Part shown: in pieces, positions 1 to 64,000 of the stretch
Layout: the number at the start of each line of letters is the position of its first letter
Numbering within the stretch: position 1 is the stretch's first letter
From: Bacteroidota bacterium
GTDB taxonomy: Bacteria; Bacteroidota; Bacteroidia; 2-12-FULL-35-15
Direction of reading: 5' to 3'
Length of the DNA: 64,000 nt
Assembly (NCBI GenBank): GCA_025963715.1
Contig: JAOQAG010000019.1
Coordinates: 15,330-79,329, forward strand
Program-made: the position numbers and the translations under genes
The notes under the pieces: model-generated
Told to the model about the DNA's origin: nothing
Databases searched by the model: none
What the model saw: only the letters and a program-made list of their open reading frames with translations

Positions 1-910
1 ATGCGCCCATACAACCGCTGCCTGCTGCAGTAACTGCCTGGCGGTATGTTTTATCAGCACAATCGCCTACGGCAAACACGCCGGGAAGGTTGGTTTTGCT
101 GGATGCACCGATCACATCAATGTAACCCAGGTCATCCATATTCAATTGGCCTTTAAAAATATCGGTGTTTGGTTTGTGCCCGATTGCCACAAAAAAACCG
201 GTCACATTCAACGTACGTAATTCATTTGTTTTGTGATTTTTCACTACCACGCCTTCTACGGCATCTTTTCCAAGAATATCATCTGTTTCGCTGTCCCACA
301 AGATCTCGATGTTCGGCGTATTTTTTACGCGGTGCTGCATGGCTTTGCTGGCGCGCATTTCGCTGCGGCGAACGATCATGTACACTTTTTTACACAATTT
401 GGAAAGATACGTTGCTTCTTCGGCAGCGGTATCCCCTGCTCCAACAATAACTACATCCTGGCCACGGTAAAAGAAACCATCGCATACAGCGCAAGCAGAA
501 ACACCACCGGCATTCATTCTCAGACGGTTTTCATTTTCCAGTCCCAACCATTTCGCGGAAGCGCCGGTAGAAACAATTACGGTATCGGCTGTGATCTCCA
601 TATTTTCATCGATCCAGATTTTTTTAGGAGTGGAAGTCAGATCTGCTTTTGTAGCCATTCCAAAACGTACTTGTGTACCAAAGCGTTCAGCTTGTGCTTT
701 CAGATCTTCCATTAATTCCGGGCCGGTAATTCCTTTCGGGTAACCGGGAAAATTATCTACTTCGGTAGTTTCTGTCAATTGTCCGCCCGGCGTTAACCCG
801 GTATATAAAACAGGTTTCAAATCTGCACGGGCAGCATAAATTGCTGCGGTATATCCTGCTGGCCCACTGCCGATGATCAGGCATTTCACGTGTTCTTTTT
901 GCTCACTCAT
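1..910 (-). CDS. trxB: Thioredoxin-disulfide reductase, 3' end runs off the window (absent from ORF track)
   Basis: Manual translation from ATG at 910: MSEQKEHVKCLIIGSGPAGYTAAIYAARADLKP...GGQL...VSACAVCDG...YRQAVTAAGSGCMGA. Confidence 0.95.
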   Translation of the reverse strand, partial: MSEQKEHVKCLIIGSGPAGYTAAIYAARADLKPVLYTGLTPGGQLTETTEVDNFPGYPKGITGPELMEDLKAQAERFGTQVRFGMATKADLTSTPKKIWIDENMEITADTVIVSTGASAKWLGLENENRLRMNAGGVSACAVCDGFFYRGQDVVIVGAGDTAAEEATYLSKLCKKVYMIVRRSEMRASKAMQHRVKNTPNIEILWDSETDDILGKDAVEGVVVKNHKTNELRTLNVTGFFVAIGHKPNTDIFKGQLNMDDLGYIDVIGASSKTNLPGVFAVGDCADKTYRQAVTAAGSGCMGA

Positions 911-1029
911 AATAGTTTTTTGATTTTCAGTTAAATGTGGTGCAAAATTAACATTTTGTTCCGTTTGCGCAGGTTGATTTTATCCACAACGCAGGTAAAA
1001 TAACTGATTTATTAGTAATCGAACCCTTG

Positions 1030-1899
1030 TTAGTGCGGGTAAATGGTATCGTAGGTAACGCCTGAACCGCACCATACACCCAAACCGCCGCCATTGATAT
1101 TGTTGAGTACGGTAACGGGTGACGCAAAGGGGTTTCCGTTGCTCTGGATAGCGGTTTCGAAGGTGGTGTAAAAATCTTTGCTTGCCCGGTCGATGGTGCA
1201 GAATTTTATATAGATGGTATCTGTCAGCAAATAATAACCGCGCTGCCCGTCCGGATCATTTTCCGGCGTGTTTACCACATCTGTTGCATCGTATCCGCGA
1301 TCATACGCAAAATCAAAGCTTTTGCCGTCAATGAATTTATCATCAAACGTTGCTCCACCGGGTGCAATATAACGGCGGTCCCGCGGGCGTTTCGCCAGCC
1401 ACCTGTAATTATTCCCTAATCCGGAAGGATCGGATAAATGTGCATTGGCAAATCCTACGCTATCATGCGGTGGATCTGCTTTCCACCAAACGGAATCCAG
1501 CGCAATGGGCGCAGGAATAGTAGTAGTAGCAGTGTAGGTGTTGCCTTGTGCAATTACCGTTAAGTTATAGCTCTGTCCGGGGATCCCGATAATGGTATGT
1601 CCTTTATACACCAATCCCAGTGATGAAGAACTGTCGACCGTCAGCCCCAGCGTATCCACCATTCCGTTACTGCTTACATATATTCTTGCATCAAGGATGA
1701 ACAGATCGGTAAGACCGCCGCCGCTTACAGATGAAAATAAGGGAATATTTTTGGTAAGGATCACTTCCGGATATTTTCCGTTTTCGATGCTGCCTTCGAT
1801 CACCACTTTACTTTGCGATCCGGGCAATGTTACATTGATATCTTCCGTACAGGCCGACAAAAGTGAAACAGCAATAATGGATATGAATAATTTTTTCAT
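1030..1899 (-). CDS. DUF4249 family lipoprotein
   Basis: Lipobox LLSAC, VVIEGSI motif, typical position downstream of a TonB-dependent receptor. Confidence 0.8.
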   Translation of the reverse strand: MKKLFISIIAVSLLSACTEDINVTLPGSQSKVVIEGSIENGKYPEVILTKNIPLFSSVSGGGLTDLFILDARIYVSSNGMVDTLGLTVDSSSSLGLVYKGHTIIGIPGQSYNLTVIAQGNTYTATTTIPAPIALDSVWWKADPPHDSVGFANAHLSDPSGLGNNYRWLAKRPRDRRYIAPGGATFDDKFIDGKSFDFAYDRGYDATDVVNTPENDPDGQRGYYLLTDTIYIKFCTIDRASKDFYTTFETAIQSNGNPFASPVTVLNNINGGGLGVWCGSGVTYDTIYPH

Positions 1900-1923
1900 G
1901 TCTTTTATTAAAAATCGTGCGTA

Positions 1924-4395
1924 TTAAAATTTAAAATTCCAGGTAACCGATGGCAATACCGGGAACAGGTACACTTGTTTTGCTGTGATGTGCAGGTTCC
2001 CGCTGGTTACGCTTCCTTCGTTTGCAAAATATAAGATATAAGGATTGTGTCTGTTGTATACATTAAATACACTCAGGTTCCAGCTCGATTCATAATGTTT
2101 CAGCCATTTTTTAGGAACCACTACTGTTTCAGGATCTTTTCCTTCGCGCTGCGCTTTATCCGTAAGCACTTGTTTTTTACGCGCCAGGTGTTTCGCACGA
2201 TCAGGCGTGTAGTTGATGGAAATATCCAAACGGTGATAAGCTGGCATGCGGTAAGCGTTACGGTCGCTGTACTCATACGTTACATGCCCGTCGATCACGT
2301 AATACGATGTAGGAATGGTGATCGCATTTCCTGTTCCGTATACCCAGATGGTGGAGAACGTTAATTTTTTATTCAGGTCGTAGCTCAATACAACAGACGC
2401 ATCGTGGCGACGGTCGTATTTTGCATAAAATTGTTTGCCGCGGTTCAGATCCGGGAATACGCGGGTGGTATAGGATAATGTGTATCCTATCCAACCATTG
2501 AATTTACCAACGCGTTTTTTCAAAAAGAATTCGGCGCCGTATGCTTGCCCTGTACCAAATACAAAACTATTATCGGCATTATCATTTATACTTGCACCCG
2601 GCAGGGAACCGTCCTTGTATTCGATCTGATTTTTAAGTGTTTTGTAATACAGCTCCACGGAAGCTTCATAGGTATTGTCCTTGAAATTGCGGAAATAACC
2701 AACGGAATACTGTGTTCCTTTTTGCGGCTGCACCAGCTCCGACGACGGCACCCACACATCGGTAGGTAATGTTACCGCGGATAACGACGCTAAGTGAATG
2801 TATTGTAAATTGTACGTATAGGATGCTTTGATGGATGATTTGGAATTGAGCGTAAAACGGATGTTGAAGCGCGGTTCCAATCCGCCGTAATCTTTAATTT
2901 TTTGATTGGAAGTGTAATGAATGATTCCGGAATTTTGTCCGGTGATCGGATCTTTCACATAACGATCGAAAGGACCTACTTTCAGGAAATACGAATAACG
3001 CAAACCTGCATGCAGCTTGATCTTATCGGTTACATCAAAATCGTCGGAAGCATAAATGGCGGCTTCATGCGCACGTTCTTTGATGACCGGAAAATTAAAA
3101 TCAACATCGCCTTGTTTCGCAGAAACGCTGGTAGGTGTAAATGTGTGGAAGATGTAATTGATCCCGAATTTTACTTCGTGTCGCACGCTCGGAAAATAAC
3201 CGAAATCTACTTTTCCGTTCCAGTCGCGGATCCCGGAATGCAAACCAAAATCAAAACCGGCTTGCCCGGCTTTAAAATCAAAATTATAATCGCTGAAGAT
3301 CGCGGACACGTTCATGAATAATTTATCGCTGAACAAGTGGTTCCAACGCACTACACCCGTGGAATTTCCCCAGGAAATATTGAGGCTGAAACCTGCGGAC
3401 GGGTCATTGAACTGCATAATGTCGCGACCGAAATAACCGCTGGCAAAGATCCTGTCCTTATCGGAAATGCGCCAGTTTAATTTTGCATTTAAGTCGTAAA
3501 AGAATACACCGGAATGTTTAAGTGTGGAGCCGGGTTTTGCAAACGGACGGGAGATCGCATCAATATAGGTACGGCGACCGGAAACAATAAACGAAGCTTT
3601 ATCTTTTTTGATGGGGCCTTCCAGCGTTAAGCGCGATGAGATCAGCCCGATGCCGCCTTCTGCGCGGTATTCCTTATTATTTCCGTCTTTCATGGAAATG
3701 TCGAGCACGGAAGCCAAACGTCCGCCATACTGCGCAGGCATTCCACCTTTGATCAGGTCGACGCTTTTAATGGCATCGCCGTTGAACACGGAGAAAAATC
3801 CCAATAAGTGGGAGGCATTGTATACCACTGCTTCATCCAGCAGGATCAAATTCTGATCGGGGCCACCACCACGCACATAAAAGCCGGTATTACCATCACC
3901 GGCGGATTTTACACCGGGCAACAGCTGAATGGTTTTTAATACATCCACTTCCCCTAAAAAAGCAGGTAATTTTTTGATCTCTTCCATGTCGAGTTTTACT
4001 GCACCCATGGTGGTACTAGAAACATTTTTATCGCTTTTTTCGGAAGTTACTTCCACTTCTTTTGCATCAATGGCGGTAGGTTGCAACTCCACGTTGATGC
4101 GCATGTCCTTATCAAGGGTAATTAGCTTTTCATAATTCTGATAACCTATGTAGGAAACCACCAGGTGGTAGGTACCGGCTTCCACGGTAATGGAATAAAA
4201 GCCGTATTGATTGGTGTTACCGCCTTTTAGGGTTTCTTTAATGTATACGTTGGCACCAATGCTGGATTCGCCGTTGGAAGCATCCTTTACATAACCGCTG
4301 ATCGTAAATTTCTTTTTTTCCTGTGCATTGGCATTCATGGTTAGCAACTGCAGGAAGGCAAAAAATGCAATAAATTTTAAATACTTTAAAATCAT
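1924..4395 (-). CDS. TonB-dependent receptor with N-terminal carboxypeptidase-like domain
   Basis: Signal peptide, TISGYVKD..GE, plug motifs LPGV and RGGGPDQNLILLD, C-terminal WNFKF. Confidence 0.93.
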   Translation of the reverse strand: MILKYLKFIAFFAFLQLLTMNANAQEKKKFTISGYVKDASNGESSIGANVYIKETLKGGNTNQYGFYSITVEAGTYHLVVSYIGYQNYEKLITLDKDMRINVELQPTAIDAKEVEVTSEKSDKNVSSTTMGAVKLDMEEIKKLPAFLGEVDVLKTIQLLPGVKSAGDGNTGFYVRGGGPDQNLILLDEAVVYNASHLLGFFSVFNGDAIKSVDLIKGGMPAQYGGRLASVLDISMKDGNNKEYRAEGGIGLISSRLTLEGPIKKDKASFIVSGRRTYIDAISRPFAKPGSTLKHSGVFFYDLNAKLNWRISDKDRIFASGYFGRDIMQFNDPSAGFSLNISWGNSTGVVRWNHLFSDKLFMNVSAIFSDYNFDFKAGQAGFDFGLHSGIRDWNGKVDFGYFPSVRHEVKFGINYIFHTFTPTSVSAKQGDVDFNFPVIKERAHEAAIYASDDFDVTDKIKLHAGLRYSYFLKVGPFDRYVKDPITGQNSGIIHYTSNQKIKDYGGLEPRFNIRFTLNSKSSIKASYTYNLQYIHLASLSAVTLPTDVWVPSSELVQPQKGTQYSVGYFRNFKDNTYEASVELYYKTLKNQIEYKDGSLPGASINDNADNSFVFGTGQAYGAEFFLKKRVGKFNGWIGYTLSYTTRVFPDLNRGKQFYAKYDRRHDASVVLSYDLNKKLTFSTIWVYGTGNAITIPTSYYVIDGHVTYEYSDRNAYRMPAYHRLDISINYTPDRAKHLARKKQVLTDKAQREGKDPETVVVPKKWLKHYESSWNLSVFNVYNRHNPYILYFANEGSVTSGNLHITAKQVYLFPVLPSVTWNFKF

Positions 4396-4561
4396 AAGAT
4401 CATAGATTATTATAACGGGCTTTTTTAGTTTCCGCCTGCAAATTTACTGTATAATACTACAAATGAGGAATATTATTGTTTTTGCGGGCACTAAATTTCC
4501 GGGGCAAAACTATGGAAACATTTTTCGATTTCAAAGTTTCCGGACTTATTTTTTGAAAACC

Positions 4562-4569
4562 TATCTTTG
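4562..4569 (+). promoter_or_regulatory. Bacteroidetes -7 promoter element
   Basis: TATCTTTG matches TAnnTTTG just upstream of ATG 4575. Confidence 0.5.
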
Positions 4570-4574
4570 CAGCG

Positions 4575-4934
4575 ATGAAGGTTTTGAAAAACATGTTCTT
4601 TAAACCGGTCTTTCTGCTGGTTTCCTTCCTGCTGCTGAATTTTTCGGTAATGGCGGATGCAGCGCGTGTAAAAGAGGCTGCAGGTACGGAACAATCCAGC
4701 ATCAAAAAAAGCGAGCTGCTGGAGTCGAAAGGTATTATTGAACCGGCGATCGAACTGCTAAATGGCAGCAATTTTCAACAAAACTCCTCTTTTTTCAAGA
4801 AAAACAGCAGTCCGCAAGCCAATCTTGAGCTAAAAGCTTCCTTAACAGCGCATTTTTATTCTTTGAATTGTGATTTTTTCCATCACATTTCTTCTGTTCC
4901 CCTCTACCTTTTCAACCGGAGCATCCTGATCTGA
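4575..4934 (+). CDS. Hypothetical exported protein
   Basis: Signal-peptide-like N-terminus, preceded by TAnnTTTG. Confidence 0.6.
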   Translation: MKVLKNMFFKPVFLLVSFLLLNFSVMADAARVKEAAGTEQSSIKKSELLESKGIIEPAIELLNGSNFQQNSSFFKKNSSPQANLELKASLTAHFYSLNCDFFHHISSVPLYLFNRSILI

Positions 4935-5014
4935 TCTCTGTATTATTTTTTTGACAAACCGGTAAAGCAAAGCGCTTTGCTGCATTTATTCATTTAAATC
5001 ATACAGTATATATT

Positions 5015-5134
5015 ATGGAAACAAATCAAAATAACACCACACCGGAACAAAAAGGCAATGGCATCGGGCCGGTTGTGATCATCTCTATCGGATTAATTGC
5101 GGCATTGGTTGCATTAAAATTGTTTATGAGCTAA
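5015..5134 (+). CDS. 39-aa single-pass membrane protein (not in ORF track)
   Basis: METNQNNTTPEQKGNGIGPVVIISIGLIAALVALKLFMS*; its TAA overlaps the next ATG (TAATG). Confidence 0.65.
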   Translation: METNQNNTTPEQKGNGIGPVVIISIGLIAALVALKLFMS

Positions 5135-6105
5135 TGAATCCGCTGTTACAACAAATCATTATTGGATTAACCAAAAAGAATCGCGCCGGAACGCGCGATT
5201 CTTTAAATAAATATGGCCTTGCCAGGGAGTTTTACAAATTAAAGATCACCGGCTTTCACTTAATAAAAGATATTCTGCTGATGGCCATCGGTGTTTTGTC
5301 GGCAGGGTTTGGGCTCGAAAGTTTTTTACTTCCCAATTCCTTTATTGATGGCGGCGTTACGGGGATCTCACTGCTGACATCGGAATTAACGCATACATCC
5401 CTTTCTATTTTAATTGTGGTGATCAACCTGCCGTTCATTATTCTCGGTTATAAACAGATCGGGAAGGGCTTTGCGCTCAAGAGCATTCTTGCGATCTGCG
5501 GGCTGGCAGTTGTGATCAGCACGGTACATTACCCGGTGATCACATCGGATAAATTGCTGGTAGCGGTTTTTGGCGGCTTTTTCCTGGGAGCGGGAATAGG
5601 TTTGGCAGTAAGAGGCGGCGGTGTGCTGGATGGCACAGAGATTTTAGCGATCTACCTCACCAAGCGCACAGGCATGACCATGGGTGATATTATTCTGGTT
5701 TTTAATATTTTTATTTTTTCGGTTGCTGCTTACCTCCTCTCGGTCGAAACGGCGCTTTACTCGATCCTCACTTATCTTGCAGCAGCAAAAACAGTGGATT
5801 TTGTGATCGAAGGTGTGGAGGAATACATTGGTGTTACCATTGTATCCGCCCACAGCGATGCGATCCGGGTGATGATCATCCAGAAAATGGGACGCGGCGT
5901 TACTATTTATTCGGGGAAACGCGGCTTTGGAAAACGCGGTGACAGCTTAGCGGAGATCGATATTGTATACTCGGTGATCACGCGACTGGAAATTGCACGC
6001 ATGCAAACGGAGATCGAAAAAATTGACCAGAATGCGTTTATCGTGATGAACAGGGTGAAGGATACGAAGGGCGGGATTATAAAGAAGAGGGCCTTGGACC
6101 ATTAG
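5134..6105 (+). CDS. YitT family membrane protein (DUF161/DUF2179)
   Basis: FLLPN..IDGGVTGIS, GG..DGTEILA, C-terminal IDQNAFI. Confidence 0.9.
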   Translation: MNPLLQQIIIGLTKKNRAGTRDSLNKYGLAREFYKLKITGFHLIKDILLMAIGVLSAGFGLESFLLPNSFIDGGVTGISLLTSELTHTSLSILIVVINLPFIILGYKQIGKGFALKSILAICGLAVVISTVHYPVITSDKLLVAVFGGFFLGAGIGLAVRGGGVLDGTEILAIYLTKRTGMTMGDIILVFNIFIFSVAAYLLSVETALYSILTYLAAAKTVDFVIEGVEEYIGVTIVSAHSDAIRVMIIQKMGRGVTIYSGKRGFGKRGDSLAEIDIVYSVITRLEIARMQTEIEKIDQNAFIVMNRVKDTKGGIIKKRALDH

Positions 6106-6470
6106 CAACGAATAACGAATGAAAACGAATAACGGATCTGTGTAAAAAAAGTTCAAAGTTTAAAGTTCAAAAGTTTAAAATTTGCTATGTGTGAGTTCTG
6201 TGAGCTGTGTGATGGAACGCGGATAAGGCGGATGGGACGGATTGATGCGGATTTAATTTTTATGTGTACTACACAATAATGCAAGCAGGATCAATTCCCC
6301 TCTTGAGAGGGGTTAGGGGTGTGTTGGTACGGATAACGCCCGCCTGAACGATTTGGGCAGGAACAAAACGAATTTACGAATCTGTGTGGTGCTGTGTTTA
6401 TTTATTATCAAAATCACAAAAAAGAACTGTCATCCCGCAATGTTGCGGGATCTCATGAATGCTTGCAGGG
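6106..6470 (+). repeat. Intergenic mosaic of repeat modules joined by CTGTGT-like junctions
   Basis: ACGAAT, AAAGTTC, CGGAT, CCCCTCTTGAGAGGGG, CGCCCGCCTGAACG and GTCATCCCG..CGGGATCT modules, each recurring elsewhere in the window. Confidence 0.8.
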
Positions 6471-6581
6471 TGTATTTAATTTGTGCATAAAAACAACAGA
6501 GTACCATTAAACTTTAAGCAATTAAAAGAGTTTATATACATTACGAATACGAAAGACTAACGACTATATACAAAATACTAT

Positions 6582-8939
6582 ATGTGGAATTACATCGCCG
6601 GAAAAATTCTCCGAAATAAAATCACGTTTCTTATTGTGCTTGGGTTGATCACCGGGTTCATGGTCTATGAAACCTGCCAGATCAAATTGTCATACGACTT
6701 TGCACGCGTGTTACCGGTAGATGATCCGTCGTACATGGATTACATGAGCTTTAAGAAAAAATTCGGGGAAGACGGCAACGTGATGGTGATCGGATTTAAA
6801 AGCGATAATTTGTTTGAAGAAAAATTATTCAACAGCTGGAGCGGACTGGATCAGAAAATAAAATCGATCAAAGGGATCAAGGATGTGCTGGCATTAACGA
6901 GCTTGTACAACGTAACAAAAAACGACAGCCTGCATAAATTTGAATTCAAACCGATCAGCGGCGCGGCTCATTATTCGGCGCAGCAGCTGGATTCACTTAA
7001 ACAAATCATTTATTCGCTGCCATTTTACGACGGCCTTGTTTACAATAAGGAAACCGGCGCTACATTAATGGCGATCACCTTTAACAGCGCCGACCTGAAC
7101 AGCAAGCACCGGTTGGAAATGGTGAAAGACATCACTACAGCGGCAGATGCATTTGCAAAAGAAAACAATGTACCCGTGCATTATTCAGGCATGCCTTACA
7201 TCCGCTCGCACATCATGGAAAAAGTATCGGGCGAAATGGGTTTGTTCATGACGCTTGCGGTAATTGTAACCGCCGTTATTTTGTGGCTGTTCTTCCGCTC
7301 TTTCTCTTCCGTGATCGTATCGCTGATTGTTGCTGCTATTGGCGTGGTGTGGTCACTTGGCGTGATGCAGTTGTTCGGTTACAAGATCACCATCTTATCG
7401 GGATTGATCCCGCCGCTTATTATCGTGATCGGGATTCCCAACTGCGTTTTTCTCATTAATAAATACCATGCGGCGTATGTGAAGCATTCCAATAAAATGA
7501 AGGCGCTCACACAAACCATTGCCAGCATGGGCGGAACGCTGTTTTTAGCCAACGTTACTACGGCGATCGGGTTTGGCGTTTTGTATTATACCAACAGCCC
7601 GATGCTGGTGGAATTTGGCGTTGTTGCAGCAATCGGTGTGATGCTTACGTTTATGATCAGCATGATCGTAGCGCCCATATTCCTGAATTACATTGCTGTA
7701 CCAAAAGCAAAACATACCACGCATTTGGATGCAAAATACATTAACCGTCTGCTTGCAAAAGTGGATTACTGGGTGCAAAATAAGCGTGCGCAAATTTACA
7801 TCGTGATCTCGATCATTACGGTTGTTGGTTTTACCGGCATGACCATGATGCATGTGCTGGGGCATGTGGTGGATGACTTGCCGCAGAAAGATCCGGTGTA
7901 CAGCGACCTGCATTTTTTCGAAGAAAATTTTAAAGGTGTATTGCCATTTGAGATCGTGATCGATACGCGTGAAAAAGATGGCGTATTGAGCAGGAACGGA
8001 GCAATTTTATACAAGATCAACAAGCTGCAAAAAGTATTTGCAAAATATCCGGCATTCTCAAAACCCTTATCAATTGCAGAAGGCGTGAAGTTTTCGTACC
8101 AGGCGTATAATGATGGCGACAAGAAATTTTATACCGTTCCGGGTGCAACAGATCTGAAAACATTATCGGAATTTACCGGAACATTAACGGGACAACAAAA
8201 CAAACTAAAATTTTTTGTTGATAGCAGCAAACGTTACACCCGTGTGAGTTTTCAAATGGCGGATGTAGGATCGGTAGAAATAAAAAGACTGGTTGCGGAA
8301 TTAAAACCGAGGATCGACAGCATCTTTCCGCCGAAGGATTATGATGTTTCCTTAACGGGACATAGTTTGGTGTTTTTAAAATCGAATGATTATTTACTGG
8401 AGAATTTATACGAGAGCTTAGCAATCGAGATCCTGCTGGAAACGCTTGTTGGATTGGCGCTGTTCCGTTCCTTGCGGATCGTGATCCTTTCCAAAATCCC
8501 GGTATTGATCCCGCTGGTGATCACGGCCGGTGTGATGGGATTTTTGGGTATTAATTTTAAACCGACCACTATTTTAATTTTCAGCATTGCGTTTGGGATC
8601 TCCTCCGACGGTACCATTTATTTTCTGACGCGGTACCGGCAGGAATTACGGATCAAAGGCCAAAGCGTGGCGCAGGCAATTTCTACCACCATCCGGGAAA
8701 CCGGGCTGAGCATGATCTACACAGCGATCATTTTATTTTCGGGCTTTGCTATTTTTGCTGCATCGAGTTTTGGCGGCACGGTGGCGCTGGGAATTTTGGT
8801 TTCGCTTACCTTGCTCGTGGCGATCTGCACAAACCTGGTAATGTTACCGGCCATTTTGCTTTCGATCGATAAACGGAAAAGCCGGAGAGCGATGTTAAAA
8901 AAACCGCTGATCGAGATTTCGGAAGAAACGGAAGCGTAG
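6582..8939 (+). CDS. MMPL/RND family transporter
   Basis: Two repeats of TM plus extracytoplasmic loop plus 5 TM; IAFGISSDGTIYF motif. Confidence 0.9.
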   Translation: MWNYIAGKILRNKITFLIVLGLITGFMVYETCQIKLSYDFARVLPVDDPSYMDYMSFKKKFGEDGNVMVIGFKSDNLFEEKLFNSWSGLDQKIKSIKGIKDVLALTSLYNVTKNDSLHKFEFKPISGAAHYSAQQLDSLKQIIYSLPFYDGLVYNKETGATLMAITFNSADLNSKHRLEMVKDITTAADAFAKENNVPVHYSGMPYIRSHIMEKVSGEMGLFMTLAVIVTAVILWLFFRSFSSVIVSLIVAAIGVVWSLGVMQLFGYKITILSGLIPPLIIVIGIPNCVFLINKYHAAYVKHSNKMKALTQTIASMGGTLFLANVTTAIGFGVLYYTNSPMLVEFGVVAAIGVMLTFMISMIVAPIFLNYIAVPKAKHTTHLDAKYINRLLAKVDYWVQNKRAQIYIVISIITVVGFTGMTMMHVLGHVVDDLPQKDPVYSDLHFFEENFKGVLPFEIVIDTREKDGVLSRNGAILYKINKLQKVFAKYPAFSKPLSIAEGVKFSYQAYNDGDKKFYTVPGATDLKTLSEFTGTLTGQQNKLKFFVDSSKRYTRVSFQMADVGSVEIKRLVAELKPRIDSIFPPKDYDVSLTGHSLVFLKSNDYLLENLYESLAIEILLETLVGLALFRSLRIVILSKIPVLIPLVITAGVMGFLGINFKPTTILIFSIAFGISSDGTIYFLTRYRQELRIKGQSVAQAISTTIRETGLSMIYTAIILFSGFAIFAASSFGGTVALGILVSLTLLVAICTNLVMLPAILLSIDKRKSRRAMLKKPLIEISEETEA

Positions 8940-8969
8940 TGCTTTTAAATTTCCGATATTGTAGTACGA

Positions 8970-10310
8970 ATGACCGCACAAAAACTTCCTTTAAGTAAAC
9001 AGATCGCGTATGCTTTTGGCATGATGGGCTGGAGCATTATGATGAACCTGATCGGTGTGATCGTGGTTTATTTGTATGCACCACCTGATAATAGCGGGCT
9101 TCCGAGCCTGATCACACAGGCAACTATTTTTGGTTTTGTAAATGTGATCGCCATTATCATGTCGAGCGGGCGATTGGTGGATGCCGTGTACGACCCATTG
9201 ATAGCGCAATACAGCGACAAGAATAAAAATCCAAAAGGCAGGCGCATCCCGCTGATGAAAAAAGCGATCCTTCCCGCCCTGGTGTTTTGCTGCCTCATTT
9301 TTTATCCGTTAAAACAGGAAGAAAGCAGCACCAATATTGTGTGGCTGGTGATCATGCTGATCGGGTTTTACGTTTCAACGACTACGTATATCATTCCGTA
9401 TTATGCGCTGTTGCCGGAGTTGGCGCCATCCTCGGACGATAAAGTACGATTAGCCACCTGGCAATCGGTGGGTTATGTATTTGGAATTGGCGTAGCTTCC
9501 AATGCATTTAATTTAACAGATCAGCTGCAACATTCCATGCACATTGCTTCGCGGATCACAGCATTGCAATACGCGGTTTTTATCTTTGCGGTCCTTGGTG
9601 CTATTTGTCTTTGTGTTCCTGTATTTGCCATCGATGAACGAAAATACAGCAAGAGTATTCCCAGCTCTGTTCCCTTGCGTACTGCTTTGCGCGATACTTT
9701 GCGCAATAAAAATTTCCTGTTGTTTATTGTTGCTGATTTTTCTTATTTCATCGCGATCACGATTATCACTACCGGTTTGCTTTATTTCTTAAAAGTATTG
9801 CTGAGGCTGGAAGAAGCGCTGGGAAACAAGCTGATGATCATGATGGTGCTGGTGTCGTTTATTTTTTACCCGGTTGTTAATTTTCTTGCACGAAAAATCG
9901 GTAAAAAAATACTGGTGATCTTCTCCTTATTTTTATTGTCGCTGATCTTTTTAGGAATTTATTTCCTGGGGAAAGTGTCCATGGATCCTACCGTTCAAAT
10001 TTATGCACTCATTTGTGTTGCTTCCATTCCGCTTGCTTCGCTTAATATTTTACCAAACGCAATATTGGCGGAGATCATTGAAAAAGACAGTCTTGAATCG
10101 GGTGCAAATAAAGAAGCGATCTATTTTGCGGTGCGTTACTTTTTTGTAAAAATTGCGCAAACATTTGGGATCACGTTGTTTTCGATGTTCCTGATTTACG
10201 GCAAAGATCCGGGTAATGATTTTGGATTAAGGCTGAATGGGATCCTTGGGTTTGTGTTGTGTTTTGTGGCTGCGGTTACGTTTACACGGTTTAAGGAGAA
10301 GAAGGATTAA
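8970..10310 (+). CDS. MFS transporter (GPH/MelB-like)
   Basis: 12 TM, GRLVDAVYDPLIAQYSD, GRRIP, PYYALLPEL. Confidence 0.88.
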   Translation: MTAQKLPLSKQIAYAFGMMGWSIMMNLIGVIVVYLYAPPDNSGLPSLITQATIFGFVNVIAIIMSSGRLVDAVYDPLIAQYSDKNKNPKGRRIPLMKKAILPALVFCCLIFYPLKQEESSTNIVWLVIMLIGFYVSTTTYIIPYYALLPELAPSSDDKVRLATWQSVGYVFGIGVASNAFNLTDQLQHSMHIASRITALQYAVFIFAVLGAICLCVPVFAIDERKYSKSIPSSVPLRTALRDTLRNKNFLLFIVADFSYFIAITIITTGLLYFLKVLLRLEEALGNKLMIMMVLVSFIFYPVVNFLARKIGKKILVIFSLFLLSLIFLGIYFLGKVSMDPTVQIYALICVASIPLASLNILPNAILAEIIEKDSLESGANKEAIYFAVRYFFVKIAQTFGITLFSMFLIYGKDPGNDFGLRLNGILGFVLCFVAAVTFTRFKEKKD

Positions 10311-10349
10311 GGATTTTTGGATTAAGGAATTGGGATTTGCTTTGTGAAC

Positions 10350-10473
10350 GAAATTATAAATTATAGATGATGAATTATAAATTGCTGTGCGAAAAGGAAA
10401 TTATAAATTAGGAATTATAGATTATAAATTGCTGTGTGTAAAGGAAATTATAGATTATGAATTGCTATGTGTG
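10350..10473 (+). repeat. Tandem ~47-bp units of ATTATAA-type heptamers, each ending in GCTGTG
   Basis: Units start at 10350, 10397 and 10444; junctions at 10384, 10431 and 10464. Confidence 0.75.
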
Positions 10474-10514
10474 AAAAAATTAATGAATTAAAAAACTAAC
10501 CAACCATTATACTC

Positions 10515-11057
10515 ATGAAAAATCGCGGGATCCTTATTTTATTTACTTTTATTTTAGCTGCATGTAACAGCAACCAAACAAAGCCGGTGGAACCCGGGAT
10601 GGAATATGTGGAAGCTATTAAAGCGCAGTCGGAATTAATGAAGCAGGCTTTATTAAAAAGCGATTTTAAAGCATTCATTAAATTTTCCTATCCAAAGGTG
10701 GTAGAGATGATGGGCGGAGATGCAAAAATGATTGAAGCATTGGAAACCAGCTCAAAGGATATGGCTGCAGGCGGAACGGTTTTTAATAATGTAACCCTGG
10801 GAGAACCATCCAAAACGGTGAAATCCGGTACGGAGCTGCAATGCACCATTCCCCAAACCATTGATATGAGTGTTACCGGTGGTAAATTAACTGTAAAATC
10901 CACTCTCATCGCAATCTCCGGTGATGAAGGAAAAACCTGGTCTTTCCTGGATACTTCCGGAAAAGATCTTAGAGCCATGCAATTCATTTTGCCTAATTTA
11001 AGCGCAGAGTTAGTGATTCCGGCAGCGGAAGAACCGGTGTTTACGGCGGCGAAGTAA
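10515..11057 (+). CDS. Hypothetical lipoprotein
   Basis: Lipobox ILAAC; 180 aa. Confidence 0.75.
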   Translation: MKNRGILILFTFILAACNSNQTKPVEPGMEYVEAIKAQSELMKQALLKSDFKAFIKFSYPKVVEMMGGDAKMIEALETSSKDMAAGGTVFNNVTLGEPSKTVKSGTELQCTIPQTIDMSVTGGKLTVKSTLIAISGDEGKTWSFLDTSGKDLRAMQFILPNLSAELVIPAAEEPVFTAAK

Positions 11058-11077
11058 TTGCTTTTTTTAGCCACAGA

Positions 11078-11172
11078 TTCACAGATTTTTTCAGATTCAA
11101 ATTAAATTGCACGGATTAATAAAATCGCAAAGCGATTTTGAAAAAATCTGTGTAATTCTCTATCTTTTTTTA
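11078..11172. repeat. Inverted CACAGATT...AATCTGTG module (empty cassette-like site)
   Basis: GCCACAGATTCACAGATT near 11080 and AATCTGTGAATCTGTGGC near 11155. Confidence 0.6.
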
Positions 11173-11246
11173 ATCTGTGAATCTGTGGCAAAATTAGCTA
11201 GTCATAGCACTATGGCAAGATGCCATTAAATAGAATGGCACGTTGG

Positions 11247-11289
11247 GACACTCGCGCCTGCGTAAACGTTGAGACACTCGCGCCTGCGT
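11247..11289 (+). repeat. 17-bp direct repeat GACACTCGCGCCTGCGT x2 next to a REP-like GATTGCTTCG..GCAATGAC
   Basis: Copies at 11247-11263 and 11273-11289. Confidence 0.7.
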
Positions 11290-11350
11290 GCTAGTGTGTG
11301 ATTGCTTCGCTATCGCCCGCAATGACATACTTGTAAGAAATAGAGGAAAT

Positions 11351-12589
11351 TTACCGGTTAATATTATTCGGCCTTGCATACACCATCTGCATCACGTTGA
11401 TGTTGCGCATCGCGAAAGCACCTTCGCAATAACTTAAATAATAATTCCATTTGCGGATAAAGCGCTCATCAAAACCCAATTGTTTTACTTCCGCTAAATG
11501 CGCATTGAACTGATCGCGCCACAAAGCCAGTGTTTTGGAATAATGCAGGCCAATGTCCTTCAGATCCACAAGCGTCATGTTCCCTGTATTGTTAATGGAT
11601 TTGTTGATCGCGCTCACGGATGGCAATAAGGAGCCGGGGAAAATATGTTTCTGGATCCAGTCAACGCCGGTGCGTAAGCTCTCGAAACGGGAATCCGGAC
11701 AAGTGATTACCTGGATGGCAAGGATGCCGCCTTTCGTAAGTAAATCGTTACACTTTTTAAAATACACATCTAAAAATTCGGCACCCACCGCTTCCAGCAT
11801 TTCGATGGAAACAATTTTATCAAATTGTCCTTCCAGCAAGCGGTAATCCTGCAATACAATGTTTATTTTATCGGAAAGATTTTCTTTTTCCACGCGTTCT
11901 TTTGCCAGTTTGTATTGTTCTTCGGAGATGGTTGCCGTTGTTACCTTGCAGCCGTATGTTTTTGCCATGTAAATGGCATTTCCGCCCCAGCCTGTACCAA
12001 TTTCCAGTACGTGATCGGTTGGTTGCAAATGCAGCTGGCGGCACAAACGGTCGTATTTTTGAATTTGCGCTTCCTGCAGCGACAAACCTTCCTGTCTGAA
12101 ATAAGCAGAAGAATAAGTCATGGTAGGATCAAGAAACAAGGCAAAAAAATCGTTGTTCAGATCGTAATGTTCCGAAATATTTTTGCGCGAACCACTTACA
12201 CTGTTAGCACGTTTAAAATGATAGATCTTATTGAAAATTTTGAGGATGTTCAGTGTTACATTCTGCACACTGCTGCCCGAAACGGTAGGTGCGTTATCCA
12301 CATTGATCAAAAACCATTTTATAATATTTGTAATGCTATCGGTGTCCCAGATGCCGTCCATGTATGCTTCGCCAAAGCCAATATCACCGTATAAAACGCA
12401 ACGGCGGAAAAAAGAATCGTCTTTGATCTCAATGTTCGCCACAATGTTTCCTTCACCGTTCCCCAGCTTGATCTGTTCGCCGGAAGGCATTGTGATGTGA
12501 AGCATTCCCGAATTCATTTTGGTGAATAAGCTCAGGATCACTTTTTCATAAAAACCGCGCTTAACGGATGTGATGGCGACTGATGACAT
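11351..12589 (-). CDS. Cyclopropane-fatty-acyl-phospholipid synthase family SAM methyltransferase (UfaM/Cfa-like)
   Basis: GFGEAYMDG, NISEHYDLNN, MTYSSA, VLEIGTGWG, IVSIEMLEAVG, WIQKHIFPG. Confidence 0.93.
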   Translation of the reverse strand: MSSVAITSVKRGFYEKVILSLFTKMNSGMLHITMPSGEQIKLGNGEGNIVANIEIKDDSFFRRCVLYGDIGFGEAYMDGIWDTDSITNIIKWFLINVDNAPTVSGSSVQNVTLNILKIFNKIYHFKRANSVSGSRKNISEHYDLNNDFFALFLDPTMTYSSAYFRQEGLSLQEAQIQKYDRLCRQLHLQPTDHVLEIGTGWGGNAIYMAKTYGCKVTTATISEEQYKLAKERVEKENLSDKINIVLQDYRLLEGQFDKIVSIEMLEAVGAEFLDVYFKKCNDLLTKGGILAIQVITCPDSRFESLRTGVDWIQKHIFPGSLLPSVSAINKSINNTGNMTLVDLKDIGLHYSKTLALWRDQFNAHLAEVKQLGFDERFIRKWNYYLSYCEGAFAMRNINVMQMVYARPNNINR

Positions 12590-12804
12590 GTACGAATTAC
12601 TAATTTATACGAATTTACTAATCTGTGGTTATCTACTATTATCTACTAAATACTAATTTATACTAATATACTAATCTGTGTGTGAAGACCTCTCCCCTTC
12701 ATCCCCTCTCCACAAGAGAGGGGGCTGTGTGTGAACTGTGTTTATTAATGCACGATAATTATTTTCGAAAAACCGTCTACCGACTAATTACTAACTACTA
12801 CTAA

Positions 12805-13593
12805 TTACTTCCTCTTATATACGTCTCTTTGCAGATCCTGGTTTGCATCTTTTTTGTGAAAAGGCAATTTTTTCATGTATAACAAAAGTGCATTCCAGTG
12901 GATCAAAGTTATAATTTTTAATGTTATGAACGGAAAACGGATGCTGTAAAGCAGCAAGTTACGATTGTTCAATGCTTTTTTTGTTCCGGTAAGCGTACTA
13001 ATGAAAAAACGCTTTCCATCCTTAAAATCATCGATGCGGATGTTTAATTTTTCATCCGGGATCGTGAGGTTAAAATCAAAATTGGTATCATGGTCAATAA
13101 ACGGCGACACATAAAAATATTTGACAGTGTTCAGATGGTATTTATTTCCGGAAAGGTTTTGGTTCGTTAATAAATACGGCTTTATTTCACCAAAAGTATT
13201 TCCAACTTCCGAAACACAGCAAAGCGGCAAATTGTTCTCATCAAAACAATAATAAAACGAAACGGGATTAAAATTATATCCCAGTACGTTTAGATTGGTG
13301 AGCAGCATTATTTTCCCATTCCCGATCTGCACGCCATTTTCAGAAAGGTAACGCGTGATCTGCTCCCGGATGCTTTTTGTTTTGTCAGGATTGTCAATCG
13401 GTAATTGCAGATGTTCGTTATCGCGCAGGCTAAAAAAATTGAACCGGTTTTTACTGAACATGAACAACTTTTTGCGCAGCATTTCCACTTCATCCAGGTC
13501 GATATAAAACATAAACACATTGTAATGGAACCGGTGCGAGCGGGGTTCCATGCGGTTGTGCATTACAGTTGCTTTATAGAGTACGGAATTCAT
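12805..13593 (-). CDS. DUF1365 family protein (UfaO-like)
   Basis: HNR..P..HRFHY, LGYNFNPVSFYYC, EVGNTFGE, FYVSPF. Confidence 0.93.
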   Translation of the reverse strand: MNSVLYKATVMHNRMEPRSHRFHYNVFMFYIDLDEVEMLRKKLFMFSKNRFNFFSLRDNEHLQLPIDNPDKTKSIREQITRYLSENGVQIGNGKIMLLTNLNVLGYNFNPVSFYYCFDENNLPLCCVSEVGNTFGEIKPYLLTNQNLSGNKYHLNTVKYFYVSPFIDHDTNFDFNLTIPDEKLNIRIDDFKDGKRFFISTLTGTKKALNNRNLLLYSIRFPFITLKIITLIHWNALLLYMKKLPFHKKDANQDLQRDVYKRK

Positions 13594-13685
13594 CTTTAAT
13601 TGTTAATTTTTCACATCTACCAAATACCAAAACATACTAATATACCAATCTGGGTGCGATCCTGTGTGTGATAAATAGGTAAAAC

Positions 13686-14078
13686 TTAATTTAAATTTAC
13701 TAATCTTTTAAAAATCGCGCCGGTAGGTGTATAATTTATCAGGATCGCCAGTTTCATTCCGCTTGATTTTAAATATTGGTTTACCTGATCTATATTTGAC
13801 TTAGAAAAATTAGCGCTCTTTTTTAATTCTATAATAACCTGCTCTTCTACAATAAAATCGCAAAATGCTTTTCCTATCGTTTCTCCCTGAAATTTTAAAG
13901 GAAAATAAGCTTGCTCCTTAAACAAAATATTTTTGTTCTTTAGCGCTACAGAAAGTGCTTTTTGATAATACTTTTCAGGATGTCCGTAACCTAATTCATT
14001 AAACACATCAAACGCACAACCAACTATTTTAAAACTTAATTCAGGATAGATCAAATCATCTATTATCTTCTTCATCAA
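13686..14078 (-). CDS. GxxExxY family protein
   Basis: VFNELGYGHPEKYY, CDFIVEEQVIIELK, QVNQYLK, LINY. Confidence 0.92.
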   Translation of the reverse strand: MMKKIIDDLIYPELSFKIVGCAFDVFNELGYGHPEKYYQKALSVALKNKNILFKEQAYFPLKFQGETIGKAFCDFIVEEQVIIELKKSANFSKSNIDQVNQYLKSSGMKLAILINYTPTGAIFKRLVNLN

Positions 14079-14139
14079 TTTACTTTTTCGCGCAAATGTA
14101 ATCTTTTGTTACACGCAGCACAACACACAGATTAGTATA

Positions 14140-15402
14140 TTAGTATGCATTAGTATTTAGTAGATTGTTACACAGATCCACAGCACTCTTAAACGCATCC
14201 TCATGAAAGCCGTATTTAAAATAACTTCCGCAAAAATACAGCGGGCCGGTTTCATTTAATATCTGTAATTCATTTTGCGCCATCATGGCCGATACATCAA
14301 ATAACGGATGTTCGTAATCAATTTCGCGAATGATCTTTTTGGGATCCACCGTGCCCGGAATGGCATTGATGGACACAAAATAATTTTTCTTTTTTGACAC
14401 TTGCTGCAGGCTGTTCATCCAGTAAATGGTTGTGGGTACCTGCACTCCTTCCCTGTTCTCGATCCTGTAATTCCAGCTACTCCAGGTCAATTTTGTTTTG
14501 GGCATGATGGATTCATCCGTGTGTACAGTAGCACTATTTTTTTGATACTTGAATGGCGCTAACAGTCTTTTTTCGTCCGCTGTTGGGTTTTGAATTAATT
14601 TTAATGCCTGGTCGGCGTGGCAGGCAAAAATCACTTTATCAAATGTATGTGTTTGTCCGTTTGCCGTTGTCACGATGGCTTTTCCGTTCTCACGCTTTAC
14701 ACTTACAGTCCCGTTATTGATCTGGATCTTATCCTTAAAAGGTTCGATCAATAATTTACGGTACGATTGGCTGCCATCCTGCAAGGTGTACCATTGGTGC
14801 TGTGTGTTCAATCCCAAAAATCCATGATTTTTAAAAAAACGTACCAGTGTAACGATCGGAAAATCCAGCATTTCGTCCATCGGCGTAGACCAAACGGCAG
14901 AACTCATTGGAATTAAATATTTCCAGAGCATATCGTCGCCATAATTAAATTCTTTGATGTATTCTTTTAAGGAATAATTTTCAAATTTAGGATCGTCGAG
15001 GATCTTTACGCTTTCTTTGTTGAAGCGCGTGATCTGCATCAGCATACGAATGTAGCGCGGACTGAAAATATTTTTCCGTTGTGCAAACAAGCCATTCAAT
15101 CCCGAACCGCAATATTCCAGTCCGCTTTCGGTGTGCTGTACGCTAAACGACATTTCTGTTTTTTTGACCGGCGCTTTTATTTCGTCAAATAATCGATGCA
15201 GGTTCGGATAGGTTTCAAAATTAAAAACCATAAAACCGGTATCCATGTAAACCGGCTGCCCGTCTTCATCTACCGTAACCGTATTTGTATGTCCACCTAC
15301 ATAATTATCCTGCTCAAAAATGCTGAGGTCGTATTTTTTGTGAAGAAAATGCCCGCATCCCATTCCTGCGATTCCTGTTCCTATAATGGCTAATTTTTCC
15401 AA
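14140..15402 (-). CDS. FAD-dependent oxidoreductase, amine-oxidase family (UfaD-like); TTG start
   Basis: AIIGTGIAG, GGHTNT, DTGFMVFN..TYP, CGSYFKYGFHEDA. Confidence 0.92.
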   Translation of the reverse strand: MEKLAIIGTGIAGMGCGHFLHKKYDLSIFEQDNYVGGHTNTVTVDEDGQPVYMDTGFMVFNFETYPNLHRLFDEIKAPVKKTEMSFSVQHTESGLEYCGSGLNGLFAQRKNIFSPRYIRMLMQITRFNKESVKILDDPKFENYSLKEYIKEFNYGDDMLWKYLIPMSSAVWSTPMDEMLDFPIVTLVRFFKNHGFLGLNTQHQWYTLQDGSQSYRKLLIEPFKDKIQINNGTVSVKRENGKAIVTTANGQTHTFDKVIFACHADQALKLIQNPTADEKRLLAPFKYQKNSATVHTDESIMPKTKLTWSSWNYRIENREGVQVPTTIYWMNSLQQVSKKKNYFVSINAIPGTVDPKKIIREIDYEHPLFDVSAMMAQNELQILNETGPLYFCGSYFKYGFHEDAFKSAVDLCNNLLNTNAY

Positions 15403-15517
15403 TTTAGTTTATTTTTTTATCTACTAAATACCAATCCCGCACGTGCGGTACTAATATACTAATCTGTGTTTGTTATGTTATATAATCTATTTATACAGAT
15501 TGGTATATTGGTAAAAA

Positions 15518-16657
15518 TTAGTATTTGGTAGATGTTGCTGAATTAATAAAACGCTCAATCGTGTATGTTGTGATCTGTCCGCTTGGTCCGTTAATGTTAT
15601 AATCGCAGCCGTGTGTGGCCCAGGGAAGATCTAAAAAATAATTCTTCACGTGATAGTTGTCGAGTTTCTTTTTTAAATGCACACTGTGCTGAAACCCCAC
15701 CATACAATCGTGTTTACCGTGAATAATGAGTGTTGGTGTGGAATTACTCTCCACAAATTCGAAAGGAGAACTTAACTTATATTTTTCAGGTGCATCTTTA
15801 TAAAGCCCGCCAATGTAATCGCTCAGCACTTTGTCGGTATCTATCACCCATTTATTTCCTTTGACCTGTGCACCCCATACCATATCGGCAGGTGCATAAA
15901 ACGAGATCACGCCTTTTATCCGCGGATCATGAAAAGTATAGGCTGCCAGCAATGCAATTTGTCCGCCTGCAGAGCGGCCCAGCAAAATAAAATTAGCAGT
16001 ATCCACTTTTAATTCTGCTGCATTTGCAATGATGTAATTCATTACTTCTTTTGTGTCTTCAATGGGTGCAGGACATTTAAAATCCGGCGCCATCCTGTAA
16101 TTAACGGATGCCACATTGCAACCATGGTTTGCTAAATAACTATTCAATGCGGGCAATTGCTGACTGTCGCCTTCGGCCCAGGATCCGCCATGGATCACAA
16201 TTACACAGGGAGCAACCTGATTTGTATTTGCAGGATAATAATCAAAGCTTAGTTGTTTTGCATCCGATGATTTTGTATAAGCAATGGTTTTGTATGTTGC
16301 ATTGCCAGCTCCGATGCCGCTGAACATTTTTGTAAACGAAAATGGTTTTTCTAATTGTTGTGCTGCTGTTCCTTTCGCAGGAAATTCGTTTTCAATCGTA
16401 ATTTTTGAAGCATAAAAATACGCGCGAAAAATGGTGGAGCTGAATAAAAGCAACGCGATCAATCCTAAAGTAACGGAAAGGAATTTATAATAATCCGCCC
16501 AAAAGCAACTGATCAGGAAAAGAAACGTAACGAAAACAAATACATATGGAAACTCCGTGATCGCAACTGTTGCACGCCACAACAAGTTTGTTGGTGCTTT
16601 GAATAGCACCAGCAATGAGAGTAAAAAAAGAAGTATGGCGAGTATCAGTCGGATCAT
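15518..16657 (-). CDS. Membrane-anchored alpha/beta hydrolase (HSL-like esterase)
   Basis: HGGSW oxyanion motif, GRSAGG nucleophile elbow, D and HG triad; N-terminal TM helices. Confidence 0.88.
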   Translation of the reverse strand: MIRLILAILLFLLSLLVLFKAPTNLLWRATVAITEFPYVFVFVTFLFLISCFWADYYKFLSVTLGLIALLLFSSTIFRAYFYASKITIENEFPAKGTAAQQLEKPFSFTKMFSGIGAGNATYKTIAYTKSSDAKQLSFDYYPANTNQVAPCVIVIHGGSWAEGDSQQLPALNSYLANHGCNVASVNYRMAPDFKCPAPIEDTKEVMNYIIANAAELKVDTANFILLGRSAGGQIALLAAYTFHDPRIKGVISFYAPADMVWGAQVKGNKWVIDTDKVLSDYIGGLYKDAPEKYKLSSPFEFVESNSTPTLIIHGKHDCMVGFQHSVHLKKKLDNYHVKNYFLDLPWATHGCDYNINGPSGQITTYTIERFINSATSTKY

Positions 16658-16685
16658 GAATTAGATTTTGTTTATTCTGTATTTT

Positions 16686-16826
16686 ACACACCCCTAACCC
16701 CTCTCAAGAGGGGAATTCGATCCTGCACGCATTAAAAATTATTTTCTTGTTTAATGATTAATTAATAACTAAACATTTAAAATTCTGCAGCGGCTATTCC
16801 CCTCTTGAGAGGGGTTAGGGGTGTGT
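16686..16826. repeat. REPIN/MITE-like element: perfect 31-bp inverted repeats around an AT-rich core
   Basis: 16686-16716 is the exact reverse complement of 16796-16826; identical copy at 6294-6324, one-mismatch copy at 25842-25872. Confidence 0.85.
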
Positions 16827-16840
16827 TCTGCATAAAGCAA

Positions 16841-17869
16841 TTATTTTTTCGCAAACAAATAATGACTCACAATCCACTCTTCTCCATTGTTGTAGCCCCA
16901 CAATTCGGCGCAAGCCATGTAAAACAAACGCCAGTAAACCCACCATTTTACCGCCTGATCTTTGCCGTACGTTTTTTCAAACAAAGGCATGATCTGCGTT
17001 TTGTGCTTGTCCATATTCTGCAGCCATGCCTCGGATGTTTTGCTGTAATGCATACCGCTCACATGCCAGTGCTGCTCAATGCTCAGCTCTTCGTTAAAAT
17101 ATAAAAGCAAATCATCGCTTGGCATGATGCCGCCTGTAAAAAAATATTTGCTCATCCAGTCGGTTTCATCGATCACTTCAAATTTGTACGCAAAATCTTT
17201 GTGCGTAAAAATGTGTACGAATAATTTTCCATCCGGCTTTAAACACGTGGCTACCTTGTGCATCAACTTTTGATAATTGCGCATGTGCTCAAACATTTCT
17301 ACTGAAACCACGCGATCAAATGTTTTATCGATGGCGAAATCATTAATGTTTACGGTAATTACGGTAAGATTGGTAATGTTGCGTAGTTTCGCCTGCTCAT
17401 CAATGAAAATCTTTTGTGTGCGTGAATTGGACACGACCGTAAAATTACTTTTCGGATATTTTTTTGCCATGAACAAGGACAAGGAACCCCAACCGCAGCC
17501 TAATTCCAGCACATCCTGTCCATCTTTCAAGTCGGCACGGCTGCAGGTAATTTCCAGCATGTCGTCTTCGGAAATATCAAGATCGGTAACACCGGATTTC
17601 CAATACCCGCTGCTGTATTTTAAATTTTTGCCTAAACAGTATTGGTAAAATTCAGTAGGCACTTCGTAATGTTGTTCGTTTGCTTCGGCAGTATTAATGG
17701 CGATCGGCGATGCTTTTAATTCGGCGATGAGCTTCATTAAATGTGCCTGCTGCAGTTCCACATTTTCTTTTTTCTCTTGTTTTAAACGTTCTTTCAGAAG
17801 GTTGCGAATGCCGCGACGGATCAGGAAATCAGGAACTTTATTTTTTTCGAGTAAGGAATCGTACCACAT
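16841..17869 (-). CDS. CFA-synthase-related SAM methyltransferase (short type)
   Basis: ANEQHYEVP, LKYSSGYW, LELGCGWGSL, VSVEMFEHMRNY, YFFTGGIMPS. Confidence 0.92.
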   Translation of the reverse strand: MWYDSLLEKNKVPDFLIRRGIRNLLKERLKQEKKENVELQQAHLMKLIAELKASPIAINTAEANEQHYEVPTEFYQYCLGKNLKYSSGYWKSGVTDLDISEDDMLEITCSRADLKDGQDVLELGCGWGSLSLFMAKKYPKSNFTVVSNSRTQKIFIDEQAKLRNITNLTVITVNINDFAIDKTFDRVVSVEMFEHMRNYQKLMHKVATCLKPDGKLFVHIFTHKDFAYKFEVIDETDWMSKYFFTGGIMPSDDLLLYFNEELSIEQHWHVSGMHYSKTSEAWLQNMDKHKTQIMPLFEKTYGKDQAVKWWVYWRLFYMACAELWGYNNGEEWIVSHYLFAKK

Positions 17870-17879
17870 AAACGGATGT

Positions 17880-17970
17880 TGGATTTTGGAATTTTGGATT
17901 TAGGATTTAGGATTTAGGATTTAGGATTTTGCTGTGTGTTTGCTGTATGTTATTTGCTGTGCGGGTTGTT
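17880..17970 (+). repeat. GGATTTA heptamer tandem followed by three GCTGT junctions
   Basis: GGATTTAGGATTTAGGATTTAGGATTTAGGATTTTGCTGTGTG. Confidence 0.75.
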
Positions 17971-18013
17971 TAATATTTATTGTTTTTTCTAACGACTAAA
18001 GACTATCTACTAA

Positions 18014-18802
18014 TTACTTCCTTTTCGGTAATGGAACAAATACACTCGTAGTCCGCTGGTATTCCCGGTACAGGTCGCCTTTGGAGCGGATCGATTGTTC
18101 TTCCGTCATAGGGATCCCGGTAATTTTAAAAATAAGGTAACCGATGGTAAGCGGACAAACTACAGCAATCCAGCCGTACGGACTGGAAATTGCCAATACC
18201 AGGACGGAGATCCAGATCATGAGCTGAAAAAAATAATTGGGATGCCGCGAATAATTCCACAAACCATATTCGCATACTTTGCCTTTGTTGGCCGGATTTT
18301 TTTTGAAATGCTGCAATTGCCAGTCGGATAAACCTTCGCCGATAATGGAGCACAGCCACATGCCTGCGCCAATGTATTCCAAAATGGAAATATGCGGAGC
18401 GGGATTTAAAGCGATGATAAAAAACGGAATGGCTAAAAACACATTGGACAATGCCTGCACCTGGAAGAATACAAAAAACTTGAGGTTTTCATTCGGCGCC
18501 CATTCGGCGCGCAATTGTTTGTAGCGGCCTTCTTCCACTTCTAAATGCGAACCTACGCGGATCAGTAAATAAATTCCCAAACGCAGGCTCCACAGCGTTG
18601 CCAACCCGCAAACGATCATTTTACGCGGTTCGTAACCATCGGCCATGAGCCAGATCACCAGGGCAATGACTAAAAAATTGAAGGCCCAGAAAATATCCAC
18701 CACGCCTGCATTTTTAATACGGTAGGCCCAGATCCAGATGATCAGCATGACTGCAGAAACGGCAATGAATGAAAACAGAGGGATTTGCACAAAAGGATTC
18801 AT
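18014..18802 (-). CDS. DUF1295 family membrane protein (steroid 5-alpha-reductase-like)
   Basis: NAGVVDIFW, EGRY, ..DWQL..FK, GLWNYSRHPNYF. Confidence 0.92.
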   Translation of the reverse strand: MNPFVQIPLFSFIAVSAVMLIIWIWAYRIKNAGVVDIFWAFNFLVIALVIWLMADGYEPRKMIVCGLATLWSLRLGIYLLIRVGSHLEVEEGRYKQLRAEWAPNENLKFFVFFQVQALSNVFLAIPFFIIALNPAPHISILEYIGAGMWLCSIIGEGLSDWQLQHFKKNPANKGKVCEYGLWNYSRHPNYFFQLMIWISVLVLAISSPYGWIAVVCPLTIGYLIFKITGIPMTEEQSIRSKGDLYREYQRTTSVFVPLPKRK

Positions 18803-18816
18803 ACGGAAAAGAAGGT

Positions 18817-19149
18817 TTAGTTTTGTTTACTGAAAAGTTCTTTTAATGATTCGTCTTTTTTTAAGCGGAAAAGCTGGATGAGCATATAGGTGCAGCTGGC
18901 AATGCTTCCAAGGCAAATCAGCAGGATCAGCCATGTTATTTTTAGTGCGATGGATCTTTCCTTATAGGCGATCCAGGTAAAGATCACGAGCACGTTTGCG
19001 TAAAAATCCCACAAAGTAGCACGCATCCAGGGAATGCCGCCTAAAAAATTCCATTGCTCAAACAGGTTGCTTTCGAGCGATGTGGAAATCACTTCGTAAC
19101 ACATGTAGACGAGTACACCACTAAAAAGAATTTTAAAAAAGCTGATCAT
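18817..19149 (-). CDS. DUF1475 family small membrane protein
   Basis: PWMRATLWDFY, WIAYKE, LGS. Confidence 0.8.
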   Translation of the reverse strand: MISFFKILFSGVLVYMCYEVISTSLESNLFEQWNFLGGIPWMRATLWDFYANVLVIFTWIAYKERSIALKITWLILLICLGSIASCTYMLIQLFRLKKDESLKELFSKQN

Positions 19150-19155
19150 CCGTTT

Positions 19156-19890
19156 TTATAAAGGTTCTTTCCTGAGTTTAATGATCCGCGTCCAGTGCAG
19201 GACTTTAATGATCGGGTAACTTGGATCAAATTCGTACCATTTTTTTGCAAAATTCACGCTGTTCGGGCTTTTGTGATGGTTATTCTGAAAAAATTCGCCC
19301 ATCATTAAAAAATCAAGTGGTAATGTATTTTTACTGTGATCATCGTTATCATAATTGGAATAACCGTATTTATGTCCGCACCAGTTAACGATGGCACCGT
19401 GGATCGGTCCCATCAAAAAGTGGATCGGCAATAAGGCGAACATCCACCAGGCGGTTGCAAATTTGATGTAAAACAAGGTGTACAATACTGCAAACAGGAT
19501 ACGAACCACCCACATATCGCTCAGCTTGTCCATGAATTTCCATTCGGGATAATTACCGCGGAAAGGCTTTTCGGGCTCCACGCCGTGTTTTGCATAATTG
19601 AGGTAAATATCTTTGGTGCTCATGGTCATTTGCCATACATCTTTAAAAAAGTGCGGCGAATGCGGATCTTTTTCAGTATCGCTGTAAGCATGGTGCATCC
19701 GGTGTAAGATCGCGTAAGCACGGGGATTAAGGAACGACGAGCCTTGTGTAAGGAAAGTAAAAGCATAAAAAAAGCGCTCCCAGAATTTGTTCATGGTAAA
19801 CATTTTATGCGACGCATAGCGGTGCAGAAAAAAAGTTTGACAGAATAAGGAAAGAAACCAATGTGCAATAAAAAATAAGAGGATATACAT
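19156..19890 (-). CDS. Acyl-CoA (delta-9-type) fatty acid desaturase
   Basis: His boxes HRYASH, HRMHH, NNHH. Confidence 0.92.
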
Positions 19891-20057
19891 GATCGTTTTA
19901 TTGGTAAAATTAACTACAGCAATGTACGCAAAAAAATCGGGTTTGGATTGCCCCGGATGCTGGGCTTATTAACAACAACCGAAGCCCTAAAATGTTTTGC
20001 GGTATTATATTCCCCACTTATTGCGTATCTTTACAGTATCAAATAAATTATTAAAAA

Positions 20058-20933
20058 ATGGATTTAAGTAAATTAAAAAAACGTCCTTCCTACCCTTTTG
20101 AAACAATTGCTGTTGCGATCTCTTTTTCACCGCGCTGCGAATTTATCCTGGCGGAAGCAAAACGCTTTTCTACCATTCTCGGTTCTTCCTTATTATTATT
20201 GCATATTGGTGAAAAAAACGCAGAAAAAGAACAGCAGCTGGATAAAATGATGGCAGATGCAGGCATCGATGCCAATCATACACGTGTGATCTGGATGGAA
20301 GGCGAACCGGTGGATACGATCCTGAAACTGTGCAAGCTTAACATTGTGGATCTGCTGATCTTAGGAGCTTTGGAAAAAGAAAACTTTTTGAAATTTTATA
20401 TCGGCTCCATCGCCCGGAGCATTAGCCGCAAAGCAAAATGCTCGGTTTTACTGCTGACCAACCCGAATACTACTCCTCAGAAATTTAAAAAAATTGTAGT
20501 GAACGGTGTAGAAAATGCAAAAACGATCCACACGATCAATACCTCCCTTTATCTTGCGAAAAATTTTCATGTAAAAGAAGTCACCATCGTCAACGAAGTG
20601 GATGTTCCCGGCCTGGCGATGGCAATTGCGGACGACAGCACGGCGCCGCAAACCAAAGAAATTAAAAAAAGCTTTACCGAAGAATCGGAAGAAACGCTGC
20701 AAATGGTGCTTGAAAAGTGCGATGCCAGCGATGTGCAGGTGGCGAATAAAACCATCAAAGGAAAACCGGGATATGCGATCAGTAAATTTGCGAAGGATAA
20801 AAAAGCAGATCTGCTGGTGATCAATTCGCCGGATACGCAGCTGAATGTGTTCGACCGCATTTTCACACACGACATTGAATATATTTTAGCGGACCTGCCT
20901 TGCAATGTATTAATTGTTCACTCCCGTATCTAA
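20058..20933 (+). CDS. Universal stress protein (tandem Usp domains)
   Basis: VDLLILGA..GSIARSISRKAKCSVL; ADLPCNVLIV. Confidence 0.88.
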   Translation: MDLSKLKKRPSYPFETIAVAISFSPRCEFILAEAKRFSTILGSSLLLLHIGEKNAEKEQQLDKMMADAGIDANHTRVIWMEGEPVDTILKLCKLNIVDLLILGALEKENFLKFYIGSIARSISRKAKCSVLLLTNPNTTPQKFKKIVVNGVENAKTIHTINTSLYLAKNFHVKEVTIVNEVDVPGLAMAIADDSTAPQTKEIKKSFTEESEETLQMVLEKCDASDVQVANKTIKGKPGYAISKFAKDKKADLLVINSPDTQLNVFDRIFTHDIEYILADLPCNVLIVHSRI

Positions 20934-20939
20934 GCATTT

Positions 20940-22172
20940 ATGATCAAGCTTGCCCACAATGAATTAATTGTTTTGCTTTTGTCCATCAGCGCCATGCTGA
21001 TCATCTCGCGCATTTTTGCCGAGCTGGGTAAAAAGCTAAAATTACCTGTGGTGATGGGCGAACTGATCGTGGGAATTATTTTAGGTCCGACCGTTTTAGG
21101 AATGCTTTGTCCTGATATTTTTACTTATTTATTTCCACGTACCGGCAATATTCCGATCGCACTCGATGGAATTTTCAGCCTGTCGGTGATCATGCTGTTG
21201 TTTGTTGCGGGAATGGAAGTACAATTGTCGCTGGTGCTGAAACAAGGCAAGGTAGCGGTTTACACCAGTTTGTTCAGCATGGTGATTCCGTTCTTTACCG
21301 GATTTGCTGTAGCTTGGTTTTTTCCCGAAATATTTTCGATCAGCAACGAACCTGCTCCCAAATTATTATTCGCGTTATTTTTCGGAACAGCCTTATCCAT
21401 CTCTGCATTGCCTGTAATTGCAAGGATCCTGATGGATATGAATTTATTCAAAACCAATATCGGGATGGTAATTATTGCTTCCGCGATGTTCAACGACCTG
21501 ATCGGCTGGCTGATCTTTTCCATGGTATTAAGCTTAACAAACGGTGCTGCCGAACATTTAAGCATTTGGTATACGATCGGTTACATCATCGGCTTTGGCC
21601 TGTTCATGCTCACGATCGGGAAGCGCATCATTGATAAAACATTGCCCTGGATGCAAACCAAATTATCGTGGCCGGGCGGCGTGCTTTCCATTTCATTAGG
21701 GATTTGTTTATTGTCGGCGGCGTTTACCGAAGCCATCAACATCCACGCGATCCTGGGTGCATTTATTGCGGGTATTGCGTTTGGCGATAGTGTGCATTTA
21801 CGCGAACAGGCACGCGAGATCATTCACCAGTTTGTGACCAATTTTTTTGCGCCTTTGTTTTTTGTATCGATCGGATTAAAAGTAAACTTTATTGAAAATT
21901 TTGATCCGCTGATCGTTGCCATTGTATTGGTGCTGGCTTATGTTGGAAAAGTGCTGGGCGCTACCATTGGCGCGCGTGTTGGCGGCATGAGCAAAAAACA
22001 TTCCTGGGCAGTTGGATTTGGCATGAATGCACGCGGTGCCATGGAAATTATTTTAGGAACACTGGCATTAAATGCAGGATTGATCTCCAAACCGATCTTT
22101 GTAGCGCTGGTAATCATGGCGCTGGTAACGAGCTTAACGAGCGGGCCGCTGATGAAGAAGTTTATTGATTAA
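20940..22172 (+). CDS. Cation:proton antiporter (CPA2)
   Basis: GELIVGIILGP, SISALPVIARIL, GAFIAG, MNARGAMEI. Confidence 0.92.
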   Translation: MIKLAHNELIVLLLSISAMLIISRIFAELGKKLKLPVVMGELIVGIILGPTVLGMLCPDIFTYLFPRTGNIPIALDGIFSLSVIMLLFVAGMEVQLSLVLKQGKVAVYTSLFSMVIPFFTGFAVAWFFPEIFSISNEPAPKLLFALFFGTALSISALPVIARILMDMNLFKTNIGMVIIASAMFNDLIGWLIFSMVLSLTNGAAEHLSIWYTIGYIIGFGLFMLTIGKRIIDKTLPWMQTKLSWPGGVLSISLGICLLSAAFTEAINIHAILGAFIAGIAFGDSVHLREQAREIIHQFVTNFFAPLFFVSIGLKVNFIENFDPLIVAIVLVLAYVGKVLGATIGARVGGMSKKHSWAVGFGMNARGAMEIILGTLALNAGLISKPIFVALVIMALVTSLTSGPLMKKFID

Positions 22173-22460
22173 GGGAGTTCAAAGTTTAAAGTTCAAAAGT
22201 TTGCTGTGTGGCTCCTGCGGAGCAGACTTTACCACTAAGGCACTAAGAAAACACTAAGAAGGAAAGGAGAAAAAGAGTTTTTGCTGTGGCTCCTTCGGAG
22301 CAGTTTTTTTGCCACGAAGACGCAAAGGCGCAAAAGGATTGCTGATTATTATTTACGAATCATTATAAAGAATATTATAATCATCATAAAGAAACGTCAT
22401 TCCGTGCTTAGCCTGTCCCGAATCTTCGGGAACACGGGATCTCATAAATGTTTGCTCACA
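22173..22460 (+). repeat. Intergenic mosaic of repeat modules
   Basis: AAAGTTC module, two GCTGTG(T)GGCTCC..CGGAGCAG units with CACTAAG or CGCAAA repeats, then a GTCATTCCG..CGGGATCTCAT REP. Confidence 0.78.
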
Positions 22461-22567
22461 TACAATTAGAATTTTTCATTTTTTTAATTCATAATTTTAA
22501 ATTTATAGTTCCTGATTTTTTTTCCTTTTTCATTCATAATTTATAATTCAACATTTATAATTTTTTT

Positions 22568-23149
22568 ATGTTAGGACTTAAGCTGCCAACCGACCCGCGC
22601 TGGGTAAATATTGTAGAAAGTAATATTGATGAAATCTTAACGGATCATGCATGGTGCGAGCAAAAGGCTGCTACCAATGCTTTATCGCTGATCATCAACA
22701 ATCCCAATTATCCGGAACTGGTAACGGCATTACTGGGAATTGTGAAAGAGGAAGTGGCACATTTTGAAATGGTGCACAATTTAATTTTAGCGCGTGGCAA
22801 AACATTAGGCATCGAGCGTCGTGATCATTATGTGAATGAACTGTTCAAATTTATGCAGAAAGGCGGCAGCAGAAAATCGTCGCTGGTGGATCGCTTGCTT
22901 TTTTCAGCTATGATAGAAGCGCGCAGCTGTGAGCGTTTCCGGGTGTTATCAGAAAACATACAGGACGCTGAGCTTGCAAAATTTTACCGCGATCTGATGA
23001 TCTCGGAAGCGGGACATTATACCACCTTTATTGGCTTTGCACGTAAATACGGCGATGATATTGATGTGGATAAACGCTGGAAAGAATGGCTTGAATTTGA
23101 AGCGGCACTGATCGCGAATTACGGCAAAGGCAGTAGCGTGCATGGGTAA
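22568..23149 (+). CDS. miaE: tRNA-(ms2io6A) hydroxylase
   Basis: LTDHAWCEQKAA, EE..HF, LLFSAMIEARSCERF, SEAGHY. Confidence 0.93.
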   Translation: MLGLKLPTDPRWVNIVESNIDEILTDHAWCEQKAATNALSLIINNPNYPELVTALLGIVKEEVAHFEMVHNLILARGKTLGIERRDHYVNELFKFMQKGGSRKSSLVDRLLFSAMIEARSCERFRVLSENIQDAELAKFYRDLMISEAGHYTTFIGFARKYGDDIDVDKRWKEWLEFEAALIANYGKGSSVHG

Positions 23150-23159
23150 CAACCGAATA

Positions 23160-23574
23160 AACATTGTATTTACCCCCGCCCCCATTCACCACAAAAGGCA
23201 CAAAAGAAAACATAAGGCGTAGCGTGAAATGTGCTTGATATTTCCAGGAATTTAGTTGAGAAAAAACGTTTGTGCTTTTTGTTTCTTTTGTGGTAAAACT
23301 CACAATCCTTTGCGAACTCTGCGGTAAAGTACACACAGCAAACTTTGAACTTGCTTTTAATTGGCAGATCCCGGGTCAAGCCCGGGATGACAACACGGAG
23401 TGGAATTGGCTTCCGTTTTTAGTAAACCCAGCATCAGCGCACAGCATACTTTGAACTAAGTACTTGTAGGTGCTAGGCTCTGCCTAGTGACAAGATTTGC
23501 AATGTCACTAGGCAGAGCCTAGCGCCTACGTACACAGCTAACTTTGAACTTTCCAACTTTAAACTTTGAACTCC
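23160..23574 (-). repeat. Intergenic mosaic including a 27-bp-stem hairpin (23466-23529) and a GTCATCCCGGG..CCCGGGATCT REP
   Basis: Three AAAGTT..GCTGTG junctions on the minus strand (near 23335, 23441 and 23533) separating distinct modules. Confidence 0.8.
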
Positions 23575-24564
23575 CTAATCGTCGTGCCCTTTTGCATCTT
23601 TTGGTTTACCTGTTTTCCAAAGTTCCTCTTCAGCGCTTTCTGCTTTTTTTAAAGAATCGGAAACATCTTTGTCGCCAAAACGATCGAGGTTGGGCTTACC
23701 GGCATTTACCCAGGCGGTGTACCACATACTCCCGACAGTAATAATAGCAGCGCGCATCCTGCGTTCCACCATACCGTTCAGCATTTTGTCATAATCTTCG
23801 GTATAGGCTACGGAATATACTTTCATGAGCGTGTTACCGCGATTTTCAAAACTGTATTTTTTATCCTGTGAATATTTTGCATTTAAGATGGCTTCAAATT
23901 TTAAAACGGAATCAACAGCAGCATGACTTGCTTTTACTGTTTCCCAAGCTTTGTTGATGGGCTTATCAATGTATTTTGCTTTGCCTACAAAATAATCGTA
24001 GCCATCGGATTTTAATTCCGGGATCCGCGATTCCCAAAAACCGTGAATCCCTTTTTGATTGGTCATTTGTCCGTTGTAATTTTCGGTAGTATGCAGCGGC
24101 ACATGCGAATCGGCAACGTAATGTCCCAGATCGGCAGAATAATGCAGGATCAGATCCATGTTTCCTTCTTTGAATGCTTCGGTCAGGCGGTACATCATTT
24201 TCTCGATGTGCCATGGAACAATACCGTATGCTTTGAGTGTATCTTCTGAATATTTTTTTACCGCACTTTTCCAGAATTTAGGAACCGAATCAAATGCATA
24301 CGGACCGTAATGATCAATATCGATGTAATGGCGCGGTGCTTCATCGGCATTGGCATACCGGCGTTTATCCGGATCAACGGCATGTTCGGTAATGTATTCG
24401 ATGTGTTTTTTATAAAAGCCGATCATTTCGCCTGGCAATGTAAATACAGCCATGCGATTGATCTTCTGATGGGCGAAAAATCCCCAGGAATACGCCGGTT
24501 CTTTTTGTGGAATTAAAAAGAGTATGGTGCTGATGAGAATAATAATGATACCAATTTTTTTCAT
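23575..24564 (-). CDS. S1/P1 nuclease / Zn-dependent phospholipase C family; start reassigned to MKKIGII
   Basis: WGFFAH, PDKRRY, EAPRHYIDID, HYVADSHVPLH, HGFWES. Confidence 0.88.
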   Translation of the reverse strand: MKKIGIIIILISTILFLIPQKEPAYSWGFFAHQKINRMAVFTLPGEMIGFYKKHIEYITEHAVDPDKRRYANADEAPRHYIDIDHYGPYAFDSVPKFWKSAVKKYSEDTLKAYGIVPWHIEKMMYRLTEAFKEGNMDLILHYSADLGHYVADSHVPLHTTENYNGQMTNQKGIHGFWESRIPELKSDGYDYFVGKAKYIDKPINKAWETVKASHAAVDSVLKFEAILNAKYSQDKKYSFENRGNTLMKVYSVAYTEDYDKMLNGMVERRMRAAIITVGSMWYTAWVNAGKPNLDRFGDKDVSDSLKKAESAEEELWKTGKPKDAKGHDD

Positions 24565-24771
24565 GCTGAGTAAAGATAAGAAATTAAAAGATCGGGGGAA
24601 GAATGAAAAATGGAGACCGCAGGTTTTAAGGAAAAAAGCTGTGATAACAAAAAATGGGAACGCAGATTTATTATGATCCTTATGATCAGGAATGATAAAA
24701 TACAATGTACCGCTTATGGTAAAAATATGATTTGATTGGTTACAAGTTTATCTTTGCAGTATTTAATTAAC

Positions 24772-24872
24772 AGATCCCGGGTCAAGCCCGGGATGACAGA
24801 CAAATGGATGAAAACTCTTACAATTACATACGGCAAACATCTATGGGATCCCGCAACATTGCGGGATGACAG
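24772..24872. repeat. Two GTCAT-type REP hairpins
   Basis: AGATCCCGGGTCAAGCCCGGGATGACA and GGATCCCGCAACATTGCGGGATGACA, matching copies at 23367 and 6429. Confidence 0.8.
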
Positions 24873-25059
24873 CTCTGAAGGGAGTGCTTCTAAAAATCAG
24901 CATTCAGAAAACACAGAAAAGCGAAGCTTCTCTGCGAACTAAAAACAGAAAGCATTCGCATTTACTTTCACATTGTCTTTGCGGCCTCTGCGGTTAAAAA
25001 AACGCTACAAAAAAAGCCTCACATCCCTGTGAAGCTCTTTAAACTCTGTGCCCTCTGTG

Positions 25060-25779
25060 TTAAACCAGTTTTACTAAATATTTCCCTTCCAAAACAGGGA
25101 TCATTTTTGTTTTATCAAGCGACAAACAATATTTTATGTCTTCTTTTAAACCCATTGCCGCAAGGCGTTCGGCGTGAGAAGAATTGTGCAAAAATGTAGC
25201 AGGATGTTGCTGCGCTTTTTCAAACAATGAAGCTACAGCCAGGGCTGCATCACCGGTACGAAATAAATTTGTTTTTAAAAGCCGTTCGGTTACAGCGCCT
25301 GCAAACAAGCTATCCTCCAGGTTAAAGCGGTTTTTCCAACCGGAACAAAGCAGGATCACATTACGGTTTTGCAGCACCAGCCAATTACACAAGGCAGTAA
25401 TATTGGTGAATGCACCGATCACTACCTGGTAAGCGTTGCGTGCTGCTTCAATGGCCTGTGTTCCATTGGTGGTAGAGATCACAATGGTTTGTCCTTTGAT
25501 CTGCTCCGTCATATAACTGTAAGGCGAATTGCCAAAATCAAATCCATCCAGCGCAATGCCGTTTCGTTCGGCACCTACCATAAATCCCTGTTTTTTATAT
25601 TCCTGCGCTTCTTCTACAGTTGCTACCGGGATCATTTTTTCGACACCGTGCTCAAAGGCCGTACACATGGCAGATGTAGCACGTAGAATATCGATGATCA
25701 CCACGATCTGATCTTCTTTGTGATATACCGGGTATAAATACGGTGAAAGGCAAACGTCGACTGTTAATTTTTTTTCCAT
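25060..25779 (-). CDS. comB: 2-phosphosulfolactate phosphatase
   Basis: VIIDILRATSA, GAERNG, DFGNSP, STTNGT, LEDSLFAG. Confidence 0.9.
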   Translation of the reverse strand: MEKKLTVDVCLSPYLYPVYHKEDQIVVIIDILRATSAMCTAFEHGVEKMIPVATVEEAQEYKKQGFMVGAERNGIALDGFDFGNSPYSYMTEQIKGQTIVISTTNGTQAIEAARNAYQVVIGAFTNITALCNWLVLQNRNVILLCSGWKNRFNLEDSLFAGAVTERLLKTNLFRTGDAALAVASLFEKAQQHPATFLHNSSHAERLAAMGLKEDIKYCLSLDKTKMIPVLEGKYLVKLV

Positions 25780-25799
25780 ACGAAGAGGAAATTGTAAGC

Positions 25800-26067
25800 T
25801 CTAAAATTAAAATTCCAATACAGATCGTTATTTGTAAATTTACACACCCCTAACCCCTCTCAAGAGAGGAATTGATCCTGCACATTTTTATAATAGCTTA
25901 AGCAAAATCTGCTTTTATCTGTTTTATCCGCCAAATCCGCGTTCCATTACACAGCACTACACAGCAAAATTAAACTTTTGAACTTTAAACTTTGAACTGT
26001 TTTTACACAGATTCGTAATTTCGTTCCTGTTCCTGCCCGAATCGTTCAGGCGGGCGGTATCCGTACT
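25800..26067 (-). repeat. Intergenic mosaic sharing modules and module order with 6106-6390
   Basis: Reverse complement reads GTACGGATA-CGCCCGCCTGAACG..ACGAATCTGTGT, AAAGTTC..GCTGTGT, ATGGAACGCGGAT.., GCAGGATCAATTCC.CTCTTGAGAGGGGTTAGGGGTGTGT. Confidence 0.85.
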
Positions 26068-27163
26068 ATGCTTTGTAAAATGGGATCTTCACCACTTTCG
26101 CTTTAATTGCTTTATCGCGGATCATGATGTAAATTTCCGAATCTGCTTTTGCTAATGCGGTTGGCACATATCCCATTCCAATGGCTTTATTAAGCGATGG
26201 CGATTGTGTTCCGGAAGTTACTTTCCCAATAATGTTTCCGGCAGCATCCGCTATCGGATAATCGTGGCGGGGAATTCCACGGTCGATCATTTCAAATCCT
26301 ACTAATTTTTTTGAAACGCCTTTTTCTTTTTGTTCCAGCAATGCCGCTTTGTTTGTAAATTCTTTTGTGAATTTGGTGATCCAGCCCAATCCTGCTTCAA
26401 TCGGTGATGTGGTATCGTCAATGTCGTTTCCGTACAAACAGAAACCCATTTCCAGACGCAAGGTATCACGTGCTCCCAAACCAATCGGTTTGATGCCGTA
26501 TTCGGCGCCAGCAGCAAAAATGGCATCCCACATTTTATCCGCCACTTCATTTGCAAAATAAAGCTCAAATCCGCCTGCACCGGTATAGCCTGTATTGGAA
26601 ATAATTACATTGGCTTCGCCGTTGAATGTTCCTCTTTTAAATGTATAATAAGGGATTTCAGAAAGGTTGATGTCTGTTAATTTCTGCAGCGCCAAAATTG
26701 CTTTCGGACCTTGCACGGCCAGCAATGAAACATGGTCGGAGATGTTTTTCATTTCCACACCTTTTGTATTGAATTTACTGATCCAGTTCCAGTCTTTTTC
26801 GATGTTGGAAGCATTTACCACCAGCATGTATTCTTTATCATTCATGCGGTATACCAGCAAATCATCTACAATTCCGCCTTTATCATTCGGCAGGCAGGAA
26901 TATTGGATTTTATCATCGGTAAGCACAGCTGCATCATTGGAAGTAACGCGCTGGATCAGGTCAAGCGCATGCTCGCCTTTTAAGATAAATTCGCCCATGT
27001 GGCTCACATCAAATACACCCATAGCGGTACGCACGGTGTTGTGTTCATCGTTTAATCCGCTGTAAGATACGGGCATGTTATATCCTGCAAAAGGAACCAT
27101 TTTGGCGCCTAATGAAATGTGCTTGTTTTCTAATGCTACGTTTTTTAATTCTGCTGTTTCCAT
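26066..27163 (-). CDS. gcvT: Glycine cleavage system aminomethyltransferase
   Basis: [39 protein letters not shown]. Confidence 0.97.
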
Positions 27164-27281
27164 GTTTGTTTCCTAAAAGGTTGTTTTAATTGTGAAGATG
27201 TAAATTTAACGAAAGTCCCTGATAAATAAGACAAACTTAAAAAAATTCATACGGATGGAATGTGATTGCTTTTTCAGGCGC

Positions 27282-27417
27282 GTTGGGCGTAGCGTCCCGT
27301 TGCATTCTGTTTAACTGACCTCCAGCCGGATTGCAAAATCAGGAACTAAGTGCATTATTTTTTTGTAAAAAGGCGAGACGCCTGTTAATATGGACGTAGC
27401 GGGACGCTACGCCCAAC
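27282..27417. repeat. REP doublet with 18-bp inverted repeats GTTGGGCGTAGCGTCCCG
   Basis: 27282-27299 and its reverse complement ending at 27417; the right arm contains hairpin CGTAGCG-GGA-CGCTACG. Confidence 0.8.
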
Positions 27418-27449
27418 AAGTTTCAGTTCGCCAATTTAATACTGTTTAG

Positions 27450-27600
27450 TTTCTGCAAACATTTATGAGATCCCGTGTCAGGCACGGGATGACAGTTCTT
27501 TTTTGTGATTCCGATACAAAAATAAAATTCAGCACCACACAACTCACACACAGCAAACTTTAAACTTTTGAACTTTAAACTTTGAACTATTTTTTCGTTA
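27450..27600 (-). repeat. Intergenic mosaic (AAAGTTC module, GCTGTGTG junction, GTCATCCCG REP)
   Basis: AATCACAAAAAAGAACTGTCATCCCG..CGGGATCTCAT shared with the 6410-6460 region. Confidence 0.78.
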
Positions 27601-28687
27601 TTCGTACTTTCAATAATCCGTTGAACGTATCGAGGTAATTGTTTTTTTGCGACTCCATCGAATATTTTTCCAGCACGGTTTTTCTTCCGGCGGCGCCCAT
27701 CTTTTTACGCAGCTCATAGGAATCGATCAGCTGCGAAAGTTTACTGATCCAATCTTCTTCCGAATTGGCAATAAAACCATTAATGCCGTCATCGATGATC
27801 TCGGAATTTACTCCTACGCCCGACATGATGGTGGGTACTTCCACCGCCATGTACGACAAACCTTTTAAGCCACATTTCCCTTTTACCCATTCATCATCCG
27901 GCAAGGGCATAATGCCAATATCAAAGCTTTGCAGCGCGCTTACTTCTGTTTCACTCGTCCATTGAATTCCTTCGATGCCAAGCGCTGCATTTTTATAAGT
28001 AGCATCGCCCATCACTTTAAAATAAATGCGGTTACCGTACTTTTTTTGCAGGACTGTTAAAAACGGAACGGCCTGCTCAAAATGCTTGATGGTAGTAATA
28101 CTTCCGCTCCAGCCGATGCAGATCCTGTCGTTATCGCGGTAAGCGGAAGTGCGCCGGAACGTATCCGTATCAATGGTTGTGGGAATTACTTTTGTATTTT
28201 TATTAAATTGCCTGGCGTAGCTGGCGAGGTAATTATTTCCGGCAAAGATCACGTCTGAAATGGCGATGATCTCCCCCGTTTTCTTTTCGCTTTTCAGCCA
28301 TGCCCATTTTTTGTTTGCTTTGGAAGTGTCGAGCAGCCAAATGGAATCATCGAAATCGAAGATGAACTTTGCACCTGTTTTTGCAAATTGTTTTTCGAAA
28401 TACGCCGAGCCGGTCATGAAGGCTTCGCGCTGCACAAAAATAATATCAAATTGTTTTGCACGATGCACATCGTTCATACGCTTCCGCAGGCTTTTCAGCG
28501 TGATCAAAAATTTCTGAAAAATGTTGCCGGGACGGTAAAAGATCCGGTCGGCATTGGCATCGATGATGTACGACAGCTCGCATTCATAGCCATTTGCCTG
28601 CAGGAACGGAAAATATTGTTCGAACCGGTATCGCTGGCTGGGCGAACGGTTGGGACGGTGTGCTGCTATAAATAGGATCCTGGGCAT
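27587..28687 (-). CDS. Glycosyltransferase family 4
   Basis: IGWSGS, FDIGIMPL, GKCGLKGLSYMA.EVP, IIDDGINGF. Confidence 0.92.
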   Translation of the reverse strand: MPRILFIAAHRPNRSPSQRYRFEQYFPFLQANGYECELSYIIDANADRIFYRPGNIFQKFLITLKSLRKRMNDVHRAKQFDIIFVQREAFMTGSAYFEKQFAKTGAKFIFDFDDSIWLLDTSKANKKWAWLKSEKKTGEIIAISDVIFAGNNYLASYARQFNKNTKVIPTTIDTDTFRRTSAYRDNDRICIGWSGSITTIKHFEQAVPFLTVLQKKYGNRIYFKVMGDATYKNAALGIEGIQWTSETEVSALQSFDIGIMPLPDDEWVKGKCGLKGLSYMAVEVPTIMSGVGVNSEIIDDGINGFIANSEEDWISKLSQLIDSYELRKKMGAAGRKTVLEKYSMESQKNNYLDTFNGLLKVRITKK

Positions 28688-28737
28688 TAAAAATTCTTAA
28701 TATAATTATGTTTTCAGCAGCAATTGCCTTCACACCC

Positions 28738-28797
28738 CCTTCGACAAGCTCAGGGTGACCGCACACAGATTCATTGTCATCCTGAGCTTGTCGAAGG
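28738..28797. repeat. REP pair CCTTCGACAAGCTCAGG(G/A)TGAC
   Basis: 22-bp inverted repeat with 1 mismatch (28738-28759 / 28776-28797), CACACAG in the spacer. Confidence 0.82.
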
Positions 28798-28882
28798 ACG
28801 TAAAGATTCGTGATCCGTATCCGCAAAGATAAAAAGTAAGCGCAAACAGCCATCATTTTTTATATCTTTGAAGCTAAGAGTT

Positions 28883-30760
28883 ATGAAGACACTGGATTTT
28901 TTATTTCAACGCAACATGCCACGCGGGGTGATCTTTTTCATCGATATGGGTATTTGCCTGTTTTCGCTGGTACTGGCTTACCTGGTGCGTTTTAACTTTT
29001 CGATCCCGCAAGTGGAGATCGATGCATTTCCGCTGGTTTTTGCACTGGTGCTGGGGATCCGCGGCATCAGCTTTTATATTTCCAAAACTTACCAGGGAAT
29101 TGTAAAATATACCAGCTCTAAAGATTCGCAGCGCATTTTTGTGGTGATCACGGTTGGTAGCATTTTATATGTGCTCATTAATGTGATCTCTTATAAATTC
29201 ATCAACGGAAAATTCCCGATCCCTTTCTCCATCATCATCATCGATTACATGGCCACGGCATTTTTAATGATCAGCCTGCGGGTGATGTTCAAAGCTTTGT
29301 ATTTAGAACTTACTAATCCTAACAAGGAAAAACGCAGTGTGATCATTTTTGGCGCGGGTGAATCGGGGATCATTACCAAACGTACGCTGGACCGCGATGC
29401 GGGAACAAAATACAAAGTGCTGGGCTTTATTGACGATGATACAAAAAAACAAGGAAAAAAATTAGAAGGCACTACCATTTACAGTATTGATAAGCTGGAT
29501 GAATTGCTGCGCGAGAACGATGTATCGAACATGATCATATCGGTGCAAAACCTTTCTCCGGCACGTAAACAGCAGATCGTGGATATTTGTCTCAACCACG
29601 ATACAAAAGTACTGACGGTGCCACCGGTTACCAACTGGATCAACGGGGAGTTGAGCTTCCGCCAGATCAAAAAAGTGCAGATCGAGGAATTGCTGGAACG
29701 TGACCCGATCCAGCTGGACAAAGAAAATATTAAAAATCAATTAGCCGGAAAAACCATCCTGGTAAGTGGTGCCGCCGGAAGTATTGGCAGCGAGATCGTA
29801 CGCCAGGTGATCCGTTTTAATCCAAAAAAAATAATCCTGCTCGACCAGGCGGAATCGCCTTTGTATGAAATGGAAATGGAATTGCACGATAAATACAAAG
29901 AGCAATCCTATGAAATTGTGATGGGCGATATCCGGAATAAGGAACGGATGGAAAATGTGTTCAGTACTTTTCATCCGCAAATTGTTTTTCATGCAGCAGC
30001 GTACAAGCATGTGCCGATGATGGAAAATAATCCTTCGGAATCCATTTATACAAATGTGCTGGGGACAAAAAATTTAGCGGACCTTTCTATTGCGTATCAT
30101 GTAGAAAAATTTGTGATGGTAAGCACCGATAAGGCCGTAAATCCGACCAATGTAATGGGCGCCAGCAAACGCATTGCGGAGATGTACACCCAATCGCTCA
30201 CGAAAAACACAGCAACAAAATTTATCACTACGCGCTTCGGGAATGTACTGGGTTCCAATGGTTCGGTGATCCCGCGCTTTCGCCAGCAGATTGAAGCAGG
30301 CGGACCGATCACGATCACGCACCCCGACATCACCCGCTTTTTTATGACCATCCCTGAAGCCTGCCAATTGGTGCTGGAAGCCGGAGCAATGGGAAAAGGC
30401 GGCGAGATCTTTTTGTTCGACATGGGCGAATCGGTGAAGATCGTTGATCTTGCAAAAAAAATGATCAAGCTATCAGGATTGGCACTGGATAAAGACATTC
30501 GCATTATTTATACGGGTTTACGCCCGGGTGAAAAATTATACGAGGAATTGCTGGCCGACCAGGAAAATACGGTGCCAACACATCACAAACAGATCATGAT
30601 CGCGAATATAAAAGAGAATGATGCTGCATTTATTAATACCGAAATTACCGGGCTGATTGGGCTTTTTGATAAACAGGACAATACCGCGATCGTAAAAAAA
30701 ATGAAAGAACTGGTGCCGGAATTTAAAAGTAATAACTCGGTGTACGAAGTTTTAGATTAG
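28883..30760 (+). CDS. Polysaccharide biosynthesis NDP-sugar dehydratase (CapD/PglF/WbpM family)
   Basis: 4 N-terminal TM, IEELLER, GAAGSIGSE, FHAAAYKHVP, STDKAV, RFGNVLGSNGSV, GLRPGEKLYEEL; TAnnTTTG at 28863. Confidence 0.95.
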   Translation: MKTLDFLFQRNMPRGVIFFIDMGICLFSLVLAYLVRFNFSIPQVEIDAFPLVFALVLGIRGISFYISKTYQGIVKYTSSKDSQRIFVVITVGSILYVLINVISYKFINGKFPIPFSIIIIDYMATAFLMISLRVMFKALYLELTNPNKEKRSVIIFGAGESGIITKRTLDRDAGTKYKVLGFIDDDTKKQGKKLEGTTIYSIDKLDELLRENDVSNMIISVQNLSPARKQQIVDICLNHDTKVLTVPPVTNWINGELSFRQIKKVQIEELLERDPIQLDKENIKNQLAGKTILVSGAAGSIGSEIVRQVIRFNPKKIILLDQAESPLYEMEMELHDKYKEQSYEIVMGDIRNKERMENVFSTFHPQIVFHAAAYKHVPMMENNPSESIYTNVLGTKNLADLSIAYHVEKFVMVSTDKAVNPTNVMGASKRIAEMYTQSLTKNTATKFITTRFGNVLGSNGSVIPRFRQQIEAGGPITITHPDITRFFMTIPEACQLVLEAGAMGKGGEIFLFDMGESVKIVDLAKKMIKLSGLALDKDIRIIYTGLRPGEKLYEELLADQENTVPTHHKQIMIANIKENDAAFINTEITGLIGLFDKQDNTAIVKKMKELVPEFKSNNSVYEVLD

Positions 30761-32087
30761 TTGCCATTAAGACCAAAAGAACATAAAGACAAAATAGTTC
30801 TCACGTAAAGCGCATTTGTAATCTGCACATCTGTAAGCAGTAATTTCTTCTCCTTGTTCTTTTGATTTTAGTGGTCAACTAAATTTATTTCTTAAACTTA
30901 TTCAGGGAATCAACGTCATCCGTATTAAAAACGTATGAATCTCTGCCTATTCCGGGAACTGCATAAATACTGCAAACAATTTTACCGGTGCTGGCATTCA
31001 TGATCGTGATCATTTTTGTTCTAAAGATGAGTGAATAATCAAGGTAATAAAAAGGTTCCCCTCCTTTTAAGATCTTAGCATCCATTTCTGCCGTAGGCAT
31101 TACCTGGTATTTGAATTTTGCTTTTGCGAGCATGTCTTTATTTACAGCATTGTCTATAATATATTGAGGAATGTACAAGGTTCCCTGTAGTGCTTTAGCA
31201 GTCTCTTCTTTATCCGTTTCACTGCTTCTAAAGCCTCTTCCCAAATTTTTAACCAGGTAACCGTTTATTGCCATCAGGTAACCTTTTATATAGCCTGGTG
31301 AATAATGTGTGTAATCATTTTTTTTATTTTCTATGGCTGTAAGCTCATCCGTAGAAGGTTTTGTATTAAAAAAGCCATATTCTATTCCTATAGCGAAAGC
31401 AACCGGAGAATAGGCAACCTGTTTTTCTATCAATTTATCCTTTCTGTAATAAAACATGGTTACAACAAGGTTGGCTGTATAATCGGTTGGGTCCATATAT
31501 ATAATGCCGGAAAGGAAGATCTTGGAAATTTTTAACGGGTCTTTTTTCCATTCAGGTGATTCCGCTTCTTTAGCTGTAAGCACTTTAAAAGGAGTGATCG
31601 TCCATGCATCTTTCATGGCCTGTTCGTACTGCCCCTTTTTATCCGTATCAAACTCCGGGAGAATAAAATAAGTAGTTGTGGCTTTAAATGCCGGAAGATC
31701 AACATCGTTGAGCCTGCTTACCTCTATCTGAGAGTGAATTGAAAATGAAATAAATGTCAAAAAAAGAAAAGTAAAAAGAAAGTTTTTGTTTTTCATAAGA
31801 AGTAGAATTAAAATTTAACGAATTGAAAAAGATCGACGTAAATATAACGATAAAGACAGATGCAGTTTCCGTTTGTGCCAAAAACCTGTCCAGTGGTAGT
31901 TCCCATGTTTCCGACTTGTAGAAAACAGTTTTGACGGAAATGGATTTCTGATTGAAATGGAAATTCCCGGAAATTAAAGCTATAATTTTCAATTTAATCT
32001 TCCGATATATCAGCAGGGCAATACACTCATTGTAAAAAAATAAAAGAACTGGTGCCGGAATTTAAAAGTAATAACCCGGTGTACGAA
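30692..32087 (+). repeat. ~56-bp direct repeat duplicating the capD-like 3' end (30692-30748 and 32032-32087)
   Basis: AAAGAACTGGTGCCGGAATTTAAAAGTAATAAC(T/C)CGGTGTACGAA in both copies. Confidence 0.88.
30885..31796 (-). CDS. Hypothetical secreted protein inside the duplicated interval
   Basis: Signal peptide MKNKNFLFTFLFLTFISFSIHSQ; 303 aa. Confidence 0.75.
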   Translation of the reverse strand: MKNKNFLFTFLFLTFISFSIHSQIEVSRLNDVDLPAFKATTTYFILPEFDTDKKGQYEQAMKDAWTITPFKVLTAKEAESPEWKKDPLKISKIFLSGIIYMDPTDYTANLVVTMFYYRKDKLIEKQVAYSPVAFAIGIEYGFFNTKPSTDELTAIENKKNDYTHYSPGYIKGYLMAINGYLVKNLGRGFRSSETDKEETAKALQGTLYIPQYIIDNAVNKDMLAKAKFKYQVMPTAEMDAKILKGGEPFYYLDYSLIFRTKMITIMNASTGKIVCSIYAVPGIGRDSYVFNTDDVDSLNKFKK

Positions 32088-32099
32088 AAGCTCGATCGT

Positions 32100-32212
32100 T
32101 AACACAGAGTTTCAGAGAAGACAGGGCTTCACGGAGAAAAAAGGCAATAGGCAATAAAGAAAAGAAAAAATCTCTGTGAAACTCTTTTTTTCTCTGCGAA
32201 CTCTGTGTTAAA
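32100..32212. repeat. Inverted AACACAGAG...CTCTGTGTT module
   Basis: Same architecture as 11078-11172 and 24908-25062. Confidence 0.55.
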
Positions 32213-32219
32213 ATGAAGG

Positions 32220-33734
32220 TTAAATATAATTAAACGCATCGCCGATGCAATCGATCAGGTCGGAAGCCAGCATGCTTTCCACCGAACTGGCACGCGCTGC
32301 AAAATTACCGGCGAGCCCGTGCAGGTATACTCCAATAATGCAGGCCTGCTCCGGCGTATAATGTTGCGCAAGCAATGCCGTGATCATACCTGTGAGCGCA
32401 TCTCCGCTGCCGCCTTTTGCCATTCCCGGATTACCGGTAGAATTAAAAAACACGGTTCCATCCGGGCAACCGATAGCCGTGTGTGCGCCTTTTAAGATCA
32501 CATACACTTTATTTTTGATGGAAAATTCGCGCAGCAATTGCAAGCGCTCCATGCCGGAGGATGCTTTACCGGCAAGGCGTTCAAACTCTTTTGGATGTGG
32601 TGTAAAAATACTGTTGGCCGGAATAAATGCCAGCCAGGTTTTATTTTCGGACAGGATGTTGAGCGCATCTGCATCCAGCACCAGCGGTACCGGCGTGTTC
32701 TGGATCAACAGCTTTAGTACATTTTCCGTTTGTTTCTCCTGCCCTATTCCCGGGCCAATCCCAATGGCCTTGTATTTTTCGAGCGAAGGAAGCTCTGTAA
32801 TAAAATTTTGTTCCGTGTCCGGATGGCTCATGGCTTCCGGGATGCTGATCTGCAAAATATCGTTGCCGCAAGCGGGAACATGTACCGTTAACAAACCCGT
32901 TCCGCTTCGCAGGCAGGCTTTTGATGCCAACACGGCAGCACCCATTTTCCCTTTGCTTCCGGCAATGATCAGTGAATGCCCGAAGTTACCTTTGTGTGCG
33001 CTTTTACTTCTGTTTTTCAGTAATGGCGCAACATCGGTTTTGGTTATAAAATAATTTTTGGTAGAAGTATGCGCAATGTATTCCGGGTGCAATCCAAGAT
33101 CCAGCACATCAAACTCGCCCACAAACGCAGCTGTTTCCGGCAGCATAAAGGATAATTTCGGAAACTGAAAACTGAGCGTATACTCCGCGATCATGATCTC
33201 GTCCGAAGGTGCATTTTGCTCATCGCCAAATAATCCCGAGGGAACATCAACGGCGATCACATGTGCATGTAATTTATTTACATGACTGATTACCTGCGCC
33301 ACCAAACCTTCCAGCGGCTTGTTCAATCCCGATCCAAATACAGCATCGATCACTACGCTTTGCGGCGTGATCGTAAATGTTTGTTGAAATGCTTCCGCTG
33401 AATGAATTTCCTGAATAACATTGTTTTTTTGCAGCGCTTTTAAACGCTCGTAATTGGTAATAAAATCAGCAGAGCGTTTTTCCGAATAATTGATGATGAA
33501 TGCTTCGGTTGTGTAACCGCGTTCGGCAAGCAATCGGGCAATGGCTAATCCGTCGCCGCCGTTGTTTCCCAAACCGCAGAGTATTTTAAAATGTATGTTG
33601 GTATCGTAGCGTTCGGTAATCCAGTTGGTGCAGGCAATAGCAGCACGCTCCATCAGATCAATGGGTGCAACGGGTTCCTGCGCAATGGTGTATGCATCCG
33701 CTTCAGAGATTTGTGGAATGGAGAAGATTTTCAT
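32220..33734 (-). CDS. nnr: Bifunctional NAD(P)H-hydrate epimerase/dehydratase
   Basis: LMERAA, GNNGGDG, DAVFGSG, AHKGNFG, DADAL, TPHPKEF, GGSGD. Confidence 0.95.
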   Translation of the reverse strand: MKIFSIPQISEADAYTIAQEPVAPIDLMERAAIACTNWITERYDTNIHFKILCGLGNNGGDGLAIARLLAERGYTTEAFIINYSEKRSADFITNYERLKALQKNNVIQEIHSAEAFQQTFTITPQSVVIDAVFGSGLNKPLEGLVAQVISHVNKLHAHVIAVDVPSGLFGDEQNAPSDEIMIAEYTLSFQFPKLSFMLPETAAFVGEFDVLDLGLHPEYIAHTSTKNYFITKTDVAPLLKNRSKSAHKGNFGHSLIIAGSKGKMGAAVLASKACLRSGTGLLTVHVPACGNDILQISIPEAMSHPDTEQNFITELPSLEKYKAIGIGPGIGQEKQTENVLKLLIQNTPVPLVLDADALNILSENKTWLAFIPANSIFTPHPKEFERLAGKASSGMERLQLLREFSIKNKVYVILKGAHTAIGCPDGTVFFNSTGNPGMAKGGSGDALTGMITALLAQHYTPEQACIIGVYLHGLAGNFAARASSVESMLASDLIDCIGDAFNYI

Positions 33735-33865
33735 TTTTCAGTATTTTTTCCGGAACTAAATTAAGGAAAAATTGGGAGAGGGGAACTGATAATTAAGCAG
33801 GTCGAAAAGTTGGAGGAAATAAAACAATACTGAATTATAAAGACAAACTATATTGTTAGATAACA

Positions 33866-35455
33866 TTATGCTTCTATCTGTATAATTTGTCCTGCATATT
33901 TACTCTTTACAAAATCAATAACAACCCCGCATCCCTTTTTTATCATTTCATCAGTGTATGCCGTCTGTTTTCTTATAACACCATGAGAACCATCATGCAT
34001 TAAGGAATATATAAATTCATTTTTACTTAGAACTTCTTTTTGTTCGCAAAAATCCTTTAAAGTTAAATTAGGTGCTTCAAACTTATTAATTGTTTCAAGT
34101 ACATGCCTAACAGAATTTGGGGTAGTGTGTGATGGCTTGTTTCCATTGGAAACACTATGTATATCTCTAAGATGTTCCTCATAAGGCATTACTAACTCCC
34201 TCGAAAGTATTGTTAATTTATTACTTGAAAGAATTAGAGGTTCTTGAATAATCTTATTCCGAATAAGAATACTCATAAATTCTAAATTATGAGTAAATAT
34301 TAAAAAGCGTATCCTTTCTAATTTTAAATCTATATGCAAGTTCCGTATAATTTGTGAAACAGAATAGACATAATGAAAATCTAAACTGGAAATAGGGTCA
34401 TCAATAATAAAAAATAGTTTCCCATAGTCTTCATCTTTTGAAATTACTTTGTGCATGTCTGCTAAATAGTAACAAAAAGCGACAATACTTTTTTCTCCAT
34501 CACTTAATACGTCAATGGCATTGTTTTCTAATAATTGCGTATTGAATTTTAGGCAAAAAGTTTCTTCGTCAAAACTATATTTATCGCCAAAAAAGCTATT
34601 TAAATATATTTTCAAGCTTTCTACAACCTTTTCTTTCTTACTCACTTTTACGCTACTTTCCTTACCAGAAATGTCATTTTCGAGTTCTTTCTTTTTAAGA
34701 TATAAAGCTTTAATTTTTTTTATTTGCGTCTTCTGCTCATCCTGCAGAGCAATGTATCGTGCCTTACATAACCTTCGGTTAATATTTAATTTTTCCGAAC
34801 TTATATTATTTTTTTTATCATTTATGGTATTTATTTTGAAATTGTTTTCACTGGCATTATCGTCTAAATGTTTAATTTGATTATTAATATTTTTAATAGA
34901 TGCTTCATATTCTTTTTTGTCAATCGACAGTTCAATATTATTTTTCTTTTTATCCAACAATTTCAATAACGTCTTAAATTCGTCAATTAGATATTTATAA
35001 TCTTTTAACTCAACTAACTCGGAGTTACTATCAGATGGGATAAATTTTTTAAGAGAATTATATTCATTTTTAATTTTCAAAAACAAAGAATTATCATTTA
35101 CTAATTCTTTTTCAAGTGCCATTATTGACTGGCTTAGTTTTTTTATTTGTGAATGCACTTGTGCTTCCGAATCATTTAAATATTCTGTGTATTTATCAAT
35201 TAAAGCAATTGCATCGATTTTCAAGATTTGTTCACAGAAAGGGCAATTATCTTTTCCACTGATCTCTTTTGGAAGAAGTGCTAAACCATGCTCAATAAAA
35301 TCCTGTTTACTAACTATTTTATTTTTGAAGTTATCAGCGATTGAGCTTTTAGAATATTTTGTATTAAATAGTGCAATCAAATCAATAAGGAAATTTGCTT
35401 TAGAAAAATAAAAAATTTGAGAAACATCCTTTAAATCCTCAGGAATATTGCTTAA
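33866..35455 (-). pseudogene. C-terminal 529 codons of a disrupted RloC-like AAA_13 ATPase-HEPN gene
   Basis: Zn-hook CPFC, signature LSDGEK, Walker B FIIDDPISSLD, THN, HEPN-like RHVLE..HDGSH; no Walker A; in frame with 59712-60362. Confidence 0.88.
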
Positions 35456-35463
35456 CAATTTAT
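35456..35463 (+). repeat. Left 8-bp target-site duplication CAATTTAT
   Basis: Identical to 59712-59719 and directly abutting the terminal inverted repeat. Confidence 0.92.
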
Positions 35464-35496
35464 GGTACGTATGTGGTTCAACACCATGCCTAAACA

Positions 35497-35563
35497 ATAT
35501 AAAGTTCAGGAACGTGGCTTAGCTTTTAAAGATTAGGCCCCTTTGATATTTGTTCAGGAACTT
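35497..35563 (+). repeat. Left subterminal repeats, consensus T(A/T)TAAAG(A/T)(A/T)(C/T)AGGAACGT
   Basis: 35497-35515, 35524-35542 and a degenerate copy near 35546-35563. Confidence 0.65.
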
Positions 35564-35635
35564 TTCTGTCAGAAAAACGTATAGATAAGTAGAAGTCACC
35601 AATGGGTGACATTTTTATTTATAATAATTAAAAAG

Positions 35636-35890
35636 ATGAAAGAAAAGAAACTTGAATCAATTTTCATTAGACCTAATGAAGACAAAGACTTAGCCTATCG
35701 GTCAGTTAAAACACTTGGTTATGAATTCTTGGTTTCACTTATGCCTTCTGAAGGGCGTGAAGAAGCAGCGTGGGCAGTTCCAAATATTGAAGAGTTGAAA
35801 AAAATCTGCAGTATGCTTAACGATGATTTTTGGTATAAAATCCATCCGCTGGAAACGATTATTGATTGGGAAAGCTTAAATCTGAATTAA
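35636..35890 (+). CDS. Hypothetical protein (84 aa)
   Basis: ATG at 35636 within the tracked ORF. Confidence 0.6.
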   Translation: MKEKKLESIFIRPNEDKDLAYRSVKTLGYEFLVSLMPSEGREEAAWAVPNIEELKKICSMLNDDFWYKIHPLETIIDWESLNLN

Positions 35891-35935
35891 AGGATAAGGT
35901 GCTGTATTCCTTTAATATGGCGTTGACTAGGGATT

Positions 35936-36721
35936 TTATGCTTCATTACATATCCGCACAAATCTATCTCCAATAGATGTAAAGGTAAATTTATTACTAT
36001 TTGAAACATCCACGTCCACATCAATCTCTGTGTTTTCTGGATCATCCGAAGTTTTTTCGGCTTTTACCAGGACATCTGTTTCCCACATTAATAGTCCAAG
36101 AGAAATTAAATTTGAAATACTGAACTCTAATTCTAACCTGGGAATTTTCATTTCTTTAGATAGACGAATAACACTATAAGAAAAACGGCTTAGCTTATAG
36201 CCTTCAGGAGTGTTTGGCGGTGCTAAAAATTGGTAGAGCTTAGCATTAGTTCTCTGTTCATGTTTGACAGTATCTTCTGCATGCACTTTTTTTCTCCTTT
36301 CCGACAGGTCTTTATGAAGGTCATCTAGGAGTTTGGCTTCTAGAGAGGATAGTTTATTGAGTATGGAAATGCAATTTTGTTGAAAAACAACATCCTTATC
36401 TCCTTGAAGGATATGAGCTACCAGATTTGACCATTTGTCTTGTAAACTCTCTTCTTCTTCAAGGGAGCTATATTCAATTAAAGGAGCTAGGATTTTTAAG
36501 GAAACTTTTTGTGGATTAATTTTATTTTGTTCTAGCTTTTCAACGGCTTTGGAAAATATTTTTATTTGATTAGTAAACCGCCTTAACCTTACCTGATCCG
36601 CAATCATTTCACCAACCTCGTTGAATGATGGTCCAAACAAGGTTTTCAAGAGTGCTTCACTCTTATCCAGCAATTGCTTTGGAAGGTTTAAATTCTCGAA
36701 TATTTTTTCAATATTAGCCAT
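35936..36721 (-). CDS. Abi-alpha/DUF4393-like protein
   Basis: GEMIADQVRLRR, KILAPLIEYSSLEEEESLQDKWSNL, C-terminal wHTH SISNLISLGL..FTSIGDRFV. Confidence 0.75.
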   Translation of the reverse strand: MANIEKIFENLNLPKQLLDKSEALLKTLFGPSFNEVGEMIADQVRLRRFTNQIKIFSKAVEKLEQNKINPQKVSLKILAPLIEYSSLEEEESLQDKWSNLVAHILQGDKDVVFQQNCISILNKLSSLEAKLLDDLHKDLSERRKKVHAEDTVKHEQRTNAKLYQFLAPPNTPEGYKLSRFSYSVIRLSKEMKIPRLELEFSISNLISLGLLMWETDVLVKAEKTSDDPENTEIDVDVDVSNSNKFTFTSIGDRFVRICNEA

Positions 36722-36813
36722 GTTATAACTATCTATTGGGTAAAGGTATTACATTAAGGTAAGAGTTTGATAATTTATCTGATTTTACATAGACAGTTCT
36801 ACTGACTTAACTT

Positions 36814-37281
36814 TTAAAGATTAGCCCAAATTTCATCTGTATCCAATTCGCTATCTTTTTTTTGGGGAGGTTTATCACAATCTCGAACTTTAAACTTACC
36901 TTTTCCAGTATCTAAAACAAGTTCTGCAACCCCTTCATGCTTAGACCATTTAATTTTGATTTGACTTTTTATAAAATATTTTGATAGTAGTTCTAAAACA
37001 TATTTTCTTGAATCTAGAACGTGATCGGCATCTTCTCCTTCAGCGCCTCCTGCAGCATAGACTTTGACAATATTTACATTAGAACATTCAGCCAAACTTT
37101 TAATAATAAAATCTTCCAAGTCATTATCATTTTCAGGATTGGATTGATGACGCATATAACCACATTTACCTATAGGATCAGATATCGCAACACTTATGCA
37201 AGGACCCATTCCTCCTGAACTTATTATTTGTGGTGATTCGGCTTTTGCATCCTCACCCATTTCTATTGTTATGTCAAACAT
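36814..37281 (-). CDS. CheD-like deamidase fold protein
   Basis: MGPCISVAISDPIGKCGYMRH has the Cys...His spacing of CheD; KVYAAGGA resembles the CheD K.AGGA motif. Confidence 0.65.
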   Translation of the reverse strand: MFDITIEMGEDAKAESPQIISSGGMGPCISVAISDPIGKCGYMRHQSNPENDNDLEDFIIKSLAECSNVNIVKVYAAGGAEGEDADHVLDSRKYVLELLSKYFIKSQIKIKWSKHEGVAELVLDTGKGKFKVRDCDKPPQKKDSELDTDEIWANL

Positions 37282-37349
37282 GCAATTTCAGTATTTATAG
37301 GCGGAAGATATTCAAAAATAAAGAAAATATATACCTTTATATAAGTACA

Positions 37350-38198
37350 CTATACTTTTCGTTTATTTATTAGCCCCTTTAATTCTTCTACAGAGAGATA
37401 TCTTCCTTCATGTTTTCTATGTAACATTCTATGACAGTTTGCGCATACCAAGGCTAAATCACTCACTCTTGTCCATCTTTCAACTCCTTTACCAATAGGA
37501 GTTTTATGATGACATTCTATAAATCCTTGTCCCACACCAGGATAATAGACTTCAAAATTAAAATCGCATGATTCGCATTTAAGAGTGGTGGCTTGATTTT
37601 TAGCCAAGGTTATAATGCTCATATCACGCTCATAGTATCGGTGTTCTCGCATTTCCTTCTTTTGAGCCCCCTCTAGCACTCCATAATTATCATCAGCATC
37701 AACAAGATTCAGCTTACTTGTAATGATATTATCAAACGATTGCCATATGATTGATTGTTTCCTTTCTTTATTGATTTTAGCAAATCCTTTTCGAGTAACT
37801 ATTAAATCTACCTTGAAGCATAAACCTCTGCTGACTTTTGAAAAATTAAGATTAATTCGACTAGATAGAATCCCTGGACTTTCTTTTCCAAGTACACGAA
37901 CTAATCTTGTATTTGGATAATTTGTAGCATTCTCATCAATGTATACATCATTATCAACTGGTGTTACAAGATGAGTAAGATAGGTTCCCTTTTGAATTCC
38001 TAAGTTGCTGTTTACCGTTTGAAATAAAAGTATTATGTCATCAACACGAGGCAACGATACATTTATTCCATAATGCTCAGACCAATTAAGAGGAAAGATA
38101 CTTCCTACTTCCTGATTCTCATAGGCCCAGCTATTTCCATTATCTCTTTTGACATTTTTGACCCACTTTATATGAGTTTGATCGTATTTCCCATCCAT
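37350..38198 (-). CDS. HNH endonuclease (McrA-like C-terminus)
   Basis: CESCDF..GFIECHHKTP..DLALVCANCHRMLH. Confidence 0.85.
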   Translation of the reverse strand: MDGKYDQTHIKWVKNVKRDNGNSWAYENQEVGSIFPLNWSEHYGINVSLPRVDDIILLFQTVNSNLGIQKGTYLTHLVTPVDNDVYIDENATNYPNTRLVRVLGKESPGILSSRINLNFSKVSRGLCFKVDLIVTRKGFAKINKERKQSIIWQSFDNIITSKLNLVDADDNYGVLEGAQKKEMREHRYYERDMSIITLAKNQATTLKCESCDFNFEVYYPGVGQGFIECHHKTPIGKGVERWTRVSDLALVCANCHRMLHRKHEGRYLSVEELKGLINKRKV

Positions 38199-38377
38199 AT
38201 TAAAAGGTTATTTATAACAGTTTTAGAACAAAGACTACACAGTTTTCAGTGTAGTACTACTTGGATACATTGGATTAATTAGAACTAAAATATCAGTTTG
38301 AAACCAGCTATTCTCACATGTGAAATTTACTGGTTTGCCATTTACTTGGATTCTTTTCCCTGACATGTATGTAAATT

Positions 38378-39529
38378 TTAGATTGATCTTCTACTTCGAT
38401 CTGGGAATACCAATTTCAATAATTTTCTTCTATTTGTTTCGGATTTATCTAACAAGCCCTCCCTTTCATTTAAAGAGTCATTATCATACAATTGACGTAT
38501 TTGCTTATTTAATTCCTTATTCTCTAAAATGAGCTCAAAAGCAGCCTTATTACGTTCATTCAACATCCTATTACGCTTTAGCAATAGAATTTTGTCCATT
38601 AGAAGAGGATGCTTATCCGCTTCGTCACCTTTGTTAACAATAAGTTCAATAAGCTCGTCCTGAAAGATTTTAACCTGTTCTAGTGTTGTTTTTTCAACAA
38701 CTTCTTGAGTGTCACCATACGCTTTATTAGAGTGATAAGAGCTAGAATATTCTTTAAAAACCCTGAAAAGTTTTGAATACTGCTTTTCTTGAATATAATC
38801 AAAGTACATATTTAACCATTTCATAGGTTCTACAGTACCTTCCCAAGTTGGATCTTCATCCCATTTTTGAAAAATATAATTTATGAGTAATTCTTTTAAT
38901 TCATTTGATAACGGTTTCGGTTCAATTTTAAGTTGTTTATCGAACAATAAACGAATAGCTTTAAAATCGTATGAATATATTAGGTTACGAATGTCTTGTT
39001 CTAAATCTGTGTTAGTGCTTTTTACATATTGTTCAATCTCATCTTTAATTTCATCTGGAACGAAACTGTTTGAAATTATAAGCTCAACGATATCGCTTTG
39101 TTGAAGTATTTTAATATTTCCCTTTCCATCAATTAAATATGGAAATTCGAAGTTTGCATCATTTGTATGGGACTTAGAATTCATGAAAATTACATAATTC
39201 GAATAATTTTCTCCAGTATTTGTTTTGCTGGAAAAAGGAACACGAAGTGCTCTTATTAGTTGATGTGAGAATTTAGATACATTGGAGGCAGTTACTTTCT
39301 CCGCTTTAGCTTGAACAGTAATATACTCATTCCCGAAATATAAAGGCACATGCTTATAGAAAATTATATCTTTACCATGCTCTCCAGGCCCGTGCATATT
39401 GATTCGATAAACAATATATCCATTCATACTGAAGAGGGGAATTATTATGCTTTCAATAAAATTATCTTCCGATAAATTTTCTAGATAGGCTGTGATAATT
39501 TTTCTATTGTTAGCTGTCGGTGAGATCAT
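38378..39529 (-). CDS. Mrr-like PD-(D/E)xK nuclease with helical C-terminal region
   Basis: F.ESII.PLF..NGY, GPGEHGKDI, VQAK. Confidence 0.7.
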   Translation of the reverse strand: MISPTANNRKIITAYLENLSEDNFIESIIIPLFSMNGYIVYRINMHGPGEHGKDIIFYKHVPLYFGNEYITVQAKAEKVTASNVSKFSHQLIRALRVPFSSKTNTGENYSNYVIFMNSKSHTNDANFEFPYLIDGKGNIKILQQSDIVELIISNSFVPDEIKDEIEQYVKSTNTDLEQDIRNLIYSYDFKAIRLLFDKQLKIEPKPLSNELKELLINYIFQKWDEDPTWEGTVEPMKWLNMYFDYIQEKQYSKLFRVFKEYSSSYHSNKAYGDTQEVVEKTTLEQVKIFQDELIELIVNKGDEADKHPLLMDKILLLKRNRMLNERNKAAFELILENKELNKQIRQLYDNDSLNEREGLLDKSETNRRKLLKLVFPDRSRRSI

Positions 39530-40158
39530 ATTTTAGTTGAGTTAACCTTTTTTCTTAGTATATCTATGTTTTGTATGGATGCCCCCATCTCTTTTATAAA
39601 TTCAGTAAAATCTGGATTATCTTTCAAAAAGTGTGACCATAGCTTTTTAATCTCTGGGTGCTTTGTCCCAAACACGGTAATACACATCGTGGTAAATTCT
39701 TCTATTCGAACTTCTATTGTTTGATTCTCAGGATTTTTCTTATCAAGTATATTTAAAATTTTATCAATTTCGGTTACCATGCTCTCTTCAATTATTACAT
39801 CGAGATTATGAGCAAATAGATTACGTATTTCGTTAACCTGTCTTATGCCAGGAATAAAGTGACAATATAAACTTCCTTTAGAAGGTAATAAATCTAGCTT
39901 TTGAGAAAATGTTTTTTTTGAAATATTAAGTTTGTTTTTCGATGATCCATTAATTTCTTCCAATTCTGTTATAATAAGGTTTTCGATAAGTAAATGGGAT
40001 GCTATTATTTTTCCCACATGTTGATAGCTCCTTTGAAGCATTTTTCTATTTCTCTGCTGAATCTCACGGAGAGAATAGATGGAATTAAATAATGCATCTA
40101 AAAAGTCATTCGCTGACTTATCGGGAAGTTCTTCTGGGAGATTTGCTTTAGTAGACAT
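39526..40158 (-). CDS. MtlR-like/HEPN-motif protein
   Basis: HLLIENLI..TFSQKL..VNEIRNLFAH (RxxxxH); ATGA overlap with the next gene. Confidence 0.6.
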   Translation of the reverse strand: MSTKANLPEELPDKSANDFLDALFNSIYSLREIQQRNRKMLQRSYQHVGKIIASHLLIENLIITELEEINGSSKNKLNISKKTFSQKLDLLPSKGSLYCHFIPGIRQVNEIRNLFAHNLDVIIEESMVTEIDKILNILDKKNPENQTIEVRIEEFTTMCITVFGTKHPEIKKLWSHFLKDNPDFTEFIKEMGASIQNIDILRKKVNSTKI

Positions 40159-40170
40159 AACAAAATTTGA

Positions 40171-41025
40171 TTATCCTTTACCGCCATTAAGCACAGCCAA
40201 TTTATAACCAATACCGAATCCTATCCATGGTTTATTTGCATATATCCATTTATAAGAATCGCCAGAAACTGGAAAATCAAAACCACCTAAAATTCCAATA
40301 TTTAGATCTCGATATGAAATTAAAAATGCGCCACCAAAACCTATCCCCATTTCATTTGATTTTATTTGAACTTTTCTTCTTGTATTATCAGAAGATATGG
40401 CGATTACAGTTGGAGCAGCAAATATTGCTGCTGTAAATGATAAGCTATTTGTAGTTTTAAGTTTATCTTGATAGAACCTCGTTCGTCCCCACTTTCTTCC
40501 AACATAAACTCCACCTGTTATGTCTGATGAGAAGTCATTTGATATAGAATCTTTTTTATTACCAAATCTATACTTGAATGGTATTGTTGTGACTCCAAAC
40601 TCTGTAGTTGCATATGACAGTGAAATAAATTTAATTGGAATGCACATTTGAGTTCTTTTATCTATTCTTAAATAGTAAAAGTGTTTATCATCTAATAATA
40701 CTGTTGAATTAATGGTATTGGTATCTTTTTGGCATTTTAAATCAGCATCATTAGGTTTAATAGACCAGAAATCAACTTTCAACATGGTGGGATCTTTATC
40801 ATCCTGTACAACAGATGCCTTTAAGCCTTTTTTAGAATTACAAAGAGCTTTGGGGATCGCTGTTTTTTTAGCACTATCAATAGTATAATATATTGTTGGT
40901 GGAAGATAATTTTTTTTACAAATACGTTTATGCATTTTTATTTTATAATGAAAACCTGTTTGCAATTGCGCTTGCATACTACATACCGCAACTACACATA
41001 TTATTGTAAGAATAAATTTTCTCAT
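40171..41025 (-). CDS. Hypothetical secreted/outer-membrane protein
   Basis: Signal peptide; amphipathic beta strands ending WIGFGIGYKL. Confidence 0.7.
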   Translation of the reverse strand: MRKFILTIICVVAVCSMQAQLQTGFHYKIKMHKRICKKNYLPPTIYYTIDSAKKTAIPKALCNSKKGLKASVVQDDKDPTMLKVDFWSIKPNDADLKCQKDTNTINSTVLLDDKHFYYLRIDKRTQMCIPIKFISLSYATTEFGVTTIPFKYRFGNKKDSISNDFSSDITGGVYVGRKWGRTRFYQDKLKTTNSLSFTAAIFAAPTVIAISSDNTRRKVQIKSNEMGIGFGGAFLISYRDLNIGILGGFDFPVSGDSYKWIYANKPWIGFGIGYKLAVLNGGKG

Positions 41026-41028
41026 GTC

Positions 41029-41508
41029 TTATTTTATTAAATATTGGAAATACACGTAGCCTACAACAGCACCGAATTGAATTTGTGCCCATTTGGAGTC
41101 TATTAATTTTAGGACAGTTACTTTGTCGCCAAATTTCAACGTATATGATATAACCTCATCAGTTGATGGTGTTTTGCGAATATTTAAGCTTTTAGTATTT
41201 ACATGATATATTTGCCCAGCTGCAATATGGTTATTTGAAGATGTGCTTGTTTTAGGTTTTGACGCTGAAGGCGTTGGTTTAGTTTGTGTATATTTAGGAG
41301 TGGGTGCAGGAGCTGAATAGCTGCATACTCCACAACTACCTCCAGAATTACAGTGCGCGCAATAATTGCAGGATTTACAAGCTGTACAATTTGCAATGCC
41401 TGTGCATCTACCAAAATCTTTTGCTTTTGTTTCTGTGGTGCTAAAAAAAGCAATTAAACTACCACCAATTATAATAGCAAGAATGGCTATGATTTTAATT
41501 TTTTTCAT
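41029..41508 (-). CDS. Secreted Cys-rich plus SH3b domain protein; start reassigned to MKKIK
   Basis: 8-Cys motif, Pro/Thr/Ser linker, LNIRKTPST..GDKV..WAQI..GYVY. Confidence 0.8.
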   Translation of the reverse strand: MKKIKIIAILAIIIGGSLIAFFSTTETKAKDFGRCTGIANCTACKSCNYCAHCNSGGSCGVCSYSAPAPTPKYTQTKPTPSASKPKTSTSSNNHIAAGQIYHVNTKSLNIRKTPSTDEVISYTLKFGDKVTVLKLIDSKWAQIQFGAVVGYVYFQYLIK

Positions 41509-41684
41509 TAGATTATTTGCATGAATTAGGTTTGTAAATGTGAAAAACTGATTCAATCTTATGACAATATTCTTACCTGCACAAGTTTTTAAAGCAATAT
41601 TTAATCTAGAAAATATTACCATTAGCGTTTGCCGAAAAAGGCAATAAATCAAAAATAATTTCGGCAAGTTCGACTAAAAAAATT

Positions 41685-41860
41685 ACATTTCAATGGACAC
41701 TTTTCGACTTCCAGGACATCGAAATAAAGGTCATTTTTAGAAATGGCTTCAAAAAAATTATCCAATGAAAACACCCGTTTTCATTGGATAATAGAGAATA
41801 AGAAGTTTATGTACTCAAATAATCCATATTTCAATGGACACTTTTTGACTTCCAAGACAA
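41685..41860. repeat. 35-bp repeat x2 (41685-41719, 41826-41860) flanking a 15-bp-stem hairpin (41757-41792); third copy at 62559-62593
   Basis: ACATTTCA(A/C)TGGACACTTTTCGACTTCCAGGACAT. Confidence 0.8.
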
Positions 41861-41885
41861 TTTTGTATAATTATGCTTTACCAAG

Positions 41886-42674
41886 CTATTTCAGCCATTC
41901 GATCTTTGTAATAACAGGTTCGGTGCTTAAGAATGCCATTGAAGCCTTGTTGCTACTATCTATCACTTTGGGTTCTATTGTTATTTTAGCCGCTCTTTCT
42001 ATATTGTCTGGAATTAAATTGAGTATGTATCCCGATCCGAAAATAAAGACACATTGAGATTTTTTGGGACCACCATCGCCTGAGAAAATAGTGGCTACGG
42101 TAGAATATCCTTTACCGTCATCAAATAAGCGCAATGTTTCCGTTGTCTCATCTTCTTTCTTTATATCAAGAAAGTAGCCTCGCTCATCTTTTTTTCTTGA
42201 CATCTTTATCAACATGCCATTATATTCTTTTACTTGTGACGTTTCAGAATTAGCATCACCAACAAGCTCAATTTTAGAAACAACTCTTTCTGCTCCGTTC
42301 ATTGAATATGTCATATTCACTTTTCTACCTAAGTATTTTGGATTAGCAACATACTGATCTTTTTCTTTGAGCAGCACATCTTTTGTCTCTGCATTCATTA
42401 CAAGATCACCTTTGACCATGATATGACCAGGAATGTCACTTGAGCCTTGACAAAAAGCAAAGTTCAACCTTTTGCCATTATCCAATATAATACCTGCATC
42501 TGACGAACCTTGGTATGATCCACACCACATGTTTTTAATCGTACCTGATACAATCGAATCTGCTTTAATAACTTCAACAGTTGGTTCTGCAGCATTTGTA
42601 TTTGTGCCTTGGTTTCCATTGCATGAAGAATGAAAGGCAAGAATAATTAATGAGTAAGCAATTGTTTTTTTCAT
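41886..42674 (-). CDS. Hypothetical lipoprotein
   Basis: Lipobox HSSC; overlaps the stop of the upstream XRE gene. Confidence 0.72.
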   Translation of the reverse strand: MKKTIAYSLIILAFHSSCNGNQGTNTNAAEPTVEVIKADSIVSGTIKNMWCGSYQGSSDAGIILDNGKRLNFAFCQGSSDIPGHIMVKGDLVMNAETKDVLLKEKDQYVANPKYLGRKVNMTYSMNGAERVVSKIELVGDANSETSQVKEYNGMLIKMSRKKDERGYFLDIKKEDETTETLRLFDDGKGYSTVATIFSGDGGPKKSQCVFIFGSGYILNLIPDNIERAAKITIEPKVIDSSNKASMAFLSTEPVITKIEWLK

Positions 42675-43057
42675 TTTTTTCGAATTTTAGTTTTACTGGT
42701 TTGTTTTAATAATGAATCAACCACACCCTTCAAATGTGCATTCTCTGACTTTAAAGATTCGATATGGGCTTCCTGTGCTTCAAAAGTTTTTTGCTCGAAT
42801 TTTGAACGATGGTTGATGACCAATCCATTCGCTTTCTTATTATGCGTCAGATTGAAAACAATGTGCTCATTACCGATTAACTCAATTATTGATACATCGA
42901 GCACATCTGCTATTTTTAAAAGTTTGGAAAAAAGAATGTCTCCACCATTCTCGAACTGCGAGACTCCGCGCTGCGACCAGCCTATGGCCTCAGCTACATA
43001 CTCCTGACTATAGTTAAGGCTTTCACGAATGAGTTTTGTGTTCCTGGAAACATTCAT
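42671..43057 (-). CDS. XRE-family HTH regulator
   Basis: IRESLNYSQEYVAEAIGWSQRGVSQFENG..LLKIADVLDV. Confidence 0.88.
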   Translation of the reverse strand: MNVSRNTKLIRESLNYSQEYVAEAIGWSQRGVSQFENGGDILFSKLLKIADVLDVSIIELIGNEHIVFNLTHNKKANGLVINHRSKFEQKTFEAQEAHIESLKSENAHLKGVVDSLLKQTSKTKIRKK

Positions 43058-43140
43058 TTTTTTTGAAATAAAAGTATTGCAAGGCCAGTGAATAAATTAT
43101 TCGATGAGTGAATAGAATATTTCGATAAAAGTGTTAGTGA

Positions 43141-43545
43141 TTAATAAAACTTGCGGTTTATAAAATCTGAAATATGATTGGCCAGATCAATAGGTGTTGA
43201 ATCTTCGGCAAGCTTGGATTTACCGTAATCAGGATGATTAAAGTTGACAGTAAAAATCCATAGTGTTTCTAATAAGTCTAAACCAAACCAGTCAATGATT
43301 GAATGAATTGTACTTGCGCCTTTTTCTATATTAACAAGTACAGGACTACCATCACGCTTATAACGCCATTCTTCATACCATTCTGGCATATCTTCAAACG
43401 GCCACAAGATGAAATAAGCATCGAAAGCTTCCTCACCAATTACATGCATGTTTACTTTTACAGGTTTCTCAACGAAGCCTTCTGGCAAATGACTTATCTT
43501 GTCTGCGAATTCAAGTAATCTTCTTTTTTGTAATTTCTCTTCCAT
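43141..43545 (-). CDS. Hypothetical protein
   Basis: 134-aa ORF at the end of the transposase-led gene run. Confidence 0.65.
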   Translation of the reverse strand: MEEKLQKRRLLEFADKISHLPEGFVEKPVKVNMHVIGEEAFDAYFILWPFEDMPEWYEEWRYKRDGSPVLVNIEKGASTIHSIIDWFGLDLLETLWIFTVNFNHPDYGKSKLAEDSTPIDLANHISDFINRKFY

Positions 43546-43561
43546 AGTTTTATTATTTAGT

Positions 43562-43699
43562 TTAACATATCCATTCTAAAGCGCCTTTTACATATCCTTT
43601 TACAAATGCTTCCCGCTCGTAGCGTGTCAGCCAATTTCTGTTTGGACCAGCAGATTTCTTGGCCATTGTTTTGATTTGCCTTAGTTGTTTTTTGCGCAT
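43562..43699 (-). CDS. 45-aa hypothetical protein (not in ORF track)
   Basis: MRKKQLRQIKTMAKKSAGPNRNWLTRYEREAFVKGYVKGALEWIC*; starts 1 bp after the upstream stop. Confidence 0.55.
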   Translation of the reverse strand: MRKKQLRQIKTMAKKSAGPNRNWLTRYEREAFVKGYVKGALEWIC

Positions 43700-43700
43700 A

Positions 43701-43922
43701 TTAATTGTAGTTATAGTGTTTTAAATGCATTAATAGAACTTCTTTCCAGACTTCCTGATCCACAATATTTATCCTGGTTGGAATCTCAAGCGGCTTAAAT
43801 TCTAAACCCTCTTTAAGTGATTTTCCATTCTCAAGTTGAACAAAATTGCCAGGTGTCGATAAAAATCTGGCAAAGTGATTCCAAATAAACAGATCGAACT
43901 CAACTTTCTTAAGTGTCTTCAT
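43701..43922 (-). CDS. Hypothetical protein (73 aa)
   Basis: ATGA-coupled to the upstream 52-aa ORF. Confidence 0.6.
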   Translation of the reverse strand: MKTLKKVEFDLFIWNHFARFLSTPGNFVQLENGKSLKEGLEFKPLEIPTRINIVDQEVWKEVLLMHLKHYNYN

Positions 43923-44077
43923 TGAAAGTCCTCCAGAAATAAATGGTTTTGCCTGATAAAATAAAAGGCTTTTTTCGCATCTTTGGTTGCTTTTATGGCT
44001 TCCTCTTCAGGCAAGATGTCCCGAAAAAGATTTAATAGCTCATGATCTAATGCTGTGGGTTTGTAATTTTTTTTCAT
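43919..44077 (-). CDS. 52-aa hypothetical protein (not in ORF track)
   Basis: MKKNYKPTALDHELLNLFRDILPEEEAIKATKDAKKAFYFIRQNHLFLEDFQ*. Confidence 0.6.
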   Translation of the reverse strand: MKKNYKPTALDHELLNLFRDILPEEEAIKATKDAKKAFYFIRQNHLFLEDFQ

Positions 44078-44100
44078 TTTTATTTTGTTTTTATTGGTTA

Positions 44101-45597
44101 CTATTTTGATACAATTCTTTCAAGAGCTTCAACGATTCTCACCATTGCTACAACATCCATGTGACAGTACTCAAGCAGGTCTCGCTTGGTTTGTATTTGT
44201 TCCTTATAAGAAAGCTTATGAAAGTTCTCGTATTGTGCCATCGCTAAAGCACCATTATTAATCCGAAGGTCTTTATAAGATAATTCAGGCACCAATGCAG
44301 GTAATACGCGTTTTATACTATGTGAGCCTTGAAATGAAGGATGATAGTAATGCCGTTTAGCAAAAGGTTCCATAAGGTCTTTTAGTCTGCTAATACGTTC
44401 ATTAATTTCTTCAGCATATTCTGGAAATTTAATGGCCAACTCTTTTAAACGGAGACTCTCAAATCCCTGATTATATACAATGATGCTTCCTTCCTCATCT
44501 GTATCCATTAAAAGGTTCTCTATGAATGCCCTTCTAGGATCAGATCCAGGTTTAGCCAGGAATTCTTTCCGTATCAAATCTGATTTAATATTCTCCTGGC
44601 GAAGAATTGAATATTGAAAACACATTTGCTGATAAGGCTTGGTGCCTTTGTATATTGGTATAGCAGGCATAAAACTCTCAAAATCCATAAAGATTAGAGG
44701 CTCATTGAGATTTAAGTATTGTAAAAAATCTCTGATGGCTTTATGATTTATTTTAGGCTGGCCATTTGATACCGCCTGAGCTTCTATCCATTGACTTTCA
44801 CTTAATTTCGTGTCTTTGGGAATCTGGCTCACTTCATTTATTCCTTGTTCTGATAATTCATCTGCTTTATCTTTCCTAAGCCTTCCAAGATGCCAAATAG
44901 ATTTAGGTGATACATTTCTCCAGCAATGAATCATGAAACCGCAAGGACGAGGTTTGAAGCAATGGCTGCCAATTGAAATTTTAGGCGGCATGCTACTATT
45001 CAATGTAGTTTCTATTTGTTGCAAATGTCTTTCGATGAGAACTTGCGCCTGCTTCGCCCTTGTAGTTACATTTTCAATAATAAATAATTTATTGATATCT
45101 AAAGTGTCGCCCAATACATATGCTTTATTCAAATACGCTATATGGATTTCTGTATCCTTATCATAGCCAGCCTGTTTCAATACATAGTACTGAAAGGCAA
45201 CATCAAGAATCTGCTCTGGAAGCTTTATAGAAGTTGAGCTTTTAACTTCAATAAGTTTATTTTTCTTTTGTGAAGTCACAAATATGTCTGCCTGGAAACG
45301 ATAATTACCGTCAGGTGTTGCAAATGCTGGCTCATAAAATATTTGGTTCTCAGAGTTGAGCAATCTTTTTGTTTCTTCAATCAAATCAAAAGATCTGATC
45401 TTGCCACCTTGAGTTACATCAATTCCACCTCGATAAAGTTGTCTGGCAACAATACCCACAGCGGTTCCTTTATCCATTATTGCTTGTTGTTCAATAGTAA
45501 TAGCAGGGCGAAGCTCAGTGGCTGCACAATGCATAAAAATTGCTTTAAGGCACTGAGTACCTTTCATAAATGTAGATTTCGAGATTTTATATTTCAT
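44101..45597 (-). CDS. DUF2779 protein: Cas4-like PD-(D/E)xK domain plus DnaQ/RNase H-like domain
   Basis: ISKS.FMKG.QC, QADI..LIEVKSS..DVAFQ, CGFMIHC, MDFES, YNQGFE, SIKRVLP, YCHMDV. Confidence 0.85.
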   Translation of the reverse strand: MKYKISKSTFMKGTQCLKAIFMHCAATELRPAITIEQQAIMDKGTAVGIVARQLYRGGIDVTQGGKIRSFDLIEETKRLLNSENQIFYEPAFATPDGNYRFQADIFVTSQKKNKLIEVKSSTSIKLPEQILDVAFQYYVLKQAGYDKDTEIHIAYLNKAYVLGDTLDINKLFIIENVTTRAKQAQVLIERHLQQIETTLNSSMPPKISIGSHCFKPRPCGFMIHCWRNVSPKSIWHLGRLRKDKADELSEQGINEVSQIPKDTKLSESQWIEAQAVSNGQPKINHKAIRDFLQYLNLNEPLIFMDFESFMPAIPIYKGTKPYQQMCFQYSILRQENIKSDLIRKEFLAKPGSDPRRAFIENLLMDTDEEGSIIVYNQGFESLRLKELAIKFPEYAEEINERISRLKDLMEPFAKRHYYHPSFQGSHSIKRVLPALVPELSYKDLRINNGALAMAQYENFHKLSYKEQIQTKRDLLEYCHMDVVAMVRIVEALERIVSK

Positions 45598-46523
45598 TAG
45601 GCCGCGATTTTAGAGTAAGTGTGTGTTAATGATGGTAGGCGTTTTAAAAGTTCATGAAAGCCATAATCATAATCGTACCTGAAGGTGTGACGAAAAGAAA
45701 ATTCCGAGAGATAATTAGGAAGTGTTTTTTGCGTAACATTTCTATATGTTCCTTCAATCATTGACTTGAAATTTTTAAATGCATTCTCTGCAGAATTCGT
45801 TGATGCATTCTCTCTGGTGAATTCATGTTTGTGATGATTAACCATAACATGGTCATATCCCAAGGATTTGAGTTTGTTGTACGCACCCCAAGTATCTGTT
45901 GAAATTGTTGTAGAGACAGGCACGTTAGCTGTTATTATCGGAATAATAGTATCAGCATCTGCTGAAGGAATAACAAACATTTTACACTTACCTCTTCGCT
46001 CAATTATGGCAAGTATTGTAGTGTTGCGTTGATTTCCCCTTCCACGACCCATGTAAAAATGACGCCCCATTCCTTTCCCGCCAGTTGGAACGTAGCTTTC
46101 ATCTATTTCAACTACAGTGTTTGCAAATTCAAAATCCAAACACTCATCCATTAGCTGACGAATAGCATTTAAAACCCTGAAAACCGTAGGGTATGAAAAG
46201 CCATAAGTGCGATGAATTTCTTTAGCTGAAATACCGTTTCGGGAATAAACCATCTTAAACATAATTTCAAACCAATCATTAATCGCAACATGTGTATGGT
46301 CGAAAATTGAATCTACCATTGGATACACATGCTTTAAACATTTAGAACAGATAAATGCTTTCTTACCCCGTAGTCGATGATAATATCTATCAATAGGAGC
46401 ATCACAATTTGGAGAAAAGCAAATCCTGTCTTCGCTCATACGGAATTCCAAGAGGGCCTTGAGACAATGCTCCTCCGTACCATATTTTTTCTTAAAAACT
46501 TGAGTGGTCATGAATTTTTGCAT
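45597..46523 (-). CDS. IS1595 family DDE transposase (ISXO2-like domain)
   Basis: N-terminal Zn ribbon C..PNC..CSKC, VEIDESYV, IERRG, STDTWGAY, H..VNH, TNSAENAF, YLSEFSFR. Confidence 0.93.
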   Translation of the reverse strand: MQKFMTTQVFKKKYGTEEHCLKALLEFRMSEDRICFSPNCDAPIDRYYHRLRGKKAFICSKCLKHVYPMVDSIFDHTHVAINDWFEIMFKMVYSRNGISAKEIHRTYGFSYPTVFRVLNAIRQLMDECLDFEFANTVVEIDESYVPTGGKGMGRHFYMGRGRGNQRNTTILAIIERRGKCKMFVIPSADADTIIPIITANVPVSTTISTDTWGAYNKLKSLGYDHVMVNHHKHEFTRENASTNSAENAFKNFKSMIEGTYRNVTQKTLPNYLSEFSFRHTFRYDYDYGFHELLKRLPSLTHTYSKIAA

Positions 46524-46558
46524 AAGTTTTCTTTTTTTAGAAATTTGTCTTAAAAATG

Positions 46559-46590
46559 TTTGCTTTATATAATAATTGTTTATACATTTG
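46559..46590 (+). promoter_or_regulatory. Canonical Bacteroidetes primary-sigma promoter pointing away from the transposase
   Basis: TTTG (46559-62), 20-nt spacer, TACATTTG (46583-90). Confidence 0.7.
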
Positions 46591-46596
46591 CCTTAA

Positions 46597-46727
46597 CAAA
46601 AGGGAAGATTCCAAAAAGAAGATCCCCGTCCAAGCAAAAAGCCCAGATATACTCGCAAGGTTATTAGGTAAAAAGCTTACAGGACACAAGAATAGACCTG
46701 AATTGCGCCAACAATTCAGGTTTTTTT
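46597..46727 (+). ncRNA. Candidate ~130-nt small RNA
   Basis: Consensus promoter upstream, intrinsic terminator downstream, no ATG in between. Confidence 0.45.
46696..46727 (+). terminator. Intrinsic terminator
   Basis: ACCTGAATTG-CGCCAA-CAATTCAGGT stem followed by a T run. Confidence 0.75.
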
Positions 46728-46741
46728 ATGTCTAAAGCCTA

Positions 46742-47308
46742 TTAAAATCCAGAAACACTATAGTTCTCTGGTCTTTTTTGTTCTTCGGTTAAATTTTTAA
46801 GTATGTCCTCAGCTGGTTCATGACCAGGAAGAATTCTATAGCCCACTTTTTTGCCATCACTCTCTTGCTCAATCCATTCATGGCGAGTAGTGTAGAAGCT
46901 GTATAAGTTGGAGTTATTCATTTTGAGATTAACGAGTTTCTTCTCCTTTATAAGTTTGACCATTTTCTGAGCTAAGTTCTTTAGAGTTTTAGCTGCAGCC
47001 CGTTTACCCTCGATTTTCTCGATAATATCCTCTATGTCACGTTTTCTCCATATAGAATGGTCCTTATCCTCAATATAACGTAGTTTATCCAAGATAGACT
47101 CATTAAATGGGTAATTTGGCCAATCAGGATTAGTGGCAGGTCCGCCATTTCCTTTTTCTTCCGTTTGAGGAACTTCGGAATCGCCTTTAATTATGGCAAG
47201 TGCTTTTTTAAGTCGCTCAGCCTCATCAAGATGCATAATAATTTCATCTTCAAGGCCACGGATAATGGTTTCTAGGTTGTTTTTTACCATTTTTCTTATT
47301 TTTCTCAT
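46742..47308 (-). CDS. Hypothetical protein (coiled-coil N-terminus, possible wHTH)
   Basis: 188-aa ORF upstream of the transposase. Confidence 0.7.
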   Translation of the reverse strand: MRKIRKMVKNNLETIIRGLEDEIIMHLDEAERLKKALAIIKGDSEVPQTEEKGNGGPATNPDWPNYPFNESILDKLRYIEDKDHSIWRKRDIEDIIEKIEGKRAAAKTLKNLAQKMVKLIKEKKLVNLKMNNSNLYSFYTTRHEWIEQESDGKKVGYRILPGHEPAEDILKNLTEEQKRPENYSVSGF

Positions 47309-47357
47309 GCGAAGCTAGTTAAAATATTTGACATTTCCTAATAAAATCATCACATTT

Positions 47358-47376
47358 TTAAGACCAACGGTCTTAA
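47358..47376. promoter_or_regulatory. Operator-like palindrome TTAAGACC-AAC-GGTCTTAA
   Basis: Perfect 8-bp arms between divergent genes. Confidence 0.45.
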
Positions 47377-47551
47377 TCTTTATAATAATTATAAGACGTT
47401 TTTAAAACATTTCTTTGTGTTTTTTATAAGGGCAATAAGGGATTTGAGAAAGTTCATACAGTGATAGGGACAGATATAAAAAAAATAAAATCGGAGGAGA
47501 ATAAATAGGTAGATTTTTCAAAAATCACAACTATTTATGGAAAAAGGATAA

Positions 47552-47890
47552 ATGAATACCTTAATTAAAATACGAAAAGTGGTCAGAGATACTTTACGGG
47601 AGAATTATTTTAGTCCTGCAAAAGACAATTGGGAAATCCATGATGATAATGGATGTATCTCAAAAGGAGATTACAATAAGATCATCCATCAGTGGAATAT
47701 TAATTTTTTGGCAGATTGGGCTTACAAAAACATATATGGTAATACTGACCGAAACCCTAAACTTATAATTAAAGAATGGAGTGGTCAGCTAAGATTGATC
47801 TGTGTGGTTGACGAAAATAGTTCAGCAACAGGCAAACATTACAACACCTCGTTATTGAATGGAGAACCTCAGATTCCGCTGTCTCTATGA
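47552..47890 (+). CDS. Hypothetical protein
   Basis: 112-aa ORF with ATG start. Confidence 0.55.
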   Translation: MNTLIKIRKVVRDTLRENYFSPAKDNWEIHDDNGCISKGDYNKIIHQWNINFLADWAYKNIYGNTDRNPKLIIKEWSGQLRLICVVDENSSATGKHYNTSLLNGEPQIPLSL

Positions 47891-48183
47891 TGCTCGATAA
47901 AAATGCAAGTCATTCTAATATTATCATCCGTAGACTTTTCTTCAGGAAAATATGCAATTAGATCATAATTGTCCACAAAGTAACTAATTACCTCTCTAGC
48001 ATGTGATACGACTGAGTGTTCATATAAATATGCATAGTTTCCACTTTTAAATGGGCAGTTACTTCCACTAATCCCAATAGTCCATCCCCTAATGTCTGTC
48101 GTTGGAGTGCTTATTTTTATTACAGTCATAAGGACTTTTACAATATGCATAGCTTCTGATGAATACTTATTTGTTTCTTCCAT
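47869..48183 (-). CDS. Hypothetical protein; start reassigned to MEETNKY
   Basis: 104 aa; the longer tracked start overlaps the divergent gene. Confidence 0.55.
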   Translation of the reverse strand: MEETNKYSSEAMHIVKVLMTVIKISTPTTDIRGWTIGISGSNCPFKSGNYAYLYEHSVVSHAREVISYFVDNYDLIAYFPEEKSTDDNIRMTCIFIEHHRDSGI

Positions 48184-48245
48184 TTTTTCTAAATGAGCGA
48201 GATTATTTACTAAATTAGATTTACAGATGATAAAAATATAAAAAT

Positions 48246-49166
48246 ATGACAACACTTGCAATTCAGCAAATTGAAGGGTTTAAAATTCTTTATAATTCGA
48301 TTATAGGGTTTATCCCTGGTGGACACATCTCTGTCGAACTTGCTCAGTACCGTGGACGAATTCAACAGGAACGATTAAATAAATTTTCAGTGTTCTTAAA
48401 AGAGGGTTTTGAAAAGACAACAGGAAAACAATTTGATCCAGAGAATTTAAAAACAGAAGATTTTACTGACTCCTTTGAAACTATCATTCGTAAAGTAGTT
48501 CAAACAAAGTCTGAAGAAAAGCTCAAACGGTATAGAAATGTGCTTCTACGCCAAATGCTTGAAAGGGGCGAACATGAGATGTTTAGCAAGTTTGTTGCAT
48601 TAATAGATGAAGTATCGGATATCGAAATCCTTATATTATCTGCAATAATGACCTTTTCTAAGCCAGATAATTTTATTGAAATAATTAGACAATTAGAAAA
48701 TCCCCTCGGAGATACCGACTATCACGCCATTCCAAGATCAGTAAAGCAGGAGGATATTGTTATTCCTAACAGCATCACGTTTAGTCGTGATGAATTAAAG
48801 TTTTACATTCTAGATCTAAAGAGCAAAGGGTTGGTAGACTCCGTTTATCCACTTAGGCAAATAACTTACGGACCACAGCGCCAAAATACACCCTTCAAAG
48901 ATGAAAATTTCAGTCTAAGCATTATAGGTAAAAGGTTTGTCAAATTTATTGATGAGTACGGCAAAGACGAATTAAAAATAGAACCAATGGAATATACATA
49001 CTGCATAGAAGATGGACAGTTCTCGTATGAATTTTCTTATCCAGACAAAAAATGCCATCACAAAGTAGGTGATGTATTTATTGATGAATATGACAACGAT
49101 GTAAAAGTTTTTGAAATTAATCACGAAGAAGGATACATCGTTTGTGGTGGATCAGTGTCGGACTAA
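48246..49166 (+). CDS. Abi-alpha/DUF4393-like protein with C-terminal extension
   Basis: RIQQERLNKF..EDFTDSFE..SEEKLKRYRNVL..wHTH DLKSKGLV..LSIIGKRFV. Confidence 0.55.
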   Translation: MTTLAIQQIEGFKILYNSIIGFIPGGHISVELAQYRGRIQQERLNKFSVFLKEGFEKTTGKQFDPENLKTEDFTDSFETIIRKVVQTKSEEKLKRYRNVLLRQMLERGEHEMFSKFVALIDEVSDIEILILSAIMTFSKPDNFIEIIRQLENPLGDTDYHAIPRSVKQEDIVIPNSITFSRDELKFYILDLKSKGLVDSVYPLRQITYGPQRQNTPFKDENFSLSIIGKRFVKFIDEYGKDELKIEPMEYTYCIEDGQFSYEFSYPDKKCHHKVGDVFIDEYDNDVKVFEINHEEGYIVCGGSVSD

Positions 49167-49171
49167 TGTTA

Positions 49172-49642
49172 TTATCCAGCATAAGAGCGCCTTTGAGCTT
49201 CAAAGTACCAATCACCGATCCACTCATCATTCAATTCAAGAACTTTAAAACTTTCCCATTCCTTATTCTTAGTCATCCACATAGCTTTATCTTCCGAATA
49301 ATTATCAAAAAAATAATTCACTGGTTCTAGTGAGATACCCTTTTCCTTTGCTCGTGCTGCGATAGATAAATTCCGATCTAAATATTTTGTCCAATCTTCT
49401 TCTGTTCTTTTTCCTGAAAAAGCGAAGTCAATAAGCCTGCTTATCATTAATGTTCTAAAAGCTATTTCATGGTTGCTTAAGTCTGTTTCTTTTAAATACA
49501 CCATAAATTTAGCTTCTGGATTTAAATCATCAGAATGTACCGCTTTAGATGGATGGAAAAACGAGGCATAATAAAGCATATCTTTTCTAAAGTTTGCTGG
49601 CAAAAGATTCAGCCAGTTTTCGATTTTTTCTATTGGGTTCAT
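49172..49642 (-). CDS. Hypothetical protein
   Basis: 156-aa ORF. Confidence 0.65.
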   Translation of the reverse strand: MNPIEKIENWLNLLPANFRKDMLYYASFFHPSKAVHSDDLNPEAKFMVYLKETDLSNHEIAFRTLMISRLIDFAFSGKRTEEDWTKYLDRNLSIAARAKEKGISLEPVNYFFDNYSEDKAMWMTKNKEWESFKVLELNDEWIGDWYFEAQRRSYAG

Positions 49643-49652
49643 AGTCTATAAA

Positions 49653-50312
49653 TTAAGCAACTGCATTTAACCTGCTTGCAGATATTTTTTTTCTTGTGTC
49701 AATTATAAAAATATGAGGATGGTTATCTAAACCAAGTTCCTGTAATACTGTTTCAACCATTTCTTTTTGTTTGTCAGTAAAATATGCTAATATAAACACA
49801 GCCTTATTTGTACTGTTAGCAGCTAAGTATATTGGTAGCTGTGCTTGTAAAGCGTGTTTAATCGTGCTTTTTCCAGCAGATGCTAATTTAAATTCTACAA
49901 CCGTTTTGTCGTTAGCACTATTACTCATCACAAAATCTGCACTACCTCTTCCATTATTTACCTCTTGATTTACGTCACAATTTACTCATCTAGTGCTAAA
50001 CCTAAATAATGTTTGAAGTAACTTTTCGTTCCCAGTACGTTTATTTCCTTTATAGAATAAATTACTACAGTTACAATTCTCTATTGTGCGTTTTAGAAAC
50101 GCAGCACATTGAAGTGTTTCTTCCAAAGAGCCTGGCTTGATCCTAAATTCACTCTTGATTATTGATAAAGATGAACTATTAGATTCCTTCGGATAATTTG
50201 GTTTCGCAGCTTGTTGTTTGTTTTCGTAGTGCATATAATATGCAACACCAGCAAGTACAACCACAACAAGTGCAAGCCCGCAAATGATAAGTGTTTTAGT
50301 ATTGTTCTTCAT
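49653..50312 (-). pseudogene. Membrane-anchored PD-(D/E)xK-type nuclease gene with a single in-frame TGA at 49986-49988
   Basis: FRFSTR*VNCDVNQEVNNGRGSADF..VVEFKLAS; both tracked ORFs share one frame. Confidence 0.72.
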
Positions 50313-50398
50313 ATTGCAAAAATATAAAATGCTTTAAATGGTTTATAAAATATTTATTTTTCTCAACTATTGCTTTTGTCATAAAATAGTTTTTAATA

Positions 50399-52414
50399 TT
50401 ATGATTTGTTGAATCCTTGCTTTTGTAATTTTAATTTTTCATAAAGTTCGAAATCCAACAGAGCTGCTATCGTATTTATATGCTTTATTGTGAACCCTTT
50501 CGGCTTATTCTTGCTGTGCAATTCTGCTTCGAGCTCTCTCCGCAGCGAATCCAATGCGGATGTGTTTTCATATTCTATTATTAAAGAAGTCATGCAATTT
50601 TCTATACACTTTTCAATCCAATTTAAGTACGGCTTCAAATCGCTTCTTCCATTTATCGGCTTTAATAAATTATCAATGCTTTCGGGATTAGATTCATAAA
50701 TTACAATTGTTTTCGAGGTTTCTTTTTCATCATTATTATCAACATTAATAGGTGGAGCAAGTGAAATTGTTTTTAATTGTGGTAATAATGGTTCAAGCTC
50801 ATCTTTTAGTGTCATATCAATAGCTGCAACTATACCTAAGTTCTCCTTTTTCCATAGAGGTTTTACATAAATTTTGGCAATAGATACAAATCCATTAAAT
50901 GATCCCCAATAATTCATTGCATAATTATAGGAAGGAATATAAAACTGTTCGCAATACCCTAACAGATCTTCAAAACTTTTATACTTTAAAACAAATACAG
51001 CAAAATTTGAAATGATTACTGACTTAATTGAGCGAATATCGAAGGCCGCTTGCTTTCCGTTTATAAAATTATAAAATGTAATCAGATCAAGTCTTTGCCT
51101 GGATTTCTCTCCAAATAGTTCCGTTACCCTGTTTCCTACATCAATAATAAGAGTATTAATATCTTCGCCAGAAACTTCCCCAAAACTATGTTTGTTCTTA
51201 TTCCATAAAAGATTAACAATATACTCATGCAGTTTTTTTTGTTCGGAGTCCAGTTTATTGGATTTATGCAAATATTTTATTTCGTCACCTTGTAAATGGT
51301 AATCTTTAAGGCACGCAGCAATATCGGCTGCAGTTGGTTCCTGGCTAGAGCTTTTGAATTGAGATAATTTCTGAGAGAAGTTTTCAATTCGTTTCTCTAT
51401 TTTTTCTATAATTTTAGTTTTGTAACTATTGTGATAATAAGAGTTTGAAACCTGGATAACTTCTCTTTGCATATCATCAATTTCAAATTGAATGCTAGGA
51501 GCAACCTTCTCCGAACTTCTATATAAAAACTGCATTAATTCAGGCATTTTAGAAGAGGTTCTTAAAATGGAATTTATATCCTCTTCAGCAATGCCTTTAG
51601 AATCCAGCAACGCCTTTACTTTTTCTGCTGGATTTATTGGCGCGTGTTTAGAAATTATGCTTTTAAGTTGAATAAATGATTTACCAACAAGATTAAGTGC
51701 ATACTCGATATTTTCCCCCTTCTTATTGTTTTTGTATTTTTTTTCTTCGGAAACGGCTAATACAGCGCTAACATATGAACGCCAAGATTTATACAATTCC
51801 CTAACCGCATTATCTATTGTAAGCTCATCATTATCTTTGATAAGCATTTTTGCAATGATGTTTGAATACAAAAGCCCTTTAAATGCATTTATAACTTCAT
51901 CTCTCTTTAATACATCAGTCGAAACACGATAATCATCCTGAACATTTATATTAAGATTACTTTTTTCACTCGATGATCCTAACTCTGAAAACGTTACAAA
52001 TTGTTTCTGATATTTTTCGATTGTCTTAGCTTCCAGGGAAGGTAAGCTCTTTGCAATGATTTGGTTCCTCTCGTTCGCATCTCTAAATACAAATACTGGT
52101 GAACAAAAATTTAAATAGATGTTATCCTTATAACCAATGACGGCTTGATCTCCTTTATTATCAATGGGGATACTATCATGTATATAGCCATTATTAATTC
52201 CAATGTAAAATATAAGCGCATCATCTTCAACAGGTAAAGATTCTGCTTCAGGCAAAAAATTGTATAATAGCAAAAGACTCTGCAACGGACTAGCCGTATT
52301 ATAGAAGAATCTTTTGCTACCAAATTTTCTCTCTTTATAGAAAGAACCAGGTGATATACTTTCACCTGAAAATATTGAATTGAAATTAAACGAGTTTACT
52401 GGTATATATAACAT
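50399..52414 (-). CDS. Large hypothetical protein coupled to the helicase
   Basis: 671 aa, starts 2 bp after the helicase stop. Confidence 0.8.
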   Translation of the reverse strand: MLYIPVNSFNFNSIFSGESISPGSFYKERKFGSKRFFYNTASPLQSLLLLYNFLPEAESLPVEDDALIFYIGINNGYIHDSIPIDNKGDQAVIGYKDNIYLNFCSPVFVFRDANERNQIIAKSLPSLEAKTIEKYQKQFVTFSELGSSSEKSNLNINVQDDYRVSTDVLKRDEVINAFKGLLYSNIIAKMLIKDNDELTIDNAVRELYKSWRSYVSAVLAVSEEKKYKNNKKGENIEYALNLVGKSFIQLKSIISKHAPINPAEKVKALLDSKGIAEEDINSILRTSSKMPELMQFLYRSSEKVAPSIQFEIDDMQREVIQVSNSYYHNSYKTKIIEKIEKRIENFSQKLSQFKSSSQEPTAADIAACLKDYHLQGDEIKYLHKSNKLDSEQKKLHEYIVNLLWNKNKHSFGEVSGEDINTLIIDVGNRVTELFGEKSRQRLDLITFYNFINGKQAAFDIRSIKSVIISNFAVFVLKYKSFEDLLGYCEQFYIPSYNYAMNYWGSFNGFVSIAKIYVKPLWKKENLGIVAAIDMTLKDELEPLLPQLKTISLAPPINVDNNDEKETSKTIVIYESNPESIDNLLKPINGRSDLKPYLNWIEKCIENCMTSLIIEYENTSALDSLRRELEAELHSKNKPKGFTIKHINTIAALLDFELYEKLKLQKQGFNKS

Positions 52415-52416
52415 GG

Positions 52417-53529
52417 TTATCTTTTAGGCCTAAAATCATTTTTTTCATATAATCCATTTGGAATTGGCTCCAAATAAGAGTGAAAGTCATTGGTGCAGGT
52501 AATGGTTAATTCCTGACTTGCCCTGGTACATGCAACATACAAAGGTGTTTTTTCTTTTATTTTTGAATTTTGCTTTGAACAAAAAGGTAAAAACACATTT
52601 TCAAATTGCAATCCTTTCGCACTATGATAAGTAAGAATTTTTGGATTATCCGTCATGAAATCTAAAGTCATAACATCTGGGTTTGCTGCAATGTCTTCTT
52701 CATCATCACTATCACTTTTTTTCTTACGATATTTTACTTCGCACGTGATATCTCTGGCAAGAAGTTCATTAAACAATCTTTCTGCTGCTTCATTATCTGG
52801 CAATAATATACCAACATCTCTTAATCCCTTAGAGGTTATCTGATTTATAATAAATTCTATTTCGGCTGTATCTGATTTACAAACCGCAATAGTTGGAATA
52901 CGTGCTCCTTCTTTTTTACATTGTGATTCTAACGGATCACTGGTTGAATTTAAATGCTGAGCAAATCGGGCAATTTTTTTAGGAAGTCTATGGTTGATCT
53001 TTAAATTACGTATTGGCAAGTTTAAAGTTGCTGCAATTTCTTCTACCGATAAAGTTTTTTCCTTTTTTTCTGTTTTGGTGGTATAATCTCTAACAGTTTT
53101 AATAGGATATAACTTTTGCGCAGTGTCACCGAATAATGCCATGGAGATAGTTGCATTTTTTTGGAATGATTCTATTTCTTCTAAAGTGAAATCTTGAACT
53201 TCATCTACAATTAAATGAGTTACAGTTGGCATGCCAGCATATTTCCACTGGTCATAAGTCATTACTTTTTTCCAGCTATCCTTTGCATATGGGTTATCCG
53301 TGAGAACATCCTTCATGAATTTTTTTAGGGCCTTAGTATATACTATTATCCGACAATCCTCGCCAGTGGCTAAAACTTCAATAGCCCTCCATATGGCAAG
53401 AATGGTTTTCCCACTCCCTGCACAACCTTTTACAACATAGGAATTATTAAGGCTCATTCGCTTGATATTGTACTGATTATCATCTAGTTCACTTTCAGAT
53501 ATGAACCAACTTTCTCTTTGTGCTGCCAT
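52417..53529 (-). CDS. Minimal superfamily-1 (UvrD-like) helicase
   Basis: GCAGSGKT, IVDEVQD, FGDTAQ, NHR, TYHSAKGLQFENV, LYVACTRA. Confidence 0.88.
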   Translation of the reverse strand: MAAQRESWFISESELDDNQYNIKRMSLNNSYVVKGCAGSGKTILAIWRAIEVLATGEDCRIIVYTKALKKFMKDVLTDNPYAKDSWKKVMTYDQWKYAGMPTVTHLIVDEVQDFTLEEIESFQKNATISMALFGDTAQKLYPIKTVRDYTTKTEKKEKTLSVEEIAATLNLPIRNLKINHRLPKKIARFAQHLNSTSDPLESQCKKEGARIPTIAVCKSDTAEIEFIINQITSKGLRDVGILLPDNEAAERLFNELLARDITCEVKYRKKKSDSDDEEDIAANPDVMTLDFMTDNPKILTYHSAKGLQFENVFLPFCSKQNSKIKEKTPLYVACTRASQELTITCTNDFHSYLEPIPNGLYEKNDFRPKR

Positions 53530-53556
53530 ATTTTTTTAAATTAAATTGTTACATTA

Positions 53557-53587
53557 TTTGACAAATATAGAAAATTTATTATATTTG
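53557..53587. promoter_or_regulatory. Overlapping divergent promoters
   Basis: Plus: TTTG(53557-60)-19 nt-TATATTTG(53580-87). Minus: CAAATATA(53562-69) reads TATATTTG. Confidence 0.65.
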
Positions 53588-53609
53588 TAACAGATTTAAA
53601 AAATAAATT

Positions 53610-53951
53610 ATGGATAACACAATTGGCAAAAATCTAAAAGCCCTCAGAGATAGCCTCGGACTTAGTCAAGAGCAGGTAGCTAATTACTTAACGATTGAGA
53701 GGGTGATGATTAGTTATTATGAAAATGGCACTCGATCAGTGCCAATACCAACTTTAATGAAGCTTGCAGATTTATTTGGGGTTGAAACAAAAGACTTATT
53801 AGAAGAAAACCAAAAACAATCTCAACTCAATAGTGCATTTGCATTTAGAGCAAGCAATGTTTCTGAAAAAGATATGGAAGTCATTGCTTCATTTAAAAGA
53901 ATAGCAAGAAATTATATTAAAGCAAAAGAAAAATTAAAATCAAATGATTGA
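53610..53951 (+). CDS. XRE-family HTH regulator
   Basis: LKALRDSLGLSQEQVA..ISYYENG..LMKLADLF; C-terminal AFR motif. Confidence 0.9.
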   Translation: MDNTIGKNLKALRDSLGLSQEQVANYLTIERVMISYYENGTRSVPIPTLMKLADLFGVETKDLLEENQKQSQLNSAFAFRASNVSEKDMEVIASFKRIARNYIKAKEKLKSND

Positions 53952-54651
53952 GCGTCTAAAAATGGAAAAAAGAGCAATTGCCTTTCGCGAAAGGTATAAT
54001 ATTGGTCCAACGGAGGCAGTAAAATATTATGATTTACTGGAACGGTTAGGAATTATCACCCTTTTTGCAGAACTATCAGATGGTGTTTCTGGAATGGCTA
54101 TTAAAGTTGATGATTATAGGTTTATGCTTATTAACCGCAATATGGTTATGGGTAAGCAACATTTCACTATTGGTCATGAACTATACCACTTGTATGAGCA
54201 GGAAGATTTTTCCTTTAAGGTATCAAGTGTTGAAAATTTTTCAAGACAGGATAAAGAGGAGTATTTAGCAGATCTTTTTGCTTCACATCTTCTTTTGCCT
54301 GGTGCAGGCATCCTTGCACTGGTGCCTGATGGAGAATTGGCAAAAAATAAAATTGACATAACTACTATTCTTAAGATAGAACAATATTTTCTATGCTCAA
54401 GGATTGCCGTTTTGTATCGTTTAAAAGAACTAGGATTAATTTCAGACGATTACTCTGAGCAGTTTAAAACGGGTATTGCAAAATCTGCTCTTGACCATGA
54501 TTACCCACGTGATTTGTACTTCGCAACAACAGAAGATAAATTTTTCGGGACTGATTACATTTCTACGATTGAAACCCTTTATGAAAAGGGCATAATGAAA
54601 GAAATTGATTATATAACCAGTATGCAAGATATTGGAATCGCTAAAATTTAA
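53944..54651 (+). CDS. ImmA/IrrE family Zn metallopeptidase
   Basis: FTIGHELYH (HExxH), E..ADLFASHLLLP. Confidence 0.9.
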   Translation: MIERLKMEKRAIAFRERYNIGPTEAVKYYDLLERLGIITLFAELSDGVSGMAIKVDDYRFMLINRNMVMGKQHFTIGHELYHLYEQEDFSFKVSSVENFSRQDKEEYLADLFASHLLLPGAGILALVPDGELAKNKIDITTILKIEQYFLCSRIAVLYRLKELGLISDDYSEQFKTGIAKSALDHDYPRDLYFATTEDKFFGTDYISTIETLYEKGIMKEIDYITSMQDIGIAKI

Positions 54652-54659
54652 TATGCTTT

Positions 54660-55214
54660 ATGACAGAACTATTACTACTCGCGGATTCCGATATACTAAT
54701 CCATTTTTTTAGAGGTAACAAATTAAAATTACTGCCTAAGATTCTTCCTAACAAGATTTGCCTGCTGGATGCCGTTGTTGCAGAGCTGCAGTATGGGAGA
54801 TCTCCGACTCTTTATGATCGGATAATGAAGGAAATTGGCAGCTCTATAATTTTGGAAAAATTTACTGACAAGCCCTTGATCTATAACGAATGGGTGAAGT
54901 TAGTACGAGCAGATATTGGCTCAGGTGAAAGTGCATGTTTAGCAATGGCTAGGTATGAAGGGCATCACATCGCGAGTTCGAATCTAAGAGATATTAACGA
55001 TTATTGTAAGGACAACAAAATCAGGGTGTACACAACTATGGACCTAATTCATGAAGCTTATACTAAAGGTCTATTAACTGAAGATGATTGTGATTCCTTT
55101 ATAATTGATGTTCTAGATGCAGGTAGCAGACTTCCCTGCAGCACATTTGCTGAATACCTTGCAAAACATGCATCCAAAAGTCCCTGGCGGTCATATGACA
55201 GGAGAGTTGCATAA
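54660..55214 (+). CDS. PIN-domain protein
   Basis: LLADSDILIHF, VVAEL, GSGESACLA, IASSN..D. Confidence 0.78.
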   Translation: MTELLLLADSDILIHFFRGNKLKLLPKILPNKICLLDAVVAELQYGRSPTLYDRIMKEIGSSIILEKFTDKPLIYNEWVKLVRADIGSGESACLAMARYEGHHIASSNLRDINDYCKDNKIRVYTTMDLIHEAYTKGLLTEDDCDSFIIDVLDAGSRLPCSTFAEYLAKHASKSPWRSYDRRVA

Positions 55215-55217
55215 AAA

Positions 55218-55436
55218 TTACTTATCGGCCAGTAGCTTGTTGCTAATTTCAGCTTGTTCTTCAGTTGCTTTATTTAAAGCCTTTTTTAATTTCTCTATGT
55301 CAGCTATTATAGCTTCAGGCTCTTCTTCAGCGGCAACTCTTTGATACATAGATTCTATTTCTTTTGTTGCATTAATGGAAATAACAGATAACGCATCCAG
55401 TCTTTTTTTTAAAGATTTTAGTTGTCGTAAGTTCAT
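55218..55436 (-). CDS. Small coiled-coil hypothetical protein
   Basis: 72 aa, follows the XRE gene by 5 bp. Confidence 0.6.
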   Translation of the reverse strand: MNLRQLKSLKKRLDALSVISINATKEIESMYQRVAAEEEPEAIIADIEKLKKALNKATEEQAEISNKLLADK

Positions 55437-55441
55437 ATTCG

Positions 55442-55657
55442 CTAAAAAGTCAATAAATCATTTACACTAACATCCAATGCTTGCGCAATTTTAAACAATG
55501 TCTTTAGTGTTGGATTTGTTTTACCTGCTTCAATACGCTGCATATTTGGCTTTTCAAAATCACAGGCATGTGCCAGCATTACCTGGCTTATTTTATGTTC
55601 CACACGAATCCGCTTAATATTAAGCCCTACTTTCTTTATATACTCCTGGTCAGTCAT
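55442..55657 (-). CDS. Small XRE-family HTH regulator
   Basis: GLNIKRIR..ISQ..LA..MQRIEAGKTNPTLKTL.KIA.AL. Confidence 0.9.
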   Translation of the reverse strand: MTDQEYIKKVGLNIKRIRVEHKISQVMLAHACDFEKPNMQRIEAGKTNPTLKTLFKIAQALDVSVNDLLTF

Positions 55658-55697
55658 TCATTTGCTTTGGAGATTAATATTAGCCTTATTGGTTGAA

Positions 55698-55727
55698 AAA
55701 ATAGTTATCATTAATGATAACTATTTT
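55698..55727. promoter_or_regulatory. Perfect 30-bp palindrome, candidate operator
   Basis: AAAATAGTTATCATT/AATGATAACTATTTT between divergent genes. Confidence 0.6.
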
Positions 55728-55794
55728 AAAATTTAATTTATATTTGTCGGATTAGAATTAATAAAAGGATAAACCGATTTAATATTTAAACGAT

Positions 55795-56205
55795 ATGGGC
55801 ATAATCACAGACATTCAGGTCAATTCCATGTTAGATAGCATCAAGGAATACCAGGAAGAAATCAGGAAGGCAAATGAATTCATTAATTCAATTATATACG
55901 AAGGATCAGTTGATCTTAAGATTGGAAGTAATCTCATGGATAGTTTGATTGACCTTATGGAAATCGCATTTAATGATGAAGATGGGCTTTTTGTATGGTA
56001 TATTTTTGAAAACGAATTTGGCAAAAACAAACTCACAAGAAAAATTGATGGAGATGAAGTAAATATAGATTCAGCAAGAAAAATATTAGATAGACTCTCT
56101 AAACATACAGAATATGTCAATAATCTAGATGAACTTAGATTACAAAACTTGCAGCAAGAGAAAGAAAGAAAATCCAAAAGGAGAGTAGCAAAAAGTAAAA
56201 GTTGA
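55795..56205 (+). CDS. Hypothetical protein
   Basis: 136-aa ORF with TAnnTTTG upstream. Confidence 0.65.
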   Translation: MGIITDIQVNSMLDSIKEYQEEIRKANEFINSIIYEGSVDLKIGSNLMDSLIDLMEIAFNDEDGLFVWYIFENEFGKNKLTRKIDGDEVNIDSARKILDRLSKHTEYVNNLDELRLQNLQQEKERKSKRRVAKSKS

Positions 56206-56212
56206 ATAATGC

Positions 56213-56548
56213 TTATTGAAATACTTCCAAAGCATCCTCCATACGATTAGACTTGCAAAACATAACAAGTCTCTCTAAAGCTATTTTATATACTTCGTGA
56301 ACCTTTTTTTGTTCATCAGTATATGCTAATGGATCAACCAGTAAGAACGCTTTATTCCCTTGTATTATTTGACCTGTTTCAAGAGCGTCCAGAAATTTTT
56401 TTAAAACAATATAGTGTTGCTCGGATTTTTTTTCAATTTTCGCCATCAGATCCCACCTATTAGCCCATTCATAATCTTGTGAATTAGAGATGTTTAAAGC
56501 CAAGCCGAAATGCCAGATTAATGTTATTTCAAGTTTTTGCGTATCCAT
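56213..56548 (-). CDS. Hypothetical protein
   Basis: 111-aa ORF. Confidence 0.6.
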   Translation of the reverse strand: MDTQKLEITLIWHFGLALNISNSQDYEWANRWDLMAKIEKKSEQHYIVLKKFLDALETGQIIQGNKAFLLVDPLAYTDEQKKVHEVYKIALERLVMFCKSNRMEDALEVFQ

Positions 56549-56752
56549 ATCTCAAAAGTACTATTTATTCATAGGATCTTAATTAATTCAAAAAGTTAAA
56601 AGCTAAATTATTTAACAATTCCACTATGTTTATTTATAACAATGGCAATGGTTTCCCTTATTATGAGCGACTAATCTAGAAATCAGCACTAAAATTGAAA
56701 ATCGGCATTTATTTTCAATTTATATTCTATATTTGATAAATATTCCCTATTT

Positions 56753-57274
56753 ATGAAAAGTATAGATATTGAAAGTATTAGGTCTTTTGATCTTATAAAT
56801 AAAAATCTTTTAAATACTTGGGCAGATGCTTGTTCTGTCCTTTTAGAATATAGAAAACATAAAACTCCAGTTAATTTTAAAATTGAAGGGCCTATAAATA
56901 GTGCGACTAAGTTAAAATGGCAATCTTTGAAAAATAAAGTAGGATATGAGGATTTGGAGTCAACTGCTGAATTTGCAGGATATGGAATGGGATTATTAAT
57001 TGTAATATCTCTTGCTGACTTGAAGCCTGTAAGCAGAAGAGCGAAGGGCGATGGGGTTGATATTGTTTGCTCAAAAACAATAACAGATAATGATAATTTC
57101 TTAAATACGACAACTGAAGATTATCTTGTAGAAGCAAAAGGATCTAGAAATAAATCAGCAGTAAAGAAACATTTAAAAGCTGGAATTAAGCAAAGTATAA
57201 AAGCTCCAGGGAATGTGTATGTTGTGTCAACAGAATTTGAAACACCTTCAGCGTTAACACACTTTAGAAAATGA
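56753..57274 (+). CDS. Putative PD-(D/E)xK nuclease
   Basis: ESTAEFAGYG..KGDGVDI..LVEAKG; promoter TATATTTG at 56728. Confidence 0.6.
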   Translation: MKSIDIESIRSFDLINKNLLNTWADACSVLLEYRKHKTPVNFKIEGPINSATKLKWQSLKNKVGYEDLESTAEFAGYGMGLLIVISLADLKPVSRRAKGDGVDIVCSKTITDNDNFLNTTTEDYLVEAKGSRNKSAVKKHLKAGIKQSIKAPGNVYVVSTEFETPSALTHFRK

Positions 57275-58443
57275 AAACAGCAAAAGATTTTCACGAAAAG
57301 GCTATGTCTCTTTACGAGGAGTCCCTTGTTGCAAAATATAAGGTCTCAGATAAGAAACGAATTGAATTGTTAAAACAAGCATTTGAATTTGAAAAGAAGG
57401 CCGCATATTTATTAATAGATAGATTCGATTTAGAGCCCACAAGAAGTAAATTGTTTGCTAGTTCTGCTACAATGGCCTACCAACTTTTAGAATTTAGAGA
57501 AAGTGAAAAAATGGTTGCCCATGGTTTAGCTGGTGACCCTCCTGAGGATATTTTAGAAGAATTAAGAGATTTATTTGATAAAGTAAATTTTTATAGACAT
57601 CTCACTACCAGAGGAATTGAATTGTCGGGCGATGAATTTAGATTTACTTTGGGCAGTGGTGATGAAATTATGAAAGGCCTTGCAAAAGGGGATGAAGTTA
57701 TTCCGAGAATAATGGGAATTGAAGCTTTATATTCTCGTACAGTAGAACGAATGAATAAAAGGCCTTATAGGTTGCATGGCAGATTACCTGCAGAGGATAA
57801 TAATATCGTTCAAATGTATTATAAAACGCCTGTTGCTGCGAGTTTTGCTATCATTTTCAAAATTCCTCGTATGAAAGAAATAGGACAACCTGAAATTCCT
57901 GCTATGGAAACTGCCATTCCATACGTTGATGAAATGCTTGAATGCATGGACTTGGTTAATAATGGGAAAATAAAAGAACTTAAAGACAGAATTTCTGATG
58001 AATCTTATTTTCAAAGTTTCATTATTAATGCTAGAAAAATAGCTCCAGATGGTAGCAATGTGAAACAGGTAGGATTTACTGTTTATCGAAATAACAAAGA
58101 GGAAATTCATCCTTTTGATAAGATACAGGCAGACATTGCATTAGAAAATGCATTTATTGGAATTAAAGGAGAAGATATTAAAGAAAAAGATAAAATTGTT
58201 GTTTCTGGAATTCTGCTAGCTTCAGATACTCCTAAAAAACATATAACTTTAGTGGAAGAAATACAAGAATACAAGAAAAACGGAAAGCCTAAGAAATTGA
58301 AAATAAAACGGCACAAAATCAAATTTGCCAACGAAGCTCAAAGAGAGCTAGTTCGTTTGTACTATGAAGAATCTGTTTCAGTGGAAGTGTATAGATATAA
58401 AAATAATCATTTAGAGTTTATTGATTTAAAGCCAACATTTTAG
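57271..58443 (+). CDS. Hypothetical protein: N-terminal helical-repeat domain plus uncharacterised C-terminal region
   Basis: HEKAM..AFEFEKKAA..EPTRS..A..GDPPEDILEELRDL; ATGA overlap with the nuclease gene. Confidence 0.75.
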   Translation: MKTAKDFHEKAMSLYEESLVAKYKVSDKKRIELLKQAFEFEKKAAYLLIDRFDLEPTRSKLFASSATMAYQLLEFRESEKMVAHGLAGDPPEDILEELRDLFDKVNFYRHLTTRGIELSGDEFRFTLGSGDEIMKGLAKGDEVIPRIMGIEALYSRTVERMNKRPYRLHGRLPAEDNNIVQMYYKTPVAASFAIIFKIPRMKEIGQPEIPAMETAIPYVDEMLECMDLVNNGKIKELKDRISDESYFQSFIINARKIAPDGSNVKQVGFTVYRNNKEEIHPFDKIQADIALENAFIGIKGEDIKEKDKIVVSGILLASDTPKKHITLVEEIQEYKKNGKPKKLKIKRHKIKFANEAQRELVRLYYEESVSVEVYRYKNNHLEFIDLKPTF

Positions 58444-58452
58444 GCTTACCCC

Positions 58453-58509
58453 AATATGAGCACAAAAAAAGAGGAATCTACTTGATTCCTCTTTTTTTGT
58501 GCTCATATT
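58453..58509. terminator. Perfect 26-bp-stem hairpin, probably a bidirectional terminator
   Basis: AATATGAGCACAAAAAAAGAGGAATC-TACTT-GATTCCTCTTTTTTTGTGCTCATATT. Confidence 0.7.
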
Positions 58510-58626
58510 TACTTTACTTCAAGATTTAGTAGTTAATAAAAATTTGCTGCTAAACATTTGAAAGAACACCCAGGCTTAGCAAATACTTGGATTATAAGTT
58601 ATCTTTACTACAAAAAACAACATAAT

Positions 58627-59619
58627 ATGACTGAAGACGAAATTCGTAATAGTTGGATTTACCAAACCACGGGTGAGATCAATCTTCATCAACCTGGAGT
58701 TGATATTGGAACACAGCCAATTCGTGTTGTACATGCTTTGACAATTTATCTTTATCAGCGGACTAATCCTGAATTTTTTAATGAAATTTTATCTGGTAAA
58801 GGTGCAGGGGATAATATTGATCTGGTGGTTGGTGAAGAACCCATTACAATTGAATCTGGTGGTAAAAGAACCCCAAGAGTGCATCTGAATACAAAAAAAA
58901 TTGAACTGCACGAAACTTTTCTTTCTTATTTGTGGGCTACAATTTATTCGATATTTGTTCTTCATTCAGAAACCATTGATTATCCTGAGATAAATGCAAG
59001 GGTTGGATTGATAAGATATCCAATTTCAGAAGCAAACATTGCTTCCGCAAAAGAATTGTTTGCATATGCAAAAAAAATAATACGATTTTTTGATACTTGG
59101 GATAAGGAAACACTTCCCAATCCTGAAGTGTTTCCAGCTGAAAACAGGCACTATGTGCGACAAACTTGCGCCTTTTATACAGAAGCTGTGAAATTTATTC
59201 TATGTCATGAATATACGCACTTAAGAGACCATAGTCATAAATACGCAAATGCTGATGTATCACATTTTCTTGAATTTGAAAAGGAAGCGGATAACAATGC
59301 AATAGATATGATGAAAAAGGGAATTACACCCATCAATCAGTTAGCAGTCGAAAATGGCATTATTTTCGGTCTTTTATCCATGTTTTTTTTCGGTGCTAAT
59401 ACTAGTGGAGGACTGACACATCCTAATGTGGAGGATCGTTTAATAAATGCAATTGAGCGACTTGATTTAATTGACAATCAATATCCCTGGCAATTAGCGT
59501 ATGTTGCTTTTAAACTTTGGGATGAACAATTTGAACTTAATCTAGAATGGAAAAACTTGCCAACATACCAAGAGAAATTCCATGACATTATACTACAAAT
59601 AAAACAAAGGTCCGCATAA
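58627..59619 (+). CDS. Phage exclusion protein Lit-like metallopeptidase (U49); ATG start reassigned
   Basis: FILCHEYTH, EKEADNNA, THP..EDRL. Confidence 0.72.
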   Translation: MTEDEIRNSWIYQTTGEINLHQPGVDIGTQPIRVVHALTIYLYQRTNPEFFNEILSGKGAGDNIDLVVGEEPITIESGGKRTPRVHLNTKKIELHETFLSYLWATIYSIFVLHSETIDYPEINARVGLIRYPISEANIASAKELFAYAKKIIRFFDTWDKETLPNPEVFPAENRHYVRQTCAFYTEAVKFILCHEYTHLRDHSHKYANADVSHFLEFEKEADNNAIDMMKKGITPINQLAVENGIIFGLLSMFFFGANTSGGLTHPNVEDRLINAIERLDLIDNQYPWQLAYVAFKLWDEQFELNLEWKNLPTYQEKFHDIILQIKQRSA

Positions 59620-59626
59620 CCTCTCA

Positions 59627-59673
59627 ACGTTTCCAATCTTTATAAAGCCCAGGAACGTTCCTATTCTTTAAAA
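59627..59673 (-). repeat. Right subterminal repeats
   Basis: Reverse complements TTTTAAAGAATAGGAACGT (59655-73) and TTATAAAGATTGGAAACGT (59627-45). Confidence 0.65.
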
Positions 59674-59711
59674 CTTTAGGACTAAGAGCGGTTCTAAACT
59701 ACATACGTACC

Positions 59712-59719
59712 CAATTTAT
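59712..59719 (+). repeat. Right 8-bp target-site duplication CAATTTAT
   Basis: Identical to 35456-35463. Confidence 0.92.
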
Positions 59720-60362
59720 TTAACACCTTTAATTCTTTAAATGTTTTTTCTTCTTCATACTCAAGATTATTATCGTAAACATTTTGATAATTAAACTTAT
59801 ATTCTTTGGTTGCTTTGTTTACTTTCTCGATATCAAGTTCTTCTTTCGCAGAATCAATAGCGTCCTGAAAAATTATAATTTCTTCACGAAGATTTGTTTG
59901 CAGATCTTCTAACAATTTTTTTTCTTTACTTAAATCTATTACAGCTTTTCCGATTATATACCCTTCTATCTCACCATCTGCTTTATAATGCAATTCTTCT
60001 ATATTTTCTTTAACATAATCACTATTAAATACATGAAAAATATATCCAGTATCATTAATAATTACAGGCTCTTTATTCTTTTGTAATTTTATTGAAAGAT
60101 TTCTTGTTGTTTCCACGTTCTCCTTTTTTTCTTTAATTTGAAATGCAAAGGACCCACTGGTTTTGTTTATGGCTAATAGCTTATTGGTTTTTTCTGCAGT
60201 ATTTACATTAATCAATCGAAACATACGACTTAAAAAAGTTTTTCCACTTCCATTATTAGCAAAAACCCCAATTTTCAAAGCAGTCATAGGAAAAGTAGCG
60301 GTCAAATTTTCATGTGGACCAATATTTTGAGCTTCTATTTTTGTATTAATAGTTTTTGCCAT
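59712..60362 (-). pseudogene. N-terminal 217 codons of the disrupted RloC-like AAA_13 gene
   Basis: Walker A FANNGSGKT, HVFNSDYV..N; the tracked ORF ends inside the transposon TIR. Confidence 0.88.
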
Positions 60363-60448
60363 AATTTGTAAATATATTTTGTTAGTAGTAATCTTATCCC
60401 AATAAAGAAATTGATTCTTTATTGGAATAAGATCTTTCTATGAGATGA

Positions 60449-60658
60449 TTAAATCTTTATAAATTCATATTTATTTTTAATATTAGCAGCAAAATATTCT
60501 CCATGCGAAGATGCACTCATTAAACCCTCATATTCATATTTAGGAACATCTAAATATTGATAAACACCACTGCTTTTAAATTCAATTTCTAAAATTTTTG
60601 AACTGGCATCGTAACCTACCGAGGCTAAATTTGATGATACAACGGAATCTCTTTTCAT
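60449..60658 (-). CDS. KTSC domain protein
   Basis: V.SSNLASVGYD..LEIEF..G.YQY..VP...Y.GL..ASS.G.YF..NIK. Confidence 0.92.
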   Translation of the reverse strand: MKRDSVVSSNLASVGYDASSKILEIEFKSSGVYQYLDVPKYEYEGLMSASSHGEYFAANIKNKYEFIKI

Positions 60659-60691
60659 ATTTTTAGTTTTAATTGTTATTAATTATGATTA

Positions 60692-61954
60692 TTATTCTAA
60701 TTCTAAAAGATTATCTGTTTTCCCAATTAGTTTCAAGTCAGGAATAGAATTACCGGCAATACCTTTTATAGAGCCGATAAAATGATTTGTATTTAGTAAG
60801 ACTTTTTCAAGTTGTTTTTCTCGTTGTTTCCAGATTCGTTCCATTGCTCGTTTTTCCTGTGCATAACTGTTATGCAATTCTGTAAACCCTTCTATAATTG
60901 CTCCAACCTGCAACCTAAATTCATTGCCAGTCAAATAATCATATAACATTTGCATTTTCTCTCCTTTGTTTGTTTGAGAAGAATATGCTTCATTTATTTT
61001 TATTAAACTCTCACGAAGTACCAAAACCAATCCTTTAAAATCCGGGAAGGAGCAAATCCATATTCCATCTTTTTGTCCAATTCGTTCAATACCTTCTGGC
61101 AATGCTTCTGTTACTATTATACAGATGTCGGCTTTATTCGCAACAGCATCTACTTTAAGTTTGTTGATCCATTCGTTGCTGAATGATTTTGTCCGTTTAC
61201 TTTCATACAGGATCGTCCCGCAATCAACCCCGGTTTTATTTCTTACCGTATGAATCACATCTGCACCTTTAACGCCTTTCCCAACTTCTGAAATCAAATC
61301 GAACGGAAATAAGCTTTTCAAGATTTCTTCTATTGCCAGCTCCTGAACTTCTCCTTGTAATTGCATAGAACCCTGCTCGGCTTTACGCTTCATTTCTTCG
61401 GCAAGTTCTTTTTGATCTTCAAGCTGCTTTTCCAACTCTTTTATTTTCATTGTAGATGCTTCATCAACCTGTTTTTTAATTTTCACCTTTTCTTCTTTCA
61501 GTTTTTCTGAAAACTCTTTTTCTTTTTCTAAAGCAACAACATCGCGCAATTCTTCTTTCTCCCTTTTAAGCTTTTCAACTTCTGCTTTGGTTTTATTTAG
61601 ATCTTTAACCTGCCCGGATTTTTGCTCTAATTCCTTTTGCAACAATGCCATTTGTTCAGAAGTTTCTTCTGTTATTGTATTCCGTATAGATTTTTCAAGT
61701 TTCAATTTTTCAGCATTTAGCTTTGTTTTCACTGTCGCATCAACTTGCTCTTGCATACTTTCCTTATCTTTAGCAAGCTGTTCCTTTTCTGCATTCAATT
61801 CATTCAGTTTTTTCTGTAATTCTTTATCTTTTTTAGCATTTTTCTCGGCAAAATCTTTTGAAAGTTTATCCTGAACCTGATGATATAAAATATCACTCAC
61901 GTTAATTTCCTTCCCACATTCGGGACAATTAATAATAGTATTATCTGTATCCAT
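60692..61954 (-). CDS. DUF2130 domain protein
   Basis: N-terminal CPEC, long coiled coil, QGSMQLQGEVQE, FPFD, GADV, ILYESKRTK. Confidence 0.9.
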   Translation of the reverse strand: MDTDNTIINCPECGKEINVSDILYHQVQDKLSKDFAEKNAKKDKELQKKLNELNAEKEQLAKDKESMQEQVDATVKTKLNAEKLKLEKSIRNTITEETSEQMALLQKELEQKSGQVKDLNKTKAEVEKLKREKEELRDVVALEKEKEFSEKLKEEKVKIKKQVDEASTMKIKELEKQLEDQKELAEEMKRKAEQGSMQLQGEVQELAIEEILKSLFPFDLISEVGKGVKGADVIHTVRNKTGVDCGTILYESKRTKSFSNEWINKLKVDAVANKADICIIVTEALPEGIERIGQKDGIWICSFPDFKGLVLVLRESLIKINEAYSSQTNKGEKMQMLYDYLTGNEFRLQVGAIIEGFTELHNSYAQEKRAMERIWKQREKQLEKVLLNTNHFIGSIKGIAGNSIPDLKLIGKTDNLLELE

Positions 61955-62058
61955 GGTTTTCTATTTAATTTTAATTTAGGCTAATGTATCGCATTCAAAA
62001 TTTATAATCCACCCGTAAAAACACGGTAAAAACTGCGTAAATCACGGATGCTTGTTAC

Positions 62059-62478
62059 TTAATTTGCCGTTGCTCCCACCACATCCAACCCAACAGAATT
62101 CGCAGCTCCAACCTTATCCACCTTTAGTTCAAATTTCTTTTGTCCGTGCGGAGGAAAAAAATCATAAACAGTATAATTGCTGCTGCTTAATTCTGTTTTT
62201 GTTTTGCTGTAAAAAGTCACTTTTATTACTGCATCTTTATAATTAGCAACTGTTGCAGCATTGCTGATTGTTCCTTCTATCTTAAACTTATCACCCCAAA
62301 AATTGCTATTGTAGGTACCTGCCACACTCAAAAAAGTAGTTGGCTGTGAGCGCTCTATTTCTTCAACAGATTGTACCTGCTGCTGGTAACCGCCGTTATT
62401 ATTTCCACCATGATTATTGCTACAGGCATATAATCCAATGATCAATGTAAATGTGATGAGTAGTTGTTTTGTTTTCAT
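62059..62478 (-). CDS. Lipoprotein, FxLYD-like fold; start reassigned to MKTKQ
   Basis: Lipobox LYAC; GTISNAA..YKD...VTFYSK. Confidence 0.7.
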   Translation of the reverse strand: MKTKQLLITFTLIIGLYACSNNHGGNNNGGYQQQVQSVEEIERSQPTTFLSVAGTYNSNFWGDKFKIEGTISNAATVANYKDAVIKVTFYSKTKTELSSSNYTVYDFFPPHGQKKFELKVDKVGAANSVGLDVVGATAN

Positions 62479-62894
62479 ATAATTTTTGTTTGTGGTTAGT
62501 ATGTAATTGTTTGGAAGAAGTAGAGAATAAAACCGCGTAAAGATGAACCATCCCTTCCACATTTCACTGGACACTTTTCGACTTCCAGGACATTTTCAGG
62601 GGATCAGTGTTTGTTTCGCCCACAAGCCAAACTGTACAAGCATTACAAGAGTATTTACGGAAGTGATTGCTCCCATGCGCTAAAAAAGAAGATTACCCAA
62701 AGGAAAGAAGCATCAACCTGCTGAACAATGCATTATTATCGATTACGCTTTACTAAAAAACAAAATGAATAAAAGATACGAAGCAATAGATATGCTTCAT
62801 TTCGTAGAAATTTGATTTCTTAATGAAATGGATAAACTTCTCCACAAACAAAAATTAAAATAAATTCCTTAACTTAAAACTCTCAATCAGCAGC

Positions 62895-64000
62895 ATGGCT
62901 TTATCAACACAAAAAATAAAATTACTCCCGCACACGTTGTTGTTGCTATTGGTTATTGCCTGTGCTTTTAAAGGAGTTTGCCAGGAAGTAATAGTACCGT
63001 CTGCACCTAAATATGCTGATGGAGTGTATACAAAAGAAGGAGCACCCTCCCTGAAAACCACAGATCTTACCTGGGAAAACATAAATACACCGGTTTGTTT
63101 TTATAACACTACCGCCGCAAAAAATGCACAATACAAGATCAGTTATTTTAAAAAATATTTTTCACAAGCGCCACTTTCATTCAGCGAATGTGTTTATGTA
63201 AATCCGGCAAACGATCAGCAATTCAACCTCATCCACACCATTCTATTGGCAGATGATAAAACCGTTGCACCCGCACATCCCAATGCATTCCGTTTTTATG
63301 CAGATACAGTGGCTGATCCCGGTGCGCTTGAACCTGCATCGGATTATCTCACGCTCATTAAATTAAAAAAGCCCATCGAGGATTTTTACCAGCCTTATTA
63401 TTTCAAAAAAACAGAGGTTACCAATAAAGAGTACCACCAATTTGTTAACTGGGTGCTGGATTCCATTGCGCGCACGCTGCTTGCCGAGGATAATGAAGAG
63501 GATTCTGTATTTTACATCAATGGCCGGTATGCCGATAAGCCTTTACTGAACAAAGAATTAAAGATCGACTGGGCTGACCCGAACGTAAAAGAAGTATTGG
63601 AATGCCTTTACCTGCCGCCCGAAGAGCGCTTTTACAGAAGAAGGGAAATAGATCCGCGCAGGCTGAATTACAGGTATGAAGTAAATAATGTAACACAATG
63701 CACCAACGTATTCCCCGATACGATGGTATGGCACAATGATTTTCCAGCGCAGGACATACTTACCAACTTGTATTTCTGGCACATTGCTTTCGCTGATTAC
63801 CCGGTGGTTGGCATTACGCAGGAACAGGCCAATGCTTTCCTGGCATGGAAAACAAAACTAAAGCAGGAAGAGCTGGACCGCCTGCACAGCAATTACATGG
63901 TGAGGTATGAGCTGCCCGATGAAATGGAATGGGAGATGATGGCGGCAAAAGACAAAGAGCATTTTTATGCAACGGAATACACGCCTTTTACCGATGCAGG
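62895..64000 (+). CDS. GldK-like FGE-sulfatase/SUMF1 domain protein, runs off the window (absent from ORF track)
   Basis: Manual translation: YYFKKTEVTNKEYHQFVNWVLDS..FPDTMVW..DYPVVGITQEQANAF..YELPDEMEWE. Confidence 0.8.
   Translation, partial: MALSTQKIKLLPHTLLLLLVIACAFKGVCQEVIVPSAPKYADGVYTKEGAPSLKTTDLTWENINTPVCFYNTTAAKNAQYKISYFKKYFSQAPLSFSECVYVNPANDQQFNLIHTILLADDKTVAPAHPNAFRFYADTVADPGALEPASDYLTLIKLKKPIEDFYQPYYFKKTEVTNKEYHQFVNWVLDSIARTLLAEDNEEDSVFYINGRYADKPLLNKELKIDWADPNVKEVLECLYLPPEERFYRRREIDPRRLNYRYEVNNVTQCTNVFPDTMVWHNDFPAQDILTNLYFWHIAFADYPVVGITQEQANAFLAWKTKLKQEELDRLHSNYMVRYELPDEMEWEMMAAKDKEHFYATEYTPFTDA

Follow-up and report, generated by a model that had tools for sequence, protein, structure and literature searches.

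The gene gaps between 6 and 29 kb of the window, a 64,000-nt stretch of an uncultured soil Bacteroidota genome, house a BIME/SDR-like mosaic of small repeats, mobile or recombining, that is restricted to this lineage and lies between ordinary genes. Of the 16 gaps that measure at least 40 nt, 15 contain modules, in agreement with the original observation that most intergenic spaces in this region are strings of modules, and the only module-free gap of that size is a divergent promoter gap (19891-20057). All repeat types that had been named were confirmed (AAAGTTC, ATTATAA, GGATTTA, ACTAAT, ACGAAT, CGGAT, CACTAAG, CGCAAAG and several hairpins). The repeat families are confined to the native part of the window, OLLL01 and L096; the low-GC island that follows the native part (33.7-64 kb) lacks them, and 1.24 Mb of relatives contain next to none.

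The modules are discrete, sharp-ended repeats whose copies number in the tens to hundreds. Copy numbers were taken from a source-like metagenome (X1, contigs only, single-copy depth 24) as depth ratios, to which related strains may contribute: compared with a depth of 24 in genes, the AAAGTTC module (A module) reached 9,300-21,300, H1 4,100-10,600, H2 7,000-10,100 and the ACTAAT unit 2,900-3,800. Matches to the ACTAAT unit start at 12640/41 in 36 contigs of X1 and stop at 12681-84 in 39. The depth on the modules at 10302..10475 was only about twice single copy, and the GGATT/ATTATAA modules there are therefore low-copy "private" variants. The low-copy variants ATTATAA and GGATTTA resemble the products of local, microsatellite-type slippage in unconstrained A/T-rich DNA, a process that would involve no dispersal and in which CTGTG would mark the point where expansion stops. 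Arrays of 7-8-mers are also common in all relatives (134 arrays with many unit sequences in 1.2 Mb), and heptamers are, as far as the summary of Mrazek 2007 given in PMC4679880 conveys, the commonest long simple repeats in bacteria. Slippage is nevertheless a highly improbable explanation of the arrays as a whole: identical, sharply delimited units of 27-44 nt are found again at numerous unrelated loci as well as in other assemblies, and entire composites recur 20 kb apart. A reading based on slippage only is contradicted for the A and ACTAAT families and is valid only for the diversification of the unit bodies.

Whether one system built the arrays, as had been proposed, is not established; at least two kinds of element are mixed, palindromes that fold strongly (z -4 to -13) and heptamer modules with z about 0 (-1 to +0.6). 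The first kind is palindromic and REP/MITE-like and comprises H1, H3, the double-foot GTAG..CTAC palindrome and hairpins with arms of 8-mer repeats. The second kind consists of unstructured units of 35-45 nt, each built from three to eight 7-8-mers in tandem and closed by a fixed terminal box, (G)CTGTG(TGTGA). The heptamer modules form two broad classes, and class II units have the form ATCTAC-[TACNAAT]x4-CTGTG. Modules are nested in one another, with insertions inside a hairpin loop and within arms, where palindromes of 13-23 nt were found (15437-15449, 6339-6361, and CCCGATAGCTATCGGG in L096, L005 and L082). It is unlikely that a RAYT (HUH/Y1) encoded elsewhere moves all modules as single-stranded DNA by cleaving at CT(G), as in a classical REP/BIME system. 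The capped heptamer modules are unfolded and lack a GT[AG]G foot, no RAYT or other Y1 transposase was found among the scanned ORFs of the window, and the arrays are mostly head-to-tail, whereas BIMEs alternate in orientation; in the heptamer modules there is no hairpin, and the REP/RAYT mechanism is therefore not obviously applicable to them. On the other side, the elements are extragenic, clustered and of high copy number, and hairpin families are present that include the double-foot palindrome at 23466-23530 (z -13). This REP type has been reported for RAYT subclass 2.4 in Bacteroidetes, and the REPs of subclass 2.6, which is mostly found in Bacteroidetes, are atypical, being only weakly structured and lacking GTAG (PMC6006769). 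The different repeat families probably have different drivers.

The CTGTGT motif was recovered at all sites where it had been seen, within 0-3 nt: as exact CTGTGT at 6138, 6382, 10432, 12676, 13662, 15464, 17932 and 22204, as exact ACACAG at 23333, 23532, 25949/25959, 26005 and 27548, and as a variant at 6185 (CTATGT) and 10385 (CTGTGC). The predicted enrichment held against shuffled controls, with 41 matches on both strands of the window (15.3±3.5 expected) and none of 100 dinucleotide-preserving shuffles reaching that number. Within 1-33.7 kb the intergenic density (24 matches in 5,182 nt) is 14-fold the genic density (9 in 28,552 nt of coding sequence), and the intergenic DNA of the low-GC island contains only 2 matches in 4,498 nt. 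A CT[GA]TG lies within 5 nt of one defined end in 10 of 12 tandem 7-8-mer arrays (permutation control: mean 0.47, maximum 5 among 100,000), and this cap is lineage-specific, being present on 1 of the 134 arrays of the relatives. Module boundaries coincide with (C)TGTGT, as expected: copies elsewhere in the genome begin or end their match at 6143-6145, 12640/12641 and 12681-12684, at or adjoining the ends of CTGTGT boxes.

The motif is not, however, the neutral junction or required target that had been envisaged. CTGTG(TG) is the own terminal box of each module, at its 3' end, and probably also the joining point. The first module of an array has no CTGTGT ahead of it, and solo units in X1 contigs sit in mutually unrelated A/T-rich flanks without a preceding CTGTGT. 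These observations leave little room for an integron-like, site-specific recombination that stacks cassettes at a CTGTGT core, which is a very remote prospect. Like integron cassette arrays, the arrays are stacks of units in one orientation with a recurring short motif between them, caps bracket inserted modules as direct repeats (12676-85 and 12725-34; 22200-25 and 22280-303), and in one gap some relatives carry one small gene and others a different one. In contrast to integrons, neither an integrase nor a tyrosine or serine recombinase turned up in the ORFs that were scanned, there is no attC-like imperfect palindrome, and nearly all units are gene-free, the one exception being old. CTGTGT bears no resemblance to the attC core, GTTRRRY, and the cap differs between related genomes (GCCGTATGT in L096). 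Of the "BIME-like or integron-like" array that was proposed, the BIME-like part, a mosaic of small and separately recurring modules, thus stands and the integron-like part does not.

The individual arrays document this modularity. Directly 3' of the YitT stop codon, the plus-strand mosaic at 6106..6470 consists of an ACGAAT module with CTGTGT (6106-6143), an A module with a triple cap (6144-6212), a CGGAT module (6213-6270), the H1 hairpin CCCCTCTTGAGAGGGG..GGTGTGT (6285-6325), an H2 arm with a nested hairpin between GGTACGGATAACG and ACGAATCTGTGT (6326-6387), an extra cap GGTGCTGTGT (6388-6397) and the H3 hairpin GTCATCCCGCAATGTTGCGGGATC (6423-6470); copies elsewhere start to match at 6143-6145 and at 6285, and their match ends at 6324. 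A minus-strand composite of H2 arm, A, CGGAT and H1 (25842..26066), directly 3' of the GcvT stop codon, is homologous to 6128-6387 (78% over 197 nt, 6128-6324 against 26020-25842, and 92% over 62 nt), so that, contrary to what had been thought, the module types are not all unrelated. Another minus-strand array (27453..27592), in which an A module that starts within the GT1 stop codon is followed by caps and an H3 hairpin, is homologous to 6146-6202 and 6383-6468. The plus-strand array at 10302..10475 combines a GGATT array, which overlaps the stop codon of MFS2 and terminates in GCTTTGTGA, with three ATTATAA modules that end in GCTGTGCG, GCTGTGTG and GCTATGTG (47-nt super-repeat). The array at 12590..12741 (plus strand) starts at the CFAS start codon with an ACGAAT/ACTAAT module (12590-12628), which is followed by the ACTAAT unit ATCTAC..CTGTGTG (12641-12684); next comes a 39-nt CCTCTCCCC hairpin (12686-12724) bracketed by the 10-nt direct repeat CTGTGTGTGA (12676-12685 and 12725-12734). 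An unstructured GGATTTA array of about eight units (17870..17965, plus strand, z +0.4) extends from the MT2 start codon and is followed by three caps, GCTGTGTG, GCTGTATG and GCTGTGCG. The plus-strand array 3' of the NaH stop codon (22173..22567) runs from an A module through a cap with the hairpin GCTGTGTGGCTCCTGCGGAGCAG and a CACTAAG module to a second cap, which has a T-run and a terminator-like hairpin (22284-22310), and then through CGCAAAG repeats and a hairpin of the H3 type (about 22395-22455) to an array of ATTTATA units that abuts the MiaE start codon; X1 has copies of this region without the second cap-flanked insert (22225-22303).

The palindromic elements are equally varied. The nested hairpin at 11066..11193 (DNA fold -30.1 kcal/mol, z -7.6) has outer arms of tandem 8-mers, GCCACAGATTCACAGATT and AATCTGTGAATCTGTGGC, and a palindromic insert of about 75 nt in its loop, and the joints in many X1 and X2 copies show that these lack 11090-11166. 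A gene-less palindrome of two four-box arms (15403..15529, ACTAAT/ACCAAT, fold z -4.1), whose CTGT..ACAG ends face the loop and which carries the nested 13-nt mini-palindrome CCCGCACGTGCGG in one arm (15437-15449), provides BDFAE with its last codons and its stop codon. Two inverted H1 copies spaced by 61 nt form a MITE/REPIN-like doublet at 16683..16827 (fold -43.9 kcal/mol, z -11.1) whose outer ends are ACACAC...GTGTGT. The minus-strand array at 23331..23574, which has its anchor point at the S1/P1-like gene's stop codon, contains three A modules (one full, two short), the double-foot GTAG..CTAC palindrome (23466-23530, fold -32.7 kcal/mol, z -13.2) and an H3-type hairpin (23366-23392). Two further H3-type hairpins, GATCCCGGGTCAAGCCCGGGATGAC and GATCCCGCAACATTGCGGGATGAC, lie at 24762..24876, and a hairpin of CCTTCGACAAGCTCAGGGTGAC and GTCATCCTGAGCTTGTCGAAGG with ACACAGATT in its loop lies at 28738..28797 (fold z -6.9).

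The only gene enclosed by modules encodes a GxxExxY/PDDEXK_3 protein of 130 aa (13686..14078, minus strand; PF13366, E 1.5e-29; TIGR04256). Its arms are inverted copies of one module family: a plus-strand four-box arm, ATCTACCAAATACCAA..ATACCAATCTGG..CCTGTGTG (13615..13668), adjoins the stop-codon end of the gene, toward which its cap points, about 20 nt from the DUF1365 start codon, and the inverted second arm (14123..14170, minus strand) overlaps the 3' end of the amine-oxidase gene (last codons and stop codon). The predicted structure identifies the product as a PD-(D/E)XK nuclease-fold protein (AF2 pLDDT 91.8; Foldseek matches to lambda exonuclease, Cas4 and Hjc-type nucleases), and residues E34, D73 and E83-x-K85 are invariant in 31 homologs. 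To state that the window holds no candidate enzyme was therefore too strong, as it contains this gene and an IS1595-type DDE transposase (45597-46523), both as candidates only. All fetched homologs, from 84% down to 60% identity, lie in the AmOx-DUF1365 gap; the sole gene-bearing case is thus old and syntenic and not the recent cassette insertion that had been suggested. The four-box arm is conserved across genomes, with a variable letter that changes concertedly, and in other relatives the same gap contains a four-helix-bundle gene (TIGR02436) between heptamer arms of its own. We take the TIGR02436 family to include the 23S rRNA intervening-sequence proteins. In 23S rRNA intervening sequences, a small ORF (S23 IVS four-helix-bundle, TIGR02436) lies between inverted repeats that are cut by RNase III. 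The arrangement seen here shares with these the small gene between long inverted arms and a predicted transcript stem but differs in its protein-coding operon, its arms of tandem 7-8-mers and the putative nature of any processing.

Spread of the modules as RNA-level cis-elements, through selection and gene conversion and not transposition, is somewhat less probable still than the classical REP/BIME mechanism; equally doubtful are the roles they would then have, as long stems for RNase III processing, as in rRNA intervening sequences, or as A/U-rich, unstructured spacers for translation stop and restart in a phylum that hardly uses Shine-Dalgarno sites. This explanation draws on the GxxExxY arms, which pair in a predicted stem of about 55 bp around the ORF in operon-sense RNA (z -5.4), remain complementary across genomes with six compensated pairs and are kept together with the small gene down to 60% protein identity, and on the TIGR02436 gene with its own arms in the same gap. 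It also draws on A modules that lie 3-8 nt from start codons in OLLL01 and on a translational role proposed for TAACTGA heptamers just upstream of start codons (MacGregor 2015, PMC4679880). However, A modules are found both in sense, following stop codons, and in antisense, preceding start codons, and thus provide no constant RNA sequence, no excess of terminator-like sites was found, and most relatives manage without the arrays. The syntenic gaps of 80 relatives are mostly 2-60 nt long, some with overlapping stop and start codons. The BDFAE-AmOx gap is 5-6 nt in 9 of the 11 relatives shown, compared with 115 nt here, with an overlapping TAATG in several relatives and quite different elements in L096 and L098; the NaH-MiaE gap is reduced to TAA-A-ATG in L003, L009 and L063 (395 nt here) and the MT2-BDFAE gap to about 6 nt (183 nt here).

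Complete array turnover between genomes that are about 88% identical also speaks against an RNA-level role. In metagenome contigs of such a relative (X2), compared by joints and by lengths of intervening sequence, orthologous gaps differ by whole blocks, as predicted, with blocks missing or replaced. The H1 doublet is absent through a clean 183-nt skip from 16669 to 16853, the 165-nt stretch 12560-12724 is replaced by 63 nt with the match resuming exactly at the CTGTGTGTGA box (12725), 82 nt stand in place of the 332-nt stretch 22187-22518 while the gene-proximal ends on both sides are retained, and the 410-nt stretch 6093-6502 is replaced by 114 nt. These differences could be losses rather than gains, and no unambiguous target-site duplication was found for solo units. 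Among A copies found by pattern, the tail of the first module points toward the nearest gene end in 9 of 13 cases, with three of the four exceptions internal to arrays; this bias is not explained by simple random insertion and could reflect selection or function.

The reading we favour, and consider probable, is that the gaps between 6 and 29 kb contain a counterpart of REP/BIME elements, lineage-restricted, small, non-autonomous dispersed repeats that invaded the very short gaps between the genes of a compact chromosome and piled up in them. Besides the motif and capping statistics, the copy numbers and the sharp unit ends, this reading draws on the compact ancestral gaps of the syntenic relatives, the different elements that occupy one gap in different lineages, the block differences from X2, the cap repeats around inserted modules, the nesting, the restricted distribution of the families and the conserved four-box arm. 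The CTGTG box would be a conserved terminal recognition or joining site at which new modules join, either through an enzyme acting in trans, which would insert at the box and thereby duplicate it, or through template switching or unequal recombination between boxes. Because new modules would be added at boxes, arrays would grow from inside while the gene-proximal module stays fixed. The 7-8-mer bodies would subsequently drift by slippage and concerted evolution, and related modules would therefore appear unrelated. Class II units may carry the sequence of the inverted arms that have long enclosed GxxExxY, multiplied as solo units in this lineage.

It is also probable that the repeat landscape is the Bacteroidota counterpart of the heptamer and small-dispersed-repeat landscape of Nostoc, which reportedly combines SDRs with tandem heptamer repeats (Elhai et al. 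2008, Genome Res 18:1484). Both have very small elements inside heptamer arrays, MITE-like elements and each other, but phylum and sequences differ, and to our knowledge the Nostoc SDR description does not include a CTGTG cap that heptamer arrays have in common. According to PMC5861425, reports of SDRs come from Nostocaceae only. TAACTGA and other heptamer direct repeats occur by start and stop codons in Beggiatoaceae, Cyanobacteria and five Bacteroidetes (MacGregor 2015, PMC4679880). These and the cyanobacterial STRRs resemble the present arrays as tandem heptamers in gaps near start or after stop codons, with shorter, heptamer-free gaps in close relatives; no tandem TAACTGA was found here, the unit sequences are different, and the modules are of defined length, end in a fixed box, reach high copy numbers and form mosaics with hairpin elements. 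With the REP/BIME/REPIN elements and RAYTs (TnpA-REP) of E. coli and Pseudomonas (PMC3116915, PMC3733652, PMC6006769) the repeats share a short, extragenic form in hundreds of copies, occurrence as singles, inverted doublets and mosaic clusters, a lineage-restricted and strain-variable distribution and, in some families, true palindromes including the double-foot type, whereas the commonest modules here are unstructured 7-8-mers with a CTGTG box instead of GT[AG]G-footed hairpins. The gene gaps here present a REP/BIME-like situation of unusual form, in which many of the repeats are runs of 7-8-base units that share a CTGTG(TG) end box.

The window derives from an uncultured Bacteroidota bacterium of soil. 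Its genes between 1 and 33.7 kb are ordinary housekeeping genes, among them a conserved cluster for lipid modification (CFA synthase, DUF1365, amine oxidase, BD-FAE hydrolase, methyltransferase, DUF1295, and desaturase). The best 80 syntenic loci in the species collection all belong to metagenome-assembled genomes of the Bacteroidota/Chitinophagales type, and the nearest shows 84% amino acid identity in the amine oxidase. A Nostoc-type cyanobacterial origin, suggested at first by the heptamers, was rejected on these grounds. Two metagenome runs were also used: X1, a soil run that contains 94% of the sampled words from 20-29 kb, and X2, which holds a relative whose genes are ~87-88% identical to those of the window. 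End-proximal proteins extended the sequence beyond the window ends by ~1.2 kb and ~0.6 kb. A low-GC island (~32%, between ~27 and ~36%) at 33866-63000 carries defence-type or phage-related genes (AAA_13, Abi_alpha, HNH endonuclease, DUF2779, UvrD-like helicase, M78 peptidase with HTH, DUF3368, Peptidase_U49, DUF2130) and an IS1595-type DDE transposase (45597-46523) that is overlapped by DUF2779. The island contains none of the repeat modules, which is consistent with its recent acquisition. The transposase was considered as a driver of the modules and rejected because it has no inverted ends similar to any of them.

The modules are dispersed repeats with discrete units. The Logan contigs of X1 are interrupted at nearly every module, and the summed contig depth rises from 24 in the genes to 9,300-21,300 in the AAAGTTC module (A, 6140-6199), 4,100-10,600 in the H1 hairpin, 7,000-10,100 in the arm element H2, and 2,900-3,800 in the ACTAAT unit (12641-12684). 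These ratios point to a copy number of about 100 to several hundred in a metagenome that may include related strains. The ends are sharp: other copies of A in X1 start matching at 6143-6145, directly past the CTGTGT at 6138-6143, and for the ACTAAT unit 36 contigs start at 12640/41 and 39 end at 12681-84, which is its CTGTGTG end. Since the X1 flanks beyond these ends are diverse and mainly A/T-rich, the CTGTG box belongs to the unit as its 3′ end; it is no obligatory target. A scan of JGI metagenomes with a 27-nt core of A returned 14 loci, nine of them from a single assembly (OLLL01), which holds the same repeat families in different combinations; the A, H1, H3 (a second hairpin family), and double-foot families hardly occur in the 80 relatives (1.24 Mb). 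As in REP/BIME landscapes, the modules are extragenic, high-copy, and clustered in mosaics. Furthermore, 12 arrays of period 7-8 lie between 6 and 28 kb, most of them beginning at a start or stop codon or a few nucleotides from one, as in heptamer direct repeats; tandem TAACTGA was absent from the window.

Two kinds of element are intermixed, palindromes and capped heptamer units. The imperfect palindrome of 20-40 nt that marks a REP unit fits H1 and H3 as well as the 8-mer hairpins and the double-foot element (fold z -2 to -13 against shuffles). The H1 doublet (16683-16827, z -11), the double-foot GTAG..CTAC element (23466-23530, z -13), a nested 8-mer hairpin (11066-11193, z -7.6), a hairpin region at 28728-28812 (z -6.9), and a palindrome at 15403-15520 (z -4.1) all belong to the structured kind. 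It does not fit the A, ACTAAT, GGATTTA, and H2 units, which show no folding beyond shuffles (z -1 to +0.6). A GT[AG]G foot occurs solely in the double-foot element (GTAGG..CCTAC) and its OLLL01 relative, and the capped heptamer units lack it. Between the window and another genome (L086, ~1290-1355) both arms of the double-foot element have changed together (CTAGG/CCTAG against CCAGG/CCTGG), so the stem is preserved. The H1 doublet and the palindrome at 15403-15529 have inverted ends and are missing at orthologous sites; of the further marks of a MITE, neither a clear target-site duplication nor a parent IS was found. Tiny palindromes of 13-23 nt, such as CCCGCACGTGCGG, CCCGCCTGAACGATTTGGGCAGG, and CCCGATAGCTATCGGG, are nested inside arms and other repeats (window 15437-15449 and 6339-6361; L096 2570-2587 and 5220-5330; L005; L082 4770-4790), and CCCGATAGCTATCGGG was seen repeatedly in several different genomes.

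Two classes of heptamer body can be told apart: in one, R-rich/T-rich units precede G-CTGTG, and in the other (class II, to which the ACTAAT unit belongs), TACNAAT boxes precede CTGTG. The module types had been described as unrelated, which applies to only some of them: homology links 6128-6324 with 26020-25842 (78% over 197 nt) and 6383-6468 with 27541-27453, and a composite of H2 arm, A, and H1 is present twice in tandem in the relative L096.

The observed pattern of boxes is confirmed. All CTGTGT sites named in the original prediction were recovered, 0-3 nt from the positions given and in two cases as one-letter variants, and the motif is enriched (41 sites on both strands compared with 15.3±3.5 in dinucleotide-preserving shuffles). 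Between 1 and 33.7 kb, 24 sites lie in 5,182 nt of intergenic DNA versus nine in 28,552 nt of genic DNA. The 4,498 nt of intergenic DNA in the low-GC island contain only two, which ties the excess to the modules as opposed to intergenic DNA in general. Among the 12 period 7-8 arrays in the gaps of 6-28 kb, which were identified with TRF, 10 carry CT[GA]TG at most 5 nt from one defined end; when the motif sites were placed at random 100,000 times, 0.47 arrays were capped on average and five at most. The local consensus is (AAT or TTTG)-CTGTG-TGTGA. In the relatives a strict period-7 filter for capped arrays gave almost no matches because the unit length alternates between 7 and 8 nt, and TRF was used instead; it identified 134 tandem 7-8-mer arrays of other sequences, one of which carries the cap. 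A reading of TTTG-CTGTG as the Bacteroidetes -7 box TAnnTTTG was rejected by eye on account of its spacing. An Rfam scan of the whole window at the gathering threshold gave zero matches, and between 6 and 26 kb there was no excess of terminators (23 compared with 21.7 in shuffles) or of sigma-70-type promoters (63 compared with 53.6, with a consensus that is unsuited to Bacteroidota).

Synteny is kept in the relatives, yet their gaps are tiny. The gap between the BD-FAE hydrolase and amine oxidase genes is 5-6 nt in nine of the 11 relatives shown (several with a TAATG stop/start overlap) compared with 115 nt in the window, the gap between the methyltransferase and BD-FAE hydrolase genes is ~6 nt compared with 183 nt, and the NaH-MiaE gap is reduced to TAA-A-ATG in three relatives (L003, L009, L063) compared with 395 nt. 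In L002, L004, and L005 the same NaH-MiaE position holds an insert of ~28 nt made of ATTTCAA/ATTTTAG units; this contrast among close relatives is a minimal case of a heptamer array arising between a stop and a start codon. The closer relatives L096 and L098 have quite different elements in the gap between the BD-FAE hydrolase and amine oxidase genes. In the X2 orthologs, the H1 doublet is gone through a clean 183-nt skip, 63 nt stand in place of 12560-12724 with the alignment restarting precisely at CTGTGTGTGA at 12725, 114 nt stand in place of 6093-6502, and 82 nt stand in place of 22187-22518, with retention of the stop-codon A module and the start-codon ATTTATA array. Module-free gaps (e.g., 19891-20057) align normally. 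Within the limits of contig-level data, from which the X2 block differences derive, the differences between relatives thus coincide with modules, the test proposed in the original prediction.

The final five codons of the BD-FAE hydrolase gene and its stop codon come from the inserted palindrome (15402, 15518-15540), and the amine oxidase gene of the window seemingly begins with TTG instead of ATG; several relatives overlap the two genes as TAATG. The DUF1365 and DUF1295 genes (12797-12811 and 18006-18020) share an identical final 16 nt (AGGAAG-TAA-TTAGTAG on the sense strand), which suggests that a repeat end may overlap or have replaced the stop-codon region in both. A predicted gene for a 180-aa lipoprotein with a signal peptide ending in LAAC (10515-11057) lies between MFS2 and the CFA synthase gene with arrays on both sides. 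It has no match in Pfam or NCBIfam, and the 80 syntenic loci, in which this gap is mostly 4-340 nt, yielded no homolog.

Inserted blocks are bordered by direct repeats of the cap. A 39-nt hairpin is enclosed by CTGTGTGTGA at 12676-85 and 12725-34, a CACTAAG module is enclosed by cap and hairpin copies at 22200-25 and 22280-303 (some copies in X1 lack the CACTAAG block), and the array at 6.1 kb has ~175 nt extra inside the cap region relative to its copy at 27.5 kb. Modules might be inserted at the box, which is duplicated in the process, or they might arise through template switching or unequal recombination from one box to another; the direct repeats are compatible with either route.

The arrays also show a polarity. 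Among 13 copies of A identified by pattern, the tail lies at most 14 nt from a stop or start codon in nine, three of the other four are array-internal, and in every measurable case the gap in front of the cap spans 164 nt or more. Arrays at 6106, 10302, 12590, 17870, 22173, 23574, 26065, and 27586 and in the loci L082-L095 are anchored by the tail to a stop or start codon, with the CTGTG end directed away from the anchoring gene regardless of gene strand, the remnants at 12775-12804 and 17990-18013 being exceptions. The A unit is in sense orientation after stop codons and in antisense before start codons, which makes a constant function at the RNA level unlikely.

The original prediction placed no candidate enzyme in the window, but candidate nucleases are present. 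At 13686-14078 lies a gene for a GxxExxY/PDDEXK_3 protein of PD-(D/E)XK fold (PF13366, 103 bits with a cut-off of 22; TIGR04256, 103.6 with a cut-off of 35), in which the catalytic residues E34, D73, and E83-x-K85 are invariant across 31 homologs. A sequence search of the PDB gave no significant match and only the fold search was informative: the confidently predicted structure (pLDDT 91.8) has lambda exonuclease, Cas4, and Hjc-type nucleases among its matches, which confirms the nuclease fold. The gene is flanked by inverted class II units. When 20 arms taken from nine genomes are aligned, they share a conserved four-box array, ATCTAC-GAA-ATACGAAT-nnn-TACGAAT-ATACGAAT-CTGTG, in which the variable letter (G, T, or C) shifts concertedly within each genome. 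In operon-sense RNA the arms are predicted to pair into a ~55-bp stem that encloses the entire ORF (z -5.4), and the pairing is retained across genomes with some changes compensated. The layout is similar to that of 23S rRNA intervening sequences, in which a small gene likewise lies between arms.

All GxxExxY homologs fetched (84% down to 60% identity) occupy the gap between the amine oxidase and DUF1365 genes; the gene is not a recent cassette. It is present there in the window (gap 13594-14139) and in L011, L013, L019, L023, L039, L049, L098, and L102-L110, and neither it nor the four-helix-bundle gene described next was found elsewhere in 1.7 Mb of loci. In other relatives the gap is empty or holds a four-helix-bundle gene (TIGR02436) between GGAAGAT-type heptamer arms (L002, L015, L024, L031, L036, L038, L045). 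Each gene type is enclosed by its own kind of inverted tandem-heptamer arms; in L023 the gene is inverted and L037 retains a fragment alone. In the lineage of the window the arm sequence has been amplified as a solo unit to >100 copies. A link between GxxExxY presence and extra class II arms elsewhere in a locus was considered and found unconvincing (6 arms in 159 kb versus 9 in 1,133 kb, with four of the six being the window's own).

To our knowledge, small dispersed repeats are understood mechanistically only for hairpin REPs and their RAYT transposases. The REP/BIME/REPIN systems are among the closest known, and the window landscape works like BIMEs or small dispersed repeats (SDRs); the main units, however, have neither a palindrome nor a GT[AG]G foot, the defining features of REPs, and no RAYT (Y1 HUH) gene was found among the ORFs scanned in 64 kb of the genome. 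In Nostoc, according to Elhai in 2008, SDRs of 21-27 nt (families SDR1-8) reportedly sit within heptamer arrays, within MITEs, and within one another. The nested 13-23-nt palindromes described above are similar in behavior. The Nostoc repeats are cited in two papers (PMC3116915, PMC5861425), heptamer direct repeats beside start codons are described from Beggiatoaceae, Cyanobacteria, and five Bacteroidetes (PMC4679880), and Bacteroidetes have RAYTs of subclass 2.4, with double-foot REPs, and of subclass 2.6, whose repeats are atypical and weakly structured (PMC6006769). An integron-like array had also been proposed. The 35-80-nt units contain no ORF, the heptamer units are unstructured where a cassette combines an ORF with an attC palindrome, and no recombinase domain, of intI or otherwise, turned up among the ORFs scanned, which speaks against that part of the prediction. 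A single system is not necessarily at work, as palindromic and unstructured elements are mixed. Overall, the interpretation given in the original prediction is partly supported: the gaps hold a mosaic of small units that move or recombine and are probably joined at a common box. In literature of incomplete coverage, where absence of evidence is all that a negative search conveys, no report was found of capped heptamer units or of heptamer arms around GxxExxY or four-helix-bundle genes. A more novel reading, that the capped units would form an undescribed, hairpin-independent class of miniature mobile elements in Bacteroidota, with the four-box arm as the recognition array of the enclosed GxxExxY nuclease and CTGTG as the cleavage or joining site for module exchange, is regarded as improbable; on that reading GxxExxY, a large uncharacterised family, would act as a nuclease in homing or transposition.

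Small dispersed repeats mould bacterial genomes. The window adds, from a non-model phylum, hairpin-less and sharp-ended units that have a common terminal box, are stacked at gene ends, and turn over between genomes of 88% identity. These units fragment short-read assemblies at nearly every gene gap, overwrite the last codons and possibly a start codon of their neighbors, and separate translationally coupled gene pairs. They offer a concrete system in which to test how repeats of this type move, or whether recombination acts instead. The mechanism of the hairpin-less units and their testable link to the GxxExxY arms are the reasons for interest, and the conserved inverted heptamer arms around GxxExxY or four-helix-bundle genes are a testable lead on the function of two very large, uncharacterised families.

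Follow-up and report, generated by a model that had tools for sequence, protein, structure and literature searches.

A probable 24.2-kb IS1595-family unit transposon with a conserved multi-gene core and defence-like cargo in a soil Bacteroidota genome

The window analysed here, that is, the whole 64-kb stretch of DNA, belongs to a metagenome-derived Bacteroidota genome from soil, and contains an element of 24,248 bp (35464-59711) whose features are collected in Table 1. The element is bounded by terminal inverted repeats (TIRs) of 22 nt, flanked by an 8-bp target-site duplication (TSD), and it carries about 30 ORFs when the non-nested ones of at least 60 aa are counted, a number that agrees with the estimate of a first-pass annotation of this DNA.

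Table 1. Features of the element and of its insertion site, with positions counted from the first nucleotide of the window.
Feature	Position	Strand	Remarks
Target gene, C-terminal part (AAA_13 ATPase)	33866-35463	-	Interrupted by the element
Left TSD copy	35456-35463	.	CAATTTAT; identical to 59712-59719
Left TIR	35464-35485	+	GGTACGTATGTGGTTCAACACC; end downstream of the transposase operon
Subterminal 40-nt repeat, left	35498-35537	.	Holds (T)TCAGGAACG motif; 75% identical to 59641-59680
Abi_alpha-family protein, 261 aa	35936-36721	-	Pfam Abi_alpha 4.6e-24; weak PADLOC PDC-S47
155-aa protein and 282-aa HNH endonuclease	36814-38198	-	Pfam HNH 2.1e-6; PADLOC mREase_IV 3.2e-6, ZorE-like
Overlapping pair, 383 aa and 210 aa	38378-40158	-	No PADLOC match
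Semi-conserved pair, 284-aa secreted protein and 212-aa Cys-rich SH3_3 protein	40171-41667	-	SH3_3 1.1e-6
Conserved backbone	41886-47490	-	ORF-A, transposase, DUF2779, small ORFs, 134-aa protein, HTH, 262-aa lipoprotein-like protein
HTH_3 (Xre-type) regulator, 128 aa	42671-43057	-	Pfam HTH_3 3.7e-13; kept in closer elements
Conserved 134-aa protein	43141-43545	-	Homologues in L001, L015; no Pfam match
DUF2779 protein, 498 aa	44101-45597	-	Cas4-like nuclease and C-terminal exonuclease
IS1595-family DDE transposase, 308 aa	45597-46523	-	Pfam DDE_Tnp_IS1595, NCBIfam, AF2 model
ORF-A, 188 aa	46742-47308	-	Long N-terminal helix and C-terminal alpha/beta domain
Short UvrD/GajB-like helicase (370 aa) and 671-aa partner	50399-53529	-	Pfam UvrD_C, Viral_helicase1; PADLOC C3a187 2.5e-23, GajB 9e-15
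CapH-like HTH, CapP-like M78 peptidase and PIN-like 184-aa protein	53610-55214	+	PADLOC capH 4.4e-12, capP 3.4e-20, PDC-S70 8.6e-6; Pfam HTH_3, Peptidase_M78
Overlapping pair, 173 aa and 390 aa	56753-58443	+	No Pfam or PADLOC match
Lit-like peptidase, 353 aa	58558-59619	+	PADLOC Lit 3.2e-18
Subterminal 40-nt repeat, right	59641-59680	.	Holds palindrome AGGAACGTTCCT
Right TIR	59690-59711	-	Reverse complement GGTACGTATGTAGTTTAGAACC; end upstream of ORF-A
Right TSD copy	59712-59719	.	CAATTTAT; 8-bp repeat exact
Target gene, N-terminal part (AAA_13 ATPase)	59720-60362	-	Interrupted by the element

The two ends are identical at 18 of their 22 positions, including all of the first 11, with the four mismatches confined to the inner half. 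In the 64-kb window, the 11-mer GGTACGTATGT has only two exact copies, inverted relative to each other; allowing up to one mismatch, it gives 3 matches versus 0.30 expected, a number reached by none of 100 shuffles. Likewise, 18/22 inverted matches were reached by none of 40 block shuffles, and the ends of the element are the only pair of sites in the window at which 16 or more of 22 inverted matches go together with a perfect 8-bp direct repeat. An extra copy of GTTCAGGAAC is found near 35555, in the left subterminal region.

The insertion is located in a small low-GC islet. When the element and one TSD copy are deleted in silico, the two parts of the target gene are joined into a single ORF of 746 aa, in frame on the minus strand, which matches Pfam AAA_13 (E 3.3e-34) from residue 36 to 717 (positions 24-695 of the 713 in the profile), so that the match crosses the junction. 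Thus, the imperfect 22-bp TIRs, the exact 8-bp TSD and the in-frame interruption of a gene, all of them put forward in the first-pass annotation, are recovered at the locus. Taking into account that the window is metagenomic, and that its DNA is held by only one public run and known from short-read contigs only, a chimeric contig fusing unrelated DNA at repeats has to be considered. However, an independent Logan assembly of the same reads yields one contig of 33,141 bp, with a uniform depth of 25, which runs collinearly through both junctions; these junctions fall exactly at TSD-flanked inverted ends, excision restores a full-length gene, and an equal architecture is present in other assemblies and genomes, all of which makes such an artefact extremely improbable.

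The transposase is recognised by Pfam PF12762 (DDE_Tnp_IS1595; E 2.5e-30, 105.9 bits, cut-off 27) and by NCBIfam transpos_IS1595 (159.5 bits, cut-off 75). Members of the IS1595 family use D, D and E (or N/H) as catalytic residues, followed by K or R, and carry an N-terminal zinc ribbon that is absent only in the IS1016 group. Here, D141, D210, E246 and the downstream K253, together with the putative zinc-ribbon cysteines C35, C40, C59 and C62, are invariant across 17 homologues; the N-terminus matches Pfam Zn_ribbon_IS1595 weakly (E 0.007, 16.7 bits, under the cut-off of 25.4), and this region is confidently modelled by AF2. The complete model (pLDDT 87.3) adopts an RNase H-like DDE fold, matching retroviral integrases, ISCth4, Mos1 and Sleeping Beauty. 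The left and right ends lie at 10.1 and 13.2 kb, respectively, from the gene, and no end-like motif was found beside it, in keeping with the earlier description of a single central transposase without adjoining IS ends, acting on ends 10 and 13 kb away. Distances of 10-13 kb between enzyme and ends are nothing out of the ordinary among DDE transposons (Tn7, Mu and Tn3, for instance), and the size of the element poses no mechanistic surprise.

Several other classes of mobile element were rejected. A composite transposon does not fit a single central transposase gene with neither long terminal repeats nor internal end-like sequences, and a Tn7-like element is at odds with a TSD of 8 bp versus 5 bp and with Pfam matches that include no rve, TnsC or TnsA domain. 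Elements driven by a tyrosine or serine recombinase (ICE, IME, prophage or satellite) were discarded because the boundaries are inverted repeats with a TSD, and because a Pfam scan of all non-nested ORFs of at least 90 aa, plus one 73-aa ORF, detected no second recombinase, integrase or resolvase. No tRNA gene is present.

The transposase gene forms part of a backbone whose gene order is kept in L001, L002, L015, L090 and the contig of P0008. The backbone is 86.8% identical in nucleotide sequence, over 5.6 kb, to that of L088, a contig from another metagenome, and this similarity ends at both edges, so that cargo appears to be exchanged even between close relatives; the adjacent semi-conserved pair is 64-70% identical to its L088 counterpart. 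The HTH_3 regulator is 41-45% identical in L001 and L002, and, for the 134-aa protein, the 41-residue fragment encoded where L009 ends is 90% identical. An SSB gene found in the close relatives L088 and L001 is missing from the element.

Inside the backbone, ORF-A, the transposase and the DUF2779 protein constitute a triad, present in all 15 distinct loci whose transposase is at least 46% identical to that of the window (any triad gene missing from this count is one before which the contig ends), and also in L008 (32%). Its order and spacing are strict across transposase identities ranging from 32% to 97%, while all else turns over, and it is absent from the remaining IS1595 loci recovered. 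ORF-A measures around 185 aa in this clade, where it is always located immediately upstream of the transposase, and it is rare, with 94 representatives (clusters) among 1.84 billion proteins. Its AF2 model (pLDDT 78.5) found no significant fold match in the PDB. The DUF2779 protein combines an N-terminal Cas4-like PD-(D/E)xK nuclease (D104, E117-x-K119; Cys16/213/219/225) with a C-terminal RNase H-like 3'-5' exonuclease (D305-x-E307), as indicated by its matches to Pfam DUF2779 (2.3e-41), Cas_Cas4 (1.7e-4) and RNase_H_2 (1.9e-4), and to PADLOC Cas4 (8.3e-6). Its start codon overlaps the transposase stop (TAATG), an arrangement from which translational coupling is predicted.

Mobility had been attributed in the first-pass annotation to one small DDE enzyme. 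This is indeed the sole transposase, but, because ORF-A and the coupled DUF2779 protein always accompany it, the description is probably incomplete. It can be tentatively proposed that the three proteins form a heteromeric machine new to IS1595/Merlin. The transposase would then depend on ORF-A for end binding or assembly and on the nuclease/exonuclease DUF2779 for processing the second strand or the donor flaps, and a small IS enzyme would become a cut-and-paste system for transferring defence islands of 10-25 kb between Bacteroidota genomes. If so, this would be the first biochemical role for the widespread and uncharacterised DUF2779 family; in any case, this Cas4-like nuclease/exonuclease fusion is now placed in a genetically testable context. 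It is also conceivable, although short of probable, that the DDE transposase alone suffices, ORF-A and DUF2779 being long-standing passengers (with functions such as DNA repair, anti-defence or self-protection) kept for the benefit of the element or the host. IS1595 relatives that have only the transposase gene, whose end layout is the same and whose TSDs also measure 8 bp, transpose without partners (PMC8101967), DUF2779 proteins are widespread in bacteria as stand-alone proteins, and both the nuclease E-x-K and the exonuclease D-x-E motifs are degenerate, according to the alignment, in L005, L011 and L008, which are the most distant of the members. In addition, ORF-A constitutes a separate transcription unit with a terminator-like hairpin at its 3' side, and ORF-A-like proteins exist elsewhere without a transposase (P0034). 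Against this possibility stand the strict arrangement of the triad over such a range of divergence, the overlap between the transposase and DUF2779 genes, and the lack of the triad in the other IS1595 relatives recovered.

Transposases 46-62% identical to that of the window are found in elements with the same GG(T/C)AC...TTTAG ends. Three of these elements are complete and contain the triad: L001, of 14,723 bp, with perfect 22-nt ends (GGTACGTATCCACTTTAGCACC) and TSD TTAATTAT; L002, of 10,892 bp, with TSD TTTTTTAA; and L015, of 14,100 bp, with TSD TAATCTTT. They provide the further insertions, with different 8-bp TSDs and variable cargo, that the first-pass annotation had suggested looking for, and their differing TSDs are indirect evidence of transposition. 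A fourth, L005 (7.2 kb), conserves the triad, its ends matching at 17/22 positions without a TSD. The ends of the large elements follow the form GGTACGTAT...TTTAG..ACC, subterminal repeats making the two ends of each unlike, and their TSDs are varied AT-rich 8-mers. Ordinary IS1595 loci, with transposases at most 35% identical, span 1.0-5.0 kb and have 8-bp TSDs and ends such as GGCGATTATATACTTGAC or CGGAATTATGCACTTGACAA; both groups share the layout GG..TAT..(A)CTT.A. The end consensus of the ISNwi1 subgroup in ISfinder, which we take to be 'ggnnatTAT', is a candidate counterpart of the ends of the large elements. Judging from these sequence comparisons, the element is not a one-off and belongs to a distinct and rare Bacteroidota clade, of which no description was found in the literature searched.

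The claim that the cargo is defence-like is sustained by the PADLOC matches to Lit, capP, capH, C3a187/GajB and mREase_IV (the latter in the HNH protein) and by the Pfam match to Abi_alpha. The cargo of the relatives is likewise defence-like, the pair formed by the helicase and its 671-aa partner, from which the CapH/CapP-like genes diverge, being also present in L090 and in the contig of P0008. A weak HEPN-like match of the 210-aa protein (Cas_Csm6_HEPN, 0.0022) falls below threshold, and several cargo genes lack any defence match; no complete canonical defence system was recognised among the cargo matches. The cargo may be devoted to anti-phage defence. A perfect hairpin of 26 nt is located at 58453-58509, 3' of the 173-aa/390-aa pair.

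Some of these traits recall another type of integrative element (a satellite, an integrative mobilisable element or a transposable prophage remnant), in which the DDE enzyme would be a mere integrase and an extrachromosomal, replicating or packaged stage would exist. The SSB gene of the relatives, the Xre-type repressor and runs of small ORFs in the core, comparable to phage or satellite control regions, and the ORF-A-like genes amid phage-like runs of small ORFs in L096 point in this direction. Nevertheless, this origin is very unlikely: the Pfam scan described above revealed no capsid, terminase, portal, replication-initiator, relaxase or conjugation domain, phage and plasmid collections match only distant IS1595 transposases, elements of 7-11 kb retain just the triad and a few genes, and the insertion sites do not correspond to a fixed attachment site.

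The best explanation for the locus, held with considerable confidence, is the one that the first-pass annotation had advanced, namely a unit transposon of the IS1595 family, 24.2 kb long and bearing a defence-like cargo; the TIR/TSD-bounded relatives, the common end layout and the defence-model matches all agree with it. Besides its own DDE transposase, the element has a conserved core and an exchangeable cargo made up mostly of candidates for anti-phage or abortive-infection functions. Members of the IS1595 family in ISfinder range from about 0.7 to 8 kb, with an upper limit near 7.9 kb, and, to our knowledge, 24.2 kb is the record size for the family. Those with passenger genes are known as 'transporter IS', such as the ISNwi1+ and ISNha5 groups (Siguier, Gagnevin and Chandler 2009, as cited in PMC11891212). 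The element shares with them the DDE_Tnp_IS1595 domain and the D-D-E residues with a downstream K (family features in PMC8101967), and probably the N-terminal zinc ribbon, as well as the 8-bp TSD, the GG-initial inverted ends and the presence of passenger genes inside them. In contrast, this clade reaches 7-24 kb versus the 1.0-5.0 kb of the simple relatives recovered, replaces the lone transposase gene with a three-gene core and a regulator, bears cargo on both sides of the core, mostly in defence-like modules, and has differentiated ends. The IS1595/Merlin superfamily would in this way be broadened beyond small IS and 'transporter IS' of a few kb to take in unit transposons of 7-24 kb whose multi-gene core is dedicated; this bears on the boundary between insertion sequences and transposons. 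Eukaryotic Merlin transposons (PMC8101967) have the same transposase superfamily, TSDs of 8-9 bp and GG-initial inverted ends, although these are small and cargo-free, with just one gene.

Among Tn7-like transposons, those carrying defence genes (Benler et al. 2021, PMC8649781) offer a different parallel, since they are also unit transposons that measure tens of kb; their multi-gene core joins a DDE enzyme to a nuclease of restriction-endonuclease fold (TnsA, whose counterpart here would be the Cas4-like domain of DUF2779), their ends are asymmetric, bearing several binding-site repeats, and their cargo is variable and defence-rich. However, the transposase families are unrelated, TnsB being of the rve/Mu type, and, apart from the difference in TSD length, the element has neither an AAA+ TnsC nor a target selector (TnsD, TnsE or CRISPR) and belongs to a group inserted at varied AT-rich sites instead of a fixed attachment site. 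Casposons (PMC4046053) are self-contained prokaryotic elements that span 10-20 kb between inverted ends, are flanked by a TSD and often encode a Cas4-like nuclease beside the integrase. Unlike the element, they rely on Cas1, which is not a DDE enzyme, and they are self-synthesising by means of a PolB polymerase. The TSD of casposons measures about 14-15 bp.

As regards the mechanism, the DDE transposase would bind the 22-nt TIRs and the repeated subterminal motifs, pair both ends and insert them into a target, usually an AT-rich 8-mer, whose strands are cut 8 bp apart; repair of the staggered cut would lead to the 8-bp duplication, in this case within the AAA_13 ATPase gene. The whole 24 kb would presumably be moved in this way, that is, the core (ORF-A, transposase, DUF2779, small ORFs and the Xre-type HTH) with the cargo modules on both flanks. 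Our best guess is that ORF-A and DUF2779 may act as accessory transposition proteins; by analogy with the role of TnsA in Tn7, it can be hypothesised that DUF2779 cleaves or trims the non-transferred strand or donor flaps, giving rise to a simple insertion. A transposon of this kind would represent an added route for the movement and swapping of anti-phage genes in Bacteroidota, besides Tn7-like transposons, integrative elements and satellites, and new defence systems might be located by searching for the triad together with the ends, with a modest practical value in view of the rarity of the group.

Recent insertion or activity of the element is plausible. Imperfect ends and the missing SSB gene indicate some decay, and neither an empty site, nor a second copy, nor an excision product was found in the one run and its contigs. 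Taking into account that a single copy is known, and that decayed relatives exist (L008, with a broken transposase, and L005), the element could be an immobile fossil, an old insertion no longer able to move. This is, nonetheless, unlikely: the TSD shows no mismatch, neither half of the target gene has lost its reading frame and excision reunites them in frame, no disruption affects the genes for ORF-A, the transposase or DUF2779, whose catalytic residues are preserved, and the four end mismatches occupy the same inner half in which the ends of the relatives also differ.

The 24.2-kb block that the first-pass annotation had read as a transposon is a real one, as indicated by its ends, an exact 8-bp repeat, the gene restored upon its removal and a single contig extending over both junctions. 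Its 22-nt inverted ends agree at 18 of 22 positions, including all of the outer 11, and the same octamer, CAATTTAT, lies directly repeated outside both of them. The 11-mer of the ends occurs exactly twice in the 64-kb window, the two copies being inverted to each other; the element ends are the sole pair in the window combining an exact 8-bp direct repeat with an inverted match of at least 16/22, and an 18/22 match was reached in 0 of 40 composition-preserving shuffles. A third end-like match at 63754, with one mismatch, has unrelated surroundings, does not extend into the inner repeat sequence and was taken as chance. When the 24,248 bp and one copy of the repeat are deleted in silico, two minus-strand ORFs become a single 746-aa protein, which matches Pfam AAA_13 (E 3.3e-34, profile positions 24-695 of 713) across the junction. 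Both junctions are collinear within one 33-kb contig of depth 25 from an independent (Logan) assembly of a soil metagenome run, which rules out a misassembly on present evidence. This is the one public run containing the element, two further runs of the same study being without it. That the duplication is exact and both halves of the gene remain open suggests a recent insertion.

The interrupted gene belongs to a small low-GC islet (33866-35463 and 59720-61954; 27-28% GC versus about 42% around it), which contains the AAA_13 ATPase, a KTSC-domain protein and a DUF2130 protein, and adjoins a housekeeping NAD(P)H-hydrate epimerase/dehydratase gene. The landing site may therefore already have been a defence or accessory islet. 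The related element of locus L002 likewise adjoins MksE-containing genes. Elsewhere in the window, a TonB-dependent receptor-like ORF (1924-4395) has a SusC/RagA-type N-terminus; taken with the signal peptides of lipoprotein type that the element encodes, this ORF is consistent with a Bacteroidota host. No tRNA genes were found in the window, and the Rfam scan of the element gave no match.

Features of the element (window coordinates) and its relatives L001, L002, L015 and L005 (coordinates of the locus itself)
Feature	Coordinates	Strand	Details
Left boundary	35456-35485		CAATTTAT (8-bp repeat) then GGTACGTATGTGGTTCAACACC (22-nt end)
Abi_alpha	35936-36721		
HNH endonuclease	37350-38198		
383+210 aa pair			weak HEPN match
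DUF2779 protein	44101-45597		498 aa
IS1595-family DDE transposase	45597-46523	minus	308 aa; Pfam DDE_Tnp_IS1595 2.5e-30
ORF-A	46742-47308		about 185 aa in clade
Short UvrD/GajB-like helicase and 671-aa protein	50399-53529		
CapH/CapP-like HTH and M78 peptidase pair, with PIN-like protein	53610-55214		divergent from the helicase genes
173+390 aa pair			no Pfam or PADLOC hit
Lit-like peptidase	58558-59619		
Right boundary	59690-59719		GGTTCTAAACTACATACGTACC (22-nt end) then CAATTTAT (8-bp repeat)
Window element			24,248 bp; ends 18/22; duplication CAATTTAT
L001			14,723 bp; perfect 22-nt ends GGTACGTATCCACTTTAGCACC; duplication TTAATTAT
L002			10,892 bp; imperfect 22-nt ends; duplication TTTTTTAA
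L015			14,100 bp; ends 14/22; duplication TAATCTTT
L005	8769-15982		7.2 kb; ends 17/22; no duplication

The transposase scores 159.5 bits on the NCBIfam model transpos_IS1595 (cut-off 75), and D141, D210, E246 and K253, as well as the zinc-ribbon cysteines C35, C40, C59 and C62, are invariant across 17 aligned homologues. Fold matches of its AF2 model (pLDDT 87.3, pTM 0.85) are retroviral integrases and the transposases of ISCth4, Mos1 and Sleeping Beauty. The gene is indeed central and devoid of IS ends beside it, lying 10.1 kb from one end of the element and 13.2 kb from the other, with no end-like motif found nearby. A Pfam scan of all non-nested ORFs of at least 90 aa, plus one of 73 aa, gave no match to a second transposase, integrase or resolvase.

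The catalytic domain, the D-D-E-K residues, the 8-bp duplication and the GG-type ends are those of the IS1595 family (PMC8101967). Passenger-carrying 'transporter IS' are already known from this family (PMC11891212, citing Siguier et al. 2009). The element departs from the family in size and in its multi-gene core; its size alone is mechanistically unsurprising. In organisation it is more alike to the Tn7-type unit transposons with defence cargo (PMC8649781), although it has no genes in common with Tn7. Gene content and duplication length rule out a Tn7-like element, a composite transposon, a recombinase-based integrative element and a Mu-like phage.

Transposase homologues 46-62% identical were recovered from genomes and metagenomes, all from Bacteroidota where named; plasmid and phage collections yielded distant IS1595 transposases only (at most 34% identity). 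Three further complete elements (L001, L002 and L015) are bounded by ends of this type, each with an 8-bp duplication of its own. At least seven of the eight positions are A or T in all four duplications. L005 is only a probable member, having inverted ends but differing 8-bp flanks (TAAATAAT on one side, TGATTTGA on the other); it could be an old insertion or a recombination product of two copies. At L006 a single end was seen, 3.5 kb upstream of its transposase, and L003, L011, L014 and L090, which stop at 10 kb or at a contig end, gave single candidate ends or none.

At more distant IS1595 loci (at most 35% identity) the elements are of the ordinary sort, 1.0-5.0 kb long and flanked by 8-bp duplications. 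The ends of these, e.g., GGCGATTATATACTTGAC and CGGAATTATGCACTTGACAA, have the layout GG....TAT..(A)CTT.A in common with the large elements, which ties the ends of the 24-kb element to the IS1595 transposase family. In each large element the two ends are not alike: on the side upstream of ORF-A, the inner repeat is present again as an inverted copy (TTTAGCACC|AGGTGCTAAA) and, about 30 nt deeper in the element, as a second direct copy. The window element has instead a 40-nt subterminal repeat that contains the palindrome AGGAACGTTCCT. Two metagenome contigs, L050 (128-5122) and L055 (1734-6776), apparently carry the same IS1595-type 'transporter IS' of about 5.0 kb (4,995 and 5,043 bp). Both copies are bounded by the same perfect 20-nt ends, GGCGATTATGCACTTGACAA, and that of L050 has two large passenger ORFs (696 and 513 aa). 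Their 8-bp duplications differ (AAAGAAAT versus AAAAGTTT), and the pair suggests recent activity of an ordinary relative.

The first-pass annotation had attributed mobility to one small DDE enzyme. This account is probably incomplete: the single transposase gene stands in a conserved core with ORF-A and a DUF2779 protein. Throughout the clade, ORF-A is followed by the transposase and this immediately by DUF2779. The triad is present in 15 distinct loci with transposase identity of at least 46%, and in L008 at 32%; wherever one of the three genes is absent, the contig stops before reaching it. Neither partner occurs at any other IS1595 locus recovered. In the closer members the shared set is larger, with an additional two or three small ORFs, one protein of about 135 aa, an HTH protein of Xre type (about 125 aa) and a lipoprotein-like protein (about 265 aa). 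Locus L088, a contig of a different metagenome, has 86.8% DNA identity to window 41886-47490 and diverges on both sides; this delimits a backbone of 5.6 kb and shows that close relatives have exchanged their cargo. An SSB gene is present in L088 and L001 and absent from the window element. Exactly where L088 has this gene, a 219-bp gap between an SH3 gene and a 262-aa gene holds two copies, 84% identical, of a 43-nt direct repeat (41676-41718 and 41817-41859), which could mark a past deletion or serve in regulation.

In published descriptions (PMC3985635, PMC13621843), DUF2779 is an uncharacterised protein in which a Cas4-like PD-(D/E)xK nuclease is fused to a 3'-5' exonuclease; its profile gave no match among PDB sequences at E up to 1. 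The eight closest members keep D104, E117-x-K119, the four-cysteine cluster C16/C213/C219/C225 and the exonuclease D305-x-E307, and these motifs are degenerate in L005, L011 and L008. L008 (9971-10873) is the most distant of the loci with the triad; neither the nuclease nor the exonuclease motif is left in its DUF2779, and its transposase, split into two reading frames, is probably a pseudogene. The ORF-A family is rare (94 representative clusters among 1.84 billion proteins). Its model, built with database homologues (pLDDT 78.5), comprises a long N-terminal helix and an alpha/beta domain, and a fold search of the PDB returned nothing significant, MarR/Fur-type winged helices being best at E about 1. 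A terminator-like hairpin (CCTGAATTG...CAATTCAGG) within 46524-46741 lies directly 3' of ORF-A; therefore, ORF-A seems to be transcribed separately from the transposase-DUF2779 pair. An ORF-A-like protein of 158 aa, P0034 (loci L091-L096), occurs on 16 contigs without an adjacent IS1595 transposase, and in L096 its gene is followed by a run of small same-strand ORFs resembling a phage or satellite early region.

In the best supported scheme, the DDE transposase would bind the ends and subterminal repeats and bring both ends together, and the whole segment would be inserted where AT-rich DNA is cut with an 8-bp stagger. Taking into account that ORF-A and DUF2779 are co-inherited with the transposase, and that DUF2779 is also translationally coupled to it (the transposase stop overlaps the DUF2779 start, TAATG), we infer that both are putative accessory transposition proteins. 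The main rival explanation, that they are conserved passengers, draws on the decay of the DUF2779 motifs in distant members and on the occurrence of ORF-A-like genes elsewhere. As an accessory protein, DUF2779 may process the second strand or donor flaps, by analogy with TnsA in Tn7. The literature searched, with incomplete coverage, contained no paper linking IS1595 with DUF2779 or describing such elements. Both the conserved ORF-A-transposase-DUF2779 machine and its putative use as a defence-gene vehicle in Bacteroidota are new, and directly open to testing.

No complete canonical defence system was recognised in the cargo. The label 'defence-like' is a fair one, judging from the Abi_alpha, HNH, CapH/CapP-like, GajB-like and Lit-like matches and from further genes of this kind in relatives: a type II methyltransferase with a restriction-like ATPase and an AriA/AbiL-like ATPase in L001, Abi_alpha in L002, SIR2 and a cytosine methylase with Vsr and a HATPase protein in L003, and RES and Beta_protein domains on the triad-bearing contig of protein P0008. 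One module (window 50399-55214) is found in three elements of the family, those of the window, L090 (13331-17700) and the P0008 contig. Its recurring parts are the CapH/CapP-like pair with a PIN-like/DUF3368 protein, divergent from a short UvrD-like helicase and a second protein, about 670 aa long and without a known domain, and the module looks like a candidate regulator-controlled defence system.

Follow-up and report, generated by a model that had tools for sequence, protein, structure and literature searches.

Does the IS1595-family transposase gene found in a 64,000-nucleotide stretch of a contig from a Bacteroidota bacterium (hereafter the window) act on its own, or together with the nuclease gene that begins where it ends? 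The transposase gene (46523..45597, minus strand, 308 aa) and the gene for a DUF2779 dual nuclease (44101..45597, minus strand, 498 aa) share base 45597 (GCGGCCTAATGAAA), so that the stop codon of the former and the start codon of the latter form a one-base overlap (TAATG). This overlap and the tightly packed 52-, 73-, 45- and 134-aa open reading frames (ORFs) that follow it lie where an earlier note on this DNA had placed them, and its domain calls for the two proteins hold, with matches to PF12762, NF033547 and PF11074. IS1595 elements count as simple insertion sequences (IS) of a single gene or, at most, as small transporter IS (tIS), with a family size range of about 0.7–7.5 kb (ISfinder). 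Our results suggest that a 24,248-bp IS1595 cargo transposon probably has these two genes as its conserved transposition core, in which DUF2779 would serve as an accessory nuclease.

The transposase is recognised by PF12762 (E-value 2.5e-30, 105.9 bits against a cut-off of 27) and by the IS1595 family transposase model NF033547 (1e-46, 159.5 bits, cut-off 75). Its DDE triad (D141, D210 and E246) is invariant in 20 clade members, as are C35, C40, C59 and C62 of a putative Zn ribbon (PF12760 scores 16.7 bits, short of its cut-off of 25.4), and the window transposase is predicted from its residues to be catalytically intact. The DUF2779 protein matches PF11074 (2.3e-41, 141 bits), with weak matches to Cas4 and RNase_H_2, and consists of an N-terminal Cas4/Exo5/MGME1-like PD-(D/E)xK domain with four conserved cysteines and a C-terminal DEDD 3'-5' exonuclease domain. 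Foldseek searches with the AF2 model (pLDDT 93.8) returned Cas4, Exo5, MGME1, Pol III epsilon and 3'hExo as best matches, those of the N-terminal domain being Cas4 proteins of type I-C complexes, while D104, E117, K119, the four cysteines, D305/E307 and Y477/D481 are invariant. This architecture agrees with that described for the family (PMC3985635, PMC13621843).

The transposon occupies positions 35464–59711 and is abutted at each end by an identical 8-mer, the target-site duplication CAATTTAT (35456..35463 and 59712..59719). The right end (35464..35545, plus strand) carries the terminal inverted repeat (TIR) GGTACGTATGTGGTTCAACACC and the subterminal repeats AGGAACGT and TAAAGATTAGG, and the left end (59630..59711, minus strand) the TIR GGTACGTATGTAGTTTAGAACC, likewise with subterminal repeats; 18 of the 25 terminal bases are complementary between the two ends, the first 11 being identical. 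Across the clade the TIRs are distant from each other, imperfect (GGTAC...TTTAGcaCC) and followed by subterminal repeats, and a shared GG terminus aligns 14 ends from nine loci into one consensus. An nhmmer end model made from the relatives alone matches the left end at 59711 over its full length (E 0.012; 3e-9 with the full model) and the subterminal part alone of the right end (model positions 25–61; 35506–35542; E 0.023), the right end being matched in full (E 1e-7) only by the model to which the ends in the window contribute. An unbiased scan for duplications and TIRs returned the same boundaries as the top result in the window and in the related loci L001, L002 and L004. Perfect 8-bp duplications flank all five complete elements (window, L001, L002, L004 and L072), which span 10.8–24.2 kb; the insertion sites are AT-rich and the target sequences unrelated, and an uninterrupted copy of the L002 target, the empty site, is found in L001. 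Each element was seen in a single copy only, no ends were located in the sequenced stretches of the DUF2130-type relatives L054, L068, L009, L019 and L006, and the sole public run containing the window sequence (as contigs) held no alternative junction.

The target of the window transposon was a PDC-S06 defence gene, which it has recently split. The C-terminal part of this AAA_13 gene lies at 33866..35463 (minus strand) and matches PADLOC model PDLC04898 at positions 217–748 only, and the N-terminal part lies at 59712..60362 (minus strand), within a 222-aa ORF (59694..60362) that extends 18 nt into the transposon end. In silico removal of 35464–59711 together with one copy of the duplication yields a 746-aa protein that matches positions 1–748 of the 752 in PDLC04898 with 887 bits.

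The earlier note had proposed the transposase, DUF2779 and the small ORFs as the core module of an element; the pair is indeed a conserved core, but the limits were drawn too narrowly, as the genes for F1 (188 aa; 46742..47308, minus strand) and a helix-turn-helix (HTH) protein (42671..43057, minus strand) belong to it and the element itself reaches from 35464 to 59711. The core comprises 6–8 genes with cargo on both sides, in the order F1, transposase, DUF2779, small ORFs, F4 (134 aa), then HTH or DUF2130. F1, whose N-terminus is a coiled coil and whose C-terminal domain is conserved, lies immediately upstream of the transposase in 13/13 loci and has no match in Pfam or the PDB. The intergenic region between the two genes (46524..46741, minus strand) contains a hairpin directly 3' of the F1 stop codon and, 5' of the transposase start, a block that is kept in distant relatives. 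Downstream of DUF2779, all on the minus strand, are the 52-aa ORF (43919..44077; homologue in L009), the 73-aa ORF (43701..43922; homologues in L001, L004 and L072), which overlaps it by 4 nt, and a fast-evolving 45-aa ORF (43562..43699) that has no homologue in the other loci compared and whose coding status is weak. F4 (43141..43545, minus strand) is present in 10 of 13 loci, has just 19 representatives among 1.84 billion proteins, and its AF2 model (pLDDT 93) has no neighbour in the PDB or BFVD. The Xre-type HTH regulator (PF01381, 3.7e-13) is the last core gene in the window-type architecture and occupies the same position in L001, L002, L004, L072 and the P0008 contig; the place next to it, taken in the window by a 262-aa gene overlapping it by 4 nt (41886..42674, minus strand), is variable in relatives, and a divergently transcribed 112-aa gene (47552..47890, plus strand) occurs in five loci. 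All six ORFs from the transposase to the 134-aa protein are free of stop codons in L066, which is 87% identical in nucleotide sequence, and synonymous exceed non-synonymous changes in every one (73 against 10 in the transposase, 12 against 4 in the 52-aa ORF and 18 against 9 in the 73-aa ORF) but the 45-aa ORF, which is open in L066 with 7 synonymous and 17 non-synonymous codon changes. By this comparison of the window with L066, the core ORFs appear to be under purifying selection.

DUF2779 lies directly 3' of the transposase in all 14 clade loci with enough sequence, at 46–62% protein identity, and is missing there from all of the ordinary IS1595 relatives (about 50) for which over 1 kb 3' of the transposase gene is available. 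The adjacency is far beyond chance. The earlier note had proposed a search for the pair across genomes and for distant TIRs around it; its outcome is positive, the pair forming the core of an element that TIRs delimit and an 8-bp duplication flanks. At the junction, intact elements show anything from a 4-nt overlap to a 21-nt gap. The pairwise identities of the transposase correlate with those of DUF2779 (r = 0.90, 45 locus pairs) and of F1 (r = 0.84). In L019 the transposase is in four pieces and DUF2779 is without E117/K119, D305 and Y477/D481, which reads as co-decay of the two proteins. Given the coupling, co-divergence and co-decay, DUF2779 is likely to be directly involved in transposition, and these three observations lend indirect support to the roles that the earlier note thought it may have, in end processing, cargo capture or target choice.

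The cargo is variable between elements and, judged by its domain content, consists largely of putative anti-phage defence genes. In the window it includes, on the minus strand, an Abi_alpha (abortive infection) gene (35936..36721; PF14337, 4.6e-24), an HNH endonuclease gene (37350..38198; PF01844, with weak PADLOC matches to models of type IV restriction and of ZorE-like HNH proteins) and a UvrD/GajB-like helicase (370 aa) with a 671-aa partner (50399..53529; Pfam and PADLOC), a pair common to the window and P0008 elements. On the plus strand are an HTH gene with an M78 peptidase (CapH/CapP-like) and a PDC-S70-like 184-aa gene (53610..55214), and a gene for a Lit-like phage-exclusion protease (58558..59619; NF007238, 6.8e-30; PADLOC Lit, 3.2e-18).

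Among known elements, MTnSag1 and tISCpe8 are each about 2 kb long, with a single gene for transposition and just one passenger or a few (lnu genes, oriT). The window element resembles these tIS, from Streptococcus agalactiae and Clostridium perfringens, respectively, in its IS1595-type DDE transposase, TIRs of about 25 bp, 8-bp duplication and internal passengers. In contrast to them, elements of the clade are 10.8–24.2 kb long, carry 10 to over 25 genes and have a fixed multi-gene core in the middle, subterminal repeats and defence cargo; no oriT or relaxase was seen in the window element. Compact IS1595 IS (L101, L115, L119 and L139) encode a homologous transposase (24–35% identity) that shares the DDE layout and the putative Zn ribbon, but are about 1.04 kb long, with perfect 25–27-bp TIRs (CGGGCTTGTATACTTAACAAACGCA) hugging a single gene, which fits the premise of the earlier note that IS1595 transposases normally act alone. 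With these relatives as positive control, no gene-hugging TIRs were found in the DUF2779-coupled clade, whose 10.8–24.2 kb and 6–8-gene core set it apart from compact one-gene IS1595 elements. Known IS1595 tIS have TIRs of about 25 bp and 8-bp duplications (PMC5704250), and tIS are defined by IS-like ends, a single transposase and passenger genes (bioRxiv 10.1101/2021.05.26.445724), a definition that covers the window element, where defence-type passengers flank the core on both sides.

These observations bear unequally on other explanations of the locus. DUF2779 could be a conserved passenger of a real IS1595-type transposon, that is, a repair, anti-defence or defence nuclease useful to the element or host after insertion, with the transposase alone carrying out the chemistry. 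We consider this unlikely, although the DUF2779 proteins closest to those of the clade (41–43% identity) are encoded by solo genes in ordinary chromosomal contexts, the remaining cargo is defence-related, compact IS1595 relatives move without a partner, a family member is quasi-essential in the minimal Mycoplasma JCVI-syn3.0 (PMC13621843), and the small tIS MTnSag1 and tISCpe8 do without a nuclease (PMC5704250). The solo genes and the Mycoplasma case show that members of the family have work to do beyond transposons as well. Against the passenger reading, the other cargo varies by element whereas DUF2779 is constant and holds a fixed, (near-)overlapping place 3' of the transposase, its divergence tracks that of the transposase, its catalytic residues are lost where the transposase is dead, and it matches no PADLOC defence model beyond a generic Cas4 domain.

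It is far less probable still that the core is a domesticated defence or regulatory module derived from a former transposase and no longer self-mobile, with the islands moved by other recombinases and 33-nt repeats serving as att sites. The elements are single-copy and lie inside defence islands, the core of the DUF2130-type relative P0041 has a large serine recombinase and a MerR gene at its flanks, and the window contains three copies of a 33-nt direct repeat (41686, 41827 and 62560), with none expected by chance; this reading has to contend, however, with the invariant DDE triad, the TIRs and perfect duplications of all five complete elements at unrelated targets, the empty L002 site in L001 and the restored PDC-S06 ORF. 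A tyrosine- or serine-recombinase island was rejected for the window, where no such recombinase was found in the low-GC region searched (33.8–62.6 kb) and the repeats lie off the gene-restoring borders, that at 62560 outside them and those at 41686 and 41827 both internal. Finally, IS elements insert anywhere and the DUF2779 family is large (>3,400 matches), so that an ordinary IS1595 IS might have landed 5' of a resident DUF2779 gene; the 14/14 adjacency at 46–62% identity with co-divergence, the overlapping stop and start codons and a transposase gene without surrounding TIRs refute such a chance neighbourhood, to which we assign a negligible probability.

In the cargo transposon with DUF2779 as accessory nuclease, the reading we favour, the transposase would bind the terminal and subterminal repeats and perform 3'-end cleavage and strand transfer like other IS1595 elements, while coupled translation would produce DUF2779 in step with it. 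The Cas4-like domain would most likely cut or resect the second strand or flanking donor DNA and the DEDD domain most likely trim 3' tails, and this processing may allow clean release and integration of 10–24 kb elements, with F1, F4 and the HTH protein as possible regulatory or architectural partners. A bolder version, which we put forward only tentatively, would make the transposase and DUF2779 two catalytic subunits of one heteromeric IS1595 enzyme, an independent and convergent counterpart of TnsA–TnsB, with the Cas4/Exo5-type nuclease cleaving or resecting the non-transferred strand and the DEDD domain trimming 3' tails, with F1 and F4 as new transposition cofactors. In Tn7, the PD-(D/E)xK endonuclease TnsA is encoded next to the DDE transposase TnsB, and the element is large, with multiple subterminal repeats and often defence cargo. 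The likeness lies in the restriction-endonuclease-fold nuclease gene adjoining a DDE transposase gene, the large cargo, the subterminal repeats and the defence genes, and by this analogy we hypothesise a TnsA-like role for DUF2779. The transposase, however, belongs to the IS1595 superfamily rather than to rve/TnsB, the duplication is 8 bp rather than 5 bp, and the Cas4/Exo5-like nuclease carries a set of Fe-S cysteines and a fused DEDD exonuclease domain; none of the core proteins has an rve, TnsA or TnsC-type match in Pfam or NCBIfam, and the element is without a recognised TnsC-like ATPase or target selector, attachment-site targeting not being evident. Genetic coupling of a Cas4-fold nuclease to an integrase or transposase is also known from Cas4–Cas1–Cas2 and from casposons, some of which encode Cas4-like nucleases (PMC4046053). 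Compared with Cas4 of CRISPR adaptation, DUF2779 has a DDE partner and an extra DEDD domain; a scan of the ORFs from about 26 to 63 kb, which takes in the low-GC island and the DNA just beside it, gave no Cas1 or Cas2, and the Cas1 gene in the L004 locus falls outside the L004 element.

The oversized IS1595-type transposons presented here, from Bacteroidota, make up a family not described before, a variant of the IS1595 tIS, and form a clade of 10–24-kb cargo transposons with a fixed multi-gene core, recognisable ends and an always-coupled dual nuclease. The widespread DUF2779 family, a "solo Cas4 plus exonuclease", gains its first clear genetic partner and hence a testable function, and the exact ends and target duplications now defined allow a mini-transposon assay to be set up straight away. 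Anti-phage defence systems of Bacteroidota gain another vehicle besides Tn7-like elements, and in the window such a defence-carrying vehicle has inactivated a further defence gene. If the heteromeric reading is true, an IS1595 enzyme has been turned into a mover of 10–24-kb defence cargo, and if the nuclease is catalytic in transposition, this would represent a second, independent invention of a heteromeric nuclease plus DDE transposase.

The earlier note had described a transposase gene coupled to a DUF2779 gene and followed by a run of small ORFs, and six minus-strand ORFs do lie where it placed them, with all coordinates confirmed. The transposase (46523..45597, 308 aa) is an IS1595-family DDE enzyme (PF12762, 2.5e-30; NF033547, 1e-46, above the curated cut-off), and the DUF2779 protein (45597..44101, 498 aa; PF11074, 2.3e-41) additionally gives Cas4 and RNase_H_2 matches, both sub-threshold. 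Base 45597 is common to the transposase TAA and the DUF2779 ATG (…GCGGCCTAATGAAA…). Downstream ORFs of 52, 73, 45 and 134 aa are spaced by -4 to +23 nt; ORF clustering of 13 loci finds homologues of the 52- and 73-aa ORFs in other loci but none of the 45-aa ORF, which may be no gene.

Homologue searches returned only 22 close relatives of the transposase, several of them on contigs equal in length to those of the nearest DUF2779 relatives. Gene contexts were taken from exact-protein look-ups and two collection scans (45 genome loci and 79 metagenome loci), and loci were scored with HMMs made from our own transposase and DUF2779 alignments. The search for this adjacency across genomes, proposed in the earlier note, gave a positive answer: DUF2779 lies directly 3' of the transposase in 14/14 loci in which the transposase scores at least 390 bits and there is downstream room (the window, L001, L002, L003, L004, L006, L009, L019, L066, L068, L069, L072, the P0041 element, comprising L054-L061 and L071 and counted as one locus, and the P0008 contig), but beside none of the ∼50 ordinary IS1595 relatives, from Actinomycetota, Chloroflexota and others, that offer over 1 kb of sequence downstream and whose transposases score at most 204 bits. 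Across the loci compared, adjacency is thus a property of the Bacteroidota clade, and chance juxtaposition of the two genes is excluded. In intact elements the two genes overlap by up to 4 nt or stand at most 21 nt apart, and four loci share the TAATG overlap. Pairwise identities of the transposase and of DUF2779 are correlated (r = 0.90, 45 locus pairs), and relative to the 87%-identical L066 locus the synonymous and non-synonymous codon changes number 73 and 10 in the transposase and 125 and 37 in DUF2779. The next-closest DUF2779 relatives outward (41–43% identity) are solo chromosomal genes. In plasmid and phage collections the clade is absent, the best matches being ordinary IS1595 transposases of at most 34% identity.

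Both enzymes look active, as judged from conserved residues. The 20 clade transposases aligned (46–63% identity) all retain the DDE triad, D141 (VEIDES), D210 (YTDSW) and E246 (STNxAE), together with the four cysteines of the zinc ribbon. Alignment of 28 DUF2779 proteins shows invariance of the PD-(D/E)xK residues D104, E117, K119 and Q136, of C16, C213, C219 and C225, whose layout resembles the Fe-S ligands of Cas4, and of the DEDD motifs D305-x-E307 and Y477-x3-D481. The AlphaFold model of DUF2779 (pLDDT 93.8) resembles Cas4 (in type I-C Cas4-Cas1-Cas2 complexes), Exo5, MGME1 and archaeal Cas4 in its N-terminal half and Pol III epsilon and 3'hExo in its C-terminal half, in agreement with the published description of the family as an uncharacterised fusion of a Cas4-like and a 3'-5' exonuclease domain (PMC3985635, PMC13621843). 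L019 (9971-12389) is a decayed element in which the transposase is split into four ORFs and DUF2130 is fragmented; its DUF2779 reading frame is open, yet E117/K119, D305 and Y477/D481 are lost.

When inverted repeats were sought close around the transposase gene, perfect 25–27-bp terminal inverted repeats (TIRs) ∼1.04 kb apart emerged in several ordinary relatives, which served as a compact control, and background only in the DUF2779-linked clade. Inverted-repeat searches near the pair (41–49 kb) and island-wide likewise gave only AT-rich noise; the window TIRs escaped these searches because only 18/25 terminal bases match. The left GC boundary shows an inverted 10-mer, but it is weak and at chance level and was rejected as an end. 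A wide local-alignment scan with shuffles was significant in L001 only, and revealed a common end motif in inverted orientation, 10.8–14.7 kb apart, in L001, L002 and L004. Fourteen ends from nine loci share the terminus GG(T/C)AC.T.T….TTTAGcaCC, with subterminal repeats behind it. When the window ends are withheld, the resulting profile matches all of the window's left end (59711, E 0.012) and, at the right end, the subterminal portion (35506-35542, E 0.023); the GGTACGTATGT terminus at 35464 was read from the sequence rather than from this profile. With the window ends included, no further full-length end was detected in the 64 kb.

Distant TIRs, which the earlier note had suggested looking for at DUF2779-linked loci, were thereby found, and perfect 8-bp direct repeats stand immediately outside the ends in 5/5 complete elements: the window (35464-59711, 24,248 bp, CAATTTAT), L001 (6045-20767, 14,723 bp, TTAATTAT), L002 (8018-18909, 10,892 bp, TTTTTTAA), L004 (21-10859, 10,839 bp, TCAAAATG) and L072 (3224-17323, 14,100 bp, TAATCTTT). 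An unbiased scan for target-site duplications (TSDs) plus TIRs ranked the same end pairs top in the window, L001, L002 and L004. Neither the end model nor the TSD-plus-TIR scan located ends in the DUF2130-type relatives (L054/P0041, L068, L009, L019 and L006).

The boundaries receive two independent confirmations. L001 has an uninterrupted copy of the sequence that the L002 element occupies, and in silico removal of 35464-59711 plus one CAATTTAT joins a 222-aa ORF (59694..60362) to an N-terminally truncated AAA_13 ORF (33866..35497), giving a 746-aa protein that aligns with positions 1 to 748 of the 752 of the PADLOC candidate defence gene PDC-S06 (887 bits). Taken together, these borders show a unit that is TIR-bounded and makes 8-bp duplications. 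Since the two PDC-S06 parts (33866-35463 and 59712-60362) carry no other lesion, the window insertion is recent; through this split, an element with defence cargo has put a resident defence gene out of action. The window sequence occurs in one soil run only among public runs; a search for an empty site via the neighbouring host gene found only the same organism, as contigs, and a search for excision or circle junctions again found this organism's contigs with no alternative junction. The uninterrupted site in L001 lies 150 bp from the left end of L001's own element, and a second right-type end there derives from an element to its left (the loci concerned are L001 2407-2473 and 5753-5894), a pattern suggestive of a hotspot region that has been hit repeatedly; Rfam gave nothing above chance on this target region.

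Clustering of ORFs from 13 loci places the pair within a longer conserved core, in the order F1 (preceded in some loci by a divergent ∼100-aa gene), transposase, DUF2779, one to three small ORFs, F4, and an HTH or DUF2130 gene. F1 (46742..47308, minus strand, 188 aa) is present in 13/13 loci and F4 (43141-43545, minus strand, 134 aa) in 10/13. An Xre-type HTH gene (42671..43057, minus strand, in the window) ends the core in the window, L001, L002, L004, L072 and P0008, and a DUF2130 gene takes its place in L054, L068, L009 and L019. Neither F1 nor F4 matched Pfam, NCBIfam, PHROGs, PADLOC or PDB sequences in profile searches, nor did the small ORFs match PADLOC, PHROGs, NCBIfam or Pfam. A homologue search with F1 returned two proteins only; F4 is rare (19 representatives in 1.84 billion proteins), and neither PDB nor BFVD contains a structural neighbour of its confidently predicted fold (pLDDT 93.4). 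F4 is tandem-duplicated in L004, and one relative, P0152 (617 aa), matches the F4 query over five stretches, which suggests several F4-domain repeats. DUF2130, of the PD-(D/E)xK superfamily, is encoded in the window at 60692-61954, just outside the element and adjoining the interrupted PDC-S06; in four relatives, among them L054 (12012-13247), L068 (7133-8251) and L009 (12955-14145), it follows F4 or a small ORF directly within the core. The presence of DUF2130 in both settings may be coincidental or functionally meaningful. Partial transposase-like ORFs (∼180–190 aa) upstream of the core in L003 (7841-8862, followed by an F4 homologue) and L068 (577-1122) may be leftovers of a second core or of an internal duplication.

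The F1-transposase intergenic regions (window 46524-46741; L068 3937-4163; L054 8915-9060; L009 9815-10001) retain a hairpin directly 3' of the F1 stop (AAAAAAACCTG…CAGGT) and a block, GGGGA.TC…CCCTT.TTG…GCAAATATA, upstream of the transposase start, at loci whose proteins are only ∼50% identical. These elements may constitute an attenuator, a promoter or a small RNA; Rfam gave nothing above chance on the core.

Genes outside the core differ among elements and are largely defence-like. The window carries Abi_alpha, HNH, a HEPN-like protein, a UvrD/GajB-like helicase with a 671-aa partner, an HTH and M78 (CapH/CapP-like) pair with a PDC-S70-like gene, and Lit; L001 carries DUF4365, HNH_5, SSB, a D12 methyltransferase, HATPase_c and AAA_15; L002, Abi_alpha and DUF2441; L004, PIN_12 and a KAP NTPase; and L072, a SocA/Panacea antitoxin. 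The helicase pair (UvrD-like plus ∼670 aa) and the HTH/M78/∼184-aa trio, at 50399-55214 in the window, recur in the P0008 element on the opposite side of the core, and cassettes have therefore been shuffled between elements. The 390-aa gene and the Lit gene are separated by a perfect 26-nt palindrome whose loop is 5 nt long (58453-58509), probably a terminator acting in both directions. The 33-nt direct repeat CATTTCAATGGACACTTTTCGACTTCCAGGACA occurs three times in the window (41686-41718, 41827-41859 and 62560-62592, with 0, 3 and 1 mismatches), against none expected by chance; a perfect 16-nt palindrome (41757-41792) separates the two copies within the transposon, and the third copy precedes a lipoprotein gene beyond the transposon. 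The repeats were rejected as att sites, since two copies are internal, one lies beyond the PDC-S06-restoring borders and related loci lack them; they may serve as a promoter or operator motif.

Judging by what is known of the family, the transposase would bind the terminal and subterminal repeats, cleave to leave 3'-OH ends and carry out strand transfer staggered by 8 bp, as small IS1595 transporter IS do; MTnSag1 has been reported to occur in a circular form (PMC5704250). That the core is instead a domesticated module, itself immobile and dependent on other recombinases for movement, might be suspected from the large serine recombinase beside one DUF2130-type relative, in which ends were not found, but is contradicted by the TIRs, the duplications, the empty site and the restored gene, and the window's low-GC region has no tyrosine or serine recombinase. 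For DUF2779, a part in the transposition reaction is suggested by its association with the transposase: it is never lost or displaced while the rest turns over around the core, its translation is coupled, or almost coupled, to that of the transposase, the two proteins diverge together, and its catalytic residues are lost in the only decayed element, L019. The Cas4/Exo5-type domain would process the second strand or flanking donor DNA, and the DEDD domain would trim 3' tails. This is the most economical role for the protein, at a likelihood roughly level with that of DUF2779 being purely a passenger, a possible reading given that solo family members exist and that small IS1595 elements need no helper.

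The element has the features that define the IS1595 family (transposase, TIRs and 8-bp duplication) and falls within the loose definition of a transporter IS, but departs by a wide margin from the compact plan with a single transposition gene. A literature search found no report linking IS1595 to DUF2779 or Cas4-like nucleases: none of the seven papers found to mention DUF2779 concerns transposons, and IS1595 and Cas4 appear together only incidentally. In Tn7, TnsA stands beside TnsB, and in CRISPR adaptation Cas4 trims substrates for the Cas1-Cas2 integrase; the role proposed here for DUF2779 would be analogous in logic to either.
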